A DNA stretch of 64,000 nt. Source: Vulcanimicrobiota bacterium. Its GTDB lineage: Bacteria; Vulcanimicrobiota; Vulcanimicrobiia; Eremiobacterales; Eremiobacteraceae. Location: assembly GCA_963812135.1 (NCBI GenBank), contig CAWETU010000001.1, positions 2,080,001-2,144,000 of the forward strand, read 5' to 3'. The position numbers and the translations under genes were made by a program. The notes under the pieces were generated by a model, which was given only the letters and a program-made list of their open reading frames with translations, was not told where the DNA came from and made no database searches. Below, in pieces: positions 1 through 64,000 of the stretch. The stretch's first letter is position 1; every line of letters begins with the position of its first letter.

Positions 1-482
1 CTCTCGCGAGCCGGATCGTTGCCCATGTCTTCGGCGTAGGATCGCCAGCTCAATCCCTTGGATGCGAGTTCATCGGCGAGGTTGTGCACCGACGACGGGT
101 AGACGCAGCCGTGTCCAATGGCCTGGCCGTCTGAGGTTGTGCCGCTGCTCGCGAACTCGATGTAGTCTTGGCAGTCGCGCTGCGTATCGGGGTTCGGCGC
201 TTGGCCGCTGATCAGTGCGATGTAGTTGTCGAGGCTGACGTGCCCGATGCCGAAGTAGTTCTGGAGATACGCGCCTTGCGCGACGAGCGTCTGCGAGAGA
301 TACGGTGCCGGCGATGAGGGGCCAAAGGTAGCGGCGTTGTCCTTGTTCTCGAGCATGATGATGAAGACGTGGCGTACCGGTGGAAGGCTGGTCGCGCCGG
401 CCGCGGCGACGTTCGCCAAGATCCCTAAGAATATCAGACACGACGCAACGGCTGCACGCGGGATACGTCCGAATATATGCAT
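1..482 (-). CDS. Secreted phosphoesterase (acid phosphatase/phospholipase C family), truncated by window edge
   Basis: Manual translation from ATG at 482 (RBS AGGAG): MHIFGRIPRAAVASCLIFLGILANVAAAGATSLPPVRHVFIIMLENKD...NYFGIGHVSLDNYIALISGQ; signal peptide plus HVFIIMLEN motif. Confidence 0.8.
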   Translation of the reverse strand, partial: MHIFGRIPRAAVASCLIFLGILANVAAAGATSLPPVRHVFIIMLENKDNAATFGPSSPAPYLSQTLVAQGAYLQNYFGIGHVSLDNYIALISGQAPNPDTQRDCQDYIEFASSGTTSDGQAIGHGCVYPSSVHNLADELASKGLSWRSYAEDMGNDPARE

Positions 483-615
483 GCGCACTCCTTACGATGA
501 AGAGTTCTTAGCAAGATGCGACCTACTACCTCCGATTAGCCTGATTTAGAGGCCGCGAACCCTCGGCTCGGAAGCACCTTTCGAATCACGATTTAGGTCG
601 CGGAGGAGATTGATC

Positions 616-1371
616 ATGAGTAAGCTATTACCCGTTGCTTTTGTCATCGCTGGCATGCTGGCAGTGTCACCGGCGGGAGCTGCGCCAGCGCCGACCGCTA
701 CCGGATCGATGGCACCTTCCGCGATGCCGGCCGCCGTTGGACTGCCTAGGGTGCGCCATCTCGTTTATCAATTCGGCTACAACACCAAGGCCACGAAATC
801 GGGGAACGGGACTGGAACGAGCACCGTCGATATCGTCGGACTTGCCAGCGATGGCGGCTTGACCGTCAAGGCGACCGACAATTGGTGGATGGCGTACCAG
901 CCGAAGCAAAGCTCGACCTGTGAGGTCTATGCGAACGGCAGCGTCACCTGCGCCAAAGCCCCGTATTCGCTGACGCTGATTCAAGTGACCATCCTTCCGC
1001 TTCTTGGGCAGCAGTATTTCGCTGCGTTGTCCGGGGGGCCGACCTCGAGCTGGAAGCAGAGCTATAACGTAAAGGCGACATTCGCGCCAGGCGCAGCAGG
1101 CATGGGATTCGCAGGTCAAGTCTACACGTGGAATGGCGCGTACACCTTAACCGGAAAAGGCGTTAATCCAGCACAGCCGCCGCTGATCCTGATCCATTCC
1201 GACGGCTCGATGAAACAACAAGGCGGGCGGTATATCACCGCCAATCAACAGGCCAATATCTTGTACGACCCGCGCATTCATATGCCGGTCTATGTGGATG
1301 AGATCATGAGGTTCGTTCCGCAACAGAGCACCAACTCGTACACGATCGAGATGAAGCTTATCCAAACCTAA
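616..1371 (+). CDS. Secreted hypothetical protein, distant paralog of the trio at 49580-51695
   Basis: RBS GGAGGAG, signal peptide, Pro/Ala linker, motifs RHLVY, GTSTVDIV, ILYDPRIHMPV. Confidence 0.75.
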   Translation: MSKLLPVAFVIAGMLAVSPAGAAPAPTATGSMAPSAMPAAVGLPRVRHLVYQFGYNTKATKSGNGTGTSTVDIVGLASDGGLTVKATDNWWMAYQPKQSSTCEVYANGSVTCAKAPYSLTLIQVTILPLLGQQYFAALSGGPTSSWKQSYNVKATFAPGAAGMGFAGQVYTWNGAYTLTGKGVNPAQPPLILIHSDGSMKQQGGRYITANQQANILYDPRIHMPVYVDEIMRFVPQQSTNSYTIEMKLIQT

Positions 1372-1850
1372 TTGTTGGTGGTCTTGTGCGTTTGCACGTA
1401 GACCTTGGCGAGCTTACCGGCCCGTAGCACGTACGTCCTGACCTCGCGCGTCGTGCAGTCATCGTCTTGGCACGAATCGACGTAGAGATAGTTATTCCTA
1501 AACGTGATGTGGATCGAGTCTGGGCCCCTCCCCCAGTCTCCGCCCCAATTGGCGTCACCGACCTCTCCGAGCAGCGCTGCAGTGTTCCCGCGAATATCGT
1601 AGGCGAACGCCTCGGCGGTACCGCCGATCGGGAAATCGCACGTGATCACGACGACTGCCTGTTGCGTGCCGGCGCTTAAACTACCGGTCTTGACGTTGCG
1701 GACGTAAAGATCGAATCCCGTGCCCATCTTCTCATCGTAGTACGAGGACGACCCTTTGCTCATGACCACCGGCGGAGGGACGTTGGAACATGGCGAGACT
1801 GCGTACGTGAAGTTCATGAAATCCACGACCAAGAGCAGCGGCAAGATCAT
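1368..1850 (-). CDS. Hypothetical exported protein with five Cys
   Basis: 160-aa ORF with ATGA overlap to the DyP stop; convergent 4-bp overlap with the previous gene. Confidence 0.6.
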   Translation of the reverse strand: MILPLLLVVDFMNFTYAVSPCSNVPPPVVMSKGSSSYYDEKMGTGFDLYVRNVKTGSLSAGTQQAVVVITCDFPIGGTAEAFAYDIRGNTAALLGEVGDANWGGDWGRGPDSIHITFRNNYLYVDSCQDDDCTTREVRTYVLRAGKLAKVYVQTHKTTNN

Positions 1851-2773
1851 GGCTGGAGCCTAGTCGTCGTCGACGCCGCGAGCCGGCCTAACGTCGAGAG
1901 CGCTGGGATGAAGTAGTACGCTCCCGTGAGTGGGTTCGAGTAGCGCGTCAGCGCATCGCGCACGCCATCGCCGATGCCGGCCATGCGTTCCAGCATGCGC
2001 TGGAGCCGGTGCTGATCCTTGGCGAAGCCGACGAACATGGTGCCGTGATCCTCGACGGTGCCGTACGGCGTGTTGCGCCGGAAGATCTTGAGCTCTTCGC
2101 CGTTCTCATCGAGCGTCGTCCTCGTCACGTGCGAATCCGCCGGCATTTTATCCTCGGGAAATTCGATGCTGTCCGTTTTGGTGCGCCCGATGACGCGTTC
2201 TTGCTCGGCCACCGGCAGCGCGCGCCATAGTTTAACGTCGTGCATCCATTGCTGCACAAGAAGGATGCTGCCGCCCGCGCCGGGTTGACCCTCGGGTATC
2301 AGCACGATATCGGGCGCGTCGACGAGCGACGGATTCTCTGTCCCGTCTTGGAACCCGGTGAGGTCACGGTTGTGTTGGTATGTCCAGCCGACCAGCTCGC
2401 GCTCGACCGTCGCGACCGGCGCGAGCTCGCTTGCGATGCTCGTGGCGACGTCGAAGACGTTGTCATACGCGGCGCCGGCGATCCAGATGAAGATGTCGGA
2501 CTGGGTCGCGGGCATCGTATAGCCGCCCGTGCCGACGAGATCTCGCTCAAACGACGCGACCTTCGCGGGCGCATCGGCGGGTTCTGCGGCGCGCCACAGT
2601 TCGGGGCGAAAACCTGCGACGAGATTGACGCCCTCAACGGTTTCCCGCGGGTTGTGCATGCTCGCGACCGCGTGGACGGCGGCTTCGGGCGAGACGCCAC
2701 CGCGCAAGGCAAACTCAATGAAATCATGCGACGCATCGCCGAGCGCGAAAATACCCATCTGCGCAATGTTCAT
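1847..2773 (-). CDS. Dyp-type heme peroxidase
   Basis: RDLTGFQDGTENP, QERVIGRTK, SHVTR, IFRRNTPYG and GAYYFIP motifs. Confidence 0.92.
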   Translation of the reverse strand: MNIAQMGIFALGDASHDFIEFALRGGVSPEAAVHAVASMHNPRETVEGVNLVAGFRPELWRAAEPADAPAKVASFERDLVGTGGYTMPATQSDIFIWIAGAAYDNVFDVATSIASELAPVATVERELVGWTYQHNRDLTGFQDGTENPSLVDAPDIVLIPEGQPGAGGSILLVQQWMHDVKLWRALPVAEQERVIGRTKTDSIEFPEDKMPADSHVTRTTLDENGEELKIFRRNTPYGTVEDHGTMFVGFAKDQHRLQRMLERMAGIGDGVRDALTRYSNPLTGAYYFIPALSTLGRLAASTTTRLQP

Positions 2774-2826
2774 CGGCCCGCACGCTTGGCCCGGCGCCCG
2801 CCGGTGCCCTTCATCTTGATGTCGCT

Positions 2827-3669
2827 CTACAATAAGAGCGTGATTCCGACGTCCACCGCGTGCTGGGCCAACCCCGGATGCGGCAGGACGTTCACCTCAA
2901 ACTCGCCGTCGAGAACGACCCTGGGAGAAACCGCGCATTGCAATCCTACAAGTCCGCGATTGCCTGTGCCCGCACCCGGAGCTGTGGGTATCGTCAGTTG
3001 GTCCTGTACCATGCTCGTGAAATTGGGCGAGAGCGCATACGATGCGCTGAGCGCCGGCTGATACGCCCCATATCGCTGGACTCCGGTCGAGCTCTCTGTT
3101 GCGTTGAGCACATAGTTCTGCGTCGTCGAAACCCCGATCCGGCTGGTGAGCGCAAAGACGACGCTGTAGCCGAACGTGTACGTCGGCGCTCCCGCGGTGA
3201 ACCCGACGGGACCGCTCGGGTAGCCATTGGGAAGCGTCACAAAGACATTGATCGCGTCCTGCCGCCAACTATCATCGCGTAGCAGATGTTTGAATCCGAA
3301 GCCAGCGTCTTGCATGCCGACCGCGGGAACGGATCCAGTGACCGGGTCCGCACCCGTGCGCTGCGTGTAGACGGCAGGTGAGAGGAGGATCTCGTTTCGT
3401 CCACGCAGGCCGAAGCGAATGATCGGATTCGGATACACCGCGAGAACTTGAGTGCCGGGTGCGACCGTGACTTGGTTGCGATAGCCGGCCTCGATGACGA
3501 CCGTGCCTGGAAGCGCCACGCACGCCGCACCGTTCGTCGCAGGTGCACGGCCGACACCAGGGCGATCGGTGATCGACGCAAGCGCGCCTTGTGCGCATGG
3601 TCCCGGCGGACTTGCTGTCGGCGCGGGACTCGGAGCGGCGACAGCAACCGCCAGTATTATTGGCAGCAT
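2827..3669 (-). CDS. Putative outer-membrane beta-barrel (MetA-pathway/'transporter' family)
   Basis: Signal peptide, TDRPG motif, alternating beta-strand pattern, C-terminal VDVGITLLL. Confidence 0.6.
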   Translation of the reverse strand: MLPIILAVAVAAPSPAPTASPPGPCAQGALASITDRPGVGRAPATNGAACVALPGTVVIEAGYRNQVTVAPGTQVLAVYPNPIIRFGLRGRNEILLSPAVYTQRTGADPVTGSVPAVGMQDAGFGFKHLLRDDSWRQDAINVFVTLPNGYPSGPVGFTAGAPTYTFGYSVVFALTSRIGVSTTQNYVLNATESSTGVQRYGAYQPALSASYALSPNFTSMVQDQLTIPTAPGAGTGNRGLVGLQCAVSPRVVLDGEFEVNVLPHPGLAQHAVDVGITLLL

Positions 3670-3749
3670 GTTCGCATCGTACCCATTACTTGAGAGTATT
3701 CCTTGGCTTGACCAGAGCTTTTTGCTATCCTGAGCGGGTGGAGGAACCC

Positions 3750-4574
3750 ATGACCGATCTCAACCCGCAGGGCAAGCAGATGGCCGATGAGTCGATGGTG
3801 CGCAACTTGGACGCGCAAGCGCGGGCGATCTGGCCTCAGGAAGTCCAGTTGTTCCGGCGGTATGCGCTCCCGGCCGAGCCTCGCATCCTCGATGCCGGCT
3901 GCGGAACCGGCGAGATCGCTTCGCGCTTGGCCGAGCTTTACCCGAACGCACGCGTGCTCGGTATCGACATCATCGACCCCCATCTCGATCTTGCGCGGTC
4001 GCGCTACGCCGGGCTTGCGCCCCGGCTATCGTTCGAGCACCAGAGCGTGTACGAGCTCCGAGCCGCAGACAACACCTTCGACCTGACCGTGTGCCGCCAT
4101 GTGCTGCACTCGATACCGCACGTGGATCGCGTGATCGCAGAGTTCGCGCGGGTGACGCGGCCTGGCGGCTACTTGCATCTCATCCCCGAGGACTACGGGA
4201 TGCTCCATTTCCAGCGCGGACAGCTCGACCCGAGCGATTTTTGGCATGTGGCACCGAGGAGCTTCGAGGCCGCGACAGCGACCGATCTGTTCGTCGGCCG
4301 TAACACCTACTCGATTTTCGCCGCGCTGAAGCTCGAAGAGATCAAGGTGGACTACATCGTCGTCGACACGCTGCGCGTGCCGCGAGAGACGTTTGCGACC
4401 ATCATCGAAGCGTGGCGAGACGGCTACGTCGACTCGATCGGTGAGCTCACGCCGTTCTCGCGCGACTCCGCGCGCGCGTACTTCGATCAGATGATCGCCA
4501 ACATCAAAGACCCGAGCAGATACGCGGTGTGGATGGTCCCCGTGGTGAGCGCCCGAATCCCTCGGACCGCATGA
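3750..4574 (+). CDS. Class I SAM-dependent methyltransferase
   Basis: ILDAGCGTG motif I, FDLTVCRHVL, RVTRPGG; RBS GGAGG before ATG 3750. Confidence 0.9.
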   Translation: MTDLNPQGKQMADESMVRNLDAQARAIWPQEVQLFRRYALPAEPRILDAGCGTGEIASRLAELYPNARVLGIDIIDPHLDLARSRYAGLAPRLSFEHQSVYELRAADNTFDLTVCRHVLHSIPHVDRVIAEFARVTRPGGYLHLIPEDYGMLHFQRGQLDPSDFWHVAPRSFEAATATDLFVGRNTYSIFAALKLEEIKVDYIVVDTLRVPRETFATIIEAWRDGYVDSIGELTPFSRDSARAYFDQMIANIKDPSRYAVWMVPVVSARIPRTA

Positions 4575-5708
4575 AAGCACTCATCCTCAGCGGCGGCGGC
4601 GCGAGGGGCGCGTACGAGGCCGGCGCGGTACGCGCGCTGCTCGAACACGAGAGCTTCGACATCATCTGCGGCACGTCCATCGGCGCCATCAATGGAACGC
4701 TGGTCGCCCAAGACGAGGTCGAGAAGCTCGAGCGTATCTGGCGATCGATCGCCTCGAGCAAGGTGATCCGCCTTGCGCCTCGAGATCGACGCCGTGGCCA
4801 AAGTCGTCGCGGATCTCCGCGCGCTGTCCGAAGATCCGCTGCCGCGCCGCCCATCGATACTGGTCCAGCTAGCCCAAGACTATGCGCGCATCGGACCGCC
4901 CAGCCGATTTGCTCATCTGCTGGGCGTGCTCAACTCGCAACCCATCGTCGAATTGCTCGCCCCGCACGTGCGCTACGCGTCGCTCAAGCACACGCTGATC
5001 GTCGCGGTCACCAATCTGACGCGCGGCAGGCCAGAGGCGTTCTACTATTTCACCGGCCCGAACGCCGGCGAAAGTGCGAAGCTTTTCGCCGAGCGTGAGG
5101 CGTTCAGCCATCCGCTCAGCGAGTCGAACTATCTCGACGCGGTCCGTGCGTCCTCGGCGATCCCCGGCGCGTTCCCGCCGGTCGGCATATCGGACGAGGC
5201 ATGCGCCGCCTGCGAGTACGTCGACGGCGGCGTCGCCGGCACCGCACCGATCAATATAGCGATCCGCGCGGGTGCCGACGACGTCACCGTCATCTACATG
5301 AATCGTCCGGATCTGCGACCGCCGAATTGGCGCATTTCGTCGATCGCGGACATCGCGTTGATCAGCCACGACATCATGCAGCAGGGGATGATCGACCGCG
5401 ATCTGCGCTTTGCCGCGGCCATCAACGAAGCGGTTCGAGCGAACGAGGCACCTGGTAAACGCTACATCGCGATCCGGACGATCAGTCCGCAGGCTCCGCT
5501 TAATTTGTCCGTGCTTGATTTCGATGACCAAGATCGCATCGACGCCGCGATCGAGCAGGGTAAACAGGACGCGCAGCGCGTCCTCGCGACCGCCGAGCCG
5601 TCACCAAATAAACGGGACAAGGCGATACTTCACCTTGTCGCGATAATCTGGATAGCCCGGCAAGATTCTTTGCGAGAAAACGCTCTTCGTCGAGCAGGCG
5701 CCAGATGA
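4571..5708 (+). pseudogene. Patatin-like phospholipase, frameshifted near 4775 (probably an assembly error)
   Basis: LSGGGARGAY and GTSIG in frame from 4571; ASSAIPGAFPP and YVDGG in ORF 4773..5708; one extra base joins them; ATGA overlap with the methyltransferase. Confidence 0.8.
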
Positions 5709-6279
5709 CGACCGCAGTGATCGGGACGACCGCGAGCAATCCCCACCACGACCCAAGTGCAAGCGGGATGCCCACGAGCATGATGATGGCTCCGATATAC
5801 ATCGGATGCCGGACGAGCGCATATGGTCCGGTCGTGATGATCGTCTGGCCGGGTGCGACCTCGATGGTGCCCGACGTGTACGTGTTCGCTTTGAACACGA
5901 GAAACACGATGAAGAAACCGAGAGCGATGAGGATGTCCCCGGCGGCCACCACGTAGGGCGGCACCGCAGACCATGCGAGGCGATGATCGATCGCGGGCAC
6001 GACGATCAGCGCGATGAACGAGATCGACGCGAGAACCTGGATGATCTTCTGGATTGGCTCCTGTTCGGCGGCGGGGCCGGCTTTGACGCGGCGCTCCAAG
6101 AGCTGCGGATCCTTCTGCCGTAAGTAAATAGTGACCGCGAGGGCGGACGTCATGAATATGGCAAGGAAAACCCATGCCTGCCAGTAGTGGAGGGTCCATG
6201 CCGGAATGAAAAGCGCGGCCGCAATGATGACGAACAAGCTCGTCAATCCGCCCAGCGCCTGCTTATCCAGCTCCTTCAT
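5601..6279 (-). pseudogene. Isoprenylcysteine carboxyl methyltransferase (ICMT/PEMT) family membrane protein, frameshifted near 5662
   Basis: TTGPYALVRHPMY, DEERFL; canonical C-terminus LPGYPDYRDKVKYRLVPFIW lies in the +1 frame ending at 5601. Confidence 0.8.
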
Positions 6280-6393
6280 CTTGTGCTCAATGATATACGC
6301 TCATCCGTTTCTCATCCCCGCATGAACCCTTTCCCAGCCGGGTACGGTTACGATGGTGTGGATGCTCGTCTTGGAATGGCCGAAGGGATATAG

Positions 6394-6930
6394 ATGATAC
6401 GATACGTCGCGTTGGGCGCCGCTGGGGTTATCGTTGCCGGCTTGGTGCTCGTCTACTTCGCCGTGATTTTTGGACTGATGCCTGCCAACGCCGACGCCAA
6501 GCCAAGCGCCCTCGAGCGCTGGGCGGCCCGTACGTCGCTGCGCGCGACGGTCGCGCGTGAGGCACCCAAGCAAGCCGATCCGCTGCCGGCCGACGACACT
6601 AACCTGACCGACGCTGTCAAACTCTACGCCGACAATTGCATGATCTGCCATGGCGCGTCGGACGGCCAAGCCTCGAATGTCGCCGCCGGCCTCTATCAGC
6701 ACGCACCGCAACTCGCCAAGCACGGCGTTGAAGACGATCCCGAGAGCGCCACGTATTGGAAGATCGATCATGGCGTCCGGTTGACCGGTATGCCCTCGTT
6801 CGGGAAATCGTTGACCGACACTCAGATCTGGCAGCTCACGATGTTACTCAAACACATGGACTCGCTCCCGCCCAAGGCTCAAGCAGCGTGGAAGAAACTC
6901 CCGAGCCAAGTGAGCAGTTCAGGCACGTAA
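6394..6930 (+). CDS. Membrane-anchored monoheme cytochrome c
   Basis: N-terminal TM helix, CMICH heme motif, GVRLTGMPSF distal Met motif. Confidence 0.9.
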   Translation: MIRYVALGAAGVIVAGLVLVYFAVIFGLMPANADAKPSALERWAARTSLRATVAREAPKQADPLPADDTNLTDAVKLYADNCMICHGASDGQASNVAAGLYQHAPQLAKHGVEDDPESATYWKIDHGVRLTGMPSFGKSLTDTQIWQLTMLLKHMDSLPPKAQAAWKKLPSQVSSSGT

Positions 6931-7024
6931 GTGCGCTGTTATAGAGGAATCGCGCTCATCTGCGTGGCAAAGTAAGTCAGATTCGACCTGTCTGGGTCGA
7001 TCAATGGAAGTTGGGAGCGACACC

Positions 7025-7198
7025 ATGCCACGCGGATCCAACTATTGCAAGTGCGGACATTCCCTGAGATCTCATGGAAGCGCGGGTTGTTCTGCATTTG
7101 GCGCCCCAGTGATGGGGAAGAAAGGCTCGACCGACGTGACGATGTCGTCGTGCACGTGCACGACCACGCGTAGACAGCTGGACGAACCGAAGCACTAG
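7025..7198 (+). CDS. Small Cys/His-rich putative zinc-binding protein (57 aa)
   Basis: RBS GGGAG, CKCGHSLRSH...GC...CTC; followed by a hairpin. Confidence 0.55.
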   Translation: MPRGSNYCKCGHSLRSHGSAGCSAFGAPVMGKKGSTDVTMSSCTCTTTRRQLDEPKH

Positions 7199-7208
7199 AT
7201 CTCGAACA

Positions 7209-7236
7209 CGAAGACACCCCGCTGGAGGTGTCTTCG
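7209..7236. terminator. 10-bp hairpin between convergent small genes
   Basis: CGAAGACACC-8 nt-GGTGTCTTCG perfect inverted repeat; no clear U-tract. Confidence 0.5.
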
Positions 7237-7267
7237 ATCTACCCTGTTGTAGCGCCCGAGTCATAGT

Positions 7268-7468
7268 CTAGCCGCTGAGCTCCAGCATCTTCGCCTGGAA
7301 GTCGCCGGCGATATCGATCGGCGCGATATGCACGTCAAGCCCCGGTTGAGGTTGCTGAGTCGCCACCGCCCGGACCGGGATCAAGGCGGCCATCGGCGCG
7401 GGTGCGGTATCCTTGGCCGGCGTCGCGCTCGTGAGCACGGCCGCTGCGACCAATCCTACTAGTGTCAT
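7268..7468 (-). CDS. Small secreted hypothetical protein
   Basis: RBS-like AAGGTGA, hydrophobic N-terminus, Pro/Ala-rich. Confidence 0.45.
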   Translation of the reverse strand: MTLVGLVAAAVLTSATPAKDTAPAPMAALIPVRAVATQQPQPGLDVHIAPIDIAGDFQAKMLELSG

Positions 7469-7567
7469 GTCTTTCACCTTTCGTTTGGCGTCGCGACGTC
7501 CAACCTATAGATGCCGCCGGCCAGCGTTTGGTTCACATGAAAGATTTCTTGTGCAGTCGGGCAAACA

Positions 7568-8383
7568 GTGCGCGCTGTGTTCCTCTACGATGTCCCACCT
7601 CTTCTGCTATTGTTCGGCGCGCTGGTGCTCGGCGTCGCGATCGCGGCCGGCGGGCAGCGCTTCGTCCACCACCGCTTTGGCGGACAAGATTTCGTCCAGC
7701 ATAACGAGGTCGGCGGCTTCATCATCGCGGTCGTCGGCACGCTCTATGCCGTGGTGCTTGGTTTCCTTACGGTAATCGTCTGGCAGCATTTCGCCGACGC
7801 GCGCGATCTGGTCGCGCTCGAGTCGGCCGCCGCAGCCGACACGTGGCACGCTGCGATCGGCCTGCCATATCAGGCGCGCTCACGCGTGCGAAACGACATC
7901 CTTCAGTACTCCGAGATCATGATCGATCGCGAGTGGCCCGAGATGCGCCACGGCGGTTTCGAAAAGCAAGGGGACATCATCGTCATGGATGCCATGGTCG
8001 CCGCAGGCACCGTGACACCCGCCAATCTGCGTGAGTCGAACGCCCAAGCCGCGACGATGCAGCAGCTCACCGTGCTGCATGACGATCGTTCGCGACGGCT
8101 CGTCTCGAACGGAAGCGGCGTCTTGAGGTTTGAGTGGCTCATCCTGTACATCGGCGCGTTCTGCGTCATCGGTTTTTGCTGGCTTTTCGGCTTGAAGAAC
8201 GCAACCACGCACCTGCTCATGACCTCAGCGGTCGCAATCGTCATCGTCTCGATGTTGGTGCTGCTGTTTGAACTTCAGTACCCGTTTCGAAGCCAGCTCG
8301 GTGTCGGGCCTGACGCCTGGCAGGGCGTGGTCGACCACATCCACCTGATGCAGTCCGGCGATCAGATGAACATGCGCGTGTGA
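7568..8383 (+). CDS. DUF4239 (bestrophin-like) membrane protein
   Basis: HNEVGGFIIAVVGTLYAVVLGF, EWPEM, LQYPF motifs; 4 TM helices. Confidence 0.8.
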   Translation: MRAVFLYDVPPLLLLFGALVLGVAIAAGGQRFVHHRFGGQDFVQHNEVGGFIIAVVGTLYAVVLGFLTVIVWQHFADARDLVALESAAAADTWHAAIGLPYQARSRVRNDILQYSEIMIDREWPEMRHGGFEKQGDIIVMDAMVAAGTVTPANLRESNAQAATMQQLTVLHDDRSRRLVSNGSGVLRFEWLILYIGAFCVIGFCWLFGLKNATTHLLMTSAVAIVIVSMLVLLFELQYPFRSQLGVGPDAWQGVVDHIHLMQSGDQMNMRV

Positions 8384-8967
8384 TGAAACTCTTTGGTTTG
8401 TCACGCTGGCTCGCCACGCTCGCAGGCTGCGCGCTGCTTTCGTCCATGGCGATGGCCGATCAAACGCCCCTGGCTCCCCAACCTGGAGAACCGGCGATTT
8501 CGCCGTCGGGAGAATGGGCGCTCGCGAGCCTTAGTTTCGTCAACAGGCGTATGGCGCACATGCTCGTCCTCGTGAACCTTCAGACGAGCGAAATTCGACA
8601 CGTGAAAGACTACGGCCGCGGAGTCGATGTAGCATGGTCGCCGGATAATGCGCATTTCCTTGTGAACGACCACTTTGCGAGCGATGAATCGGATTGCTAC
8701 ATTTATGACCGCGACACGTTGCAGGCCAAGCGGCTGTCGACGATCCTCGTCGTGGCGCTGCCCGAGACGAAGAAATTCTTCCAGTATTTTCCGAACTATC
8801 TCAGTTGCGAGTCCTTTGTCTCGAACAGCGCGTTGGTCGTCCATTTCTTCGGTTGGGGCGGCGACACGCCCAGCGGGTTTGACTTCCTTTTGAGATATGA
8901 CGGCGCCCGCGGCTTCACGACAGTGTCTAAGTCATTTAAGTATGGAGCGCCGTTCCCTAGGCGTTGA
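8380..8967 (+). CDS. Secreted hypothetical protein with partial TolB/beta-propeller-like repeats
   Basis: Signal peptide, ISPSGEW and [10 protein letters not shown] repeats; GTGA overlap with upstream gene. Confidence 0.6.
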
Positions 8968-9937
8968 CCGTGCTCATGTCCGCATAACGCTGACCGGCGA
9001 ACGCCCCAGGTCGCGCGACCGCGTCGATGCGTTCGACATCTTCTTTCGTCAGTTCGATGTCCACGGCGGCACAGTTCTCTTCCAAGTGTTTGCGCTTACG
9101 AGCGCCTGGGATCGGCACGATGTCCGGCCCTTGCGCCAGCAGCCAGGCGAGCGCGAGCTGCGCCGGCGTGATCCCTTTTTCCGACGCGATCTGCTTGAGC
9201 AGCGCGACGAGTTCGAGGTTGTGCTTGAAATTGTCGCCTTGGAATCGCGGATGATTTTCGCGATAGTCGCCTTCGGTGAAATCTCCCGGCTTTGCGATGG
9301 AGCCGGTCAGCAGTCCGCGACCGAGCGGGCTGTAGGCGACAAACCCGGCTCCGAGCTCCCGCACGGTGGGCAGGACCTCTGCCTCGACGTCGCGTGTGAA
9401 CAATGAATACTCGGTCTGCAGGGCGGTGATCTTGTGCACGGCGTTTGCGCGGCGCAACGTCGCAGGCGCTGCCTCACTCAGACCCAGATATCGGACCTTG
9501 CCTTCCTTCACGAGCTCGGCCATCGCGTTGACCGTCTCTTCGATCGGCACCGTCTTGTCGACGCGGTGCTGATAGTACAGGTCGATCGTGTTCACGCGCA
9601 GCCGCTTGAGCGACGCATCGCAGGCACGTTTGACGTAATCCGGTTTGCCGTTGATCGAGATCCACGAGCCGTCAGGATTGCGCTCGTTGCCGAACTTGGT
9701 CGCCAAGAATACCTTGTCGCGCCGGTCCTCGATCGCGCGGCCGACCAGCTCTTCATTTGTGAACGGTCCATACATGTCGGCGGTGTCGAGAAAGTTGCTG
9801 CCCAATTCGATGGCTCGGTGGATCGTCGTAATCGACTCTTCATCGTCTGACGGGCCATAGAATTCGGACATGCCCATGCAGCCAAGACCGATCGCCGAGA
9901 CGACGGGTCCATCGGGGCCAAGCCTGCGCTGCTTCAT
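8957..9937 (-). CDS. Aldo/keto reductase
   Basis: [41 protein letters not shown] motifs. Confidence 0.95.
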
Positions 9938-10023
9938 TTGAACTCTCCAGAGGAAGGAACGGGGACACCGAGGTTGCGGCAGCTTGGTCCCTATTCCTGG
10001 TCCTCTGCAGTAGCTAACTCAGC

Positions 10024-10190
10024 GCGCACCCTCGATACGATTTGTGCGAACTCCAGTTGAGCTTCATTCGTTGTGCGCTCCGATCGCAGCTAACGCTACG
10101 AGAACCGAGTCCGCCCCGGTGGTAGAGCGCTTCGTGGATCATAGGGGTCCGGCAACCCAGCGCCCCTCCCCGCAGGCCGCTAACTCGGCC
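10024..10190 (-). ncRNA. Candidate structured non-coding RNA or 5' leader, family unidentified
   Basis: Irregular stem 10103-10190 (GGCCGAGU/ACUCGGUU, GGGGCGCU/AGCGCUCU, GGGUU/GACCC) plus second stem 10024-10078; begins at the predicted start site of a sigma70-like promoter. Confidence 0.4.
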
Positions 10191-10197
10191 CGCTCCA

Positions 10198-10226
10198 ACC
10201 ATCACGCGCATTCCCAGCGGCGTCAA
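10198..10226 (-). promoter_or_regulatory. Sigma70-like promoter
   Basis: TTGACG-17 bp-GATGGT on the minus strand. Confidence 0.4.
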
Positions 10227-10308
10227 TACCGTCACCCTCACATCACAGAAGGGGCTAATCGGCGAGAAACGGTCACTCTCTCCCGGAACTTCGCCGATTA
10301 CAAGTATA

Positions 10309-11115
10309 ATGAAGTCCGCCTTGGGGGTGCTCTTCGTGCTCGTGTCGCTCGCGAGCTCGGGCTGCATCGCGCGACCGCCGGACGTGGCATTGGTGACCGC
10401 ACCGCCCGTGCCCGGCACGCTCTACATCATGCATCCGTCGAACCGTCCCGATGGTCTGCTGGACGTCGAAGTGCGTCACAACGGCGCGCTCATCGATGGG
10501 CCATCGGTGACCGGTATGCTCATCGCCCGTGCGCAACCCGCATTGCGGATCTCCACCAAAGTCATCACCACGCGCAGCGGCGGCTGCGCGCCGATGGCGA
10601 TCTCGCCGCGCGGCATCTTCGTCGCATGCCTGCGTTCGGACGGCAGCGGCACCGTTTCGGTGATGCGGCGCGATTCCCCGACGGCGCCGCTGCACGACAC
10701 GCACGCGCGCGTCAGCGTCGACACACACCACATCGTCGGCTTCACGTCCGACACCGAGTTCGCGGTCGCCGGCGACGACACGACGTGCCCGATGTATTTT
10801 CGCACCGATGCACATGTGTACTCCGCCGAGCCGCGCGCGCGTTTGTTCGTGATCGACGCGGTCACCGGGCGGACAGTCCGCTCCGGCCCCTGCATCCACG
10901 GAGTCGTGACGGGCGATCACACCATCGTCTTCGTCGGCCACGATTCAAGCGAGGAACCGCAATACTCACGCGACGGCACGAATTGGCAGCCGGGTCTGGT
11001 CGTGGCACTCGACGGCGGCGGGCACGTGCTCGTCATCGACAAGAGCAACCGGCTTGTCGACGAACAAGATCGCCTCGTGTCGGACGACGTCGTCGATGCG
11101 ATGTGGACGCGTTGA
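10309..11115 (+). CDS. Hypothetical lipoprotein, beta-rich
   Basis: Lipobox-like LASSGC after a hydrophobic N-terminus. Confidence 0.65.
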   Translation: MKSALGVLFVLVSLASSGCIARPPDVALVTAPPVPGTLYIMHPSNRPDGLLDVEVRHNGALIDGPSVTGMLIARAQPALRISTKVITTRSGGCAPMAISPRGIFVACLRSDGSGTVSVMRRDSPTAPLHDTHARVSVDTHHIVGFTSDTEFAVAGDDTTCPMYFRTDAHVYSAEPRARLFVIDAVTGRTVRSGPCIHGVVTGDHTIVFVGHDSSEEPQYSRDGTNWQPGLVVALDGGGHVLVIDKSNRLVDEQDRLVSDDVVDAMWTR

Positions 11116-11177
11116 GCCACGCCCGCGTCTGAACCTCACTCGCAGGCAATACCTTCGGTCGAACAAAACCAACGGCA

Positions 11178-11804
11178 GTGATCGAAAAGATAGAGACGCG
11201 TTGGCCCGTCGCTTTGGCTATTGTCGCGCTCCTGTGGCTGCTCTTATCATTGCCTGCGCGACTTGCGCTTTTCCCGGTTTGGACGCTCTATGCAGCCGGG
11301 ATCGCGATGCTTGCGCCGTTGCTCGCGGTCGCGCTCGCGCGAGACAAGCGGAGATGGATGCGCATCGAACGCGGCGTGCTCGTCGTGCTCGTGGTGCTCG
11401 CCATCGTGGTCAACGTCATCGCGCTCTCGCGTCTTGTGCACGCGATGCTCAGCTCGCCGAGCGACATCCCGCCGCTCACGTTGCTCACGTCATCCGTGGC
11501 AGACTGGGTCGCGAACGTCATCTTGTTCGCGTTGCTCTATTGGCTGCTCGACCGCGGCGGGCCGGAAGGCCGGTCGAGCGACTCGTACGAGCCTGAAGAT
11601 TTCACCTTTACACAAGGATCCGTGCCGCGCGTGCCGGCCTTTGTCGACTACCTGGCGCTCGCGTTCAACACATCGACAGCGTTCAGTCCGACCGACACGC
11701 TGCCGGTCACGCCCCGCGGCAAACTGCTGATGATGACGCAAAGCGCGATCTCGCTCGTGACGGTCGTGGTTGTCGGCGCGCGTGCGATCAACATCCTGAA
11801 ATAG
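11178..11804 (+). CDS. DUF1345-like membrane protein
   Basis: LFALLYWLLDRGGP, FVDYLALAFNTSTAFSPTD, KLLMMTQSAISL. Confidence 0.75.
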   Translation: MIEKIETRWPVALAIVALLWLLLSLPARLALFPVWTLYAAGIAMLAPLLAVALARDKRRWMRIERGVLVVLVVLAIVVNVIALSRLVHAMLSSPSDIPPLTLLTSSVADWVANVILFALLYWLLDRGGPEGRSSDSYEPEDFTFTQGSVPRVPAFVDYLALAFNTSTAFSPTDTLPVTPRGKLLMMTQSAISLVTVVVVGARAINILK

Positions 11805-11893
11805 CGTTAACCCCAGGCGCCGGCTAGTCACATTCGCGCCCTCCGGCAGGGAACTGGCAGGAACGGCTTTGCGACACACCATAGCGTGTCGGT

Positions 11894-13831
11894 GTGGCAC
11901 AGCAGCGTCGCCTTACGGCGGAGCACCTTTATTCGCTGCCGATCGTCAGCGCGTGCGCGCTCGATTCGGGCGGCGGTCGCGTCGCGTACGTCAGAACGGT
12001 CGTAGACGCGGAGGCGAACGCCTATCGCGGCAGCGTTCGCGTCTTTGATCTCGGATCGCGCGGCACGACGGTGTTCACGCGCGGTGTGGCGCGCGACGCC
12101 GCGCCTGCGTGGTCGTCGGACGGCAGTCGCCTCTTCTTCCTGAGCGATCGCAGCGGCACAATGCAGGTGTGGTGCATCGATTGCGCCGGCGGCGAGGCGT
12201 ACGCAGCACCCGCGATCGACGGTTCCGTTTCTGAGTTTTCCGTCTCGCCCGATGGACGCTTCCTCGTGGCCGTCGCCGTGGACGGACAGGCGCGACGCGA
12301 TGTCGAGGCGCGCGGCTGGCGGCGCATCACGCGCCAGCGTTATCGTGCCGATGGCATCGGCTATCACGACGCCTACCCGCGTATCTGGCTGCTCGATCTC
12401 GTGCAAGGGACGGCGCGAGCCCTCACCGATGGAACGGGATTCATCGCCGGTCCTGCCTGGTCGCCCGATGGCGCGCAGATCGCGTACGCGGGCGAGCACG
12501 GTGCCGACGCCGACGGCGTCGCGATGCGCGAGCTGTGGGTGATGGCGGTGCGCGACGGAAGCGCGCCCCAGAAGATCCTCACGCTGCGCGGCTCGGTGAA
12601 TGCGCCTGCGTGGTCGAACGATGGATCACGCATCGCGTTCGTCGGTAGCGATAATCTCAAAGGCGCCTATGGGCTTGCGAATCAGAGGCTGTTCACGATC
12701 GCTGCGGGCGGCGAGCCGACGTGCCTCACGCCCGCGGAAGAGTGGACGTGCGGCGACGCGACGATCACCGATACCGGCGGCGCCGGCGCTCCGTCCGCGC
12801 CACAGTGGATGGCCGACGGCTCGATCGCGGTGCTCGGCACGCAGCGCGGCGCCACGCGCATCTTCGTGATCTCGCCGGATCTCGCGATCCGCGAAGCGAC
12901 GCCGTCGACGTTGTCGGTGAACGCGTTCGGACCAAGCCAGAGCGGCGGGTTCGTCTGCTGCGCGTCGCGATCGTCCATGCCGCCCGAGCTGTACAACATC
13001 AACGCCGGCGGCGCGCTGGACCGTCTCACATCTGAGACCAAGACGTGGTGCGAGCAGACCGGCGTGCGCGAAGCGGCGCGTCTCTCGGTGGACGGACCGG
13101 CGGGTCCGCTCGACGCCTGGCACCTTTCGTCCGACGCGGCTGCGCCCCGCCCATGCATCTTGCAGATCCACGGCGGGCCGCACTTCGCGTACGGCGAGAC
13201 CTTCTTCTTCGAATTTCAACTGCTCGCAGCCGCAGGCTACGACGTTGTCTATTGCAATCCGCGCGGCAGCCAAGGATATGGCGAGAGCTTCGCTGCGGCG
13301 ATCGTCGGCAAGTGGGGCGGGCCTCCGCTCGCCGATTGCCAAGCGGCTTTGGACACGGTGATTCTCCAAGGCGGCATCGACGAGAAGCGGCTGGGTGTGG
13401 CCGGCGGATCGTACGGCGGATATCTGACCGCGTGGGCGATCGGCCAGACGCGCCGTTTCGCCGCCGCGGTGGCGATGCGCTCAGCGACCAATCTCGAAAG
13501 TTTGTGGGGCACGTCCGAGGTGGGCCGGATGCTCGAGCTGGAGCTCGGCGGCACGCCTGCGCAGATCCCTGACGTCTATCGCCGCAACTCGCCGATCACG
13601 TACGCGGATGAGATGCGCACGCCGCTGCTGCTCATCCACGGCGAGCGCGACTATCGTTGTCCGATCGAGCAAGCCGAACAGCTGTTCAGCGCGCTGTATC
13701 AGCGCGGGCGCACCGTTGAGTTCATGCGCTTCCTCGAAGCCGATCACGGGCTTTCGCGCGGCGGTCCGCCGAAATTGCGGGTCGCGCGCCTGAACGCGAT
13801 CGTCGAGTGGTTCGACCACCGCCTTACCTAA
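11894..13831 (+). CDS. S9 family prolyl oligopeptidase/acylaminoacyl peptidase
   Basis: WSPDG propeller repeats, IHGGPH, GGSYGG nucleophile, HGERDYRC, DHGL. Confidence 0.95.
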   Translation: MAQQRRLTAEHLYSLPIVSACALDSGGGRVAYVRTVVDAEANAYRGSVRVFDLGSRGTTVFTRGVARDAAPAWSSDGSRLFFLSDRSGTMQVWCIDCAGGEAYAAPAIDGSVSEFSVSPDGRFLVAVAVDGQARRDVEARGWRRITRQRYRADGIGYHDAYPRIWLLDLVQGTARALTDGTGFIAGPAWSPDGAQIAYAGEHGADADGVAMRELWVMAVRDGSAPQKILTLRGSVNAPAWSNDGSRIAFVGSDNLKGAYGLANQRLFTIAAGGEPTCLTPAEEWTCGDATITDTGGAGAPSAPQWMADGSIAVLGTQRGATRIFVISPDLAIREATPSTLSVNAFGPSQSGGFVCCASRSSMPPELYNINAGGALDRLTSETKTWCEQTGVREAARLSVDGPAGPLDAWHLSSDAAAPRPCILQIHGGPHFAYGETFFFEFQLLAAAGYDVVYCNPRGSQGYGESFAAAIVGKWGGPPLADCQAALDTVILQGGIDEKRLGVAGGSYGGYLTAWAIGQTRRFAAAVAMRSATNLESLWGTSEVGRMLELELGGTPAQIPDVYRRNSPITYADEMRTPLLLIHGERDYRCPIEQAEQLFSALYQRGRTVEFMRFLEADHGLSRGGPPKLRVARLNAIVEWFDHRLT

Positions 13832-14253
13832 TGTAAGCGCTGCGCCAGAAAGTCATACTGCTTCGCGTTCTGGTCGGTCGCTATTCCGCTGAAGTTGTCG
13901 CCGAGGAACTGCGCCTCGACCTTGAACTTATTCGGCGACAGCATGTGGAAGACCAGCTCGATCTGCTTGGCCTTCTCGTGCCCGGACACCGTCACGTGTT
14001 GGCTGTAAAACGGGTCGGGGACGATGCTCGTCGTCTTGTAAGTCCCGGCGACGGCGCCGCCGGCGTTGATCGCGATCGTGAGCGCGCCGGTCCATTGCCT
14101 GCCGCGCCCGAATCGCGGTGTGATGGTGACTGTGTATTTGAGCGGCGCCACGGTCGGCGTCGGATGCGGCGCGGGCATTGCGGCCCCGGTCACCGGCGCT
14201 GAAGCTGCGCCGGCGAGGGCCGCCATGAGTAGCGCGATGCTCAAGACCTTCAT
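13828..14253 (-). CDS. Secreted hypothetical protein, paralog of 15228..15653
   Basis: RBS GGAGGT, signal peptide, WTGALTIAINAGG...GTYKTTSIVPDPFY. Confidence 0.75.
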   Translation of the reverse strand: MKVLSIALLMAALAGAASAPVTGAAMPAPHPTPTVAPLKYTVTITPRFGRGRQWTGALTIAINAGGAVAGTYKTTSIVPDPFYSQHVTVSGHEKAKQIELVFHMLSPNKFKVEAQFLGDNFSGIATDQNAKQYDFLAQRLH

Positions 14254-14267
14254 GGTCACCTCCGAGC

Positions 14268-14292
14268 CGGTCGAATAAATTCGACCGCTACA
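14268..14292 (-). repeat. GTAG-type REP-like palindrome, copy 1
   Basis: + strand CGGTCGAATAAATTCGACCGCTACA, directly abutting the ribF stop. Confidence 0.9.
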
Positions 14293-15201
14293 TTACAGAC
14301 GGGCGGCGGCGACGTCGCGTTTCATCTGTTCGATGAGCGCGTCCGCATTTTCGAAGCGCTGCTGTTCGCGTAGGAACCGCCAACCGCTCACGCCGAGCTG
14401 CTCGCCGTAGATGCTCTTGTCGAAATCAAGCACGTGGACCTCGAGCGCTGTCTCATGCCCGCCGAACGTCGGTTTGTCGCCGATGCTCACGACCGACGCA
14501 TAGTCTTGGCCATCGTAGCGCGTGGTGGCTGCGTACACGCCGGCGGGCGGTACGAGCTTCTCCTTGGGGACCTCGAGATTCGCGGTGGGGAAGCCGAGCA
14601 GATGTCCGCGGCCCTCGCCGCCGCGCACGATGCCGTGCACCGTGAACGGCGAGCCGAGCAGCTCATCGGCTTCGTCGAAGCGCCGTTCGTCGATCAGCTC
14701 GCGGATGCGCGAGCTCGAGACGCGCTGGCCGTCGTGCATGGTCAGCGTTTCGACTTCGAACGCGCAGTCCGAGCGCTCCAGCACGCTGCGCGCAAGCGCG
14801 ATGTCGCCGGTGCGCTCTTTGCCGAAACGCCAGTTGCCGCCGACCACGAGCAGACGCGTTCGCAGTTTGGCCAACAGCATGTCCTCGAGGAACGCTCGCG
14901 CACCAACTTGCTGGATGCGCTCGTCGAACGGCAACAAGAAGAGCACGTCGAGACCGCACGCGTCGAGCAGGTTGATCTTCTCCGCCACCGTGGTCAGCGC
15001 TTTGGGGGCTTTGTCCGGGTGTAGATAGGCGAGCGGATGGTGTTCGAACGTCAGGGCGCCCGCCAACATACCCGGCTTACGTCTGCCGCGTAAACGCTCG
15101 AGCACCGCGCGATGGCCGACGTGCACGCCGTCAAAGACGCCGATCGTCAGAAGAAGATCGGCGTCTGCGTGATATGCGTCGAGATCACGGACGATTTGCA
15201 T
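14293..15201 (-). CDS. ribF: Bifunctional riboflavin kinase/FAD synthetase
   Basis: IGVFDGVHVGH, VSSSRIR, GRGHLLGFPTAN, LEVHVLDF; position after truB. Confidence 0.97.
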   Translation of the reverse strand: MQIVRDLDAYHADADLLLTIGVFDGVHVGHRAVLERLRGRRKPGMLAGALTFEHHPLAYLHPDKAPKALTTVAEKINLLDACGLDVLFLLPFDERIQQVGARAFLEDMLLAKLRTRLLVVGGNWRFGKERTGDIALARSVLERSDCAFEVETLTMHDGQRVSSSRIRELIDERRFDEADELLGSPFTVHGIVRGGEGRGHLLGFPTANLEVPKEKLVPPAGVYAATTRYDGQDYASVVSIGDKPTFGGHETALEVHVLDFDKSIYGEQLGVSGWRFLREQQRFENADALIEQMKRDVAAARL

Positions 15202-15227
15202 CGCCGGCTATCGTGGTCTCACTGCGG

Positions 15228-15653
15228 CTAGTGCGATTTTGCGTTCGCACACGCCAACACTAGCGTGCCGCCGTTGTAGGACGAGGTGCCTTGGATGCCG
15301 TTGCTCATCACCTCGCCGCGAACGGTGAGGCTTGGCGAGACGCCGAAGCTCAGCCGGATATCTTTGCCGCTCAAGCCACCCGTGACCGTGATGATCCTGC
15401 CGTAGAGCGGATCGGGCTTGATCGATGTGCTTTTGTATTTGCCGTTGATGATGCCCTCAGCATTGACGGTGATCGTCATGTTGCCGGTCCACGGCGCGCT
15501 GTTCTTAAAGCGCTGCGTCCATTGACAGTTGTATGCTAGGGGAGTACCGACCGGCAACGCGCTCGCGGCGGGTTCGTTAGCGGCTACGGGACCACCGGAC
15601 GAAGCGGCGGCGAACAAGAGCGTTGCGACGAGACCGAAGATTAGATTTCTCAC
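15228..15653 (-). CDS. Secreted hypothetical protein, paralog of 13828..14253
   Basis: Signal peptide, WTGNMTITVNAEG...GKYKSTSIKPDPLY. Confidence 0.75.
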   Translation of the reverse strand: MRNLIFGLVATLLFAAASSGGPVAANEPAASALPVGTPLAYNCQWTQRFKNSAPWTGNMTITVNAEGIINGKYKSTSIKPDPLYGRIITVTGGLSGKDIRLSFGVSPSLTVRGEVMSNGIQGTSSYNGGTLVLACANAKSH

Positions 15654-15665
15654 TGAACATTTCTC

Positions 15666-16568
15666 CTATTGCGTCATGGATGGCGGAAAAACGCGATGCG
15701 GTGACAACGCACCGCCCGCATCGACGCTTCCAAACCCGATCAAGCGATTCCCGTGAAGGACGAGTGTAAGCGTACCCGAGCTGCGCTCGGGTGCTACATC
15801 CGGCTGCGAAGGGACGGGGTTGCCGTTGCGAAAGCGGCGCGCGGCTGCCTCATCGAGTTCGATGCGGGGGCCGCGCAGCACCGAGAGCGGGTCGAGCAGA
15901 CATGCGACCGGCGCCTTGGCGATGTCTTCGGGCAAGCATGCGGAGCCGATGCTGAACGGACCGGCGGCGGTGCGCACGAGTGCGCCCATGTGCGCGGGAA
16001 CGCCAAGCTGCCGACCGATCTCCTCGCAGAGCGAACGCACGTAGAGCCCCGCTTCGCATTCCACAAGCAGTCGCGCACCGCGTTCGCTCTTGGAGAGCAC
16101 GCGCAGCGTGTGCACCTTGGTGGGCCGGGCCGCGCGAGCCACATGCTGGCCGCGACGCGCGCTGACGTAGAGCGCTCGACCTGCGACCTTGACGGCAGAA
16201 TACATCGGCGGGACTTGGTCGAGCGGCCCCACCAGGCCCGCGGCGACCGAGTCGAGCCGAGCGCTCCAATCAGCCGGCAGCTGGCCCGTCTCAAGCACGC
16301 GGCCGCTTTCGTCAGCCGTGTCGGTCGAGGAGCCTAGGTTGAGATCGAAGACGTACTGTTTGTGCGAAGGCGAGATCAGGGGCAGCAACCGCGTCGCGTG
16401 ACCCACCGCAAGCACGAGCACGCCGCATGCTGTTGGATCCAGCGTGCCCCAGTGGCCGACCGGCGTCTTCCCCAACAGGCGCTTCACCCAACCGCCGAAT
16501 GCGGTGGACGTCATGCCGGGCGGCTTGAACGCGTTCAGAAAGCCGAAGTGGGAGAAGGTTTCGGTCAA
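15666..16568 (-). CDS. truB: tRNA pseudouridine(55) synthase
   Basis: KPPGMTS, GHWGTLDP, QVPPMYSAVK, GLYVRSL. Confidence 0.95.
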   Translation of the reverse strand: MTETFSHFGFLNAFKPPGMTSTAFGGWVKRLLGKTPVGHWGTLDPTACGVLVLAVGHATRLLPLISPSHKQYVFDLNLGSSTDTADESGRVLETGQLPADWSARLDSVAAGLVGPLDQVPPMYSAVKVAGRALYVSARRGQHVARAARPTKVHTLRVLSKSERGARLLVECEAGLYVRSLCEEIGRQLGVPAHMGALVRTAAGPFSIGSACLPEDIAKAPVACLLDPLSVLRGPRIELDEAAARRFRNGNPVPSQPDVAPERSSGTLTLVLHGNRLIGFGSVDAGGALSPHRVFPPSMTQ

Positions 16569-17572
16569 CGCACCGCCATCTGAGCGCGAACCGCGCTGAG
16601 CACTTTGGCGAGGGCCGCATCCGCCGGCCCGCTGAGCGGCGCGCCCGCCGCGCGGAAATGTCCGCCGCCACCGAGCGCCTTGGCGATCGCCATGACGTTG
16701 ACGCGCCCGCGCGAGCGCAGGCTCAACCGAAATGTGCCGTCGGGCTGCTCTTTGAGCAACGCCGCCACCTGCGATCGATCGACGGCGCGCAGCGCGCCGA
16801 CCACTTCCTCTAGATCTTCGCTGTCCGCGCCGATGTCAGCCAGCATGGCTTGCGTGACCACTGAGTAGCAGATGCCGTCATCGGTGAGCACCGCAGCATC
16901 CAGCGTGCGCCCGAGGATCTTCTGCGCGGCGAAGGTACGCGTCTGATACAGCTGCTCGGTGATGCGGTCTTTGTCGGCGCCGGCCTCGATGAGCGCGGCT
17001 CCGATGCGCAGCGTATCGGGCGTCGCGTTCGAATACATGAAGCAACCGGTGTCCGACAGGATGGCGCTGAGCAGGCATTCGGCGATATCTTTGGAGACCT
17101 CGACGTGCAGCCCGACGATGAGATGCAGCACGAGCACGCCGGTGGCCGCTTCGTGCTCGCGCACGTAGTTCCAACGGCCGAAGCGCGTATTGGAAAGGTG
17201 GTGGTCGATGTTGACGATGCGCTCGTGCGGCACCCAGGCCAGCGCCTTTCCGGCGCGCGCCTGATCGCTCATGTCGAAGAAGATGAACAGCGCGTCGTCC
17301 GCGACGCCGTCGAAGTTGCGCTGCGTCAAACCCGATTCGGGCAAGAACGTCAAGTTGCGCGGCACGTCGTCATCGAGGAAGTATTTGACGTCTTTGCCGA
17401 GCCGTTTGAGCGCGAGCCCAAGGGCGAAGCCGCTTGCGAGCACGTCGCAGTCGGGGTTCTCGTGGGCGCACATGACGAACTGGCGATGCGAACGCAGGGC
17501 TTCGAGCACGTCGCCGCCCGGCGCCTCGCCAGGTTGCCCGTTACTCTTTGTCGCGGTTGGCTCGAGCTTCAT
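16565..17572 (-). CDS. nrnA: DHH/DHHA1 oligoribonuclease/PAP phosphatase
   Basis: HENPDCD, NIDHH, SDTGCF, SLRSR, GGGGHFRAAG; between rbfA and truB. Confidence 0.9.
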   Translation of the reverse strand: MKLEPTATKSNGQPGEAPGGDVLEALRSHRQFVMCAHENPDCDVLASGFALGLALKRLGKDVKYFLDDDVPRNLTFLPESGLTQRNFDGVADDALFIFFDMSDQARAGKALAWVPHERIVNIDHHLSNTRFGRWNYVREHEAATGVLVLHLIVGLHVEVSKDIAECLLSAILSDTGCFMYSNATPDTLRIGAALIEAGADKDRITEQLYQTRTFAAQKILGRTLDAAVLTDDGICYSVVTQAMLADIGADSEDLEEVVGALRAVDRSQVAALLKEQPDGTFRLSLRSRGRVNVMAIAKALGGGGHFRAAGAPLSGPADAALAKVLSAVRAQMAVR

Positions 17573-17924
17573 CTCGTCGTTGCACCTCGTCGATGATGTT
17601 CGTCAATTTGACGCCTCGCTCGATGGACTCGTCGCGCACGAAGTGGATGGCCGGTGTGCGCCGCATGCCGAGGCGTTTGCCGAGCTCGACGCTCAAGAAG
17701 CCGGCGGCCGATGCGAGGCCCTTCATGCTCTGCGCGACGGCGCGCGGATCTCCCATCGGGCTGGCGAACACCTTCGCGCTGCTCAGATCAGGACTGATCT
17801 TGGCACCGGTGATCGTGACGAACCCCACGCGCGGGTCCTTCAGCTCCTTATGCAGCAACTCGCTCAGCTCGCGCACGATCTCGTGCTCCACCCGCTCAAG
17901 CCGTTTGCTTTTGGCGTCGTTCAA
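17541..17924 (-). CDS. rbfA: Ribosome-binding factor A
   Basis: KDPRVGFVTIT, SPDLSSAKVF, MRRTPAIHFVRDESIERG. Confidence 0.95.
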   Translation of the reverse strand: MNDAKSKRLERVEHEIVRELSELLHKELKDPRVGFVTITGAKISPDLSSAKVFASPMGDPRAVAQSMKGLASAAGFLSVELGKRLGMRRTPAIHFVRDESIERGVKLTNIIDEVQRRDEARANRDKE

Positions 17925-17962
17925 AGTCTCTATCCCACACAGGCGTTCGGTTGTCTAGGGTT

Positions 17963-17987
17963 CGGTCGAATAAATTCGACCGCTACA
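17963..17987 (-). repeat. GTAG-type REP-like palindrome, copy 2
   Basis: Exact consensus, abutting the stop codon at 17988. Confidence 0.9.
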
Positions 17988-18527
17988 TCACTCGGCAGAT
18001 TCTTCTTCTTCGTCTTCGGACTCATCGTCCTCAAGCCACGCGCGCGCCTTGTCGTCCTGCGCGGAGGCGAGCGCCCAGACGCGCACCGCTTCGGCGCGCT
18101 CCTGGTCGCCGCACTCGTTGAGCGTGTCGATGAGTTGCGAGCACGCGGCCGCCCACTGTTCGTCGGGCTCGTCCACGCCGAGCACGACCGCCGCCGCAAG
18201 ATGCGCGATCGCTGGCGGCCAGCGCTCGAGATTGGCAAGCGCTGCGCCAAGGTCGCCGTGCAGGCCCGCCGCGCTCGGATGGCGGTCCAGCCCTTGGCGC
18301 AACAGGTGTTCCTCGCGTTCGTCGTTGCCGAGCTCGAGACACAACGAGGCCATCAGCTGGACGCCGTCGGGGCCGAGGTCGCCGGATTCTTCGAACGGCT
18401 CGAGCAGCTGCAGCGCGCGGCGCAGCTCGGCGCGTTGCTCGGGCGACCACGGGTCGTCCGCATCGCCGTGGGCGACGATCACGTTGAAGTAGATCTCGTG
18501 CGCCTGCTCGACCACGTCGTTGTCCAT
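17988..18527 (-). CDS. Acidic TPR-like helical protein
   Basis: LHGDLGAALANLERWPPAIAHLAAAV TPR-like pattern, Glu/Asp tail; TAATG overlap with infB. Confidence 0.7.
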   Translation of the reverse strand: MDNDVVEQAHEIYFNVIVAHGDADDPWSPEQRAELRRALQLLEPFEESGDLGPDGVQLMASLCLELGNDEREEHLLRQGLDRHPSAAGLHGDLGAALANLERWPPAIAHLAAAVVLGVDEPDEQWAAACSQLIDTLNECGDQERAEAVRVWALASAQDDKARAWLEDDESEDEEEESAE

Positions 18528-21103
18528 TACGCCGGCGCGGCCGCCACCTCTTCGGTCGTGAACGCTTCGATCACATCGCCTTCTTTGATGTCGTTGTAGT
18601 TCTCGATCGACAGGCCGAGCTCGTAGCCCTCGGCGACCTCGCGGACGTCATCCTTGAAGCGCTTGAGCGACGCGAGCTTGCCTTCGTACACGACGACGCT
18701 GTCGCGCAGCACGCGCACGCCGGAGTCGCGCGTGATCTTGCCCGACTTGACGTAGGCGCCGGCGATCGTGCCGACCTTGCTGACTTTGAAGAGCTTGCGC
18801 ACTTCGACTTGACCGAGCACGACCTCGCGCGTCTGCGGCTTGAGCATGCCTGCGATGGCCGCCTTGACGTCGTCGATGACGTTGTAAATGACGTCGTACA
18901 ACCGGATATCGACGCCTTCCGATTCGGCTTTGCGCGATATCGTGGCGTCGGGCCGGATGTTGAAGCCGATGATGATCGCGTTGGACGCGCTGGCCAGCAT
19001 GACGTCGGACTCGTTGATGCCGCCGACGCCGGTGTGGATGACGCGCGTGCGCACCTCATCGTTCGCGAGGCCGTCAAGCTGCGACTTGAGCGCCTCGACC
19101 GAGCCTTGCGCATCGGTCTTGATGATGAGGTTGAGGTCCTTGATGCCGCCTTCTTTGGCTTGCGCCAAGAAGCCGTCGAGCGTCACGGTGCGCTTGGCGG
19201 TGGCCATGCGCTGCTCGCGCTTGCGCTGCGAACGTTTAGCGGCGAGCTCACGCGCGTCGCGTTCGTCCGAAACGACTTCCATAATATCGCCTGCGGCGGG
19301 CACATCGGACAAGCCCATGATCTCGGCCGGGATGGCCGGTCCCGCGCGCTTGATGGCTTCGAGCTTGTCGTCGAACAGCGCGCGCACGCGACCCCAGGTG
19401 GATCCGACGACGACGATGTCGCCGACGCGCAACGTGCCGTTCTTGACGAGCACGGTGGCGACCGGACCACGCGCCTTGTCGAGGCGCGCTTCGATGATCA
19501 CGCCTTGGGCGCGGCGGCTCTTGTTCGCCTTGAGGTCCAACAGGTCGGCGTTGAGCAACACCATCTCGAGCAGTTCGTCGATGCCGGTCTTCTGCTTGGC
19601 CGAAACGGGTATGAATTGCGTCGTTCCGCCATATTCTTCCGGCGCGAGCCCAAGGTCCGACAGCTGTTGCTTGACGCGATCTGGATTCGCATCGGGGCGG
19701 TCCATCTTATTGATGGCGACGACGATCGGCACGCCCGCCGCTTTCGCGTGGTTCATCGCTTCGATGGTCTGCGGCATGACGCCGTCGTCGGCGGCGACCA
19801 CAAGGATCGCGACGTCGGTGACTTTGGCGCCGCGCGCGCGCATCTCGGTGAACGCTTCGTGGCCGGGCGTGTCGATGAACGTGACTTTGCGGTCGCCCGT
19901 CTCAACCGTGTAGGCGCCGATGCGCTGCGTGATGCCGCCCGCCTCGCCCGCCGCCACCTTCGTGGAACGGATGGCGTCGAGCAGCGACGTCTTGCCGTGG
20001 TCAACGTGGCCGAGCACGGTGACGACCGGCGGCCGCGTGGTGAGCGAACCCGGCGGATCCGCCTCGACGACGATCTCCGGCGCGGCTTCTTCGCCGACTT
20101 CCTTGACGATCGTGTTGAAGCCGAAGCGGCGCGCCACTTGGCTGGCGACGTCGGGCGTGATGTGCTGATTGATGGTCGCCATCGTGCCCATGCGGATGAG
20201 CTGCGCGATGACTTGGCCCGCCGGCGTCTCCATCGCGGCGGCGAGCTGCTGCACGGTGATGAGGTCGGGAATCGGCAGATCCTTGAGGATCTCCGGTTCG
20301 GTGACCGTCGCGCCGACTTGCGCCGCGCGCGATCTCGGCTGCTGTTTCTTGAGCAGCGACTCGCGTTCGCGCTCTTTGCGGTCGCGCTCGAGCTCTTCGC
20401 GTGACTTCTTGCGCCCGCCACTCGGCGGGGCGCTCGGCATCGGGCCGGATTGCACCATGCCGCGGCCTGGACCGCCGGGGCCACCAGGGCGGCCGGCGCC
20501 TGGACCACCGGGGCGCGAGAATCCGGGGCGCGGACCAACACCGCGACCACCGAGCGGCTGCGGACCTGGACGAAGGTTGCCGCCGAGCGGACGTTGCGGC
20601 GGACGAGGCGGCGCAACTGCGCCCGCTTGCGCTGCGGGCCGTAGCGTCGGAATCGGCGCGGTTGGATCGGCCGATGCGGCCGGTATGACTTTGGGCGCCG
20701 GCGCAGGACGAGGCGCTGGGCGCGGCTGCTTTTGCGCAGGCGGCACTACGCGCAAGCGCACGACCGGCTCTTCGGGAATGACGGGGGCGGATGGCTGAGC
20801 GGGTGCTGGCGTCACGGCAGCGGTGGATTGCGCCGGCGGCGCGACAGGCGGCGGCGCAACTGCTTGTGCAGCGGCGGCGCCATTGCCCGTTGCGGGGGCG
20901 CTCTTCTTGGGGGCGATCTTGACGCGCTTTGCCTCTTCGGCGAGATTGCCCGTGAGCACGCCCTTGACGATCCGCGCGCGGTGCTCGTCGATCAGGCTCA
21001 TGTGCGTTGAGGCGGAAATGCCGACCTTGCTCAGGAGCGCGATCGTCTCCTGACTTGAGAGGTTGAGCTCTTTTGCGAGCTCATGTACTCGAACTCCAGC
21101 CAT
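18527..21103 (-). CDS. infB: Translation initiation factor IF-2
   Basis: [10 protein letters not shown]-domain, [32 protein letters not shown]. Confidence 0.98.
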
Positions 21104-21124
21104 GTGTCCGGCCGCCACAGCGGC

Positions 21125-21451
21125 CTACTCGTTTCCTTTCATCGTATCGGGCCAGGCGGTGGGCGGGATGTCCGCCGTCGCCAGGCCTTTGTATTTCTTG
21201 TTCTTCTTCACGCGCTCGACGCACTGCGGCGAGCATAGGTACGCGCCCCTGCCGTCGCTGCGCGCCTCCGGATCGGCGCTCCAGCGCCCATCCGCGACCC
21301 GCACGAAGCGCAGCAGATGCCGTTTTTCGCGACGCGTGCGGCATCCAACGCATTGCCGGATCGGTACGCGTTCGGATTCCGCGAGATCATTCGGTTGCGC
21401 CAGTCTTTTCGGCGTCGTCGGCGGCATCCTCCGTAGCCTCGGGTTGGGCAT
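21125..21451 (-). CDS. ylxR: YlxR/DUF448 (RnpM) RNA-binding protein; start codon uncertain
   Basis: PIRQCVGCR, LLRFVR, GRGAYLC; between nusA and infB. Confidence 0.85.
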   Translation of the reverse strand: MPNPRLRRMPPTTPKRLAQPNDLAESERVPIRQCVGCRTRREKRHLLRFVRVADGRWSADPEARSDGRGAYLCSPQCVERVKKNKKYKGLATADIPPTAWPDTMKGNE

Positions 21452-22742
21452 CGCCGTCGCTGCCGGCCTCCGCGCCGCTCTCGGTGCGCTGCAGTTCTTG
21501 CAGACGGCGGATCAAATCTTCGTCCTGTGCGAGCATCTCGGGCGTCAGGTCGACGCCGGACTCTTGCGCGGCCGCTTCGGCCATCGCGGCGAGCTCCTCA
21601 GACTCTTGCTCTTCTTCGACGCGCTGCGAGACGACCTTGGTCCACTGCTCTTCGTTGTGGATGTCGATGCGCCAGCCGGTGAGCCGCGCTGCGAGCCGCA
21701 CGTTTTGGCCTTCTTTGCCGATCGCCAGCGACAGCTGGTGGTCCGGCACGACCGCTTCAGCCAGATGTTGGCGCTCGCTCAAGTGGACTTGGATGACTTT
21801 GGCGGGCTGCAGCGCGTTGGCGACGTACGTGGCCGTGTCGGCCGCCCATTGGATCACGTCGATCTTCTCGCCGTGCAGCTCATCGCTGATGTTGTTGATG
21901 CGCGAACTGCGCGGACCAAGACAGGCGCCGACCGCGTCGATGTCCTCTTCGTCCGTCCAGACCGACACTTTGGAGCGCGAGCCGGGTTCGCGTGCGATAT
22001 CTTTGAGCTCGACCAGACCCTGCGCGACTTCGGGGATCTCGGTTTCGAACAGCCGGCGCACGACGTTCGGATGCGTGCGCGACACGACGATCTGCGGGCC
22101 CTTGTTGGTCTTGCGCGCTTCCATCACGTAGACGCGCACGCGCGAGCCGATGCGGAACGATTCGTGCGGCACTTGCTCGGACAGCGGCAGGATGGCTTCG
22201 GCTTTTCCGAGGTCGATGAACATGTTGCGCTGCTCGTAGCGCAGCACCGTGCCGCTGATCATGTGATCGATGCGATCGTTATACTCGTCGAACACGAGAT
22301 CGCGCTCCGCCTCGCGGATGCGCTGCACGATGACCTGCTTGGCCGTCTGCGCGGCGATGCGTCCGAATTCTTTGGGCGTCACTTCGATGTCGAAATTGTC
22401 GCCGATCTTGTACTTGTCGCCGGCCTCAGCCGGGCTGATCTCGATCAGCGGGTCGGTGACCTCTTCGACGACCGTGCGGCGCGCGAACACTCGATACGAA
22501 CCATCTTCGCGATCGACGATCACGACAGGATTGCCGTGCGCTTCGGCCTCGCGGGCGAAATTGCGCTTGTACGCGGACACCAGCGCGGCTTCTAAGGCGT
22601 CGATCAGGACAGCGAACGATAAGCCCCGGTCGCGCTCCAGATCGTGGAGGGCCGCGATGAGCTCCGGATTCGGTTGCGCGGGTGCTGCGACGGCCGAGCC
22701 GTTGGATGCCGCCGTCTTCTTTGCGGTTTTCCGAGGTGCCAT
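21387..22742 (-). CDS. nusA: Transcription termination/antitermination factor NusA
   Basis: FGRIAAQTAKQVI, AREPGSRSKV, SLAIGKEGQNVRLAARLTGWRIDI. Confidence 0.97.
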   Translation of the reverse strand: MAPRKTAKKTAASNGSAVAAPAQPNPELIAALHDLERDRGLSFAVLIDALEAALVSAYKRNFAREAEAHGNPVVIVDREDGSYRVFARRTVVEEVTDPLIEISPAEAGDKYKIGDNFDIEVTPKEFGRIAAQTAKQVIVQRIREAERDLVFDEYNDRIDHMISGTVLRYEQRNMFIDLGKAEAILPLSEQVPHESFRIGSRVRVYVMEARKTNKGPQIVVSRTHPNVVRRLFETEIPEVAQGLVELKDIAREPGSRSKVSVWTDEEDIDAVGACLGPRSSRINNISDELHGEKIDVIQWAADTATYVANALQPAKVIQVHLSERQHLAEAVVPDHQLSLAIGKEGQNVRLAARLTGWRIDIHNEEQWTKVVSQRVEEEQESEELAAMAEAAAQESGVDLTPEMLAQDEDLIRRLQELQRTESGAEAGSDGDAQPEATEDAADDAEKTGATE

Positions 22743-22765
22743 GACGGTGTGCTTTAGTCCCCTAG

Positions 22766-22797
22766 GAGAAACGAAAGGAGTGGGCTGTCCCACTCCT
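22766..22797 (-). terminator. Leader attenuator hairpin (rimP-leader-like) upstream of nusA
   Basis: AGGAGTGGG-ACAG-CCCACTCCT followed by interrupted U-tract TTCGTTTC on the minus strand. Confidence 0.7.
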
Positions 22798-22815
22798 CAC
22801 GGAGAATACACTCGT

Positions 22816-22844
22816 AGTTTACCATATGCGCCGTCCCGGCGCAA
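22816..22844 (-). promoter_or_regulatory. Sigma70-like promoter for the nusA-infB operon
   Basis: TTGCGC-17 bp-TAAACT with extended -10 TG. Confidence 0.6.
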
Positions 22845-22865
22845 GCGTCACGGGACCGTCAACGG

Positions 22866-23342
22866 TTAGAGCCAGCGGCCGACTTTTTCTTTATATCCGA
22901 GGTACTGCTCGCCGAAACGGCGCTCCAGATAACGCTCTTCGGCGGCGATGACTGAGTAGCGAATGATGAGCATGACGGGCATCAAGAAGATAAGCATCCA
23001 GCCGGACTGCATAAGCGCCGCCACACCGAGATAGAACAGCGTCAGTCCGAGATAGAGCGGGTTGCGCGTGCGGCTATAGATCCCCGACGTCATCAGCGCG
23101 GTGACCGGTTCCCGCGGGCTCACGGGCGTGCGCGCCGCGCGGAACATCGGCAGCGCGCCGATCCAGAGCGCGAGCCATCCGATCAGAAAGATCGTGGCGA
23201 GCGGCCAGCGTGCGGGACCGAGCGGGATGTGCAGCGGCACGAATCGCTCCAGCACTAGCCCGGCCAGCAAGCCGGCGAGATAGATGAACGGCGGCGGGAA
23301 ACGGACGCCCGCGTTGTCGGTTGGCGCGGCGGCACTCATCAC
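22866..23342 (-). CDS. ICMT family membrane methyltransferase
   Basis: FPPPFIY, SGIYSRTRNPLYLG, EERYLERRFGEQYLGYKEKVGRWL. Confidence 0.9.
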   Translation of the reverse strand: MMSAAAPTDNAGVRFPPPFIYLAGLLAGLVLERFVPLHIPLGPARWPLATIFLIGWLALWIGALPMFRAARTPVSPREPVTALMTSGIYSRTRNPLYLGLTLFYLGVAALMQSGWMLIFLMPVMLIIRYSVIAAEERYLERRFGEQYLGYKEKVGRWL

Positions 23343-23827
23343 TTGCGCTTCTTCTTGAGATCGTCAGCGGGCTCGTAGACAAGATTGGCGCGCTTGATGG
23401 CGGCGTATGGGATCTCTACCGCGCCTGCGTAGCGGTCCGCGATGGTGACCTTTTCGTCGTCGGCCGCGTCGAGCTTGCCGGTGAACTCCACGCGATTGCT
23501 GATGCGCAGTTTGGTGATGATGCGCGCGTCGCGCCCGAAGAAGCGTTTGAAGTGCGCCGGTGTGAGCAGCGGGCGGTCGAGGCCTGCGGAGGCGACTTCG
23601 ATCGTGTACGGTCCGACGACCCCGCCCAGCCCTTCGACGCGGTGATCGATGTAGCGCGTGAGCTGTTCGCACAGCGCGATATCGACGCCGCCGTCGCGAT
23701 CGACCGTCACGGCCAGCGCGTACGCGCCGCGCTCGCGGCGCGCGCTCGCCTTGAGGACCTCGATCGACGGAAACTCCGTCGCGATGCCATGCAGAATCGA
23801 ATCGAGATTTTCTATCGTGCTCGACAT
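23339..23827 (-). CDS. rimP: Ribosome maturation factor RimP
   Basis: VDRDGGVDIALCE, YTIEVASAGLDRPL, HFKRFFG, IKRANL. Confidence 0.9.
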   Translation of the reverse strand: MSSTIENLDSILHGIATEFPSIEVLKASARRERGAYALAVTVDRDGGVDIALCEQLTRYIDHRVEGLGGVVGPYTIEVASAGLDRPLLTPAHFKRFFGRDARIITKLRISNRVEFTGKLDAADDEKVTIADRYAGAVEIPYAAIKRANLVYEPADDLKKKRK

Positions 23828-23828
23828 G

Positions 23829-24554
23829 TCAATGCGGGGGCGCGATGGTGAAACCGGCCTCGCGCAGTGCTGCCGTCACCGCGAGCGCGATTCCGGCTGC
23901 GCCGGGCGTGTCGCCGTGGATGCAGAGCGTTTGCACGCGGCCGCTGCGCGCAAGATCGAGGGCCTGGTTCGCGCAGCGCACCGGGTCGGAGATCAGTGCT
24001 CCCTTGAGCGTACGCGAGCGCAGCGAACCGTCGGGCTCGTACGCCCGGTCGCAAAATCCCTCGGCGGCCGTTTTTAGGCCCGCTTCGTCGCCGGCGGCGA
24101 GCAGCGCCGAACCCGGTAGGCCGACAAGCGTGAGGGGGACGTCAGCGCGCGCGACCGCGCGGGCGATCGCTTTAGCGATCGTTTCGCGGCGCGACGCATC
24201 ATTATAGAGCGCACCGTGCGGCTTGACGTGATGCAGCTTCGCGCCATACGAGTCGACGAACGCGATCAGCGCGCCGATCTGATAGAGCACGCCCGACTCG
24301 ACATCGTCGGGTGAGATCTCCATGCTGCGCCGGCCGAAACCCGCGAGGTCGGGATATGAAGGATGGGCACCGATGGCGACGCCGCGCTGCGTGGCGGCGC
24401 ACACGGTCGCGTCGATCGTCGATGGGTCGCCGGCGTGGAACCCGCAGGCGATGTTCGCCGAGCTGACGAGGTCCAGCAGCGCGTCGTCGTCGCCCATGCG
24501 CCACGCCCCGTATGACTCGCCGATGTCGCAGTTCAGATCGATCGTTTTTTCCAT
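23829..24554 (-). CDS. pxpA: 5-oxoprolinase subunit A (LamB/YcsF)
   Basis: IDLNCDIGES, ANIACGFHAGDP, HVKPHGALYN, TLCIHGD. Confidence 0.95.
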   Translation of the reverse strand: MEKTIDLNCDIGESYGAWRMGDDDALLDLVSSANIACGFHAGDPSTIDATVCAATQRGVAIGAHPSYPDLAGFGRRSMEISPDDVESGVLYQIGALIAFVDSYGAKLHHVKPHGALYNDASRRETIAKAIARAVARADVPLTLVGLPGSALLAAGDEAGLKTAAEGFCDRAYEPDGSLRSRTLKGALISDPVRCANQALDLARSGRVQTLCIHGDTPGAAGIALAVTAALREAGFTIAPPH

Positions 24555-24555
24555 G

Positions 24556-25525
24556 TCAGCATTCGTCAGCGGAGTCGAGCGTGCGCCGCAGCCCGCGCAG
24601 CGCGTGCACCGCATCGGCCTGCGACGCGAGCGCAAACCGCACGACATCACCGGGGCGCAACTGTCCGGCGCGCGGTGTATCCGCCGCGATGATACACGCC
24701 GCGGTTGCGTAGCCGCCCGTCGTCTGGTGCTCCGCGAGCAGGATCACGGGCAGCCCGGCGCTCGTTACTTGAACGCATCCCGCATACGCACCCGCTGAGA
24801 TGACATCGGTCGGACGCTCGAGCTCGATGGCGTCTCCTTCTAACTGCACGCCTTGGCGAGTCGAACGGCTGGAGACGCCGTACGAGCGCGCGAGTAACTC
24901 CTGCCACGCACGATCGGAGAGCGACGATCGGTGCGGGCCGGGCAGCACGCGCAGTATGGCCGATGGATCCCACCTTGGGATGGCTTGGGGCGGATAGGCG
25001 AACTGCGCGACGCCGGGCTTCGCTCTGTGCGACACGCGAGCTCCGCTCGGGTTCTACATTTAAGAGGTCGCCCGCCCGCAGCGCGCGGCCTTGGTATCCG
25101 CCGAAGCCCGCGCCAAGATCGGTCGACGCGCTGCCGAGCACGAGCGGTACTTCGATGCCGCCCTCGACCCCGAGGTACGACCGCGCGCCGCATTCGGCCG
25201 GCCCTATAGAGATGCGCGCCCCTGCCCGGACGTCGTGCGAGCGCCATGCATGCGCGGTCGCGCCGTCGATGGTCAGCGGCGCAAACGCGCCGGTGATCGC
25301 GATCCTCGCATCGCACGATATTTCGAAGCTCGCGCCAAGCAGCGTCGTCTCGATGACCGCCGCGCCCGCCGCGTTTCCGACAAGCAGATTTGCGGCACGT
25401 GCGCTGAACCAATCGACCGCGCCCGAGGGCGACACGCCAAAGCGCGCGACATCGCGCCGTCCATCGTCTTGCACGGTGGATTGAAGGCCCGGGTTGATCA
25501 CGCGCAGCGTGCGCGGAGCCGTCAC
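24556..25525 (-). pseudogene. pxpC: 5-oxoprolinase subunit C (allophanate hydrolase 2 domain), frameshifted near 25035
   Basis: GLQSTVQDDGR, GARSYLGVEGG, LGSASTD in one frame; LRVLPGPH, EHQTTGGY, GQLRPGD in the +1 frame. Confidence 0.85.
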
Positions 25526-26199
25526 CACGTGAGCTCCGCCATCGCGTCCGCGATCTTCTTGACCGGCGCAAACCGCACTTCGTCGCCGGGCGCGAACAGC
25601 GCGGCGGGTTCGCGCGCCGGATCGAAGACCGTCGCGCGAGTCTGGCCCAAGAGGCGCCACCCGCCGGGCGAGCTGCGAGGATAGATGCCGCATTGGGTGC
25701 CGGCGATCGCGACGCTGCCCGCTGGAACGCGATCGCGCGGCTTGCTTAAGCGCGGCGCGCCCAGCTGGGCGGGCAGCCCCATCAGGTACGGAAATCCGGC
25801 GATGAAACCGAGGAACGCCACCCGGTATTCCGCGGCGCAGAGCTGTTTGACGTACGCGGCCGGGGAAAGTCCCGACTCGCTCGCGGTCTCGTCCAAATCC
25901 TCGCCATACTCGCCGCCGAAACACACGCCGACGCGGATGCTCCGCGGAGTGAGGATCACGTGGTCGGCGCTCTCGTTCACGACGCCCCGCATGCATGCGA
26001 GCGCGAGCGCGAGATCCAGCCGCGAAAGGTCGACGCGCACGAGCACAGAGGCGTAGGCAGCGACCACGTCGAGCGCGCTCTCGCCGAACCGTTCGCGCGC
26101 CAGCGCCGCGATCGCCCAAGCGCGCCGGGTTGTGGCGAGGTCGATCGTGTCGCCGAGTTTGGCGATGACGGCGGCGTCGCCGGCCGGTTCGACGGTCAT
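25522..26199 (-). CDS. pxpB: 5-oxoprolinase subunit B
   Basis: FLGFIAGFPYL, VPAGSVAIAG, GIYPRSSPGGWRLLGQT. Confidence 0.93.
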   Translation of the reverse strand: MTVEPAGDAAVIAKLGDTIDLATTRRAWAIAALARERFGESALDVVAAYASVLVRVDLSRLDLALALACMRGVVNESADHVILTPRSIRVGVCFGGEYGEDLDETASESGLSPAAYVKQLCAAEYRVAFLGFIAGFPYLMGLPAQLGAPRLSKPRDRVPAGSVAIAGTQCGIYPRSSPGGWRLLGQTRATVFDPAREPAALFAPGDEVRFAPVKKIADAMAELTW

Positions 26200-26207
26200 G
26201 TCGCGCT

Positions 26208-26231
26208 CGGTCGAATGAGTTCGACCGCTAC
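26208..26231 (-). repeat. REP-like palindrome, copy 3 (loop variant)
   Basis: CGGTCGAATGAGTTCGACCGCTAC in a 53-bp divergent gap. Confidence 0.85.
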
Positions 26232-26252
26232 GCCGGCGAAGCACGGGCGTCC

Positions 26253-28058
26253 ATGGCGACGAAGCTTCATTTCTCTCCGCGGCCCAATCGAGCGGCCGAC
26301 ATCAACTGGCAACCGTGGAGTCCCGATGCGTTCGAGCGGGCCGAGGCCGAGCACAAACCGGTACTGCTGGCCATCTCCGCGGTGTGGTGCCATTGGTGTC
26401 ACGTGATGGACGAGACCTCGTACTCGGATCCTGCAGTGATCGATACGATCAATCAGCGTTTCGTGCCGTTGCGGGTCGACAATGATCAGCGTCCCGACGT
26501 CAACGCGCGCTACAACATGGGCGGCTGGCCGACCACCGTCATCCTCACGCCCGAGGGCGAGATTCTGCGCGGGGGCACTTACATTCCGCCGGAGGCGATG
26601 CTTCCATTTCTCCAACAGGTGGCCGACCTGTACGAGGAGCCGGCCAACCGGCTTGAGTTCGCGCGCCGGATCGCGGAATTGAAGGCGAAGCGGACCTCTA
26701 GGCCAGCGGCGGTCTCGGGCGAGCTCGACGCGGAGGCGCCGCAGTTCGTGCTCGGCGCCTTGTCCGAAGCGTTTGACGATGATTACGGCGGTTTCGGGAC
26801 GGAGCCCAAGTTCCCGCAGACCGACGTGCTCCATTTCTTGCTCGATTCGTTCGCCCGCAAGCCCGAGGGCCGCACGCAGACGATGGTCCAGATGACCTTG
26901 CGCGCCTTTGCGGGCGGCGGGATGTACGACCACGTCGAGGGCGGCTTCTTCCGCTATTCGACGACGCGCGATTTCAGCGTGCCGCATTTCGAGAAGATGC
27001 TCGAGGATTTGGGCGGGCTCTTGCTCGCATGCGCTCGCGCCAGCGCGCTGTTCGGCGATGCGGCGCTCGGCCGGGTCGCCGCCGACGTGAAGCGCTACAT
27101 GGACGCGACGCTCTGGAACCCGCAACGGCAGGGCTACGGCGGCAGCCAGGACGCGGATGAGGAATATTACCGGCTTGATAAAGACGGTCGATTAAAATCG
27201 ACCGCTCCCTATGTGGATCCTATCATCTATACGTCGTGGAACGCAGAGGCGGCGCGCGCGCTGATCGTCGGCGGGCCGCTGCTCGCGCAGAGCGGCGTCG
27301 ATGCAGCAGCGTGGATCGCGCGCGGGCTTGAGATCCTGGAGATGCTCTGGTCGACGGCGCTCGTCGACGGGCTTATGACGCGGTATTTCGACGGCACCGC
27401 GCACGTGCGCGGTCTGCTCGGCGATCAGACGTGGAGCGCATGGGCCGCCCTTGCAGCGTTCTCAGCGACCGGCGACGTGCGGTGGTTGGCGCGCGCGCAG
27501 GCGTTGGTCGACACATCGAACGAGCTGTTCGACCAGGCCGCCGGCGCGTATCGGGATCGGGCGCCGCACGCGGTGGACGCCGGGCGATTGAGCGAGCCTA
27601 TCTTCCCCATGCCTGAGAACGCGCTCATGGCGCGCTCGCTGCTCGCGCTGAGCGCGTTCACCGGCGACGAGCGTTTCACGGAGCGGGCGCGGCTGGTGCT
27701 CGATCATTTCGCGCCCTCCTATAAGAAGATGGGCGCCTTCGCGGCGCCGTATGCGTCGGCGGTGCTCGACGCCGTCGAACCGCCCTACGACGTCAAGCTC
27801 GTCGGCGAGCCATCGTCGCCCGCCGCGCGCGACCTGCGGGACCGCTTGCTCGCCGTCGCGTCCCCGCCGCTGCGCATCAACGTCGTGGATCCGCGCGACG
27901 AGGCGCGCATGCGCGCAGCCGCGCTCGAGGGCGTCGCGGAGCCGACCGCCTTCGTGTGTCGCGGCGCGGCGTGTTTCGCGAAGGCAACGTCCGCGGAGGA
28001 CGTGATCGCGGCTATCGGTCGAATAAATCCGACCACTCCATCAATGCCGCTATCTTAA
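26253..28058 (+). CDS. DUF255 thioredoxin-domain protein (YyaL/SSP411 family)
   Basis: INWQPW, WCHWCHVM, GGWPTT, GGFFRYS, PHFEKML. Confidence 0.92.
   Translation: MATKLHFSPRPNRAADINWQPWSPDAFERAEAEHKPVLLAISAVWCHWCHVMDETSYSDPAVIDTINQRFVPLRVDNDQRPDVNARYNMGGWPTTVILTPEGEILRGGTYIPPEAMLPFLQQVADLYEEPANRLEFARRIAELKAKRTSRPAAVSGELDAEAPQFVLGALSEAFDDDYGGFGTEPKFPQTDVLHFLLDSFARKPEGRTQTMVQMTLRAFAGGGMYDHVEGGFFRYSTTRDFSVPHFEKMLEDLGGLLLACARASALFGDAALGRVAADVKRYMDATLWNPQRQGYGGSQDADEEYYRLDKDGRLKSTAPYVDPIIYTSWNAEAARALIVGGPLLAQSGVDAAAWIARGLEILEMLWSTALVDGLMTRYFDGTAHVRGLLGDQTWSAWAALAAFSATGDVRWLARAQALVDTSNELFDQAAGAYRDRAPHAVDAGRLSEPIFPMPENALMARSLLALSAFTGDERFTERARLVLDHFAPSYKKMGAFAAPYASAVLDAVEPPYDVKLVGEPSSPAARDLRDRLLAVASPPLRINVVDPRDEARMRAAALEGVAEPTAFVCRGAACFAKATSAEDVIAAIGRINPTTPSMPLS
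28016..28040 (-). repeat. REP-like palindrome, copy 4 (degenerate, inside CDS 3' end)
   Basis: CGGTCGAATAAATCCGACCACTCCA, read as GRINPTTP. Confidence 0.7.
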
Positions 28059-28253
28059 TGCGCTCGTCCCGGACCTGCGGCTCAAATGCTACATATGACG
28101 AGCCGAAAAATATTTTAGTGATTCGTTTCGGCAAGACGAGGAAAACTTCAAGCGCCTGGCCGAACCGAATGCACTTCGCAAGGTTCCGCACAACCGACGT
28201 TCGCCTACACTCGGTTGTGCTCTATCGTTCAGACGCTTATTGTGGAGGCACGC

Positions 28254-28868
28254 GTGCTACAAGAATTGCGAGTCGACGTCGACGTCACCGATATTCGATC
28301 TGCAATCCGCGAGCGGCTGAGAGAATACGACGACGGCGGACGCGAGGCGCGCACGAATGCCGAGCGCGCGGACAATGCGTGGCGCGTCGTGCAGAACATG
28401 TTAGCCGAAGAGCTCGCCGAGCTCAACGACGGGCTCGCGAGCGAAGCGAAAATCACCGAAAAAGACCGCTTGGCGTTGCCGGACGGCAGCCAGGCGATCG
28501 ACATCGTGTACCGGGACCACAAGTTCTCGATCGTGCGGCCCAAAGACAAGCGCCATCTGGCTTTGGTGGACCCCTCGGCGGGCACTATGCCCATCGAAAA
28601 CCTCGGCAGCAAGCTGTTCATCGCGGGCGAGCCCATCGCCGCCGGTCTACTGCGTGCGATCAACCGGCTCGTCGAACGCGCGACCGCCGGCGTCAACAGT
28701 CATCCGAAGAACGATCACCACTACATGGCGTTGGAGCTGCCCGCGGCAAGCGCGGCGAAGATCGAAGCCGCGCTCAATCTCGCGCGCGACAACGGCTACC
28801 GGTTCGTGGAGTCGTATCGCGGGCAGAGCAAGACGCGCCGCGTGTTCTTATTCGAGACGCTCGAATAG
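28254..28868 (+). CDS. Hypothetical cytoplasmic protein
   Basis: RBS GGAGG before GTG 28254; charged helical N-terminal half. Confidence 0.65.
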   Translation: MLQELRVDVDVTDIRSAIRERLREYDDGGREARTNAERADNAWRVVQNMLAEELAELNDGLASEAKITEKDRLALPDGSQAIDIVYRDHKFSIVRPKDKRHLALVDPSAGTMPIENLGSKLFIAGEPIAAGLLRAINRLVERATAGVNSHPKNDHHYMALELPAASAAKIEAALNLARDNGYRFVESYRGQSKTRRVFLFETLE

Positions 28869-28888
28869 CTCCAGACGAGTGAACGCGA

Positions 28889-28913
28889 CGGTCGAATAAA
28901 TTCGACCGCTACA
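28889..28913 (-). repeat. REP-like palindrome, copy 5
   Basis: Exact consensus, abutting the stop at 28914. Confidence 0.9.
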
Positions 28914-29267
28914 TCATTGGCGCGGGGTGACGTTCTTGATCTGCGGCGTCGCATCCGACGGTGGGCGCCAATTGGCGGCCGCCGGATCCGCGCCCACGTT
29001 CGACTGATGCTCCCTGACGACGTTGGCAGGGCACAGCTTGACGAAGAACGTCACGAGCAGCATGAGCAGCGCGATATCGTCGATCGGCCCCATCAGCGGG
29101 ATGTCGCCGAGCAGGTCCACCGGCGAAATGATGACAAGGGCAGCGGCGGCGAGGCCCAGTTTGAGCACCGACGGAACCCGCGTGTCGAGGAACAGGCGCG
29201 ACGCGAGCATAGCTGTCTTGGGGAACTGCAGCGCCCAGCGTGCGGCAGAGACGAGAGATAAGGCCAT
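28914..29267 (-). CDS. YkvA/DUF1232 family membrane protein
   Basis: DTRVP...K, ISPVDLLGDIPLMGPIDD, CPANVVREH. Confidence 0.85.
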   Translation of the reverse strand: MALSLVSAARWALQFPKTAMLASRLFLDTRVPSVLKLGLAAAALVIISPVDLLGDIPLMGPIDDIALLMLLVTFFVKLCPANVVREHQSNVGADPAAANWRPPSDATPQIKNVTPRQ

Positions 29268-29344
29268 GGCGGTAGGAATCCTCCGGGCCTATTATACCCG
29301 AGGGACGCCGGGATTGTTACCTGTCAAAAAATGGGACGCTTGCA

Positions 29345-29369
29345 CGGTCGACTAAGGTCGACCGCTACA
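29345..29369 (-). repeat. REP-like palindrome, copy 6 (compensatory variant)
   Basis: CGGTCGACTAAGGTCGACCGCTACA; an A-T stem pair is replaced by C-G. Confidence 0.85.
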
Positions 29370-29383
29370 TTTGGGGAGAGAGA

Positions 29384-30961
29384 TTGAAGTACGACGCCAT
29401 CATCATCGGCGGGGGCCACAACGGTCTCGTGACCGCCGGCTACCTCGCGCGCGCCGGGCGCAAAGTGCTGGTGCTCGAGCGCCGCTACATCGTCGGCGGC
29501 GCGTGCGTCACTGAAGAACCGTTTCCCGGCTTCAAAGTTTCGACTGCGGCGTACGTCAATAGCTTGTTCCGCCCCGAGATCATCCGCGACTTGCGGCTGC
29601 GCGATTACGGCTTCGACCTGATCGAGCGCAACCCGGCGTCGTTCTCACCGACGCTGGACGGTCGCTACCTCATGCTCGGCAGCGGTCTCGACTCGGATGT
29701 GCGCGAGATCGCGAAGTTCAGCAAAAAAGACGCGCAGGCGTATCCATTATACGAGCAGATGCTCGAGCGCGTCGCCTCGGTAGTCGAGCCGACGCTCATC
29801 CAGTCGCCGCCGAACATCGCCAAACCGGGCCTTGGCGACCTGTTCAAGATGGCCCCGATGGGCCGCAGGATGAGCAAACTCGGGTCGGCGATGGGCGAAG
29901 CGATCGAGGTGCTCACGGGACCCGCCAGTCCCATCTTGGATCGCTGGTTCGAATCAGAGCAATTGAAAGGGACGCTGGCGACCGACGCCATCATCGGCGC
30001 CTTCGCATCGCCGTCCATGCCGGGCACGGCGTACGTGCTCTTCCATCATGTCATGGGCGAGACCAACGGAAAACGCGGCGTGTGGGCGTACGTTCGAGGC
30101 GGCATGGGCGGGCTCACCCAAGCGCTCGCGCGTGCGGCTACCGACCTCGGCGCGGAGATCCGCACCGAAGCGGAGGTCTCGAAGATCCTCGTGCGAGACG
30201 GCGCGGTCGAAGGCGTGGTCCTGCGCAACGGCGATGAGCTCCGCGCGCGGCATGTCGCCAGCAACGTCGATTGCAATGTCACATTCTTGCAGCTGCTCGA
30301 CTCGAAGCTGCTGCCGGACGACTTCGTCGCGGCCGTCAAGCGCATCGATTACAGCAGCGCGTCACTGAAGATCAATGCGGCGGTGTCGTCGCTGCCCAAC
30401 TTCACTGCATGTCCGGGAACGGAGGCCGGGCCGCAGCATCACGGCACGGTGCATCTGGTGCCAAGCCAAGAGTTCATCGAGCGCGCATTTGACGACGCGA
30501 AGTACGGCTATCCTTCGAAAGAGCCGGTGGTCGAGTGCCAGTTCCCGTCCTCGCTGGATCCGAGCCTCGCGCCGGCCGGCAAGCACGTCATGTCGATGTT
30601 CGTGCAGTACGCGCCGTATCACCTCAAGGAAGGCACGTGGGACGACGCCACCAAAAACGCCTTTGCGGACCGCTGCTTCGACATCGTCGAGCGCTATGCG
30701 CCGGGGTTCAAGAGCACGGTGATCGCGCGCCAGGTGCTCAGCCCGGTCGATCTCGAGCGCACGTTCAATCTGACCGGCGGCAACATCTTCCAGGGATCGA
30801 TGTCGCTGCACCAGCTGTTCATGTTCCGGCCCGTGCCGGGTTTTGCGAACTACCGCACGCCGATCCGAGGCCTGTTCCTATGCGGCGCGGCCGCGCATCC
30901 CGGAGGCGGGGTTATGGGTGCCGCGGGTTGGAACGCGGCGCGTGAGATGTTGCGAGCGTAA
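29384..30961 (+). CDS. Phytoene desaturase-family FAD oxidoreductase (PYROXD2-like)
   Basis: IGGGHNGL, GGMGGLT, GGNIFQG, YRTPIRGLFLCGAAAHPGGGV. Confidence 0.9.
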   Translation: MKYDAIIIGGGHNGLVTAGYLARAGRKVLVLERRYIVGGACVTEEPFPGFKVSTAAYVNSLFRPEIIRDLRLRDYGFDLIERNPASFSPTLDGRYLMLGSGLDSDVREIAKFSKKDAQAYPLYEQMLERVASVVEPTLIQSPPNIAKPGLGDLFKMAPMGRRMSKLGSAMGEAIEVLTGPASPILDRWFESEQLKGTLATDAIIGAFASPSMPGTAYVLFHHVMGETNGKRGVWAYVRGGMGGLTQALARAATDLGAEIRTEAEVSKILVRDGAVEGVVLRNGDELRARHVASNVDCNVTFLQLLDSKLLPDDFVAAVKRIDYSSASLKINAAVSSLPNFTACPGTEAGPQHHGTVHLVPSQEFIERAFDDAKYGYPSKEPVVECQFPSSLDPSLAPAGKHVMSMFVQYAPYHLKEGTWDDATKNAFADRCFDIVERYAPGFKSTVIARQVLSPVDLERTFNLTGGNIFQGSMSLHQLFMFRPVPGFANYRTPIRGLFLCGAAAHPGGGVMGAAGWNAAREMLRA

Positions 30962-31030
30962 TTTTTCGCAATACTCACCTTTCAGACAGCAGGCCTTATG
31001 CGGCATGCGTCAGTAGTTAGGCGCCTTAGC

Positions 31031-32389
31031 ATGCGCTTACTAGCTCGTCCGACACCGACCCAAACGGCACGAATCATCCTTCTCCTCTGCGTCAGCGCTG
31101 CGGCGCTGGCCACCGGCGCCTGCGCCAAGCGCGGCGGGTATCCGGGCGGCGGCGGCGGTGCGGGTGGTTTCGCATTTCCGGTAGCGGCCGCACCCATCGT
31201 GCGCGGCGACATCTCACAGTATGCCAGCGTGACAGGCACTGTCGTTGCCAAGCAAGTGGGCGATCTGTCTTCGGTCGCGTCGGGCAACGTGATCTCGGTT
31301 GGGGCGCAGATCGGCCAGCACGTCCGGCAGGGCCAGCTGCTCGTACAGATCGACGACACCACGCTGCGCGCGCAAGCAGCACAACAAGCGGCTAACCTCG
31401 CGGAGCTGGAAGCCACCGCGACCGGTGGATCGTCGACCGCTCAGGCGCAACTCCATTCGGCGCAAGTGGCGTACGATACCGCCGCGCGCAACCTGCAACG
31501 CAATCAGCAGCTGTTCACCCACGGCTACGTCTCGAAGTCCGCGCTTGACGACTCGGTCAGCGCCGCGGCGGCGGCGCAAGCTTCGCTTCGCTCGGCGCAA
31601 GTGGCCGCGCAGAACGCCAGTCTAAGCTCGGGCAACAGCGCGGCGACGGCTTCCATCGCGGCGGCACAGGCTTCGCTAGCCGCGGTCCAGCACCAGCTGG
31701 AGCAGACACGGGTGAGTGCGCCGTTTGACGGCGTGGTGACGCAACGCAACGTGGACCCCGGCTCGCTCGCCGTTCCCGGCACGGTTCTTATGGAAGTCTC
31801 GCAGCTCGACACCTTGTACGTCGATGCAGGCGTCGCGGGGAGCGATCTTGGCTACGTGCGCGTCGGCACGCCGGTGACCATCACGGTTGCGGGATTGACC
31901 GGGCGCTCGTGGCAGGGTACCGTGCGCTATCTCAACGCATCGGCAGACCCGGGCACGTCGGTGTACAAGGCGCGCATCCCGCTCGCTAACCCCGATCTCG
32001 CATTGCGCGGCGGCATGGTCGCCAACGTCCAGTATTCGCAAGCGCACAAGAACGGCGTGCTGTTGGCGCCGCGCGCGGCCGTCTATCAGACGCCCGCCGG
32101 CTACTCGATGTTCATCATCGACGGCGGCAAGGCGATGGAAGTGGCGGTCGAAGCCGGCCTCCAGAACGATCAGCAGGTCGAAGTGACCGGTCCAGGGCTC
32201 AAGCCCGGGGTGCAAGCGATTCTGAACCACTCCGCGCTGTTGCAGCCAGGCGCGCCAGTTCAAGTCTTGCCACCGCCTGGGGCAATGCCGCCGGGCGGCG
32301 GTGCGCCGCCTCCAGCAGGCGCGAAACCACCGGCCGGCGCGAAACCGCAAGCCGGCGCTAAGTCTCCATCACCCGGCCCGAAACACTGA
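31031..32389 (+). CDS. RND efflux periplasmic adaptor (lipoprotein)
   Basis: Lipobox LATGAC, GQHVRQGQLLVQID, VSAPFDGVV; TGATG coupling to the permease. Confidence 0.9.
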   Translation: MRLLARPTPTQTARIILLLCVSAAALATGACAKRGGYPGGGGGAGGFAFPVAAAPIVRGDISQYASVTGTVVAKQVGDLSSVASGNVISVGAQIGQHVRQGQLLVQIDDTTLRAQAAQQAANLAELEATATGGSSTAQAQLHSAQVAYDTAARNLQRNQQLFTHGYVSKSALDDSVSAAAAAQASLRSAQVAAQNASLSSGNSAATASIAAAQASLAAVQHQLEQTRVSAPFDGVVTQRNVDPGSLAVPGTVLMEVSQLDTLYVDAGVAGSDLGYVRVGTPVTITVAGLTGRSWQGTVRYLNASADPGTSVYKARIPLANPDLALRGGMVANVQYSQAHKNGVLLAPRAAVYQTPAGYSMFIIDGGKAMEVAVEAGLQNDQQVEVTGPGLKPGVQAILNHSALLQPGAPVQVLPPPGAMPPGGGAPPPAGAKPPAGAKPQAGAKSPSPGPKH

Positions 32390-35300
32390 TGTCCGGCAAC
32401 ATCTTCATCTCGCGGCCGGTCCTGGCCGGGGTCTGTGCCGCCATCATCCTGCTCGCCGGCGCGATCGCCATCCCGACGCTCCCTATCGCCCAGTTCCCGG
32501 CGATCGCACCGCCGGCGATCACCGTGCAATCCGTGTATATCGGCGCGAATGCGAATGCGGTGGAACAGTCCGTCACCAATCCGTTGGAAGAACAGATCAA
32601 CGGCGCGGAAGGGCTGCGATACATCTCGTCGTCCAGCGCCGACAATGGTACGAGCGCGATCACCGCGACGTTCTTCTTGGGCCGAGACATCGACAAGGCT
32701 CTGCAAGACGTGCAGACGCGCGTCAACGTCGCACAAGGCGTATTGCCGGCGCAGGTCAAGCAGACGGGCATCACCGTCACCAAGAACTCTGGATCCTTTG
32801 CCATGGCGATCGCGCTGGTGTCGGACAATCCGAAGTATGATACGCTGTTCCTTAGCAACTATGCGGACCGCTTCATCACCCAAGAGCTTCAGCGGGTCAA
32901 GGGCGTCGGCCAAGTCCTCATCTTCGGCGAACGCAAGTACGCGATGCGGCTGTGGCTCGATCCTGCAAAATTGCAGGCGTACGGTCTGACGGCCGACGAC
33001 GTCACAAACGCGCTCTCGCAGCAGAACGTCCAAGTCGCTGCGGGTGCGGTCGGCCAGCCGCCCGCTCCGACGGGGCAGGCGTATGAATACAACATACGCG
33101 TAGCGGGTCGTCTGACCTCGCCCGCCGAGTTCGCCAACATCGTGGTCAAGACTGGCCCGAGCTACCTGGTCCGCATCCGCGACATCGGCCGAGTCGACCT
33201 CGGCGCCCAAGACTACTCGACCAACTTGGCGTTCAACGGCAAGACCACAACCGTCGGCATGGGCGTGCTCCAACTCAATGACGCCAACACGCTCAACCTC
33301 TCCAAGGGGGTCCGTGCGGCGCTCGATCAGCTTTCGAAGTCGTTCCCGCCAGGCGTGCACTACGAGATCGCCTTCGACACGTCGGTGTTCGTCCAAGAAT
33401 CTATCAAGGAGGTGCTGACGACGTTGGGCTTGGCGATCTGCCTCGTCGTGCTGGTCATCTTCTTGTTCCTTCAGGATTGGCGGGCGACGCTGATCCCGGC
33501 TATCACCATCCCGGTATCCCTGGTCGGCACATTTGCGTTGCTCAAGGCGTTCGGTTTTTCGATCAACACGCTGACGCTCTTCGGCCTTACGCTGGCGACT
33601 GCGCTCGTGGTCGACGATGCGATCGTGGTCATCGAGAACATCGTGCGTTACATGCACGATCATAAGATGGACGCGAAAACAGCCGCTCCGCTCGCGATGG
33701 CTGAGATCACCAGCGCTGTGATCGCGACCTCTCTCGTCTTGCTCGCGGTGTTCATCCCGGTGGCCTTCTTCCCAGGCGTCACCGGAGAGCTCTACAAACA
33801 GTTCGCGCTAACGATCGCGTCGACGATCAGCATCTCGGCGTTCACCGCGTTGACGCTGGCGCCCGCGCTCGCTTCGATCATGCTCGAAGGTGAAGTAACA
33901 CACCATAACCGATTCATGCAGACCGTCGGCGACTTCATCACCGGCATCCGTGAAGGGTACCGGCGGCTGCTCCCGACCGTGCTCGCTCACCGCACCGCGG
34001 TGCTCGTGACATTCGCCGGCCTGTTGGCCGCGACGGTGCTGATGTTCCAAATCGTGCCGAGCGGTTTCGTGCCCAACGAAGACCAGGGGTTCTTCGTGAT
34101 GATCGCACAAGCGCCGCCGGGTGTGTCGCTGCAGTACATGACCAAGATCATGCAGCAGGTGCAGGGGATCGTAGCCTCAGACAAAGACGTCACCAATATC
34201 TTCAGCGTCGCGGGCCTCGGCTTCACCAGCTCCGGCTTCAATTACGGGTCGAATAACGGCATCGCGTTCGCGCTGCTCAAGCCTTGGTCGGAACGCAAGC
34301 GTTCCGACCAGTCGGCAGAGGCGACGGTCGCCAAAGTCGGCGGCGAGCTCTTCGGCGTAACCGGCGCGTTCGTTGGCGCCTTCCAATTCCCGCCTATCCA
34401 AGGCGCTGGCAACATCGGCGGCTTCGACCTCCAAGTCGAGGACAAGACCGGGTTAGGGATCCCCGCGCTCGCGCAGACCGCGGGTCTGCTCGAATATCAC
34501 GCCAACGTCGACCCGGCGCTGAGCACGGTATTCACGACGTTCCGCGACGATAGTCCGCAAGTACAGGTGAACATCGATCGGAACGCCGTGCAGGCGCTGC
34601 ACGTCAACCTCGGCGACGTCTTCGACACGCTGCAGACCATGTTCGGCTCGGACTACGTCAACGATTTCAACTATCTCAATAAGTCGTATCGCGTGTATGT
34701 GCAAGCCGACGCGCCGTACCGCTCACAGATCGCCGATCTGAGCCGGATGTACGTCCGCAATGCCAACGGGGCGATGATCCCCCTGTCTGCGTTCACGACC
34801 ACCGAGCATACGCTTGGCGCCCCGAACATCACGCACTACAACCTCTATCGCTCGATGGATTTCAACGGCCAGCCCAAGCCGGGCGTGTCCTCGGGCCAGG
34901 CGCTTGCCGAAATGCAAAAGGTCACGGCGGCGACGCTGCCGCCGGGTATGGGCTACGAGTGGACGGGCACGTCCCTCGATCAGGTGGAAGCCGGCAGCAC
35001 CACGCTGATCCTCTTCGGGTTGGCCGTCGTCTTCGTGTTCTTGGTGCTGGCGGCTCAGTACGAAAGCTTGGTCGACCCGCTTATCATCATCTTGGCGGTG
35101 CCGTTGGCGATCCTCGGCGCGCTCGGCGCGGTCTGGGTGCGACACACCCTGGTGCAGTTCCACCTGCTCTCGGCCGGAAATGACGTCCAAAACGATATCT
35201 TCTGCCAGATCGGACTGGTGATGCTGGTGGGGCTTGCGAGCAAGAACGCGATTCTGATCGTCCAGTTCGGCAATTTGCTGCGCAAGCAAGGTATGCCGGT

Positions 35301-35565
35301 CGCACAAGCCGCCGTGCAAGCCGCGATGACGCGGCTGCGCCCGATCCTCATGACGTCGTTCGCGTTCATTTTCGGCATCATGCCGCTCGTGTTCGCAAGC
35401 GGCGCCGGCGCGAACGGCCGGCATTCGATCGGCACCGCGGTGGTCGGCGGCATGTTCGTATCGACGCTGCTGAATCTGCTCGTGATCCCGCTGCTGTACA
35501 TCATCATCGCGGGTGCAGAGGAGCGCTGGCGCGAACGGCGTCGCGCGCCGGCGACGGCCGAATAG
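32389..35565 (+). CDS. RND efflux permease (HAE1/AcrB family)
   Basis: FISRPV, LPIAQFP, YAMRLWLDP, VDDAIVVIEN, KNAILIV, RLRPILMTS. Confidence 0.96.
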   Translation: MSGNIFISRPVLAGVCAAIILLAGAIAIPTLPIAQFPAIAPPAITVQSVYIGANANAVEQSVTNPLEEQINGAEGLRYISSSSADNGTSAITATFFLGRDIDKALQDVQTRVNVAQGVLPAQVKQTGITVTKNSGSFAMAIALVSDNPKYDTLFLSNYADRFITQELQRVKGVGQVLIFGERKYAMRLWLDPAKLQAYGLTADDVTNALSQQNVQVAAGAVGQPPAPTGQAYEYNIRVAGRLTSPAEFANIVVKTGPSYLVRIRDIGRVDLGAQDYSTNLAFNGKTTTVGMGVLQLNDANTLNLSKGVRAALDQLSKSFPPGVHYEIAFDTSVFVQESIKEVLTTLGLAICLVVLVIFLFLQDWRATLIPAITIPVSLVGTFALLKAFGFSINTLTLFGLTLATALVVDDAIVVIENIVRYMHDHKMDAKTAAPLAMAEITSAVIATSLVLLAVFIPVAFFPGVTGELYKQFALTIASTISISAFTALTLAPALASIMLEGEVTHHNRFMQTVGDFITGIREGYRRLLPTVLAHRTAVLVTFAGLLAATVLMFQIVPSGFVPNEDQGFFVMIAQAPPGVSLQYMTKIMQQVQGIVASDKDVTNIFSVAGLGFTSSGFNYGSNNGIAFALLKPWSERKRSDQSAEATVAKVGGELFGVTGAFVGAFQFPPIQGAGNIGGFDLQVEDKTGLGIPALAQTAGLLEYHANVDPALSTVFTTFRDDSPQVQVNIDRNAVQALHVNLGDVFDTLQTMFGSDYVNDFNYLNKSYRVYVQADAPYRSQIADLSRMYVRNANGAMIPLSAFTTTEHTLGAPNITHYNLYRSMDFNGQPKPGVSSGQALAEMQKVTAATLPPGMGYEWTGTSLDQVEAGSTTLILFGLAVVFVFLVLAAQYESLVDPLIIILAVPLAILGALGAVWVRHTLVQFHLLSAGNDVQNDIFCQIGLVMLVGLASKNAILIVQFGNLLRKQGMPVAQAAVQAAMTRLRPILMTSFAFIFGIMPLVFASGAGANGRHSIGTAVVGGMFVSTLLNLLVIPLLYIIIAGAEERWRERRRAPATAE

Positions 35566-35571
35566 ATTTGA

Positions 35572-35596
35572 CGGTCGAATAAATTCGACCGCTACA
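35572..35596 (-). repeat. REP-like palindrome, copy 7
   Basis: Exact consensus between convergent stops (35565/35599). Confidence 0.9.
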
Positions 35597-35598
35597 CC

Positions 35599-36051
35599 CT
35601 AGGCGAGCCTCTTCCGGAACTTCACCAATCGGTCGACTTCTTCGAAGCCGCAACGCACGTGCGCACGCTGCGCAGCGTCGTCGTGGAGCTCGCTGTCTGA
35701 TGCAAGCTCGGTGAAACCCCGCGCGCGCGACCACTCTTCAGCCGCGCGCATGAGCGCACGTCCGATCCCCTGACCGCGCACCGCTGGTTCGACATACCAC
35801 CCTTCGACATGGGGCACGGGCATCGAGTCGCAGCCATCCGAGAATGCCCGAACTGCGAGCTCGATAAATCCGACGGGCGTGGCCTCGGCGCCTTCGGCCA
35901 GAAAAACGGCGTCCAACGTCGCTACCTTGGTGCCCGCGGCGAAGGCCAGCGCCTCGCTCGTCATCTCGTGCGCGTCGGCATCGGGCCAAAGGCGGGTGCG
36001 CATCGCCGCCCACGCATCGGTATCGCGCGGCTCAGATGGACGAATCAACAT
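35599..36051 (-). CDS. GNAT acetyltransferase, aminoglycoside 6'-N-acetyltransferase type I-like
   Basis: WAAMRTRLWP, GFIELAVR..DGC, EGWYVEP..RGQGIGRAL, ELASD...AH...GF.E...VKFRK. Confidence 0.85.
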   Translation of the reverse strand: MLIRPSEPRDTDAWAAMRTRLWPDADAHEMTSEALAFAAGTKVATLDAVFLAEGAEATPVGFIELAVRAFSDGCDSMPVPHVEGWYVEPAVRGQGIGRALMRAAEEWSRARGFTELASDSELHDDAAQRAHVRCGFEEVDRLVKFRKRLA

Positions 36052-36119
36052 GTTCGAAAGGGAAAACACCTCCTCCAAGTAACCGCTTGCGAGCGCTCCC
36101 ATGCGAAAGGAAGTGGATC

Positions 36120-36584
36120 TTGGTACTGCGTCACGTCCGTACCGCCCTGATCGCGGCGTTTGCATTCGCGCTCGGCTTCGCGTTCGCGCATCTGCCGCTC
36201 ACCGCGCGCGCCGCCGCCACGCCGCTTCAACCTGCCGCGATCGATCTCATGGCCATCACGCCGGATAGCATGCCGACACCGACTGCGTTGCTGCCTAACC
36301 TTCGGTCGAAGACGCTCGTCGTCACCGAGGGCATGACGGTCGGAGTGCAGATGGGGACGGCTGCCAAACACTATCATGCCGACGCGAACGAAGTGCAGGT
36401 CATCCTCGTCGGCACCGGCACCGAATGGCTCGGCGATCGCCAGGTGGCGCTTAAACCCGGTATGATGCTGGTCATACCAAAAGGGACAAACCACGCGGGC
36501 ATGACCGTGACCTCCGGCCAGCTGACGTTCCTCGCATTCAAGACGCCGCCGCAGGATCCAACCGACGTCCATTTCGTCCCCTGA
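36120..36584 (+). CDS. Exported cupin-domain protein; start approximate
   Basis: KHYHADANE and IPKGTNH cupin metal motifs after a signal peptide. Confidence 0.8.
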   Translation: MVLRHVRTALIAAFAFALGFAFAHLPLTARAAATPLQPAAIDLMAITPDSMPTPTALLPNLRSKTLVVTEGMTVGVQMGTAAKHYHADANEVQVILVGTGTEWLGDRQVALKPGMMLVIPKGTNHAGMTVTSGQLTFLAFKTPPQDPTDVHFVP

Positions 36585-36672
36585 AGGGCCGGGGTGAAAT
36601 AGAACCAGCGTCGGTTGCGTTTACGGTAAAGCGGTAGATTCGTCTTTCTTGAAGCGAAAGGAGCGTTGGCGT

Positions 36673-37887
36673 ATGCACGAACGTCGAATTGGCCTGACGG
36701 GCGTCTCAAGCATGGTTCTCATCGCTGCGATCGGGTTGATCGGCGCGGCGGGCCAGGCCCAACTACCGGCCGTACAGAGCGTGCCGACGGCTGTGTCTGC
36801 GCGACTCCATGCCATCGGGCTCGACGCCAACGATCCGAATCTGGGAGCGAAGTTGAAGGCGCATCTCGCACAGACCGAGGCCGTCTATGTCGCGGCGCAT
36901 CGCATTCGGACGTTTTCCGTGCACCCGCTCGGTTTGAGCGGACCGCTAACCACGCAATCAGCCCACGGGGCGACGGGAGGCCAAGCCGGGCCGATGGCGG
37001 TACCTCATCCGCCGGCCGGGTCGATGGCCAACGCGACCGTCACCCAGACCAAGATAATGATGCCGATGTCCGCAACGATCATGTCGATCTACGACGCCCA
37101 AGGTAAGAACCTCGGATCGCCCGCGGAATTCTCGAGCGCCCAAGCGGGCGTCTACTACTTCCTCGTGCGCACCAATCAGCCGATCACTATTCCGGCGACC
37201 ACGATCGGCGGCCCGAATCTGACGCTGGGCTGCACGGTCGCGTATCACACCAGCATCGGCTACCAGTACGTGTTTCCCGGATCGAATGCGGACACGGGAG
37301 CACTGCCCAAAGTGGCGGATGGCGGCGGTTATTATAATTATTGGGTGAAAGACGCGAGTTATTATGGATTTGGCGTCGGTCGCCAGCGCCCGGCGCAAGT
37401 CTCGGTCTCGTTTGCGGGCGTTACGCCGCCTGCGGTGAGCATCCTCATGGATCCCGATGCCTCGTCGGCGACGATCGACGTGACGATCGACGCCACGCCC
37501 AAGATCGCGTCAAACGTCTACAACATCGGTGCAAGCAACGCGACGCTCGGCAGCGCGAGCACGCAACGCGTTGGCACCGGCAATTGGAACACGCAGACAT
37601 CAGGCGATGATCTCATCGGTTTGGGCATCGCGCTCGAGCCAGGGTGGAAGGCCACCGCCTCCATCCTCAGCGCGAACTCCACGACGACGCCGACCGACAT
37701 GTCTCCGGACAACACTTGGCGCGGCGCGACCCTGACGACGGGACCGGGAAGCGACATGCGCACGGCGGTCCACTGGCACTACAGCGGTATCGACTCGTTG
37801 ACGTACACGCTCGAGTGGAAGCTGACCGGCCCGCTCGGCCAGCGACCGATCTCGACACTGCCGACGTACGGGTCGTGCGATAGCTAG
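36673..37887 (+). CDS. Secreted beta-rich hypothetical protein
   Basis: RBS AAGGAG, signal peptide, Thr/Ser/Gly/Tyr-rich 404-aa ORF. Confidence 0.7.
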   Translation: MHERRIGLTGVSSMVLIAAIGLIGAAGQAQLPAVQSVPTAVSARLHAIGLDANDPNLGAKLKAHLAQTEAVYVAAHRIRTFSVHPLGLSGPLTTQSAHGATGGQAGPMAVPHPPAGSMANATVTQTKIMMPMSATIMSIYDAQGKNLGSPAEFSSAQAGVYYFLVRTNQPITIPATTIGGPNLTLGCTVAYHTSIGYQYVFPGSNADTGALPKVADGGGYYNYWVKDASYYGFGVGRQRPAQVSVSFAGVTPPAVSILMDPDASSATIDVTIDATPKIASNVYNIGASNATLGSASTQRVGTGNWNTQTSGDDLIGLGIALEPGWKATASILSANSTTTPTDMSPDNTWRGATLTTGPGSDMRTAVHWHYSGIDSLTYTLEWKLTGPLGQRPISTLPTYGSCDS

Positions 37888-38027
37888 CGCTCAAGCGGGG
37901 TTCGGCACGGCTATTTGGTGCCGCTCTCACGTAAATCTCATGGCCGCTTCAAGCGGGTCTCACGCAGCGCGTCGTATACTTGAGGGCAAGAACCGCTCTT
38001 TTCTCGCGAACAGCGGAGTATGTCCAC

Positions 38028-39554
38028 ATGAGTTCACCTGTCGACCAACTCACGGGCACCGGTGCAGAATTTCGCCCTGCCGGCGCGCTAACCGATGTCA
38101 ACCAAGCGCTGGCCCCGTATAGCGGCCCGTGGAACCTTAAGCTCGCAGCCCATCTGTTGCGCCGCGCAGGCTTCGGCGGTTCGCCTGCCGACATCGGCTC
38201 GGTGGCAGCCGCCGGCATGAGCACGTCAGTCGAGCGGCTGATCCACTTCGGGCCTGATTCGCTCCCAACGCACCCCGACGGCGACATCAGCTACGATTTC
38301 TCACCGACGGCAGACAAGCGCCAGCGCCAGCGCTCGTTCTTGGCGACGCAGATGTGGTTCGCTAACCGCTGCCTGCAAACGCCCGATCCGTTGCGCGAAC
38401 GCATGGTCTACTTCTGGAGCAATCACTTCACATCCGGGCTCGGCCAGGACGGCATCATGCCGCAGCAGACGGTCAATCAATATAATCTTTTCAATCGCTA
38501 CGCGTTGGGCAATTATGCCGAGCTGACGCACGAGATCTCCAAAGACGGCGCTATGCTCCTGTACCTCAACAACGCGCAGAACCGTCGCCAGCACCCAAAT
38601 GAGAACTACGCGCGCGAGTTGATGGAACTGTTCACCATGGGGGTGGGCAACTATTCGGAAGAGGACGTGCGCGAAAGCGCGCGCGCGTTCACAGGTTGGA
38701 CGGTCCTGCGCCGCCAGGGCGACGCCATCATGTTCGTGCCGCAGCTGCATGACGACGGCACCAAGACCTTCCTCGGCCGCAGCGGCAACTTTATGGGCGA
38801 CGACATCGTCGACATCATCATGCAGCAACCTGCCACCGCGCGCTTCATGGCGCACAAGTTCGCGCGCGCCTTCATCTATGACAATCCCGAACCCGCGCTC
38901 GTCGACGCGCTGGCCGATCGCTATCGCGCCAGCAACTACGACACCGCCAAGCTGATGGGCCTCATCCTGCGCTCGAACATCTTCTATTCCGATCGCGCCT
39001 ACCGGGCGCTCATGAAGAGCCCGCTCGAGCTGGTCATCGGCGCGCACAAGATGCTCGGCGCGACCCAAGTCGAGCCCGCCGCGCTTGCGGCCATGGCGCG
39101 CATGGGCCAGATCCCGATGCAGCCGCCGAACGTGGCTGGCTGGCCGGGCGGCGCGTTGTGGCTGAACACCGGCACGCTGTTCGCGCGCGTCAACTATCTC
39201 AACCAACTGGCGCTTTCAAAAGGTAGTCCGGCAGCGGCCGCGCCGGCCGGCGGCGACATGATGATGGCGATGGTCGACAATCCGGCCGCTGCGATGAGGA
39301 TGGGGGCGAACATCGGCGATCCGACCCAGTGGATGGCCGGCGTGAGCGCGACCGACCCGAATGCGGTCGCCGACCGCGTGCTCTGGATGTCCGTGCAAGC
39401 CGACGCCACGCCGCAGCAGCGCCAGACGATCTTGAGCTACTTGTCCACCGATGCGTCCGGTGCCATGGCACCGCTGTCGATGGAGAATCTCGACGAAAAA
39501 GTGCGCGGTGCGATGAGCCTCGCGTTCGCCCTTCCCACCTACCAACTCGCCTGA
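38028..39554 (+). CDS. DUF1800 domain protein
   Basis: AAHLLRRAGFG, LRERMVYFWSNHF, PNENYARELMELFTMG, PPNVAGW. Confidence 0.93.
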   Translation: MSSPVDQLTGTGAEFRPAGALTDVNQALAPYSGPWNLKLAAHLLRRAGFGGSPADIGSVAAAGMSTSVERLIHFGPDSLPTHPDGDISYDFSPTADKRQRQRSFLATQMWFANRCLQTPDPLRERMVYFWSNHFTSGLGQDGIMPQQTVNQYNLFNRYALGNYAELTHEISKDGAMLLYLNNAQNRRQHPNENYARELMELFTMGVGNYSEEDVRESARAFTGWTVLRRQGDAIMFVPQLHDDGTKTFLGRSGNFMGDDIVDIIMQQPATARFMAHKFARAFIYDNPEPALVDALADRYRASNYDTAKLMGLILRSNIFYSDRAYRALMKSPLELVIGAHKMLGATQVEPAALAAMARMGQIPMQPPNVAGWPGGALWLNTGTLFARVNYLNQLALSKGSPAAAAPAGGDMMMAMVDNPAAAMRMGANIGDPTQWMAGVSATDPNAVADRVLWMSVQADATPQQRQTILSYLSTDASGAMAPLSMENLDEKVRGAMSLAFALPTYQLA

Positions 39555-39569
39555 GGAGACGATCGAATC

Positions 39570-40796
39570 ATGTCCAATAGACGGCAGTTCTTGGTCCAAG
39601 GCATCGGCGGCTTCGCCGGTTTCCTAGCGATCGATTCGATATTCGCGCGAGCGGCGCGTGCGGCAGTGCAGAGTCCGGCGGGCCCGGCCGGCGCGTCGCG
39701 CACGCTCCTGGTCGTGAACTTCCAAGGCGGCAACGACGGCTTGAACACGCTCGTGCCGTACGGCGACCCGACGTACTACAGCGTGCGCCCGACCATCAAT
39801 ATCCCGCAAGACCAAGTCGTGAAGCTCGACAGCATGCTCGGGTTGCACCCGCAGCTCGCCGCACTCAAACCGCTCTACGACCAACAGCGCATCGCGATTC
39901 TGCAAGGCGTGCACTACCCCAATCCGAACCTGTCGCACTTTCGCTCGACCGAGATCTGGCAGACCGCGGCGCCGGAGAAGTATGTCGACACCGGCTGGGC
40001 CGGGCGGTACTTGGACGCGCAAGGGAAAGGCCAGCAGCCCAATCTATTCGCTGGCGTCGCAGTCGGTCCGGTGCTGCCCAAGGTGATGGTGGCCGAGCGC
40101 ACCGACGTACCGACGATCGCCGACCCGCGCGCGTTCAAGTTCAACGGCACGCGCGGCGAGCAAGCCGCAGCAGACAATATCCTCGGTGGCGATGGATACA
40201 AATATCCGTTCCAGAGCCCGTATCTGCAGCTGGTGCAAGACGTCGAGTCACATGCGCATGCGGCGGCGAACGAGTTGCCGCACTTGGTGTCGGGTTACAA
40301 ATCCGCGGTCGAGTATCCGAAGACGCCGTTCGCGCAAGGCTTGAATCTCATCGCCGGCGTGGTCAACGCGAACGTCGGCACGAAGGTCTTCTACATCAGC
40401 CTGGGCAGCTTCGACACGCACGTCGGGCAGCGCAACCAGCAGGACCGCTTGCTCGACCAGTTCTCCGCCGGCATCGCCGCGTTCTATCAGGACCTGGCTG
40501 CGCATAACGCCGATTCGAACGTGCTCACGATGACGTTCTCCGAGTTCGGCCGGCGCGTGCAAGAAAATGCCAATCGCGGCACGGATCACGGCACAGCAGC
40601 GCCGATGTTCCTCATCGGGGGCAACGCCAAGGGTGGGATCTACGGCGATCACCCCAGCCTGACGGATCTCGATTATGGGAACCTCAAGTGGCATACCGAC
40701 TTCCGTTCGGTGTATGCCACGATCCTCGAGCGTTGGCTAGGCATCGGATCGGTGCCGATCCTCGGTTCGCAATTCGAGACGCTAACGGTAGTCTAG
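39570..40796 (+). CDS. DUF1501 domain protein with Tat signal
   Basis: NRRQFL, GGNDGLNT, SHFRS, FDTH, FSEFGRR, GTDHG. Confidence 0.93.
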   Translation: MSNRRQFLVQGIGGFAGFLAIDSIFARAARAAVQSPAGPAGASRTLLVVNFQGGNDGLNTLVPYGDPTYYSVRPTINIPQDQVVKLDSMLGLHPQLAALKPLYDQQRIAILQGVHYPNPNLSHFRSTEIWQTAAPEKYVDTGWAGRYLDAQGKGQQPNLFAGVAVGPVLPKVMVAERTDVPTIADPRAFKFNGTRGEQAAADNILGGDGYKYPFQSPYLQLVQDVESHAHAAANELPHLVSGYKSAVEYPKTPFAQGLNLIAGVVNANVGTKVFYISLGSFDTHVGQRNQQDRLLDQFSAGIAAFYQDLAAHNADSNVLTMTFSEFGRRVQENANRGTDHGTAAPMFLIGGNAKGGIYGDHPSLTDLDYGNLKWHTDFRSVYATILERWLGIGSVPILGSQFETLTVV

Positions 40797-40846
40797 TTCG
40801 TCCCGGCGTGAGCACACCAAGACACGGCTAAGGAGAATCTAGACCT

Positions 40847-41200
40847 ATGGAACGCAAGCAGTTCTTCGTTTTCGCCGCTTCTGCAGGCGCCGCGCTCGCC
40901 GCCACCGGTATCGCCGCCGGCGCCGCCGATTCGAACAATCCATCGGGTTGCGGTCCGGCGCCGATGCCGCGCCCGTCGGGCGCCACGCCGCATCCGCACG
41001 TGCCTCACCCCAAGGCCAGCGAGATCGACAGCGCGTACCGGCATGTCGCGCGCTTGGTCGAGATGCTCGGCAAAGACCCAAATGACTACGGCGGTCACCG
41101 CGTCACTGCGCTTCAGTATCTCACGCAGGCCGAGTCGGAATTGCAAGCAGCCGTCGCATACGAGCAGGCGCATCCGACCGTCACAAGTTCGCCGCTCTAA
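40847..41200 (+). CDS. Small exported helical protein with Tat-like signal
   Basis: ERKQFF signal, His/Pro linker, DYGGHRVTALQYLTQAESEL. Confidence 0.7.
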   Translation: MERKQFFVFAASAGAALAATGIAAGAADSNNPSGCGPAPMPRPSGATPHPHVPHPKASEIDSAYRHVARLVEMLGKDPNDYGGHRVTALQYLTQAESELQAAVAYEQAHPTVTSSPL

Positions 41201-41626
41201 CTAACTGATTCGGCCTTCCTGCACGTCGAGCAGGTCCGTCCAACCCTTCACTTTGGGTTGGATCGCAGGCGGCAGTTTTGCGCGGCGCTCCGCGAAACGA
41301 GCGCGGTCCGCATCGTCGTCGCCATCATTGGTGAAGTCGCGTGCGAACGCGTCGACGCGCGCGGGCGACAAGTCCGCCACGCGATTTTGCAGCCAACGCA
41401 CCATTGCGGCATCGTCAGGCGATGAGCGCACGCCCTCGAGGAACTCCTCGGGGGTGAGGCCGAGAAACTCGAGCAACGCCATATCGAAGCTGCTCTTGGG
41501 ACCGTAGATGTATTCGCCCAGTGTCCCGGCGAGCGCGGCGCGTGCTTTGTCGATCGTGCGCGGCAGCATGGGGATGCCGATCAGGCGGTCGTTGGGGCTT
41601 CGCGGTATTTCCCGTGTCAGATCCAC
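41201..41626 (-). CDS. DUF5069 domain protein
   Basis: DLTREIPRSP, LPRTIDKARA...GTLGEYIYG, LDVQEGR. Confidence 0.8.
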   Translation of the reverse strand: MDLTREIPRSPNDRLIGIPMLPRTIDKARAALAGTLGEYIYGPKSSFDMALLEFLGLTPEEFLEGVRSSPDDAAMVRWLQNRVADLSPARVDAFARDFTNDGDDDADRARFAERRAKLPPAIQPKVKGWTDLLDVQEGRIS

Positions 41627-41635
41627 AAAATTACC

Positions 41636-42181
41636 CTAGTTCTTCTTCGGGGCCGGCTCTTCGAAGAGCATGCGCGCGGGCATCGCGAATCCTGGCAGGC
41701 TTTCATGCTCGATGACGGAGTCAAAGTCGAAGACTCGTTGTCCGCCGCCGTCATGAACGGTCACGGTCCTCTGGCGAGTGTTTACCTCGAATACCGCTGC
41801 GGTGCCGCAGGTCAGGTAGACGCGGGTTTTCTCTCGCAAGTCCCGTTTGCGATCGCCCGGCGAGAGAACCTCGACGACGACATCCGGTGCGATACGCGGG
41901 ATATCCGCGACATCATCCGCAGCGCCATAGGGTAATCGCTCGTATGAGATGTAGGCGACGTCAGGAACAAGTGGACGGCGGACTTCACCAGGCGGTTGGA
42001 GTCGAAACTCCCACTCTGGACCGACTCTGCCGCGACCTTGCTCGCGCGCCCACCTGAACAGTTCAGATGTGAAAACCCCCTGAGCCAGCGCATGTCTGCG
42101 CTGCGGGCTCATCTTTTTGAGGATCCGCCCGTTGACCCATTCCAACGCCGGTTTTGTCTCAGGCAAGACGATTTCGCGCAT
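41636..42181 (-). CDS. Uma2 family endonuclease
   Basis: LEWVNG, MSP..RH, VPDVAYI, APDVVVEVLSPGD, LPGF. Confidence 0.9.
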   Translation of the reverse strand: MREIVLPETKPALEWVNGRILKKMSPQRRHALAQGVFTSELFRWAREQGRGRVGPEWEFRLQPPGEVRRPLVPDVAYISYERLPYGAADDVADIPRIAPDVVVEVLSPGDRKRDLREKTRVYLTCGTAAVFEVNTRQRTVTVHDGGGQRVFDFDSVIEHESLPGFAMPARMLFEEPAPKKN

Positions 42182-42222
42182 TTCACCGATAGTATATCAC
42201 GCGCGGAGTCGAGACGACTAGC

Positions 42223-42286
42223 CGGTCGAATAAATTCGACCGCTACATTCTTAAGTGCATTCGACCGCTACATTTCGTTCGCTACA
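42223..42286 (-). repeat. REP-like palindrome, copy 8, plus two truncated tandem remnants
   Basis: Full copy 42223-42247, ATTCGACCGCTACA 42259-42272, CGCTACA ending 42286. Confidence 0.85.
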
Positions 42287-42289
42287 CTC

Positions 42290-43384
42290 TTAGGGTTTGT
42301 AGGTTACGCGGTAGATCGTGCCGTTCGTGTCGCTGCTGATGTAGAGCGAACCGTCGTTGCCGACCACAACACCTACTGGACGGCCGCTCACGCTTTGGTC
42401 GTCGTGCAGCCAGCCGGTGACGAAATCTTCCGCGCGCTGCGGGCGGCCATTTTCGAAGAACACGACGACGACTTTGTAACCGACCTTCGATGAGCGGTTC
42501 CATGAGCCGTGATCGGCGACGAAGAGCGCGCCGCGATAGCGCGCTGGGAATTGCGTGCCATGGTAGAACGCGATCTGCAACGGCGCGTCGTGCGCTTGAA
42601 GGTTCAGCTCCGACGGATGCGTGCCCGCGCACTTCGCCGGGTCCTTGTACTCTGGGTTCGGTACACGATTGCCGTTGCCGGCGTAACAATACGGCCAACC
42701 ATAGTTCGCGCCGGCGACGATCCGATCAACTTCGTCCGGCGGCACATCGTCGCCGATACCGTCGCGGCCATTGATGACCGCCCATAAGCGGCCGGTGTCA
42801 TCGAAGGCGAGACCAGATGCATTGCGCACGCCAGACGCGTAGATGGCGCCTTTGCCGCCGTTCGCATCGTAACGCAGCACAGTCGCGAAGCGTGGATCCG
42901 TTTCGATGCAGACATTGCAATCCGAACCGCTCGAGACGAAAATCGAGCCGTCCGCTGCCAGCGCGATCGCGCGATTGTGGTGGTCGCCGCCTTGGGGCAT
43001 ATCGGTGAACAGCGTCTGGTGCGGGGTGCCGTCCGCGGGGGGATAGTGCAGCTTGGTGACGCCCGACCATGCTGCGACGTAGAGATCGTCGCCACGGAAT
43101 GCGAGGCCGTGCGCGATCGGCAAGCCGGTGATGACGACTTTGGGGTCCGCATCGGGCGGTGCGCCTGGCGTCAGCGCGACAACGCGATCCCTCGATATCT
43201 GCGAGACGAGCACGTCGCCGTTCGGGGCGACGGCCAAGAAGCGCGCACCCGGCACTCGAGTTGAAACGACGGAAATGGCAAAGCCTTGAGGCACGTGGAG
43301 TTGCGTCGTGTCGGCGGCGCGCGCCGAGCAGCCGGTCAGCGCGAGCATCGCAAGGAGGGCTACGAGGCGGTGGTCATGGGCCAT
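42290..43384 (-). CDS. PQQ-dependent sugar/sorbosone dehydrogenase family lipoprotein
   Basis: LTGC lipobox, GVRNASGL, NGRDGIGDDVPPDE, HGSWNR, GRPVGV. Confidence 0.9.
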   Translation of the reverse strand: MAHDHRLVALLAMLALTGCSARAADTTQLHVPQGFAISVVSTRVPGARFLAVAPNGDVLVSQISRDRVVALTPGAPPDADPKVVITGLPIAHGLAFRGDDLYVAAWSGVTKLHYPPADGTPHQTLFTDMPQGGDHHNRAIALAADGSIFVSSGSDCNVCIETDPRFATVLRYDANGGKGAIYASGVRNASGLAFDDTGRLWAVINGRDGIGDDVPPDEVDRIVAGANYGWPYCYAGNGNRVPNPEYKDPAKCAGTHPSELNLQAHDAPLQIAFYHGTQFPARYRGALFVADHGSWNRSSKVGYKVVVVFFENGRPQRAEDFVTGWLHDDQSVSGRPVGVVVGNDGSLYISSDTNGTIYRVTYKP

Positions 43385-44570
43385 AGCTGACGCGATAGAT
43401 ATACCCGTTCGAATCATCGCTTATGTAGAGCGATCCGTCCGGAGCGACGGCGAGCCCGACCGGCCTGCCCGTCACGCTGTTGCTCGGCGTCAGCCAACCG
43501 GCGACGAAATCAGTGGGCGCGCTCGGCATGCCGGCGGAAAAAGGCACGAACACGACCTTGTAGCCGGTCGGCGGATTGCGATCCCACGAACCATGAAACG
43601 CGACGAATGCGCCGCCTCTATACTGCGCCGGGAACATTGAACCGTTGTAGAACACGATGCCGAGCGGCGCTGAGTGCGCCTGCAGTGGCTGTGTGTTTCG
43701 TATCTGGCCTGCGCAGCTCGGACTAGCCACCGGCGAGTCCGGGTTCGGCTGGCGATTCCCGACCAGATCGGGGTAGCACGTCGGCCACCCGTAGTTCCCG
43801 TTGGCAATGACTTTGTCGAATTCGTCCGTCGGCAGATTGGTGTGGTCGGGGGTCAGATCGTCGCGCTGGTTGACGACCATCCACAGCTGCCCTGACTGAT
43901 CGAACGCGAGCCCGCTGCCGTTGCGCACGCCGGTCGCGTAGATCTGCGCGTTTTGGCCGTTGAGGTCCATCGACATGATCGTCGCGTACTTTGGATCGCT
44001 TTCGCTGCAGATGTTGCAGTCGCTGCCGGACGACAGGTAGACCGTGCCGTTCGACGCGACCGCGAGCGAGCGGTTGTTGTGATCGTTGTTCGGTTGCGGG
44101 AGCCCGCTGTACAGCGTTTGCACCGTTGTATTGGTCGGATAATTGCGGATGACGCTCAGGCCGGTTTGCGTGCCGATGTAGAGGTCGCTGCCGTTGAAGG
44201 CCAGCCCGTGCGGTCGTGTGAGGCCGCTCGCAATGACGTTAGGAGCGGCGTTCACCGCCGAGCCGAGCGGGATCGCGACGATTGCGCCGTTGTTGGGCTC
44301 GGACACGATGAGGTCGCCGTTTGGCGCAAAGGCCATGAATCGCGCATTCGAGACATTGTTCGAAACGAGGGCGATCTTAAAACCGGTCACCAAGCACAGG
44401 TTCATCGAGGGCGTTGGCGTGGCGCTTTGCGAGCAGTTCTGCGGCCGGCTCGTCGGGCCTGGCATCGGATTGGCGCCGGGGTTAGTCGGACCAGGCATCC
44501 CAGATGAGGTGCACGCCGCGATAGATGAAGCGCAGATGAGCGCGACAGCGGATGAGAACCGTTTCATCAT
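43374..44570 (-). CDS. PQQ-dependent sugar/sorbosone dehydrogenase family lipoprotein (tandem paralog)
   Basis: IAAC lipobox, GVRNGSGL, HSAPLG, HGSWDR, GRPVGL. Confidence 0.9.
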   Translation of the reverse strand: MMKRFSSAVALICASSIAACTSSGMPGPTNPGANPMPGPTSRPQNCSQSATPTPSMNLCLVTGFKIALVSNNVSNARFMAFAPNGDLIVSEPNNGAIVAIPLGSAVNAAPNVIASGLTRPHGLAFNGSDLYIGTQTGLSVIRNYPTNTTVQTLYSGLPQPNNDHNNRSLAVASNGTVYLSSGSDCNICSESDPKYATIMSMDLNGQNAQIYATGVRNGSGLAFDQSGQLWMVVNQRDDLTPDHTNLPTDEFDKVIANGNYGWPTCYPDLVGNRQPNPDSPVASPSCAGQIRNTQPLQAHSAPLGIVFYNGSMFPAQYRGGAFVAFHGSWDRNPPTGYKVVFVPFSAGMPSAPTDFVAGWLTPSNSVTGRPVGLAVAPDGSLYISDDSNGYIYRVSYGP

Positions 44571-44706
44571 CGTCTTACAGCCGTTTCATAGGGGTCTTAG
44601 GCGCGCCTCATGTGCGTGGGAACTCTCGCGGTTATGCTTGCTTGTAGTCGGGGATCGCTCCGACAGCTTCGATCCCGGCATTTCGCCAAGAAAGGGTTTC
44701 TCAACC

Positions 44707-45795
44707 ATGCGAACGCGTATCATTTTCGCAATAGTGGCGGCCATCACCCTTGCCGGTTGCGCCGGCGGCGGTTCGGGCAGCCCGTTCCCCAACCAGCCCG
44801 GCGGCGGCAGCTCCTCTTCGATGACTCCGCAAGAAGCCGCGCAGACGGGCGCCGACACGGCAATGGCCGAGGTCGAGCGCGGCAGTCTCGATAGCACGCT
44901 CTTCTCAGGTTCATCGGGCGTGCTGTTGTCGACAGCCAGAGCTCCGATGCCGCAGACCAGCGGCACGTGCGTCAACGGCGTGATCAAGACCGTGACGATC
45001 ATCAGCCCGACCGAGACGCAATACGACGTGCAGGCCTTCTTCGATCTGGCTTGCACGCAACTGCGTCGCGATTCGTTCGCCGATGTCCAGATCCCGAACC
45101 CCTCGACGGAGAACATCGCGCGCACGATCAAGAACTACAACAACTCCGGCTTGCTGCTCTCGACGCGCAGCGCGAACTACTCGGTCACCGGCAGCCCCGG
45201 CAACTTCTCGGCGGTCGTGACCAGCGCGCTGACGGTCGGCACAGAGACCTCGCCGCAGGAGCAGTCCGGCCATCAGCTGACGGTCGCGCCGCAGAACGCC
45301 AACACGTGGACGATCGCCGGCAACGGCGCACGCATCGAAAACGTCGGCGTGCCGAGCGTCAACGAGTCGTTCGGCGAAGCGGCGTTGCTGTCGAACGTCA
45401 CTGCGACGGTCGACGCGTCGAGCAACGTCACGTTCGCGGGCACGCGCAACAAGACGTTCTACAAAGGCGCGCTCGGCAGCCTGAGCATTCCGTCGAGTCC
45501 GCCGTTCGGCGTCTCGGGGGGCACGCAGACCGGCACGGGTTCGCTCACCGGTTCCGTCGTGTTCGACTCGAACGACCAGCTCGTGAGCGTCGCGCTCAAC
45601 GGCACGCTCGCCAATGGCGACAGCATCGTGGTGACGAGCTCAGGCTCGGGCGCGACGATCTCGATCAACGGCACGATCACCGCTCCGGGCGGCGCGCAGC
45701 TGGCCACCTTCTCGGTCGACCGGTTCGGCGACGGCCTCATCACCTACGCAAACGGCTCGCAAGCCATCATCATGGACTGGCACGTGGTCAAGTAG
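44707..45795 (+). CDS. Hypothetical Ser/Thr/Gly-rich beta lipoprotein
   Basis: LAGC lipobox, GGGSG linker, beta-strand-rich. Confidence 0.75.
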   Translation: MRTRIIFAIVAAITLAGCAGGGSGSPFPNQPGGGSSSSMTPQEAAQTGADTAMAEVERGSLDSTLFSGSSGVLLSTARAPMPQTSGTCVNGVIKTVTIISPTETQYDVQAFFDLACTQLRRDSFADVQIPNPSTENIARTIKNYNNSGLLLSTRSANYSVTGSPGNFSAVVTSALTVGTETSPQEQSGHQLTVAPQNANTWTIAGNGARIENVGVPSVNESFGEAALLSNVTATVDASSNVTFAGTRNKTFYKGALGSLSIPSSPPFGVSGGTQTGTGSLTGSVVFDSNDQLVSVALNGTLANGDSIVVTSSGSGATISINGTITAPGGAQLATFSVDRFGDGLITYANGSQAIIMDWHVVK

Positions 45796-45797
45796 AT

Positions 45798-45822
45798 CGG
45801 TCGAATAAATTCGACCGCTACA
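45798..45822 (-). repeat. REP-like palindrome, copy 9
   Basis: Exact consensus 2 bp after the stop at 45795. Confidence 0.9.
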
Positions 45823-45840
45823 ACACCGAGTACAAAGGAA

Positions 45841-45868
45841 AAGGGACGGGGCCATGTACCCGTCCCTT
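45841..45868. terminator. Probable bidirectional terminator hairpin
   Basis: AAGGGACGGG-8 nt-CCCGTCCCTT between convergent genes, A-rich left flank. Confidence 0.6.
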
Positions 45869-45897
45869 CGCCTTTCCCGGAGGAGGGGGTTGGACGT

Positions 45898-46245
45898 CTA
45901 GTCGATGTTCGAACGGCGCTCGGCCTCGGCCGCGCCGCGCATCGGATTGTTGGGGCAACGCCGGCACGCGTACGTCGCGATCGTGCGGAATGCCGACTTG
46001 GTGATTTCACGGCGCGCCGTCAGACGGAAGCGCGTGTAGGCGTCGTCGAACGCGCTCTCGACGCCGTTGCCGGTGAACAGATCCATCGTGAAATGTTCAC
46101 AGCATGCCGCGCACATCGTATCCGTCTTGAACAGCGGGCAGCGCATGCAGCCATCGCCGTGATCGCCGAATTCGTTCCAGGAAGTGGACTGTGGGCTCAA
46201 CGGCCCTTCGAGCAAGCTATGAAGCAGCTCGTCGACGTTGGTCAT
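45898..46245 (-). CDS. Cys-rich hypothetical protein
   Basis: CMRC, CAACCEH, CRRCP motifs in 115 aa. Confidence 0.6.
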   Translation of the reverse strand: MTNVDELLHSLLEGPLSPQSTSWNEFGDHGDGCMRCPLFKTDTMCAACCEHFTMDLFTGNGVESAFDDAYTRFRLTARREITKSAFRTIATYACRRCPNNPMRGAAEAERRSNID

Positions 46246-46299
46246 GCCCGTATGACTAGGCCAGCAGTAGATTTGTTTCGCTCCCGGAAGCCCCTAAAT

Positions 46300-46449
46300 A
46301 TGGACGAACACACGTTCACGGTGGGGCAGCTCGCCGGCCCCGGGACCTACCGCTGCTTGGCCTGCGAAGCGGAGTTCACTGAGTACGCCCTCTCCTTTGA
46401 GATCGAGCCCTGCCAGTGCGGCGGGACCACGTTTGCGCGGGTGGACTGA
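46300..46449 (+). CDS. Small zinc-ribbon protein (49 aa)
   Basis: GQLAGPGTYRCLAC...IEPCQCGGTTF; TGATG overlap with the next gene. Confidence 0.65.
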   Translation: MDEHTFTVGQLAGPGTYRCLACEAEFTEYALSFEIEPCQCGGTTFARVD

Positions 46450-47195
46450 TGCCGTTTGCGCTGCCGCTGATCTTGCTCCACGCCTGGCCGCTCGATGCCA
46501 GGATGTGGCGCTCCCAGGTCGCCGCATTGCGGCCCGAAGGTGTGATCCATGCGCTCGATCTTCCAGGATTTGGAAATGAGCTCGATCTCGATGGCCCGGC
46601 TTCGCTCGACTTTTGGGCCGAGCACTTGTCGGAAGAGCTGCGGGGCATGGGCGTGTCGCGCGCCGTATTCGCGGGCTGCTCGATGGGCGGCTACACCGCG
46701 CTCGCGCTTTTGCGCGTCGACCCTTCTTTAGTGGCGGGCCTTGCGCTCGTCAACAGCCGCGCGGCGGCCGACACGCCGGAACAGGCGGCCAATCGCGCGG
46801 CGACGATCGAGCGGATCGGGCGCGAGGGGACGGATTTCGTGGTCGAGAGCAGCGCGCTTGCGTTGAGCCCGCACACGCGCGAGACCAAACCCGATGTGGT
46901 CGCGGCGCTGCGGGTCATGGCGAGCGATGCCTCGCCCGAAGCGCTGATCAATGGATATCGCGCGATCGGCGCGCGGCCGGACATGCGCGACGCATTGGTC
47001 AGCCTTGAGCTGCCGATGGCGGTCATCGCCGGCGAGGACGATCCAGTGATTCCGTTGACAGAGGCGCGCGGACTTGCGGCTTCAATACCGCACGCGACTT
47101 TCACGCAGGTCGCGCAGGCCGGGCACATCGCGGCGATGGAAAACCCCGATGTCGTGACGGCTGCGTTGCGCGAGTTTTGGAAATCGGTCGAATAA
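46449..47195 (+). CDS. Alpha/beta fold hydrolase
   Basis: LLHAWP, DLPGFG, GCSMGG, GEDD, AGHIAAMENP. Confidence 0.92.
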   Translation: MPFALPLILLHAWPLDARMWRSQVAALRPEGVIHALDLPGFGNELDLDGPASLDFWAEHLSEELRGMGVSRAVFAGCSMGGYTALALLRVDPSLVAGLALVNSRAAADTPEQAANRAATIERIGREGTDFVVESSALALSPHTRETKPDVVAALRVMASDASPEALINGYRAIGARPDMRDALVSLELPMAVIAGEDDPVIPLTEARGLAASIPHATFTQVAQAGHIAAMENPDVVTAALREFWKSVE

Positions 47196-47209
47196 ATTCA
47201 ACCGCTACA
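47185..47209 (-). repeat. REP-like palindrome, copy 10; supplies the hydrolase TAA stop
   Basis: CGGTCGAATAAATTCAACCGCTACA; TAA at 47193-47195. Confidence 0.85.
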
Positions 47210-47219
47210 CACAAACGTT

Positions 47220-47726
47220 TTAGCGGCGTTTGCCGTCTTTGATCACCCAGGGCATGTCGGCCTCGCACGAGTACTTGCGCCAGCCTGGAAGGTCCTTGCC
47301 GCCGAACTTGCCGAGCATCCTGACCGCGCTTGAAGCCTTGTCCTTGCCGAAGCCAGGAAGTGCGAGCAGGCGCTCGTAGACCTCGTCCGCGCTCTTCGCC
47401 TTCTCCCACACCCGGGCGCCTTTGCCGCCATAGTCTGTCGCGATCGTGGCGCACAGCGCTCGTACGCGCTTGGCCATCATGCCGGGGAAGCGATGGAGCG
47501 CCGGGGTCTCGCGGAACACACGATCGAGGCGTGCCGGCGGCGTCGCTGCGATTTTCTTCGCATCCAGTGTGCCCAGCCGGCGGCGCAAATCATACGGACC
47601 CATCATCGCCTTTTCGGTCCTGACCTGTTGCTCAAGGCACAGACCGATGAGCAGCGCGGTGCCGTCCTTGGCGAGCAGCGCATTGGCGGCTTCGTTGAGC
47701 GTAAACGGGTACGAGGATTTTGCCAT
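47220..47726 (-). CDS. HhH-GPD-type base excision repair family protein
   Basis: ALLIGLCLEQQV..EKA..GP, PALHRFPGMMAKRV, LALPGFGKDKA. Confidence 0.85.
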   Translation of the reverse strand: MAKSSYPFTLNEAANALLAKDGTALLIGLCLEQQVRTEKAMMGPYDLRRRLGTLDAKKIAATPPARLDRVFRETPALHRFPGMMAKRVRALCATIATDYGGKGARVWEKAKSADEVYERLLALPGFGKDKASSAVRMLGKFGGKDLPGWRKYSCEADMPWVIKDGKRR

Positions 47727-47748
47727 GGCGCGGCGCACTTTGTCCGCG

Positions 47749-49488
47749 ATGATGCGATTTCCCGTCATGACAATCGTGTTTGTGGCTTGCGCGCTACTCT
47801 TGACTTCTGCAGGGCGGGCGGCGCAAACGGATGAGTTCACCCAGCTCGTCAACCGTTACCTCGCCGAATCGGAAGCGCGCGACCCGCTCTTCTCGGACAG
47901 CATCGGCATCCACACGTACGACGACCAACTACCGGACCTATCGCCCACCGCCCAACAGGCGACGTATCAGTGGGAGACGCAGTGGCGCGTCCGCTTTGCT
48001 GCGCTCTCCGCGCAAAGTCTTTCGCTCGGCGAGCAGGCGGACCAGCGCGCGGTCCTGGACGGCATCGATGCGGATCTGCTCGAGTCTACGACGATCCGCC
48101 CGTATGCCACCGATCCTTCAATATATACAGGGGCGATCGGCGACGCGGTCTACCAGCTGACGAGCCGCAGCTACGCGCCTTTGGACGCGCGGGTCCGCGC
48201 CGTCGCGACGCGCATCAAGTACATCCCCGACATCGTGCGCGCTGCAGAGGCCTCGCTCACCCACCCGCCGCGGGTCGCCGCGGAATTGGCGGTCCAGCAG
48301 AACCAAGGCAACATCGATCTGTACGAGCACGATCTGCCCGCGCTTGCGAAAACGACGTCGAAGGAAACGCAAGCGATCTTAGCGCGCACGCTGCCTGCTG
48401 CGCTTGCGAGCCTCAAAGATCTTCAAGCATTCCTCGCGGGACCGCTGCTCGCGCAGGCAAACGGCAACGCGCGTGTTGGCGCCGCGGTGTTCGACGCAGA
48501 GCTGCGCTTGGTGGACGGAACGGATACGCCGCGAGAAGTGCTCGTTGCACGAGCGCGCGCGAACTTCGAGCGCACGCGCGAAGAGATGCTGCGGCTTGCG
48601 CGCCAGCTGTATCGTCCGCTATTGCACGCGGACGCGCCGGTCGAAGCGCGGACGCAAGACATGCTCATCGACTCCGTCGTCGGCCCAGTCTTGAACGAGC
48701 TGGCGAAGCGCCATCCGGAGCGTGACAAGGTGTTCGTCACAGCGAAGGCCGATGTCGCCGGCCTCGAAGCGTTCCTCACCCGCGATCCTGTCGTGCCGTT
48801 GCCCGTCCCCAGCACGTTGACCGTCGCGCCGACGCCGCAGTTCCTGGCCGGCATCGCCGGCGCTGGCCTGGACTCCCCGGGCCCCTTCACGCCGCTGGCG
48901 GGTTCCTACTATTATATCGATGAGATCCCAGCGTCGTGGAGCGCTGCGCGCGTCGCCTCGTACTTGCGCGAGAACAACAACTATGAGATGCAGATCCTCT
49001 CGCTCCATGAGGCCGTACCTGGGCACTACGTGCAGTACCGATACAACGCGCTCACGCCGTCGCTGGTGCGCCGCGTGTGGCCCAACGGATCGTTCGTCGA
49101 AGGCTGGGCCGTCTACACCGAAGGCATGATGCTCGACGCAGGCTACGGCGGCGGCGACCCGGCACTACGCCTGTTCCAATTGAAGTGGCGCTTGCGCGAA
49201 TACGCCAACGCGATCATCGATGCAGAGTATCACGCCGGCTCGATGACGCAGGCGCAGTGCATGAGCTTGCTTGCCGAGGCTTTTCAGGAACCAAGCGAAG
49301 CGCAGACCAAGTGGCACCGCTTGGAGCTGTCGCACGATCAGCTCTCGAGTTATTTCGTGGGGCTTGACGCGATCGAACAAGCTCGCAACTCCCATCCTGT
49401 GAGCGCAGCCGCCTTCAATAAGAAGCTGCTCGACATGGGGTCTGTCGAACCGCGTTTTATTGGAACCCTAATCGATTCGACGCAATAG
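47749..49488 (+). CDS. DUF885 family exported metallopeptidase-like protein
   Basis: Signal peptide, HEAVPGHYVQ, FVEGWAVYTE, QLSSYFVG. Confidence 0.92.
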   Translation: MMRFPVMTIVFVACALLLTSAGRAAQTDEFTQLVNRYLAESEARDPLFSDSIGIHTYDDQLPDLSPTAQQATYQWETQWRVRFAALSAQSLSLGEQADQRAVLDGIDADLLESTTIRPYATDPSIYTGAIGDAVYQLTSRSYAPLDARVRAVATRIKYIPDIVRAAEASLTHPPRVAAELAVQQNQGNIDLYEHDLPALAKTTSKETQAILARTLPAALASLKDLQAFLAGPLLAQANGNARVGAAVFDAELRLVDGTDTPREVLVARARANFERTREEMLRLARQLYRPLLHADAPVEARTQDMLIDSVVGPVLNELAKRHPERDKVFVTAKADVAGLEAFLTRDPVVPLPVPSTLTVAPTPQFLAGIAGAGLDSPGPFTPLAGSYYYIDEIPASWSAARVASYLRENNNYEMQILSLHEAVPGHYVQYRYNALTPSLVRRVWPNGSFVEGWAVYTEGMMLDAGYGGGDPALRLFQLKWRLREYANAIIDAEYHAGSMTQAQCMSLLAEAFQEPSEAQTKWHRLELSHDQLSSYFVGLDAIEQARNSHPVSAAAFNKKLLDMGSVEPRFIGTLIDSTQ

Positions 49489-49579
49489 CACTGACCGAGG
49501 GAACAGGTGCGAGCGGACCTAAGTACGTGCCACCGCTTAGGGTGCTTTTGTCGAAGCGGCTACGGAGGCTCTTGGCATC

Positions 49580-50269
49580 ATGCTCTTCCCTTTGCTCATC
49601 AGCGCGCTCTCGTTGACGTCGCTGGACGTCGCGGCGGCACCCAATCCTGGGCCGCTGCGCCAAGTCACGTATAAAGTCTCCGTCGCGAACAAGACGTATA
49701 GCGGCGGCGAACACTACAATGGCTTTAGCTCGGCATCGACCGTGACGAGCGACAACGGCACGGTGACCGTGGCGATCATGGCCGTGCAAGGAGATGCGCT
49801 CGGCATCGACGTGACCGAGCTGATGAACAAGACGGGCCGGCCCGCCACCTACACGGGCTCAGTGTCTCCCAACGGGGTGATCTTTCCGCCTGAGACGATC
49901 CAAGACGTGACACGCGAATTGCTGCAATACTTCGCGCCGGTGATCCCGGCCGACAAGCTCGACGTCGGATCGACCTGGGACGTGAATGAGAATCAGGGCG
50001 GCGTCGATATCCGTACGAACTACAAGGTGACCAAGATCGATGGCGCGCTGCTCACGGTCGCCGAGCATCAAACGGTGAAGATCGCGGCGCAGAACGCGAC
50101 GTTCGTGACGGATGGGACAATCGTGCTCAAGCCTTCGCTGCTCGTGCCAGTCAGCGGCGACATCCACCGAACGATCTCGCGCATGACCGTCTCGGGCGAC
50201 ACGAAAACCGAGGCCTCGCTTCATTTCGAGCGGGTGTCGGACTCGAAGGACGTGCCTACGCCGAACTAG
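49580..50269 (+). CDS. Secreted hypothetical protein (tandem paralog 1 of 3)
   Basis: Signal peptide; LRQVTY, DNGTVTVAIM, RELLQYF, GSTW, GTIVLKPSLLVPVSG. Confidence 0.8.
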   Translation: MLFPLLISALSLTSLDVAAAPNPGPLRQVTYKVSVANKTYSGGEHYNGFSSASTVTSDNGTVTVAIMAVQGDALGIDVTELMNKTGRPATYTGSVSPNGVIFPPETIQDVTRELLQYFAPVIPADKLDVGSTWDVNENQGGVDIRTNYKVTKIDGALLTVAEHQTVKIAAQNATFVTDGTIVLKPSLLVPVSGDIHRTISRMTVSGDTKTEASLHFERVSDSKDVPTPN

Positions 50270-50288
50270 TCAGCCAAAGGAGGTAGTG

Positions 50289-51017
50289 ATGTTCGCGACC
50301 CTCCTGATCGCAGCGACGCTGCTCGCTTCGAGCACGCCGACACCCGCGGCGCCTGCCCCCAGCCCTAGCGCGGTCCAGACGGTTCCCCAAGCCGGGCCTA
50401 TGCGCGTAGTGACCTACAACGTCACGTGGTCCACGAACATCGTGCACGGCGAGATGGGGTACGGCGGGCTCAACCAAGTGCAATCCAACCACGCGGATCG
50501 CGGCACCGTCAGCGTCGCCGTCATGGCGATCCAGGATGAAAACCTCGGCGTTGAGGTGACTGAAACGATGCAACGCGGCGGTGGACCCTTCAAGTTCAAG
50601 GGCGTCATCAGCCCCACCGGCATCGTCACGTTTCCCGCGGAATCGATCTCGGAGGTCTCGCGCGAGCTGTTGCGCTACTTCGCAACCGAGCTCATCCCGC
50701 CCAACGACACCGAAATCGGGTCAACGTGGCAGACCGTATACGACCTCCACGTCGTAAAGGTTCAAAACCAATATAAAGTGATCAAGATCGATGGGGACCT
50801 GCTCACACTTCAGTCGACGCAACAGGCGAAGTTCAACACGTTCAGCGGCACGACGACCAGCGAAGGGACGATCGTGCTCAAACCGTCGATCCTCGCACCG
50901 GTCAGCGGCACGGTCCGCAAGATCATCGATGAGTTCATCTCGGGCGACCAGCAGCGCGAGGAGTACAACCTGCAGTTCGACCGCGTCAGCGATAGCCTTG
51001 ACTCCAAACCGAAGTGA
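50289..51017 (+). CDS. Secreted hypothetical protein (tandem paralog 2 of 3)
   Basis: RBS AAGGAGG; MRVVTY, DRGTVSVAVM, RELLRYF, GSTW, GTIVLKPSILAPVSG. Confidence 0.8.
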   Translation: MFATLLIAATLLASSTPTPAAPAPSPSAVQTVPQAGPMRVVTYNVTWSTNIVHGEMGYGGLNQVQSNHADRGTVSVAVMAIQDENLGVEVTETMQRGGGPFKFKGVISPTGIVTFPAESISEVSRELLRYFATELIPPNDTEIGSTWQTVYDLHVVKVQNQYKVIKIDGDLLTLQSTQQAKFNTFSGTTTSEGTIVLKPSILAPVSGTVRKIIDEFISGDQQREEYNLQFDRVSDSLDSKPK

Positions 51018-51020
51018 CGC

Positions 51021-51695
51021 GTGATCGCGCTGTTCGTGTCCGCGCTCGCGTGGATCTTCGTCGCTGCATCCCCCGCCGGGGCGCAGAGCGACGCGCCGAT
51101 CCGTTCGGTCGTCTATAAAGTCTCGATCCAGCAGCGCAACGAGGCGCACATCGAGCGCTACAATTCGATCGACCGAGGCATCGCGACGTTCACCGACGAC
51201 GGCACGGTGGACGTCGACATCATGGTCAAGACCGAGACCGTGCTCGGCGTGCGGGTGACCGAAGCGATGCGTTCGCGCGGCTATCCGGCAAGTTTCACCG
51301 GCAACGTCGGACCGGATGACGGCGTGCATTTCCCGGACGGCTCGATCAACGAAGTCTCATACAATCTCTTGCGCTTTTTCGGCGTGCGCTTTGCCGCCGA
51401 TCAGAGCCTCGCCGTCGGGTCGGTGTGGACGACGCCGACCGGCATCCAGTACACGGTGAAATCGTCGGACGGGCGGCGCGTCACGCTGGATGTCGTGCAA
51501 CACGTCAAGGTCGCCAACACGGTTTCGAGCGTCGTCGTCTACGGCATGGTGGTGTACGATCCTGGGCTGCTCGTGCCGATCAGCGGCGACCTGACGCAGC
51601 ACCGCATCGAGCTGCACCCCGAAGGTGCGCTCGAGACGTACCAAGAGATGCAGTTCGTCCTTCAGTCGGACAGCTTCGATGCGCCGAAGCAATAA
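51021..51695 (+). CDS. Secreted hypothetical protein (tandem paralog 3 of 3)
   Basis: IRSVVY, DDGTVDVDIM, NLLRFF, GSVW, GMVVYDPGLLVPISG. Confidence 0.8.
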   Translation: MIALFVSALAWIFVAASPAGAQSDAPIRSVVYKVSIQQRNEAHIERYNSIDRGIATFTDDGTVDVDIMVKTETVLGVRVTEAMRSRGYPASFTGNVGPDDGVHFPDGSINEVSYNLLRFFGVRFAADQSLAVGSVWTTPTGIQYTVKSSDGRRVTLDVVQHVKVANTVSSVVVYGMVVYDPGLLVPISGDLTQHRIELHPEGALETYQEMQFVLQSDSFDAPKQ

Positions 51696-51703
51696 GAAAA
51701 AAG

Positions 51704-51728
51704 CGGTCGAATAAATCCGACCGCTACA
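51704..51728 (-). repeat. REP-like palindrome, copy 11
   Basis: CGGTCGAATAAATCCGACCGCTACA between convergent genes. Confidence 0.88.
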
Positions 51729-51742
51729 AGCTTCGGTTCGGG

Positions 51743-52057
51743 TTAGACCTTTTGGCGGCGGCCGAAGTGGCGCAGTTGCGGTCTGGGGATCGGCTCTTGG
51801 CCGGTGATCCGGCGCAGCTCGTCCACGAAGTAGTTCGCCGCGCCCTCTGACGAGCGGGCCTTGGTGGGATCGTACTGGCGGCGGATCGGTTCACCCGAGC
51901 CGTTCTTGAGCTGGACTTCCCACAGGTCGTCGGTCCAGGCGGTCGAGATGACCAGGTTCTTATAGGTCGCGCCCTTGCCGTCCGGGCGGACTTTCGTCTG
52001 CGGCAGCTGCTCGTTCACACAGGTAAAAAAGCTCTTGATATACTCGTCGGGTTCCAC
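51743..52057 (-). CDS. Hypothetical protein
   Basis: 104-aa ORF with AAGGA RBS, fills the gap between esterase and REP copy. Confidence 0.6.
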   Translation of the reverse strand: MEPDEYIKSFFTCVNEQLPQTKVRPDGKGATYKNLVISTAWTDDLWEVQLKNGSGEPIRRQYDPTKARSSEGAANYFVDELRRITGQEPIPRPQLRHFGRRQKV

Positions 52058-52112
52058 ACATCACGTCCTTTTCGATGGACGGATAGTATTCGACGAGGCC
52101 TCGTCCGACTCC

Positions 52113-53114
52113 TTACGCTAGAACCTTTGAAAGCTCGACCAGGGAACGGTCGTACCGGTACACGATGCCCATGTGGCCGTCGTCAAATTCCTCGTACGTA
52201 TAGGTGACGCCGAGGTCATCAAAGCGCTTGCAGAGGATGCGCGCGCCCAGCTGCAGCTGGAATTCATCGTGCAGGCCCGCGTCGAGGAAGATGCGCTTCA
52301 TCGAAAGCAATGCGGGGGCGCGCTCGGTCGCCATGACCACCGGATCGTTGTCAAGCCAGCGCTGCCAGACGTCCTGACGCAGCTCACCGGTGTGCAGGTC
52401 GACCGGCACGTCGAAGCCGAGCGGCGCGTTCGGGTTGGGCGAATAGCAGGCCGCCATTGCGAGGATGTTCAGGACGTCGAACGCGACGCTCTTCTTGGGC
52501 AGTTTCGTGAACTGCTCGTAGAACGACTCGACCGTGCCGCCATATTTTTGGATGCCGAGCACGAACTTCGGGAAATCGAGGAAATAGCAGTATTGGAAAT
52601 AGGCGTCGCCGGCGTGCGAACCGAGCGCGCCGAAGACGTGGGGATGGCGCATCGCCAAACGCAGCGCGCCATAGCCGCCGCTCGATTTGCCGGTGACGCC
52701 GCGATGTTCGCGCCCCGGTTGCGTGCGCAGCTTTTCGTCGACGAACGGCACGATCTCGTCGATGAGATAATCTTCGTAGCGTCCGGTCGCGGTCGAGTTC
52801 GTGTACTGGCTTCCGCCGAAGCGCGTCATGCAATCGGGCAGCACCAAGATGATCGGCGGCATCGCGCCGCTGCCGATCAGCCGGTCGAGCCGCGTATCGA
52901 TCGCTTCGTCGAACGCACTCGCGTTGAGCATCATGCGGCCCGTGCCGGTGAATCCCGCCAAAAAGTAGATGACCGGATAGCGTGTATCGCCGTCGTCGTA
53001 GCCCGGCGGCAGATAGCAGTACACGTCGCGTTCGTATGGGTCGCCAGACGCGTTGCCCTGGAGGACGCGTGAAACGTGTCTGAGAACGTCGATTCTTCCC
53101 TGTCGCGCCGGCAT
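52113..53114 (-). CDS. Putative esterase (Fes/S-formylglutathione hydrolase-like alpha/beta hydrolase)
   Basis: YLPPGYD...YPVIYFLAG, GKSSGGYGA, DAGLHDEF, DDGH. Confidence 0.9.
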   Translation of the reverse strand: MPARQGRIDVLRHVSRVLQGNASGDPYERDVYCYLPPGYDDGDTRYPVIYFLAGFTGTGRMMLNASAFDEAIDTRLDRLIGSGAMPPIILVLPDCMTRFGGSQYTNSTATGRYEDYLIDEIVPFVDEKLRTQPGREHRGVTGKSSGGYGALRLAMRHPHVFGALGSHAGDAYFQYCYFLDFPKFVLGIQKYGGTVESFYEQFTKLPKKSVAFDVLNILAMAACYSPNPNAPLGFDVPVDLHTGELRQDVWQRWLDNDPVVMATERAPALLSMKRIFLDAGLHDEFQLQLGARILCKRFDDLGVTYTYEEFDDGHMGIVYRYDRSLVELSKVLA

Positions 53115-53166
53115 GCGCGGGCGTCTTGCGCGCCACCGCCGGATTCGCCTGCCAATAAAGGGAGTT

Positions 53167-54309
53167 ATGATCGATCGCGAACGCATGACCGGCTTCGTCA
53201 TGGACTTGATGCGCACCGACAGCCTTTCCAAAGAAGAGGGCGCTGTGGCGCAGATGCTCGTCGCGGCGTTGCGCGATGTGGGTGCCGAGGTGCGGGTCGA
53301 TGACGCAGGCGCTGCGGTGGGCGGCTCGACAGGCAATGTCATCGCGCGCTTGCCGGGCACCGTCCCTTTGGCGCCGCCCCTTCTGTTGAACTCTCACATG
53401 GACACCGTGCCGCCAGGCAGAGGCGTGAAACCCGTGCGCGAGGACGGACGTATCCGCTCCGACGGCACCACGATTCTGGGCGGCGACGACAAGAGCGGCG
53501 TGGCGGTGATCGTCGAGGTGTTGCGCACGCTTGTGGATCGCACCCTCCCACATGGCGACGTCGAAGTCGCGTTCACGATCTGCGAAGAAGTAGGCCTGCT
53601 CGGCGCCAAGCATCTCGATCTTTCTTCTCTGCGCGCGCGCGAAGCGCTGGTGCTGGACGCGTCGTCTCCCGCGGAGCTGGTCACCAAGGCGCCTTCGGCA
53701 GACCGTTTCGAATTTGTCGTCCATGGATTGGCCGCGCACGCGGGGATGGCACCGGAGCTCGGCATCTCCGCGCTGCGCGTGGCCGCCGAAGCGATCGCCG
53801 CGATGCCGCTTGGGCGCATCGATCCGGAGACGACGAGCAACGTCATCATCGGCGAAGGAGGCACGGCGGTCAACGTGGTGCCCGACCGCGTCGTCATCCG
53901 CGGCGAAGTCCGTTCGCACGACGATGCGAAGCTCGATCATGTGACGTCGACCATTCGGCGCGAGTTGCAAGACGCAGCCTCTCGGGCATTCGTCACGACC
54001 AACGGTACGATTTCGCGCGCGTGGATCGAAGAACGCTGCGAGCGCGAATACACGCGCATGGCGGTGACCGATGACGCCGCGGTGGTGAGTTTGGTCTTGG
54101 CGGCGGCGAAGGATCTGAACGTTCCGATGCGCACGGTGACCATTGGCGGCGGATCGGATGCGAACGTCTTCAATGCGAAAGGCATGCCTGCAGCGATCCT
54201 CGGGACCGGCATGCGCGAGATCCACACCGTGCACGAATGGCTCGACCTCGGCGACTTCTACACGTGCGCCGATCTCGTCTTGCGCGCGCTGACGCTGCGC
54301 GCGGCGTAG
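53167..54309 (+). CDS. M20 family peptidase T-like metallohydrolase
   Basis: SHMDTV, LGGDDKSG, CEEVGL, AHAG, GGGSDAN, IHTVHE. Confidence 0.93.
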   Translation: MIDRERMTGFVMDLMRTDSLSKEEGAVAQMLVAALRDVGAEVRVDDAGAAVGGSTGNVIARLPGTVPLAPPLLLNSHMDTVPPGRGVKPVREDGRIRSDGTTILGGDDKSGVAVIVEVLRTLVDRTLPHGDVEVAFTICEEVGLLGAKHLDLSSLRAREALVLDASSPAELVTKAPSADRFEFVVHGLAAHAGMAPELGISALRVAAEAIAAMPLGRIDPETTSNVIIGEGGTAVNVVPDRVVIRGEVRSHDDAKLDHVTSTIRRELQDAASRAFVTTNGTISRAWIEERCEREYTRMAVTDDAAVVSLVLAAAKDLNVPMRTVTIGGGSDANVFNAKGMPAAILGTGMREIHTVHEWLDLGDFYTCADLVLRALTLRAA

Positions 54310-54313
54310 GCTC

Positions 54314-55054
54314 ATGGCGGTACGGCGCTACGGCTCGTGGACCGGCTCGGATACACCGGCGGTCTTCGCGCTGCTCGTCATCATGGCGGTCTTCTTCATC
54401 GTCGGGTTCTTCGGCTTAGGCGCCGATCTCGAGTATTGGTTGGCGTGGCCCATCTCGCCGCTGTGGCTCACCACGCTGAAATTCTGGCAGATGGTCACGT
54501 TCCCGTTCGTGCACAACAGCATCTTCTCGTTCATCTTCGATGCGCTCGTCATCTTCTTCTTCGGCGGATCGCTGGAGCGCGCGTGGGGCTCGGCGCGATT
54601 CGTGGCCTTCTTCTTCATGTGCGGCATTGTCGCCGGATTGACGGTGCTGGGCCTGACGTTCCTAGGGATGCCACCCGGCTTTTTCATCGGCATGACGGGG
54701 CACTTCGTGGGCCTCGGTGTGGCGTTCGGCGCGCTCAACCCGTACGCGCGCATCTACATCTACTTCGTATTGCCGGTCGAGGGGCGCTGGCTCGGCGTCA
54801 TCAGCATTTTCCTCGAGCTGTTCGTGAACTACGGTTCGTATGGCTCGCCGATCAATGCGGTGATCGCGATCGGCGTGAGCGCGCTGTTCGCTTGGACGTT
54901 CACACGCGGTTTCTCGTTCGGACCGCGCGGCGGTGGCGGCGGACCCGGTTTCAAGGAACGCTTCGAGCGCTGGCGTCAGCGCCAGCGGATGCGCGCATGG
55001 CAGCGTAAGGTGTCGAAGATCGACAAGCCCGAGGATCTCTTCAAAGACAGGTAG
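54314..55054 (+). CDS. Rhomboid-family membrane protein (catalytic GxSG not evident)
   Basis: WQMVTFPFVH, FFGGSLERAWGSARF; basic C-tail; GMTG in place of GASG. Confidence 0.75.
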   Translation: MAVRRYGSWTGSDTPAVFALLVIMAVFFIVGFFGLGADLEYWLAWPISPLWLTTLKFWQMVTFPFVHNSIFSFIFDALVIFFFGGSLERAWGSARFVAFFFMCGIVAGLTVLGLTFLGMPPGFFIGMTGHFVGLGVAFGALNPYARIYIYFVLPVEGRWLGVISIFLELFVNYGSYGSPINAVIAIGVSALFAWTFTRGFSFGPRGGGGGPGFKERFERWRQRQRMRAWQRKVSKIDKPEDLFKDR

Positions 55055-55075
55055 TCCTCATTGGGTTATAAATGA

Positions 55076-55612
55076 TTAATGTAGGGGGATCAACGCGAAG
55101 GATCGCTGGAATTTGTCGACTCCGGACGGACGGCTTTCGAGCGGATACGTTGTGAATAGCTCGTACACGATATGTTCGGAGTAGAACACGCGCAACGTCT
55201 GAGCCAGAGGATTGCCTTGCGTCCGGTAGACCACATCGCGCCCCGTCAGGCCATTTAGCGTCACGGGTCTGCTCGCGGTGACGACGATACCTGGTTTCTT
55301 TACGATGTGATCGACCCAATCGTCGACGTTGAAACTATCAGAAGTCAGTCGGCGCAGGTCGAGGATCTTCACGAAAAAGCCATACGTTCCGGCGTCCACT
55401 TCGAACGTGATCTCTTGCGCGGGGCCGGCGTCTGTCTGCGACGTGCTTTCGGTCCGGACGGGCGCCTTTGGCGCCTCGAACGAGAACCCGAGGTCGGGAT
55501 AGCGATACACCGACCAATTCGTCTGAGCCGACGCGCCCTGTGCGGCGGAAGCGGGCGCAGGTGCGAGAGCGAGCAAGAGACCGATTAGCGAGGCGGTGGT
55601 GCAAAACGACAT
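55076..55612 (-). CDS. Secreted hypothetical protein, possibly PsbP/Mog1-like fold
   Basis: RBS GAGGT, signal peptide, GFSFEAP, VTLNGLTGR, DKFQRSF. Confidence 0.65.
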   Translation of the reverse strand: MSFCTTASLIGLLLALAPAPASAAQGASAQTNWSVYRYPDLGFSFEAPKAPVRTESTSQTDAGPAQEITFEVDAGTYGFFVKILDLRRLTSDSFNVDDWVDHIVKKPGIVVTASRPVTLNGLTGRDVVYRTQGNPLAQTLRVFYSEHIVYELFTTYPLESRPSGVDKFQRSFALIPLH

Positions 55613-55725
55613 GACTACCTCAAAAACAAAAGCTGCCCAACTTTAAGTACGACAAGCGTACCGGGGCAGCGGTTCAGTCGCTTACGCTCTTCTGCTATTA
55701 TACCATGGCTGATGAGCCGAGCGCG

Positions 55726-56712
55726 TCACTGTTCTGCTGGCGCGGGTTTCTCGTTCGGTGCGGCTTTGCCGGTGCGCACGATCTCTTCGAGCGCCGCTCG
55801 GTTGAGCATCACGACGCGACCGCGGCGCAGCTCGATCGCGCCCATGTCTTCCAAGTGCGACAGCGCGCGGCTCCCCATGTCGCGCACGGTGCCGACGCGG
55901 GCCGCAAGATCGGACTGTGTGATGCGCTCGACGCCGCTAACTCCCGGAGCCATGCCTTCTTGGGGCGAGGCGTAGTCGAGCAAGACGCGCGCGATGCGCG
56001 TCAGCACGCGGCCAAAGGCTAGGTTGCCGGCCGCGCTGGTGAGGCGGCGTTGGCGCTGCGCGAAGAAGCGCGCGACACCGGTCGCCACTTCTGGACTGCG
56101 CGTGATGAGCTGGCGCATGAACTGCGCCGGGATCTCCAACACGTCGACATCGCCGCGCGCGATGACGGTGACTTCGGCCGTGCCTTCGTCGAAGACAGCC
56201 GCTTCGTTGAATCCGCCATAGGATGGCACGTCGTACAGCACGATCTCGCGATCTTCATCGGTCGCGCGGGTCACTTCGACGACGCCGCGGCGCACCAGCC
56301 CGAATTCGGTCCAGGTCGTGCCTTCCGCGACGATGACCATGCGGTCGTGATACGTGCGTTCTTTGGCGACGCGATCGATCTCGCGCAGCGTCTCTTGCGT
56401 CGCGGTCTTGAACATCGTGCAACGCCGCAGGTACGCGATGCGCGGCGCCTCGCCGCCGAGCGCGGGTTCGGGGAGTCGCGTTATGCGGATGACCCAGCGG
56501 CCATCGCCCGCGTTGCGCGAATCCCACAGCAAGACGCCTTCGCGATCGCCTTCGACCGTGGTGCGCAGCGCCTTCGGCTCGTGGTCGTTGATGAATTCGA
56601 CGACTTGATTCGGCGCGAGGCGGTCGAACGCCATGAGCATGCGATCGTGCCGCTCCCATGTGGGAAGCGGCCGTAGATCGATGCGTTCGACTGGCTCAGG
56701 ATGCGTGCTCAT
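55726..56712 (-). CDS. DUF2249-Crp/Fnr family transcription regulator fusion
   Basis: IDLRPLPTWERH...FDRL...INDHEPKAL (DUF2249), then cNMP-binding-like domain and ITQSDLAARVGTVRDMGSRAL HTH. Confidence 0.85.
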   Translation of the reverse strand: MSTHPEPVERIDLRPLPTWERHDRMLMAFDRLAPNQVVEFINDHEPKALRTTVEGDREGVLLWDSRNAGDGRWVIRITRLPEPALGGEAPRIAYLRRCTMFKTATQETLREIDRVAKERTYHDRMVIVAEGTTWTEFGLVRRGVVEVTRATDEDREIVLYDVPSYGGFNEAAVFDEGTAEVTVIARGDVDVLEIPAQFMRQLITRSPEVATGVARFFAQRQRRLTSAAGNLAFGRVLTRIARVLLDYASPQEGMAPGVSGVERITQSDLAARVGTVRDMGSRALSHLEDMGAIELRRGRVVMLNRAALEEIVRTGKAAPNEKPAPAEQ

Positions 56713-56763
56713 CTGTTCCGGCGGCTCGGTTCGCGGCTACGTCGGGGGAATCCCGGGGCGGGG

Positions 56764-58674
56764 CTACCAGCGATAGGCCTCGATCGCCGCCCATTGGTCG
56801 GGCGTCGTGCCCTGGTAGTCGAAGAACATCTCGCCGATGGCGCCAGCCGATCTGGCCCCGCCCAAACACCAGTGCAGCTCCGAGGATGAGGGCTTGCCGG
56901 TCCGTCCCAGATCCGTGCTTTGCCCGGCGACATTGACGGGGAGGTTTCGGCCGGCGAGCTGTTTCGTCATCGCGACCGCGTCGGCGCAATTGCCGGCCAC
57001 ATCGGTCTGCGCATAATCATGCGAGCGGCGGAAATGATGCCAGTATTCCATCGGCTGCATGACGCTCGCATATCGCGCGATGCGCGAATACGGATAATCG
57101 TCGTTCGTCCAGTGCGTCATATGCGGCGAAATGACGGTCGCGATCAGCAGGTAGTCAGGGCCGACGGCAGCGCGGGTCATCTGCATGTAATCGGCCATGC
57201 GTTCGCGCGCGATCGCGCCGTAGCCCATGTAGTTGTCCCCGGGCTCGAGGTCGAGCGCCATGCCCGCAAACCCATTGCCTGCAGGCGTCGTGTAACGCGC
57301 CATGGCGACCGACTGCGCGACGTCGTCTGATGAATTGCGCCGCGGCACGGACCACGCGATCACCTTGATGCCCGCCGCCGCCGCGTTGTCGATGATGCGA
57401 TCGAACCACGCGCGCGCCTGCGGACTTGCCGCTTCGGCGAACGTGCCCCGGGAAGTGCGCAGCTCGATCTCGGAGACGCCGGCTTTGGCTGCTTGCGCGA
57501 TCACCGTATCAGGATCGAATTGCGAGTACGAGTTCGGGTCATTCGTGTCGGGCGAAAAGAACAAGAACATGCCTTTGCCGGCGATCGCGTCCAAGCTCGT
57601 GTCCGCCATCGGCGCAGGCGTGTCGACTTCGCCCGTGCTGGCTTTCGCGCTGCCTGACGAGAGATCGGCGACGACCGAATAGTCGTACGCGCTCGCGGGC
57701 TCGACGTGGCTGTCGCGCCACGCGTGGCCGGCGGCTGAAACGACGGCGACCAGCGTGCCGGAGCCGCCGCCGGCTGGGCGGCGATAGACGCGATAGCCTC
57801 GGATCCCCGACAAACCTTGAAGGTGGGTCCAGCCGACCGCGATCAGGTGCGGCCCAATCGCCTGTGCCACGGTTTCGAAGGTCGCGACGTCCGAGGGCGG
57901 TGCCGGCAAGGAAAGCGTCGCGGTCGCTGCGGTCGGGCTGACCGCGACGGCGTTCACGTCGACGGCTTCGGCGCCGTCGGTGGTCACAATGGCGCCGGGC
58001 GTTTGGCGCAGCCATGGATCCAGCGGAACCACTTCGCCGGGCGCGGCGTTGATTTCGACATCCGCGCGCAGGCGCGGCTGCTCTGTCCCTGATTCGTCTG
58101 AGAAAAGCCCGACGACTTCGGTCTGCCACGTGCCGTCGGCGGTGAGCTGCCATGGTTGCGCCTGCAGCGTGAATCCGCCGTTCGTGGCGCGCAATGGTTT
58201 CGTCGCCGCGGGCCGCGGCATGCGCTCGATCGGGGGCGGTGCGGACTGTGGTGATATCGTCGGTGCTTGCGCGATCGTTCTCGGAAGCGCGACAGTCGAC
58301 TCACCGGCGGTTTGCGCGGTGCGATGGGTGCGCTCCGGTCGCGCGCGAACCGCGACGCGATGAGGTTGCGCCGTCCGCGAATGAGCGACGATGCCGCGGG
58401 TAACGGGAGGGGCGCTGATGGCCAGGATGACCGCGAAGCCGATCGCAAGCGCTGTCGACCCGAGAACCGCTGCGGCGCCCGCTCGCGCGAGCAGCCCGGC
58501 GCGCGGGGCCGGACGCGAAGGCGCGGCCGGCGCTTGTGCGACCGCGTCGCCCAAATACTCGCGCCTGCGACGTTCGATCGTCGCGAATTCCGCGCGCCTG
58601 CCGCGTACCAGCGTATACCGCGGCGCATATGGCGATTTCCGCCTGGGATTAGCGCTCACTCGGCTGCCCTTCAA
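56764..58674 (-). CDS. Membrane-anchored protein with FN3-like domain and C-terminal glycoside-hydrolase-like barrel; start uncertain
   Basis: TM helix, Pro linker, GYRVYR...WRDSHV...YDYSVVA, GKGMF, ALDLE, MQPMEYW. Confidence 0.7.
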   Translation of the reverse strand: MKGSRVSANPRRKSPYAPRYTLVRGRRAEFATIERRRREYLGDAVAQAPAAPSRPAPRAGLLARAGAAAVLGSTALAIGFAVILAISAPPVTRGIVAHSRTAQPHRVAVRARPERTHRTAQTAGESTVALPRTIAQAPTISPQSAPPPIERMPRPAATKPLRATNGGFTLQAQPWQLTADGTWQTEVVGLFSDESGTEQPRLRADVEINAAPGEVVPLDPWLRQTPGAIVTTDGAEAVDVNAVAVSPTAATATLSLPAPPSDVATFETVAQAIGPHLIAVGWTHLQGLSGIRGYRVYRRPAGGGSGTLVAVVSAAGHAWRDSHVEPASAYDYSVVADLSSGSAKASTGEVDTPAPMADTSLDAIAGKGMFLFFSPDTNDPNSYSQFDPDTVIAQAAKAGVSEIELRTSRGTFAEAASPQARAWFDRIIDNAAAAGIKVIAWSVPRRNSSDDVAQSVAMARYTTPAGNGFAGMALDLEPGDNYMGYGAIARERMADYMQMTRAAVGPDYLLIATVISPHMTHWTNDDYPYSRIARYASVMQPMEYWHHFRRSHDYAQTDVAGNCADAVAMTKQLAGRNLPVNVAGQSTDLGRTGKPSSSELHWCLGGARSAGAIGEMFFDYQGTTPDQWAAIEAYRW

Positions 58675-58834
58675 GCCCGGATGCTCCTCGATTTAGCATC
58701 GTCATGATAGGCCTCCTTGTGGAGGAGTCGAGCGTGAGGTCACACTTGCAAACCTAGAAAACCCTTAAAGAGCGCTGAAAGCAGAACGTTCGCGAAGGGT
58801 ACAAGCGTTGAACGGATGGAAAAGTAATAACCAT

Positions 58835-59545
58835 ATGGCTCAACGTCGCTTCAAGACCCCGTCTCTCATCGCGTTTGCGCTCGCCGCCGCGTCTTTGGTC
58901 GCAGGCTTTGCGCAAGCCGCATCGTCGGCCGTACCGCCGACGCCGCGCCCGACGGCAGCGTCGAGCGCCGAATCCATCGTCGAGCTGATCGTCAACCGCA
59001 ACCCCGGCTTGAAATCATACGTGGCCGCGGCGCATCTCGATCTGCGCCAAGTGAGTTTTCCGTACTTGCACCCGGTGCTTGACGGGCACGCGTACGTCTT
59101 AGCCCCGGGGTATACGACCTTTGACTACCCGCACACGCCGTTCTATCTCAAGGGCCTCACGAAATTCCAGGGCGCGTTCGGCGACGCGACGCGCTGGCCG
59201 CGCTGCTATGACATGACGATCGTGGAGCAGCCGAGTGCTTATTCGTTGCACATGGTGCCCAAGATCCAAGGTGAGATCGCGTTCATCGACGTGCTGCTCG
59301 GGCTCGACGGTGCGATCAATCACGTCGAATGGCACTATCGCGACAACATAAACGATCGTCTCGTGCTGAACCAGCAGTACTCAACCGTTGACGGGCACAA
59401 CGTGGTGACCTCGCAGACGTCCGACGTGACGTTGCATCACATCCGCGCGCGAGGCACGCAGACCTTCAGCAGCTTCGAATTCAACGTGCCGGTGCCGACG
59501 CCGACACCGACGCCGTCAGACCCCGCGCACGCCTGCGATAACTAG
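58835..59545 (+). CDS. Secreted hypothetical protein
   Basis: Signal peptide, RNPGLKSY, beta-rich body, PTPTPTP tail. Confidence 0.7.
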   Translation: MAQRRFKTPSLIAFALAAASLVAGFAQAASSAVPPTPRPTAASSAESIVELIVNRNPGLKSYVAAAHLDLRQVSFPYLHPVLDGHAYVLAPGYTTFDYPHTPFYLKGLTKFQGAFGDATRWPRCYDMTIVEQPSAYSLHMVPKIQGEIAFIDVLLGLDGAINHVEWHYRDNINDRLVLNQQYSTVDGHNVVTSQTSDVTLHHIRARGTQTFSSFEFNVPVPTPTPTPSDPAHACDN

Positions 59546-59560
59546 CCGCTTACCCGGAGA

Positions 59561-59959
59561 TCAATACGCCTTCCACGTTGAGCCGTCGCTCCATTTGACC
59601 GCGACGGCCGAGCAGCTTGACGTCTGCTTCCCGGCGTACGTCACGTCGTTGTAGAGGTCGAAGTGGTGGTCGATCTGCGTGTTCGGCTGAAAACTGCCGA
59701 CGTCGGTCACTCTGCGCAAGAACTTATTCTCGGCGTTGCGGTACCCGACGGCAAACGTGACGCTTTTTGCCGTCTTGGATCCGTTGACGACGTAGACGAT
59801 CTGGGTCCCGCCGGCGAGTTTGCTCAGCGGCTTCGGATTCGTCACAAAACAATGGTCGACGCTGATCGGGTTCGTCGCTGCGCGAACCGAAACGCTCGCC
59901 GCAGGCAGGATGGCCGCGACCGCCGCCAATGAGAGCAGCGCGGTAAGTGGTTTGGTCAT
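59561..59959 (-). CDS. Secreted Ig-like hypothetical protein
   Basis: RBS AAGGAGG, signal peptide, two Cys, VTDVGSF, VKWSDGSTW. Confidence 0.75.
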   Translation of the reverse strand: MTKPLTALLSLAAVAAILPAASVSVRAATNPISVDHCFVTNPKPLSKLAGGTQIVYVVNGSKTAKSVTFAVGYRNAENKFLRRVTDVGSFQPNTQIDHHFDLYNDVTYAGKQTSSCSAVAVKWSDGSTWKAY

Positions 59960-60045
59960 GCCGGGTCCTCCTTCAATCGCTCGTCGCGTGACAAGAGACT
60001 GCGACAGAACCCGGCAAATGACCTCGATGAACCGAGCCTGTCCGG

Positions 60046-60690
60046 TTAGCGAACAACCGCGGGTTCTTTTGCGGTGTTCCAATCAGCGGTCACTTGTGCG
60101 ATGGTGCGCAGCTGACGCTCCGGGTCCGTCGCGTACCACGCCTTGAAGTACTCGAGCCCGGCGTCATGCGCCTCTTGCGTAAACGCCGCCAACGCGTCGG
60201 TGACCCACACGAGGTCGTAACCGCGCTGGAAGGCGTCGCCGGACGTGTGGCGCGCGCAACAATCGGTGTGCAGACCGACGATGTACAGCCGCGTGATCCC
60301 GCGTTCGCGCAGCACGTCGTCAATCTCGCTGCTCACGAATGGGCTGTACGTCTGTTTGTCGAGCACGATGTCGCCGGGTTTGGGAGCGAGCTCGGGGACG
60401 ATCTCCGCTTGCTTCGTGCCGGCCATCGAATGCGGCGGCCACTTGCGCAGCTCGCTGTCGTCAGGCGTGTGGGCATCGGTCGCGTAGATGACCGTGACCC
60501 CGGCGTCGCGCGCGGCGTCGAGCAGACGTGCGAGGCCCGGCACTATGGACTGTGCGACCTTTTGATATTCGGGTCCGCCGGCGTCGGCGATCGTGCCGCC
60601 TGGATAGACGAAGTCGTTGGCCAGGTCGATGACGATGACGGCGCTGGTCCGCGGATCGATGGTGGACTGATCGGATGTGTTGTTCGACAT
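60046..60690 (-). CDS. Isochorismatase-family cysteine hydrolase
   Basis: VIDLANDF, DKQTYSPF, GLHTDCCARHT (D-K-C triad). Confidence 0.92.
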   Translation of the reverse strand: MSNNTSDQSTIDPRTSAVIVIDLANDFVYPGGTIADAGGPEYQKVAQSIVPGLARLLDAARDAGVTVIYATDAHTPDDSELRKWPPHSMAGTKQAEIVPELAPKPGDIVLDKQTYSPFVSSEIDDVLRERGITRLYIVGLHTDCCARHTSGDAFQRGYDLVWVTDALAAFTQEAHDAGLEYFKAWYATDPERQLRTIAQVTADWNTAKEPAVVR

Positions 60691-60855
60691 GTGAGAATCT
60701 CCCATTGTTGAGTGACCACGCGCCGAGGGGCCGTTTGGGCAACGCCTGAGCCGTCGGGGTTGACGGCTGCTCTCAGCGGGGAACGCATTCGCGTCGCTGG
60801 GCTACTCTCGCGGGGCGTGAACGGATTCCTGCGGCGCGTGTGGAAATCCGCAATC

Positions 60856-63632
60856 GTGGATAATACCACGGTCATCTTGCTGTTCACGGATATCCAAGGC
60901 AGCACGACTCGATGGGAGCGCGATCGCAACGCGATGGCTGCGGCGCTGCGCCGTCACGACGTGCTCATGCGCGACGCGATCTCGGGGTCGCGCGGGCGGG
61001 TCTTCAAGACCATGGGCGATCAGTTCTGCGCGGCCTTCTCCACCGTGTCCGATTCGATCGCCGCGGCGGTCCACGCGCAACGCGCGCTGGCCGCCGAAGA
61101 TTGGACCGACGTCGGCGGGCTTGACGTCCGTATGGCGATCCATGCCGGTTCCGTCGAGGAGCGCGACGGCGATTATTTCGGCCGGCCGCTCAACAAAGTG
61201 GCGCGGCTGCTCGGAATCGGCCATGGCGGCCAAGTGCTGCTCTCCGGCGCGGCCGCGGATCTGATCGCCGGCGATCTACCGGATGATACGCAACTCTCCG
61301 ATCTCGGCCAACATCGCCTCAAGGATCTCGAAGGCGTTGAGCGGGTCTTTCAATTGCGTGCGCCCGATCTGCGCGATGAGTTCCCACCGCTGCGTTCGCT
61401 CGAAGAATTCCCCAACAATCTTCCGGCGCAGCTCACGAGCTTCATCGGCCGCGAAGACGACGTCCAACGGCTGCGCAGCCAGCTCGAGACGACGCGGTTA
61501 CTGTCGCTTGTCGGCACCGGCGGCGTCGGTAAGACGCGACTGGCATTGCAGCTCGCGGCCGAATCGCTCAATCGCTTTCCCGAAGGCGTTCGCCTCGTCG
61601 ACTTGTCGCTCGTCTCGAGCGCCGACGCGGTCGCTTCGGAGGTCGCCTCGATCCTGGCGGTGCGTGCGGGCGCGGGTCAGACCGTCACCGAGTCGATCGG
61701 CGCCGCCATCGGCGACAAGCGGGTGCTCTTGCTGCTCGACGGTTGCGAACACGTCGTGCCAGCCACCGCCGCATTCGTCGACGCGATCCTGCGCTCGTGT
61801 CCGAAGGCGAGCATCATCGTCACGTCGCGTCAAGCGCTCGGCGTCGTCGGCGAGAGCGTCCACAACGTGGGTACGCTCAGCCGTTCCGCCCGAGGACACC
61901 ACGCGCGCGACGACGGCTTTGGATTTCAGCGCCGTCAAGCTCTTCGTCGAGCGTTCGATTGCGGCATCGAGCCGCTTCGCGTTGACCGATGCGAACGCGG
62001 CGATCGTCGCGCACATCTGTCGTCGCTTGGACGGAATACCGCTTGCGCTGGAGCTGGCCGCGGCGAAAATCGCGGTGCTCAGCCCGAAACAACTCTCGGA
62101 ACAACTCGACGAGCGTTTCCGGTTGCTGTCGCAGACGGGCGGCAATCGTCTGCCGCGCCAGCAGACGCTGCGCGCGCTGATCGACTGGAGCTTCGATCTT
62201 TTGGACGACCCCGAGCGAGCTGTGTTCCGGCGGTTGTCGGTTTTCGCCGGCGGATGGACGCTCCAAGCCGCGGCCGCCGTGTGCGCGGACGAGGGCATGG
62301 ATGAGTGGCAGGTCCTCGAACTGCTCTCCGCGCTTGTGTCGAAATCACTTGTGGCGGTTGAGCCGCACGACGACGATCAGCGCTATAGCATGCTGAACTC
62401 GATCCGGGAGTACAGCCGGGAACGGCTGGCCGAGGCGAATGAAGCCGGCAACACCGCCGCTCGACATGCGCGCTATTACGCCGGCTTCTTGGGCGATCTC
62501 GCAGCGTTGATCGACGCGCAGGAAGATGAGCAGTGGCAGCACGCGCTTGCGCCCGAGATCGACAACATCAGAGCGACGCTGGACTGGGCGATCGTGCAAG
62601 GCAATGACAGCGCGGCGGGCTTGCGCCTGCTCGCGCGGCTCGAATGGCCGGAACTCGTGACGACGCCACAGGAAGCGATTCGTTGGTTCGATGCGGCGGT
62701 GAAGCTGGTCGACACGACCGACGCGCTCACGAAATCGCGAGTGCTGCGGCACTATTCGCGCTTGGAGTGGCTCGTCGGGCGGCCGATCGCCCAGCGCGAA
62801 GCGACCGCGATCCTTGCGCTTGACGCGGCTGCGGCGACGTCGGACGCTGACGAGATCGCGCGCGCGCACTCAAGTCTTGGCAGCATCTATCGCGACGCCG
62901 GCCGCTTCGACGAAGCAGAGGCGCAATTCGTGGAGGCGTACAAAGCGCCTTCGGCGTTGGGCGCGATCGCTTTGAACCATGTCTTGCGCAATTGGGCAGT
63001 CACCGATCTGCAGCGTGGAGACAACGAAAAGGCGCGCCGGCGTTTCACTGAAGTCGCGAGCCGGGAGCGGCCCGGCAGCGAGGCACACGCGAGCGCGCTG
63101 CTCAATCTCGGTGAGCTCGAGTTCGCCGTCGGCAACGTCGAAGCAGCGCGCGTGGCGGCGCGCAAGGCGCGAGCGACGTTCGAACGCCTCGCCGCCGCAC
63201 CGCTCGGGCTCGTGCTGTGCAATCTCGCGGCGTACGCGATGGCGGCCGACGACTTCGACGAAGCGCGCGAACTCTTGCGCGAAGCACTCGTGCTCTTGCA
63301 GCGATCCGGGGCACGCTGGATGATCGTCGCATTAGAGCATCACGCCGTGCTTGCCGGACATGTCGGGCGATCACGAGCGCGCCGCCGTGCTGATCGGTTT
63401 CGCCGACGCGCACTACGCGAAGGGCGACACGCGCCAGCGCACCGAGCTGCACGGATACGAACGCCTGATGCGGCTTCTCTCGCAGGCTTATGCCAAGGAA
63501 GAGCTTGCAGAACGCCTAAGCGCAGGCGCGCGGCTGCGGGCCGAGCAGGCACTTGAGCACGCCGCGGCAATTAGCAACTATTCCCCACCAACGCTGGCGG
63601 CTGACGCCGCCGTACAGGGAGTGAGATCATAA
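60856..63632 (+). pseudogene. Class III adenylate/guanylate cyclase + STAND ATPase + TPR protein, frameshifted near 61880 and 63365
   Basis: LFTDIQGST, KTMGD, GDYFG..LNKVARL, GTGGVGKT, LLLDGCEH, LDGIPLALELAAA, RQQTLRALIDWS and TPR repeats across three frames. Confidence 0.85.
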
Positions 63633-63817
63633 TGGCCAGTGCCGCTCGGGACCAAGCAGATAGTCACCTTCATGCCTTCGAGCATACGATCGACGAGCTT
63701 CATCAGAAGTTGGCCGCCGCGGCTGGAGTCGACAAGGAGCGCCTGCAAAAAGCGGTCGACAAGTATAAAGCCGCGCACAAGCAGTTCCACGACGACGCGC
63801 TCGCGTGCATGAACTAG
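63632..63817 (+). CDS. Small His-rich helical protein (61 aa)
   Basis: RBS GGGAG, TAATG overlap with the cyclase gene. Confidence 0.65.
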   Translation: MASAARDQADSHLHAFEHTIDELHQKLAAAAGVDKERLQKAVDKYKAAHKQFHDDALACMN

Positions 63818-64000
63818 CGCCTGCCGGTCGACGGCTCCCGTAACGCGCTCTCGATAGCAACGCCGATCGGTACCCCCAGGCCCGTGCACGGATCCCATCC
63901 GGCACCGGCGTGGAATGTGCCGTTGCTTCCGTCAACGACGTCGACGAAAAGCGCCTTGTCCGATTTTCGGTAGAGAATCGGCGCGAAGAAGCCTGCGCGG
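63814..64000 (-). CDS. S53 (sedolisin/kumamolisin) peptidase C-terminus, truncated by window edge
   Basis: Manual translation GFFAPILY...FVDVVDGSNGTFHAGAGWDPCTGLGVP...*. Confidence 0.8.
   Translation of the reverse strand, partial: RAGFFAPILYRKSDKALFVDVVDGSNGTFHAGAGWDPCTGLGVPIGVAIESALREPSTGRR

Follow-up and report, generated by a model that had tools for sequence, protein, structure and literature searches.

Singlet REPs lie mostly on one strand across the terminus half of an Eremiobacterota chromosome

In a 64,000-nucleotide stretch of the genome of a soil bacterium of the Eremiobacterota (the window; 2.08-2.144 Mb of contig C1 of genome G000), short GTAG-footed palindromes occur as solitary copies that all face the same way, which raises the question of what they are and what has set their orientation. 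The original prediction listed 11 copies of a 25-bp element on the minus strand, and matching of the 25-mer with up to three mismatches allowed recovered all 11 starts on that strand (six exact, two with one mismatch and three with three), against 0 matches in 100 shuffles. The additional window copies (one with four mismatches, two half copies and two of a second family, B) are all minus as well (Table 1). A GTAG foot had been ascribed to every copy; the strand holds throughout, but the foot at 28016 is GGAG. As had been noticed, no inverted partner exists in the window, and tandem, convergent and divergent flanking ORFs are all present. The genes nusA and infB are on the minus strand, and Rfam gave no match anywhere in the window. 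The coin-flip probability of about 0.001 attached to the 11 copies is arithmetically correct, but the surrounding domain is 93% minus, and a comparable window in the origin half would show mixed orientations.

Table 1. REP copies of the window, with the extent of the window itself (window coordinates)
Position	Strand	Element	Surroundings
14268..14292	-	family A REP, exact; ssDNA hairpin -8.9 kcal/mol, z -3.5	directly after ribF stop
15774..15797	-	family B REP (second GTAG hairpin family)	same strand as family A
17963..17987	-	family A REP, exact	after ORF downstream of infB
25034..25057	-	family B REP, one mismatch	
26208..26232	-	family A REP, 3 mismatches	G005 site also filled, in equal orientation
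27185..27209	-	family A REP, GGAG foot, 4 mismatches	site common to G005
28016..28040	-	family A REP, GGAG not GTAG foot, 3 mismatches	
28889..28913	-	family A REP, exact	convergent ORFs on either side
29345..29369	-	family A REP, compensated stem changes	divergent ORFs on either side; site common to G005
35572..35596	-	family A REP, exact	convergent flanks: RND permease, AAC(6')-like acetyltransferase ORF
42223..42285	-	family A REP, exact, then two decayed half copies (~42254-42285), direct tandem	
45798..45822	-	family A REP, exact	site common to G006 and G001
47185..47209	-	family A REP, one mismatch	
51704..51728	-	family A REP, one mismatch	convergent ORFs on either side
1..64000	-	whole window	inside polarised domain (C1 ~1.04-2.37 Mb)

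A genome-wide scan found 198 copies of this element, family A (control, 1). In the count by locus, single copies account for 176 of 200 loci and multi-copy clusters for 24, of which 20 are direct repeats and four inverted; a few copies bear a foot on both sides. The inverted doublet, which defines REPINs and BIMEs, is thus not the unit of family A in G000, and the dominance of doublets that had been named as contrary evidence was not seen. A GTAG-type tetranucleotide lies 5' of a hairpin whose pairing is kept in 172-183 of 188 copies per position, and the copies are mainly extragenic, most of them no more than 50 nt from a stop by our own gene calls. High-copy family A is restricted to four of the seven genomes of one genus. 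The comparison of relatives suggested with the original prediction revealed clean filled and empty sites of 26-36 nt in collinear congeners: clean gaps appear in several of 12 alignments of orthologous sites (gain and loss not being polarised), and for 70 of 130 mapped congener copies the corresponding G000 site is empty. At one site, families A and B are interchangeable.

No RAYT gene had been recognized in the window, and none was found in the whole of G000 (98% complete), whether with the profiles PF01797 and NF047646 (E up to 1), with an alignment of the family or by tblastn; the best tblastn candidate lies inside an unrelated oxidase-like ORF and was rejected. None was found in G005 or G006 either. 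The RAYT genes of relatives score above the NCBIfam REP_Tyr_transpos cut-off in three of three tested. At L004, L006, L010, L019 and L022, RAYT genes are bracketed by inward-facing REPs that have the foot and outer stem of family A and are one base pair longer; near-cognate REPs adjoin RAYTs in genus g4 and metagenome loci, and tandem REP arrays also adjoin RAYT genes. An exact family A flank, as of a cognate RAYT, was seen at 0 of 198 RAYT loci, and viral contigs gave 0 family A matches. The near-identical REPs beside RAYT genes in relatives support the predicted class: family A almost certainly consists of short perfect-stem GTAG/GGAG REPs of the RAYT (TnpA-REP) kind. It is an orphan family, spread as singlets and short direct tandems.

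The G000 chromosome is a 2.73-Mb circle of canonical layout (oriC, parAB, SMC, FtsK and Xer), with Xer at 1.53 Mb and a single rRNA operon at 2.37 Mb. Four markers (gene orientation, the polarity of GAAGAAG, Xer and FtsK) agree on a terminus near 1.53 Mb; a motif search did not resolve the DnaA boxes, parS or dif. SMC and ParB are present in four of four congeners, and SMC-driven alignment of the arms was considered as a possible cause of the random origin half. From 1.04 Mb to the rRNA operon, straight across Xer, 102 of 110 loci are minus (only eight plus-strand copies in 1.34 Mb), whereas orientation in the 1.40-Mb origin half is random (43 of 86 minus). The likelihood ratio for domain versus origin half is 24.1, whereas the highest of 200 permutations reached 9.1; a step model beats gradients (AIC 184.6 vs 187.9-201), and the right boundary is best at 2,373.6 kb, the position of the rRNA operon. 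By sector, leading-strand copies of family A number 18/31, 2/25, 66/72 and 20/34, the second and third values being the distal right and left arms and the others the origin half. Therefore, although the foot does lie on the lagging-strand template in the window, as proposed (left arm, with the fork moving toward lower coordinates), the expected switch at the terminus is missing from G000, orientations within the origin half are about equal, and family A does not flip at ori and ter. The polarity does not depend on transcription (of 19 copies with a plus-strand gene on either side, 17 are minus), and three loop subtypes repeat it. Family B is minus in 16 of 17 cases at 1.53-2.37 Mb but in only three of six at 0.96-1.53 Mb. 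An octamer scan for other motifs with the same domain returned only REP-derived words and poly-C tracts. GAAGAAG flips at the terminus in G000 and is more strongly polarised in the terminus half than at 0-0.96 Mb; on C5, its polarity is strong and REP orientations are mixed.

Some accounts of the domain were tried and rejected. Nested inversions about ori do not fit, as like-oriented copies do not form blocks in the origin half (46 runs against 40.5 expected, P 0.91), copies on its two strands show no difference in age, and the genomes are collinear. A second origin at the antipode would account for the two boundaries and some of the skew, but copies at 1.7-2.37 Mb should then be plus, and 66 of the 72 there are minus. 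A RAYT gene as the source was suggested by the G001 RAYT, whose position corresponds to 1,000.9 kb, close to the left boundary; this was treated as chance, since G000 has a clean empty site there, the map positions of other RAYTs are scattered over the whole chromosome, and the cognate family of G001 does not converge on its RAYT.

For the relatives, counts rest on the matches listed and on samples, whereas those for G000 are genome-wide. G005, G006, G001, G046 and G047 are collinear with G000 at sampled points, contigs of relatives span dif and both C1/C5 junctions, and gene order is conserved between two genera. Among the matches listed, copies across both distal sectors are minus in 58 of 58 cases in G005 and 38 of 43 in G006, and the copies absent from G000 show the domain bias too (14/15 and 10/11, respectively). 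G001, collinear and with a RAYT, has no replichore bias (leading strand 47/94 for family A and 53/98 for family C, among the matches listed), so that fork polarity is not universal in the family. In G046 of genus g9, which has RAYTs, 104 of 138 REP loci among the matches listed are on the leading strand (P 2e-9; 55/71 in the left arm and 49/67 in the right), also between convergent or divergent genes (37/48) and where both genes are head-on (11/17); the bias is weaker near the origin (32/49 vs 72/89), and a zone near dif, picked post hoc, breaks the rule (9/26 vs 127/171). On contig C3 of G047, 46 of 64 listed matches are on the leading strand, with a switch near the C3 Xer gene. The singlet REPs of g9 thus have the foot on the lagging-strand template with a replichore flip in both genomes; replication-polarised spread is supported in this genus, but its mirror between replichores fails in G000. 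About half of the sites are common to species at 75-80% identity. Because G046 and G047 are congeneric and roughly half of the sites are common to the three polarised congeners, these replicates are not independent. Inverted doublets are formed by the REPs of genus g4 and by family C of G001, and both genus g4 and G001 tolerate many inverted copies.

Among known systems, the group 3 RAYT REPs of Stenotrophomonas maltophilia and Marinomonas share with family A the GTAG foot, extragenic location, strand-specific design and a 9-bp perfect stem with a tiny loop, and their inward-facing copies around the RAYT gene are matched in relatives of G000 (PMC8266576, in the sections used here). G000 has no RAYT, the GGAG foot is common among its congeners, and chromosome-scale strand polarity is not mentioned in those sections. 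REPINs and BIMEs, from the portions of PMC3337134, PMC3116915 and PMC3333891 consulted, have the building block and transposase family in common with family A, whose singlets, however, are conserved, with compensated stems, and are not obvious decay products; singleton-rich REP families are already known (PMC3733652, in extract). IS200/IS605 elements, according to extracts of PMC3971601 and PMC6006769, combine Y1 HUH chemistry on ssDNA with fork-following orientation, and the g9 REPs are alike; family A differs in consisting of non-autonomous 25-bp units, and orientation in the G000 clade shows no terminus flip and is lost near the origin.

These observations may be joined in a mechanism. In the parts of the literature cited, RAYTs recognize REPs strand-specifically (PMC8266576), lagging-template excision has been suggested as a possibility for BIMEs (PMC3333891), and forks run past the terminus where no fork trap exists (PMC6549158). 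A RAYT recognizes only the foot-bearing strand, in single-stranded form, so that the landing strand of a singlet would report which strand was single-stranded. In g9, this would be the lagging-strand template of normal oriC forks. The distal right arm (~1.0-1.53 Mb) has the orientation of the left arm, which would imply mostly leftward forks during REP spread; in the clade of G000, G005 and G006, the left fork would have overrun dif (no fork trap being known) or forks would have re-started in the terminus region, leaving a single 1.34-Mb one-strand domain and weak bias near the origin. Terminus read-through without a fork trap and terminus over-replication provide a precedent for forks opposing the replichore (PMC6549158 and PMC10331603, in part), but both are known there from engineered or mutant strains, whereas here read-through would be a lasting lineage trait read from repeat orientation. 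The implied travel of about 2.0 Mb for the left fork and 0.7 Mb for the right is extreme, and the 955-1055 kb interval showed no candidate barrier to the right fork.

The plus strand of the domain has an excess of G at four-fold sites (skew +0.020 +/- 0.003, strongest at 2.2-2.37 Mb with +0.089), against +0.002 for the origin half; the anomaly peaks beside the rRNA operon in G000 and G005 but not in G001. By the textbook sign, a G-rich plus strand indicates rightward, not leftward, forks. In a calibration on G046, a small sample hinted at leading-strand G excess, but a five-fold larger one showed no skew, and haplotig substitutions were too few to calibrate the sign. The proposed comparison of orientation with GC skew gave a skew sign opposite to leftward forks; the four layout markers that put the terminus at ~1.53 Mb count against such forks too.

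We consider REP insertion in this family to be probably fork-linked. The combined reading, in which RAYTs insert REPs on the lagging-strand template while it is single-stranded and forks of this clade ran leftward past the terminus, is put at slightly under an even chance, and leftward fork traffic as the cause of the domain likewise falls just short of the balance of probability. Unusual fork traffic may be preserved in REP orientation in G000 as a fossil record. That singlet REPs keep a lineage-specific record of fork direction, with a 1.3-Mb terminus half, between the rRNA operon and its antipode, habitually copied one-way through dif despite the canonical layout, is a tentative reading and rather unlikely.

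Alternatively, forks were ordinary and the terminus half was taken by drift, new copies arising near old ones in like orientation, for example by a RAYT nick and 3'-OH-primed copying as in tandem arrays. The direct repeats in 20 of 24 clusters, the tandem arrays beside RAYT genes, the rolling-circle-like amplification suggested in a passage of PMC3333891 and the variation of the pattern between lineages agree with such strand-preserving copying, which we nevertheless regard as improbable: like-oriented blocks are lacking in the origin half, the step fits above gradients, family B leans minus despite its different sequence, and g9 follows replichores. A different one-way source of ssDNA, either leftward R-loop-primed synthesis from the rRNA operon or conjugative transfer from ~2.37 Mb, appears less probable again. 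The operon marks the right boundary, its minus-strand transcription runs into the domain, and the skew anomaly peaks by it in G000 and G005 but not G001; however, a gradient decaying from 2.37 Mb fits worse than the step, and the skew sign is opposite to that of a displaced minus strand. An RNase H family gene in seven of seven genomes speaks against R-loop priming, and conjugation finds no coupling protein in the genus (short P-loop matches only, the best in an FtsK-sized ORF near the terminus), one tyrosine recombinase only and no relaxase among 127 proteins at 2.16-2.37 Mb. Selection might have purged the minority orientation from the terminus half, where inverted pairs would seed polarity-breaking inversions; the stronger GAAGAAG polarity there, the eight plus copies in 1.34 Mb and the gene order kept across two genera would be expected, but locus density is not lower than in the origin half, C5 mixes REPs despite strong GAAGAAG polarity, direct pairs would seed deletions, and G001 and g4 bear many inverted copies, which leaves this slightly less probable still.

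Orientation set by transcription (a terminator, an mRNA role or a non-template-strand substrate) is very improbable and, for the domain, already mostly refuted. Where a co-oriented gene ends beside the copy, the foot supplies the stop codon (its TAG) in 27 of 118 cases, and 28 of the 46 origin-half copies that lie between tandem genes are in the sense direction, but 17 of 19 domain copies between plus-strand genes are antisense, and the G046 bias persists in convergent, divergent and head-on contexts. The Chi/KOPS-like motif read by a host translocase or nuclease, offered in the original prediction as an alternative, gains from high copy number, a conserved hairpin and the sites common to divergent species, yet is more remote still, because such motifs flip at dif, as GAAGAAG does in G000 and the REP does not; polarity is also lacking near the origin, high copy is confined to four of seven genomes, and the element swaps with family B at one site. 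Finally, an artefact of assembly, or an undetected inversion in the distal right arm, is scarcely credible, for although G000 was assembled from a metagenome and contains strain haplotigs and probable indel errors, five relatives are collinear at sampled points, an inversion would flip genes and GAAGAAG as well, and independent run contigs match window pieces with zero differences. The run contigs gave no usable filled or empty allele, and joints between REP copies in them were rejected as repeat artefacts.

In short, the clade with the domain belongs to Eremiobacterota, and its chromosome-scale polarity crosses the terminus, in contrast to the fork-following REPs of g9. Inverted doublets mask strand preference, whereas singlet REPs expose it, and the g9 genomes provide chromosome-scale evidence for RAYT-type REPs landing on the lagging-strand template, which in the literature searched was found as a proposal but not as a report. 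Given such a rule, REPs could be used as markers of fork direction in uncultured bacteria without usable GC skew. If the rule is true, half of the chromosome in the clade of G000 forms a domain that disregards the terminus within it, and this domain reflects either an unusual replication pattern or a second rule of repeat spread.

All eleven copies of the 25-bp GTAG hairpin element (family A) that the original prediction placed in the window were found at their positions, all on the minus strand, where none are expected by chance. The window was also found to contain, all on the minus strand, a twelfth family A copy that is more diverged, two half copies arranged in tandem, and two members of another GTAG hairpin family (family B). 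The whole host genome (G000) contains 198 copies of family A and 41 of family B, against 1 and 0 for the reversed-motif controls. Ten copies of A and two of B were dropped, either as duplicates from haplotigs or overlaps or because they have a foot on both sides; the 227 retained copies formed 200 loci, namely 176 single copies and 24 clusters (20 direct and four inverted). The stem is preserved across copies, and the compensated changes are mostly subtype markers (39 at one pair). No REP-associated transposase (RAYT) was found in G000 or its congeners G005 and G006; one is present in the congener G001 and, leaving out one unpublished genome, in 16 of the 30 other family genomes searched, and all three of the RAYT genes tested passed the NCBIfam cut-off. 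In relatives, inward-facing REPs bracket the RAYT genes. Those around the RAYTs of another genus, g4, have the foot and outer stem of family A with one base pair more, B-like REPs lie beside other RAYTs (loci L293, L297 and L305), and an exact family A cognate was not found in 198 RAYT loci. The element itself belongs to a known kind: family A is an orphan singlet REP of RAYT type.

The G000 assembly comprises 2.79 Mb, in which the end of contig C1 runs into the start of C5 with an overlap at the single rRNA operon, and C2, C3, C4 and C6 represent parts of C1 as strain variants. Because contigs of G005 and G001 bridge both C1/C5 junctions, the chromosome closes into a circle of 2,733,665 bases. 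The prevailing gene direction and the skew of octamers both reverse near 0.3 and 1.52–1.54 Mb, and, since its only tyrosine recombinase is sited at the terminus, G000 likely has a single-Xer system; a dif site was not found in this genome. The most replichore-skewed octamers of the chromosome are GAAGAAG-type words (85% for AGAAGAAG), whose skew persists against gene direction and which are a candidate KOPS- or Chi-like motif.

Positions of the features in G000 and related genomes
Feature	Sequence	Position	Remark
Window	G000 C1	2,080,001-2,144,000	
Canonical origin	G000	300-318 kb	gyrB-recF-dnaN-dnaA and rnpA-yidC-mnmE-gidA-gidB-parA-parB
Sole tyrosine recombinase (L165)	G000 C1	1,526.7-1,527.6 kb	at terminus
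Polarity domain, best two-boundary fit	G000	1,037.7-2,373.6 kb	minus-polarised
Weak reversal of four-fold-site skew	G000	1.68-1.85 Mb	
Skew opposing replichore	G000 C1	2.05-2.37 Mb	plus strand G-rich, left arm; climbs toward rRNA operon
Lower-GC zone of small accessory genes (L179-L182, L167-L169)	G000 C1	~2.25-2.37 Mb	directly downstream of rRNA operon; Uma2 nucleases, BrnT-type toxin-antitoxin, glyoxalases, WYL, CHAT/TPR; largely missing from G001; no integrase nearby
Long poly-C tracts	G000 C1	1,345,333 and 2,312,274-2,312,465	plus strand in every case; may be sequencing artefacts
Sites with different REP families	G000 C1	1,841,104 and 1,944,445	family B in G000; family A, same orientation, in G005 or G006
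ORF resembling AAC(6') aminoglycoside acetyltransferases	window	35599-36165	below family cut-offs; convergent with RND permease, REP in between
Three tandem paralogous ORFs (~230 aa)	window	49580-51695	spacing 700-750 nt (repeat families D6, D7, D13); no NCBIfam match for the one scanned
Orientation near Xer	G001 C6; G046 C1	11-247 kb; 0-440 kb	looks reversed relative to oriC forks
SMC hinge match divided between two frames	G001 C2	348.2-348.6 kb	probably an assembly indel error

In G000, 145 of the 196 single-orientation loci are on the minus strand. The best two-boundary fit has 102 of 110 loci minus inside the domain versus 43 of 86 outside, with a likelihood ratio of 24.1 (maximum of 200 permutations, 9.1), and no runs of like orientation were found outside it (P 0.91). 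The left boundary is loose (about 0.97–1.07 Mb), the right one is at the rRNA operon, and both are about a quarter of the genome away from oriC; a step model outperforms cosine and gradient models. The original prediction suggested that replication may polarise the spread of the family, with a flip between replichores, and a replichore model proved hardly better than the null; its observation stands, and its interpretation is borne out in part. Family A is on the leading strand (the lagging-strand template) in 18/31 copies in the proximal right, 2/25 in the distal right, 66/72 in the distal left and 20/34 in the proximal left sector, and because of these counts the anomaly is the distal right arm. 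Transcription does not account for the polarity, since 17 of the 19 domain copies between two plus-strand genes (by our own gene calls) are minus.

G005, G006 and G001 are collinear with G000 at all 60 sampled regions. Among the matches listed, the minus strand carries 47/47 and 11/11 copies in the two distal sectors and 17/31 near the origin in G005; 30/32, 8/11 and 18/29 in G006 (based on 20 of its 90 contigs mapped); and 14/28, 10/13 and 27/53 in G001. The family A copies of G001 are minus just before Xer and plus in nine of ten cases just after it, and its second REP family shows no bias and nine inverted clusters. In genus g4, known from short contigs, related REPs number in the hundreds and point both ways, inverted doublets included. 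Of the congener copies, 130 were mapped onto G000 and 11 could not be mapped; in regions picked around known copies, hence not as genome-wide rates, the G000 site is filled for 60 (orientation identical in 56) and empty for 70, several of the empty sites differing by a clean gap of 26–36 nt. Copies without a G000 counterpart obey the domain in G005 (14/15) and G006 (10/11), but not in G001 (5/9). At two sites (1,841,104 and 1,944,445), the REP families replace each other.

The related genus g9 keeps RAYTs: G046, which is collinear with G000, has three, with three REP families. In 40 regions of 20 kb, sampled so as to avoid both the dif zone and the 0.2 Mb to the left of dnaA, 138 loci have a single orientation (13 mixed loci were excluded), and in 104 of them the foot is on the leading strand: 55/71 on the left and 49/67 on the right arm, 37/48 between convergent or divergent genes, and 11/17 where both genes face the fork. 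Exact matches listed on both large contigs gave 136/197 (small contig C2, excluded, leans the opposite way), with only 9/26 near dif and the switch somewhat left of dnaA. G047 follows the same rule (46/64 on the Xer-spanning contig, and 18/24 among matches listed on the other), and a fork rule for REPs is supported in g9, the one genus that both genomes represent. Although REPs number in the hundreds, the two genera share a collinear gene order at nearly every point sampled.

According to published accounts, RAYTs bind and cut single-stranded DNA of the foot-bearing strand only (PMC8266576), and lagging-strand template use has been proposed for BIMEs (PMC3333891) and demonstrated in IS200/IS605 (PMC3971601, PMC6006769); the g9 data fit such use by RAYTs. 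The half-chromosome domain of G000 is solid as a description. No report of replichore polarity of singlet REPs, or of repeat polarity crossing the terminus, was found in the literature searched, and prior reports are possible; the nearest precedent is a remark on the tandem REP arrays of P. fluorescens SBW25, with opposite orientation on the two chromosome sides (PMC3116915). Local strand-preserving copying may be the source of the domain, as may an rRNA-linked source of single-stranded DNA or selection against inverted copies. Searches for a coupling protein, a further integrase or an evident barrier found none. Skew at four-fold sites (plus strand G-rich, +0.020 ± 0.003 in the domain versus +0.002 in the origin half) marks the same chromosome half as unusual, and the anomalous skew beside the rRNA operon, equal in kind for core and accessory genes, is common to G000 and G005 and absent in G001 and G046. 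Forks do traverse the terminus when a fork trap is lacking (PMC6549158), and those born at the terminus can travel up the arms (PMC10331603). Although the textbook sign of the skew is that of rightward forks, and so counts against leftward ones, the g9 rule, if applied to family A, would mean that it was mostly leftward forks that crossed the distal right arm in this clade.
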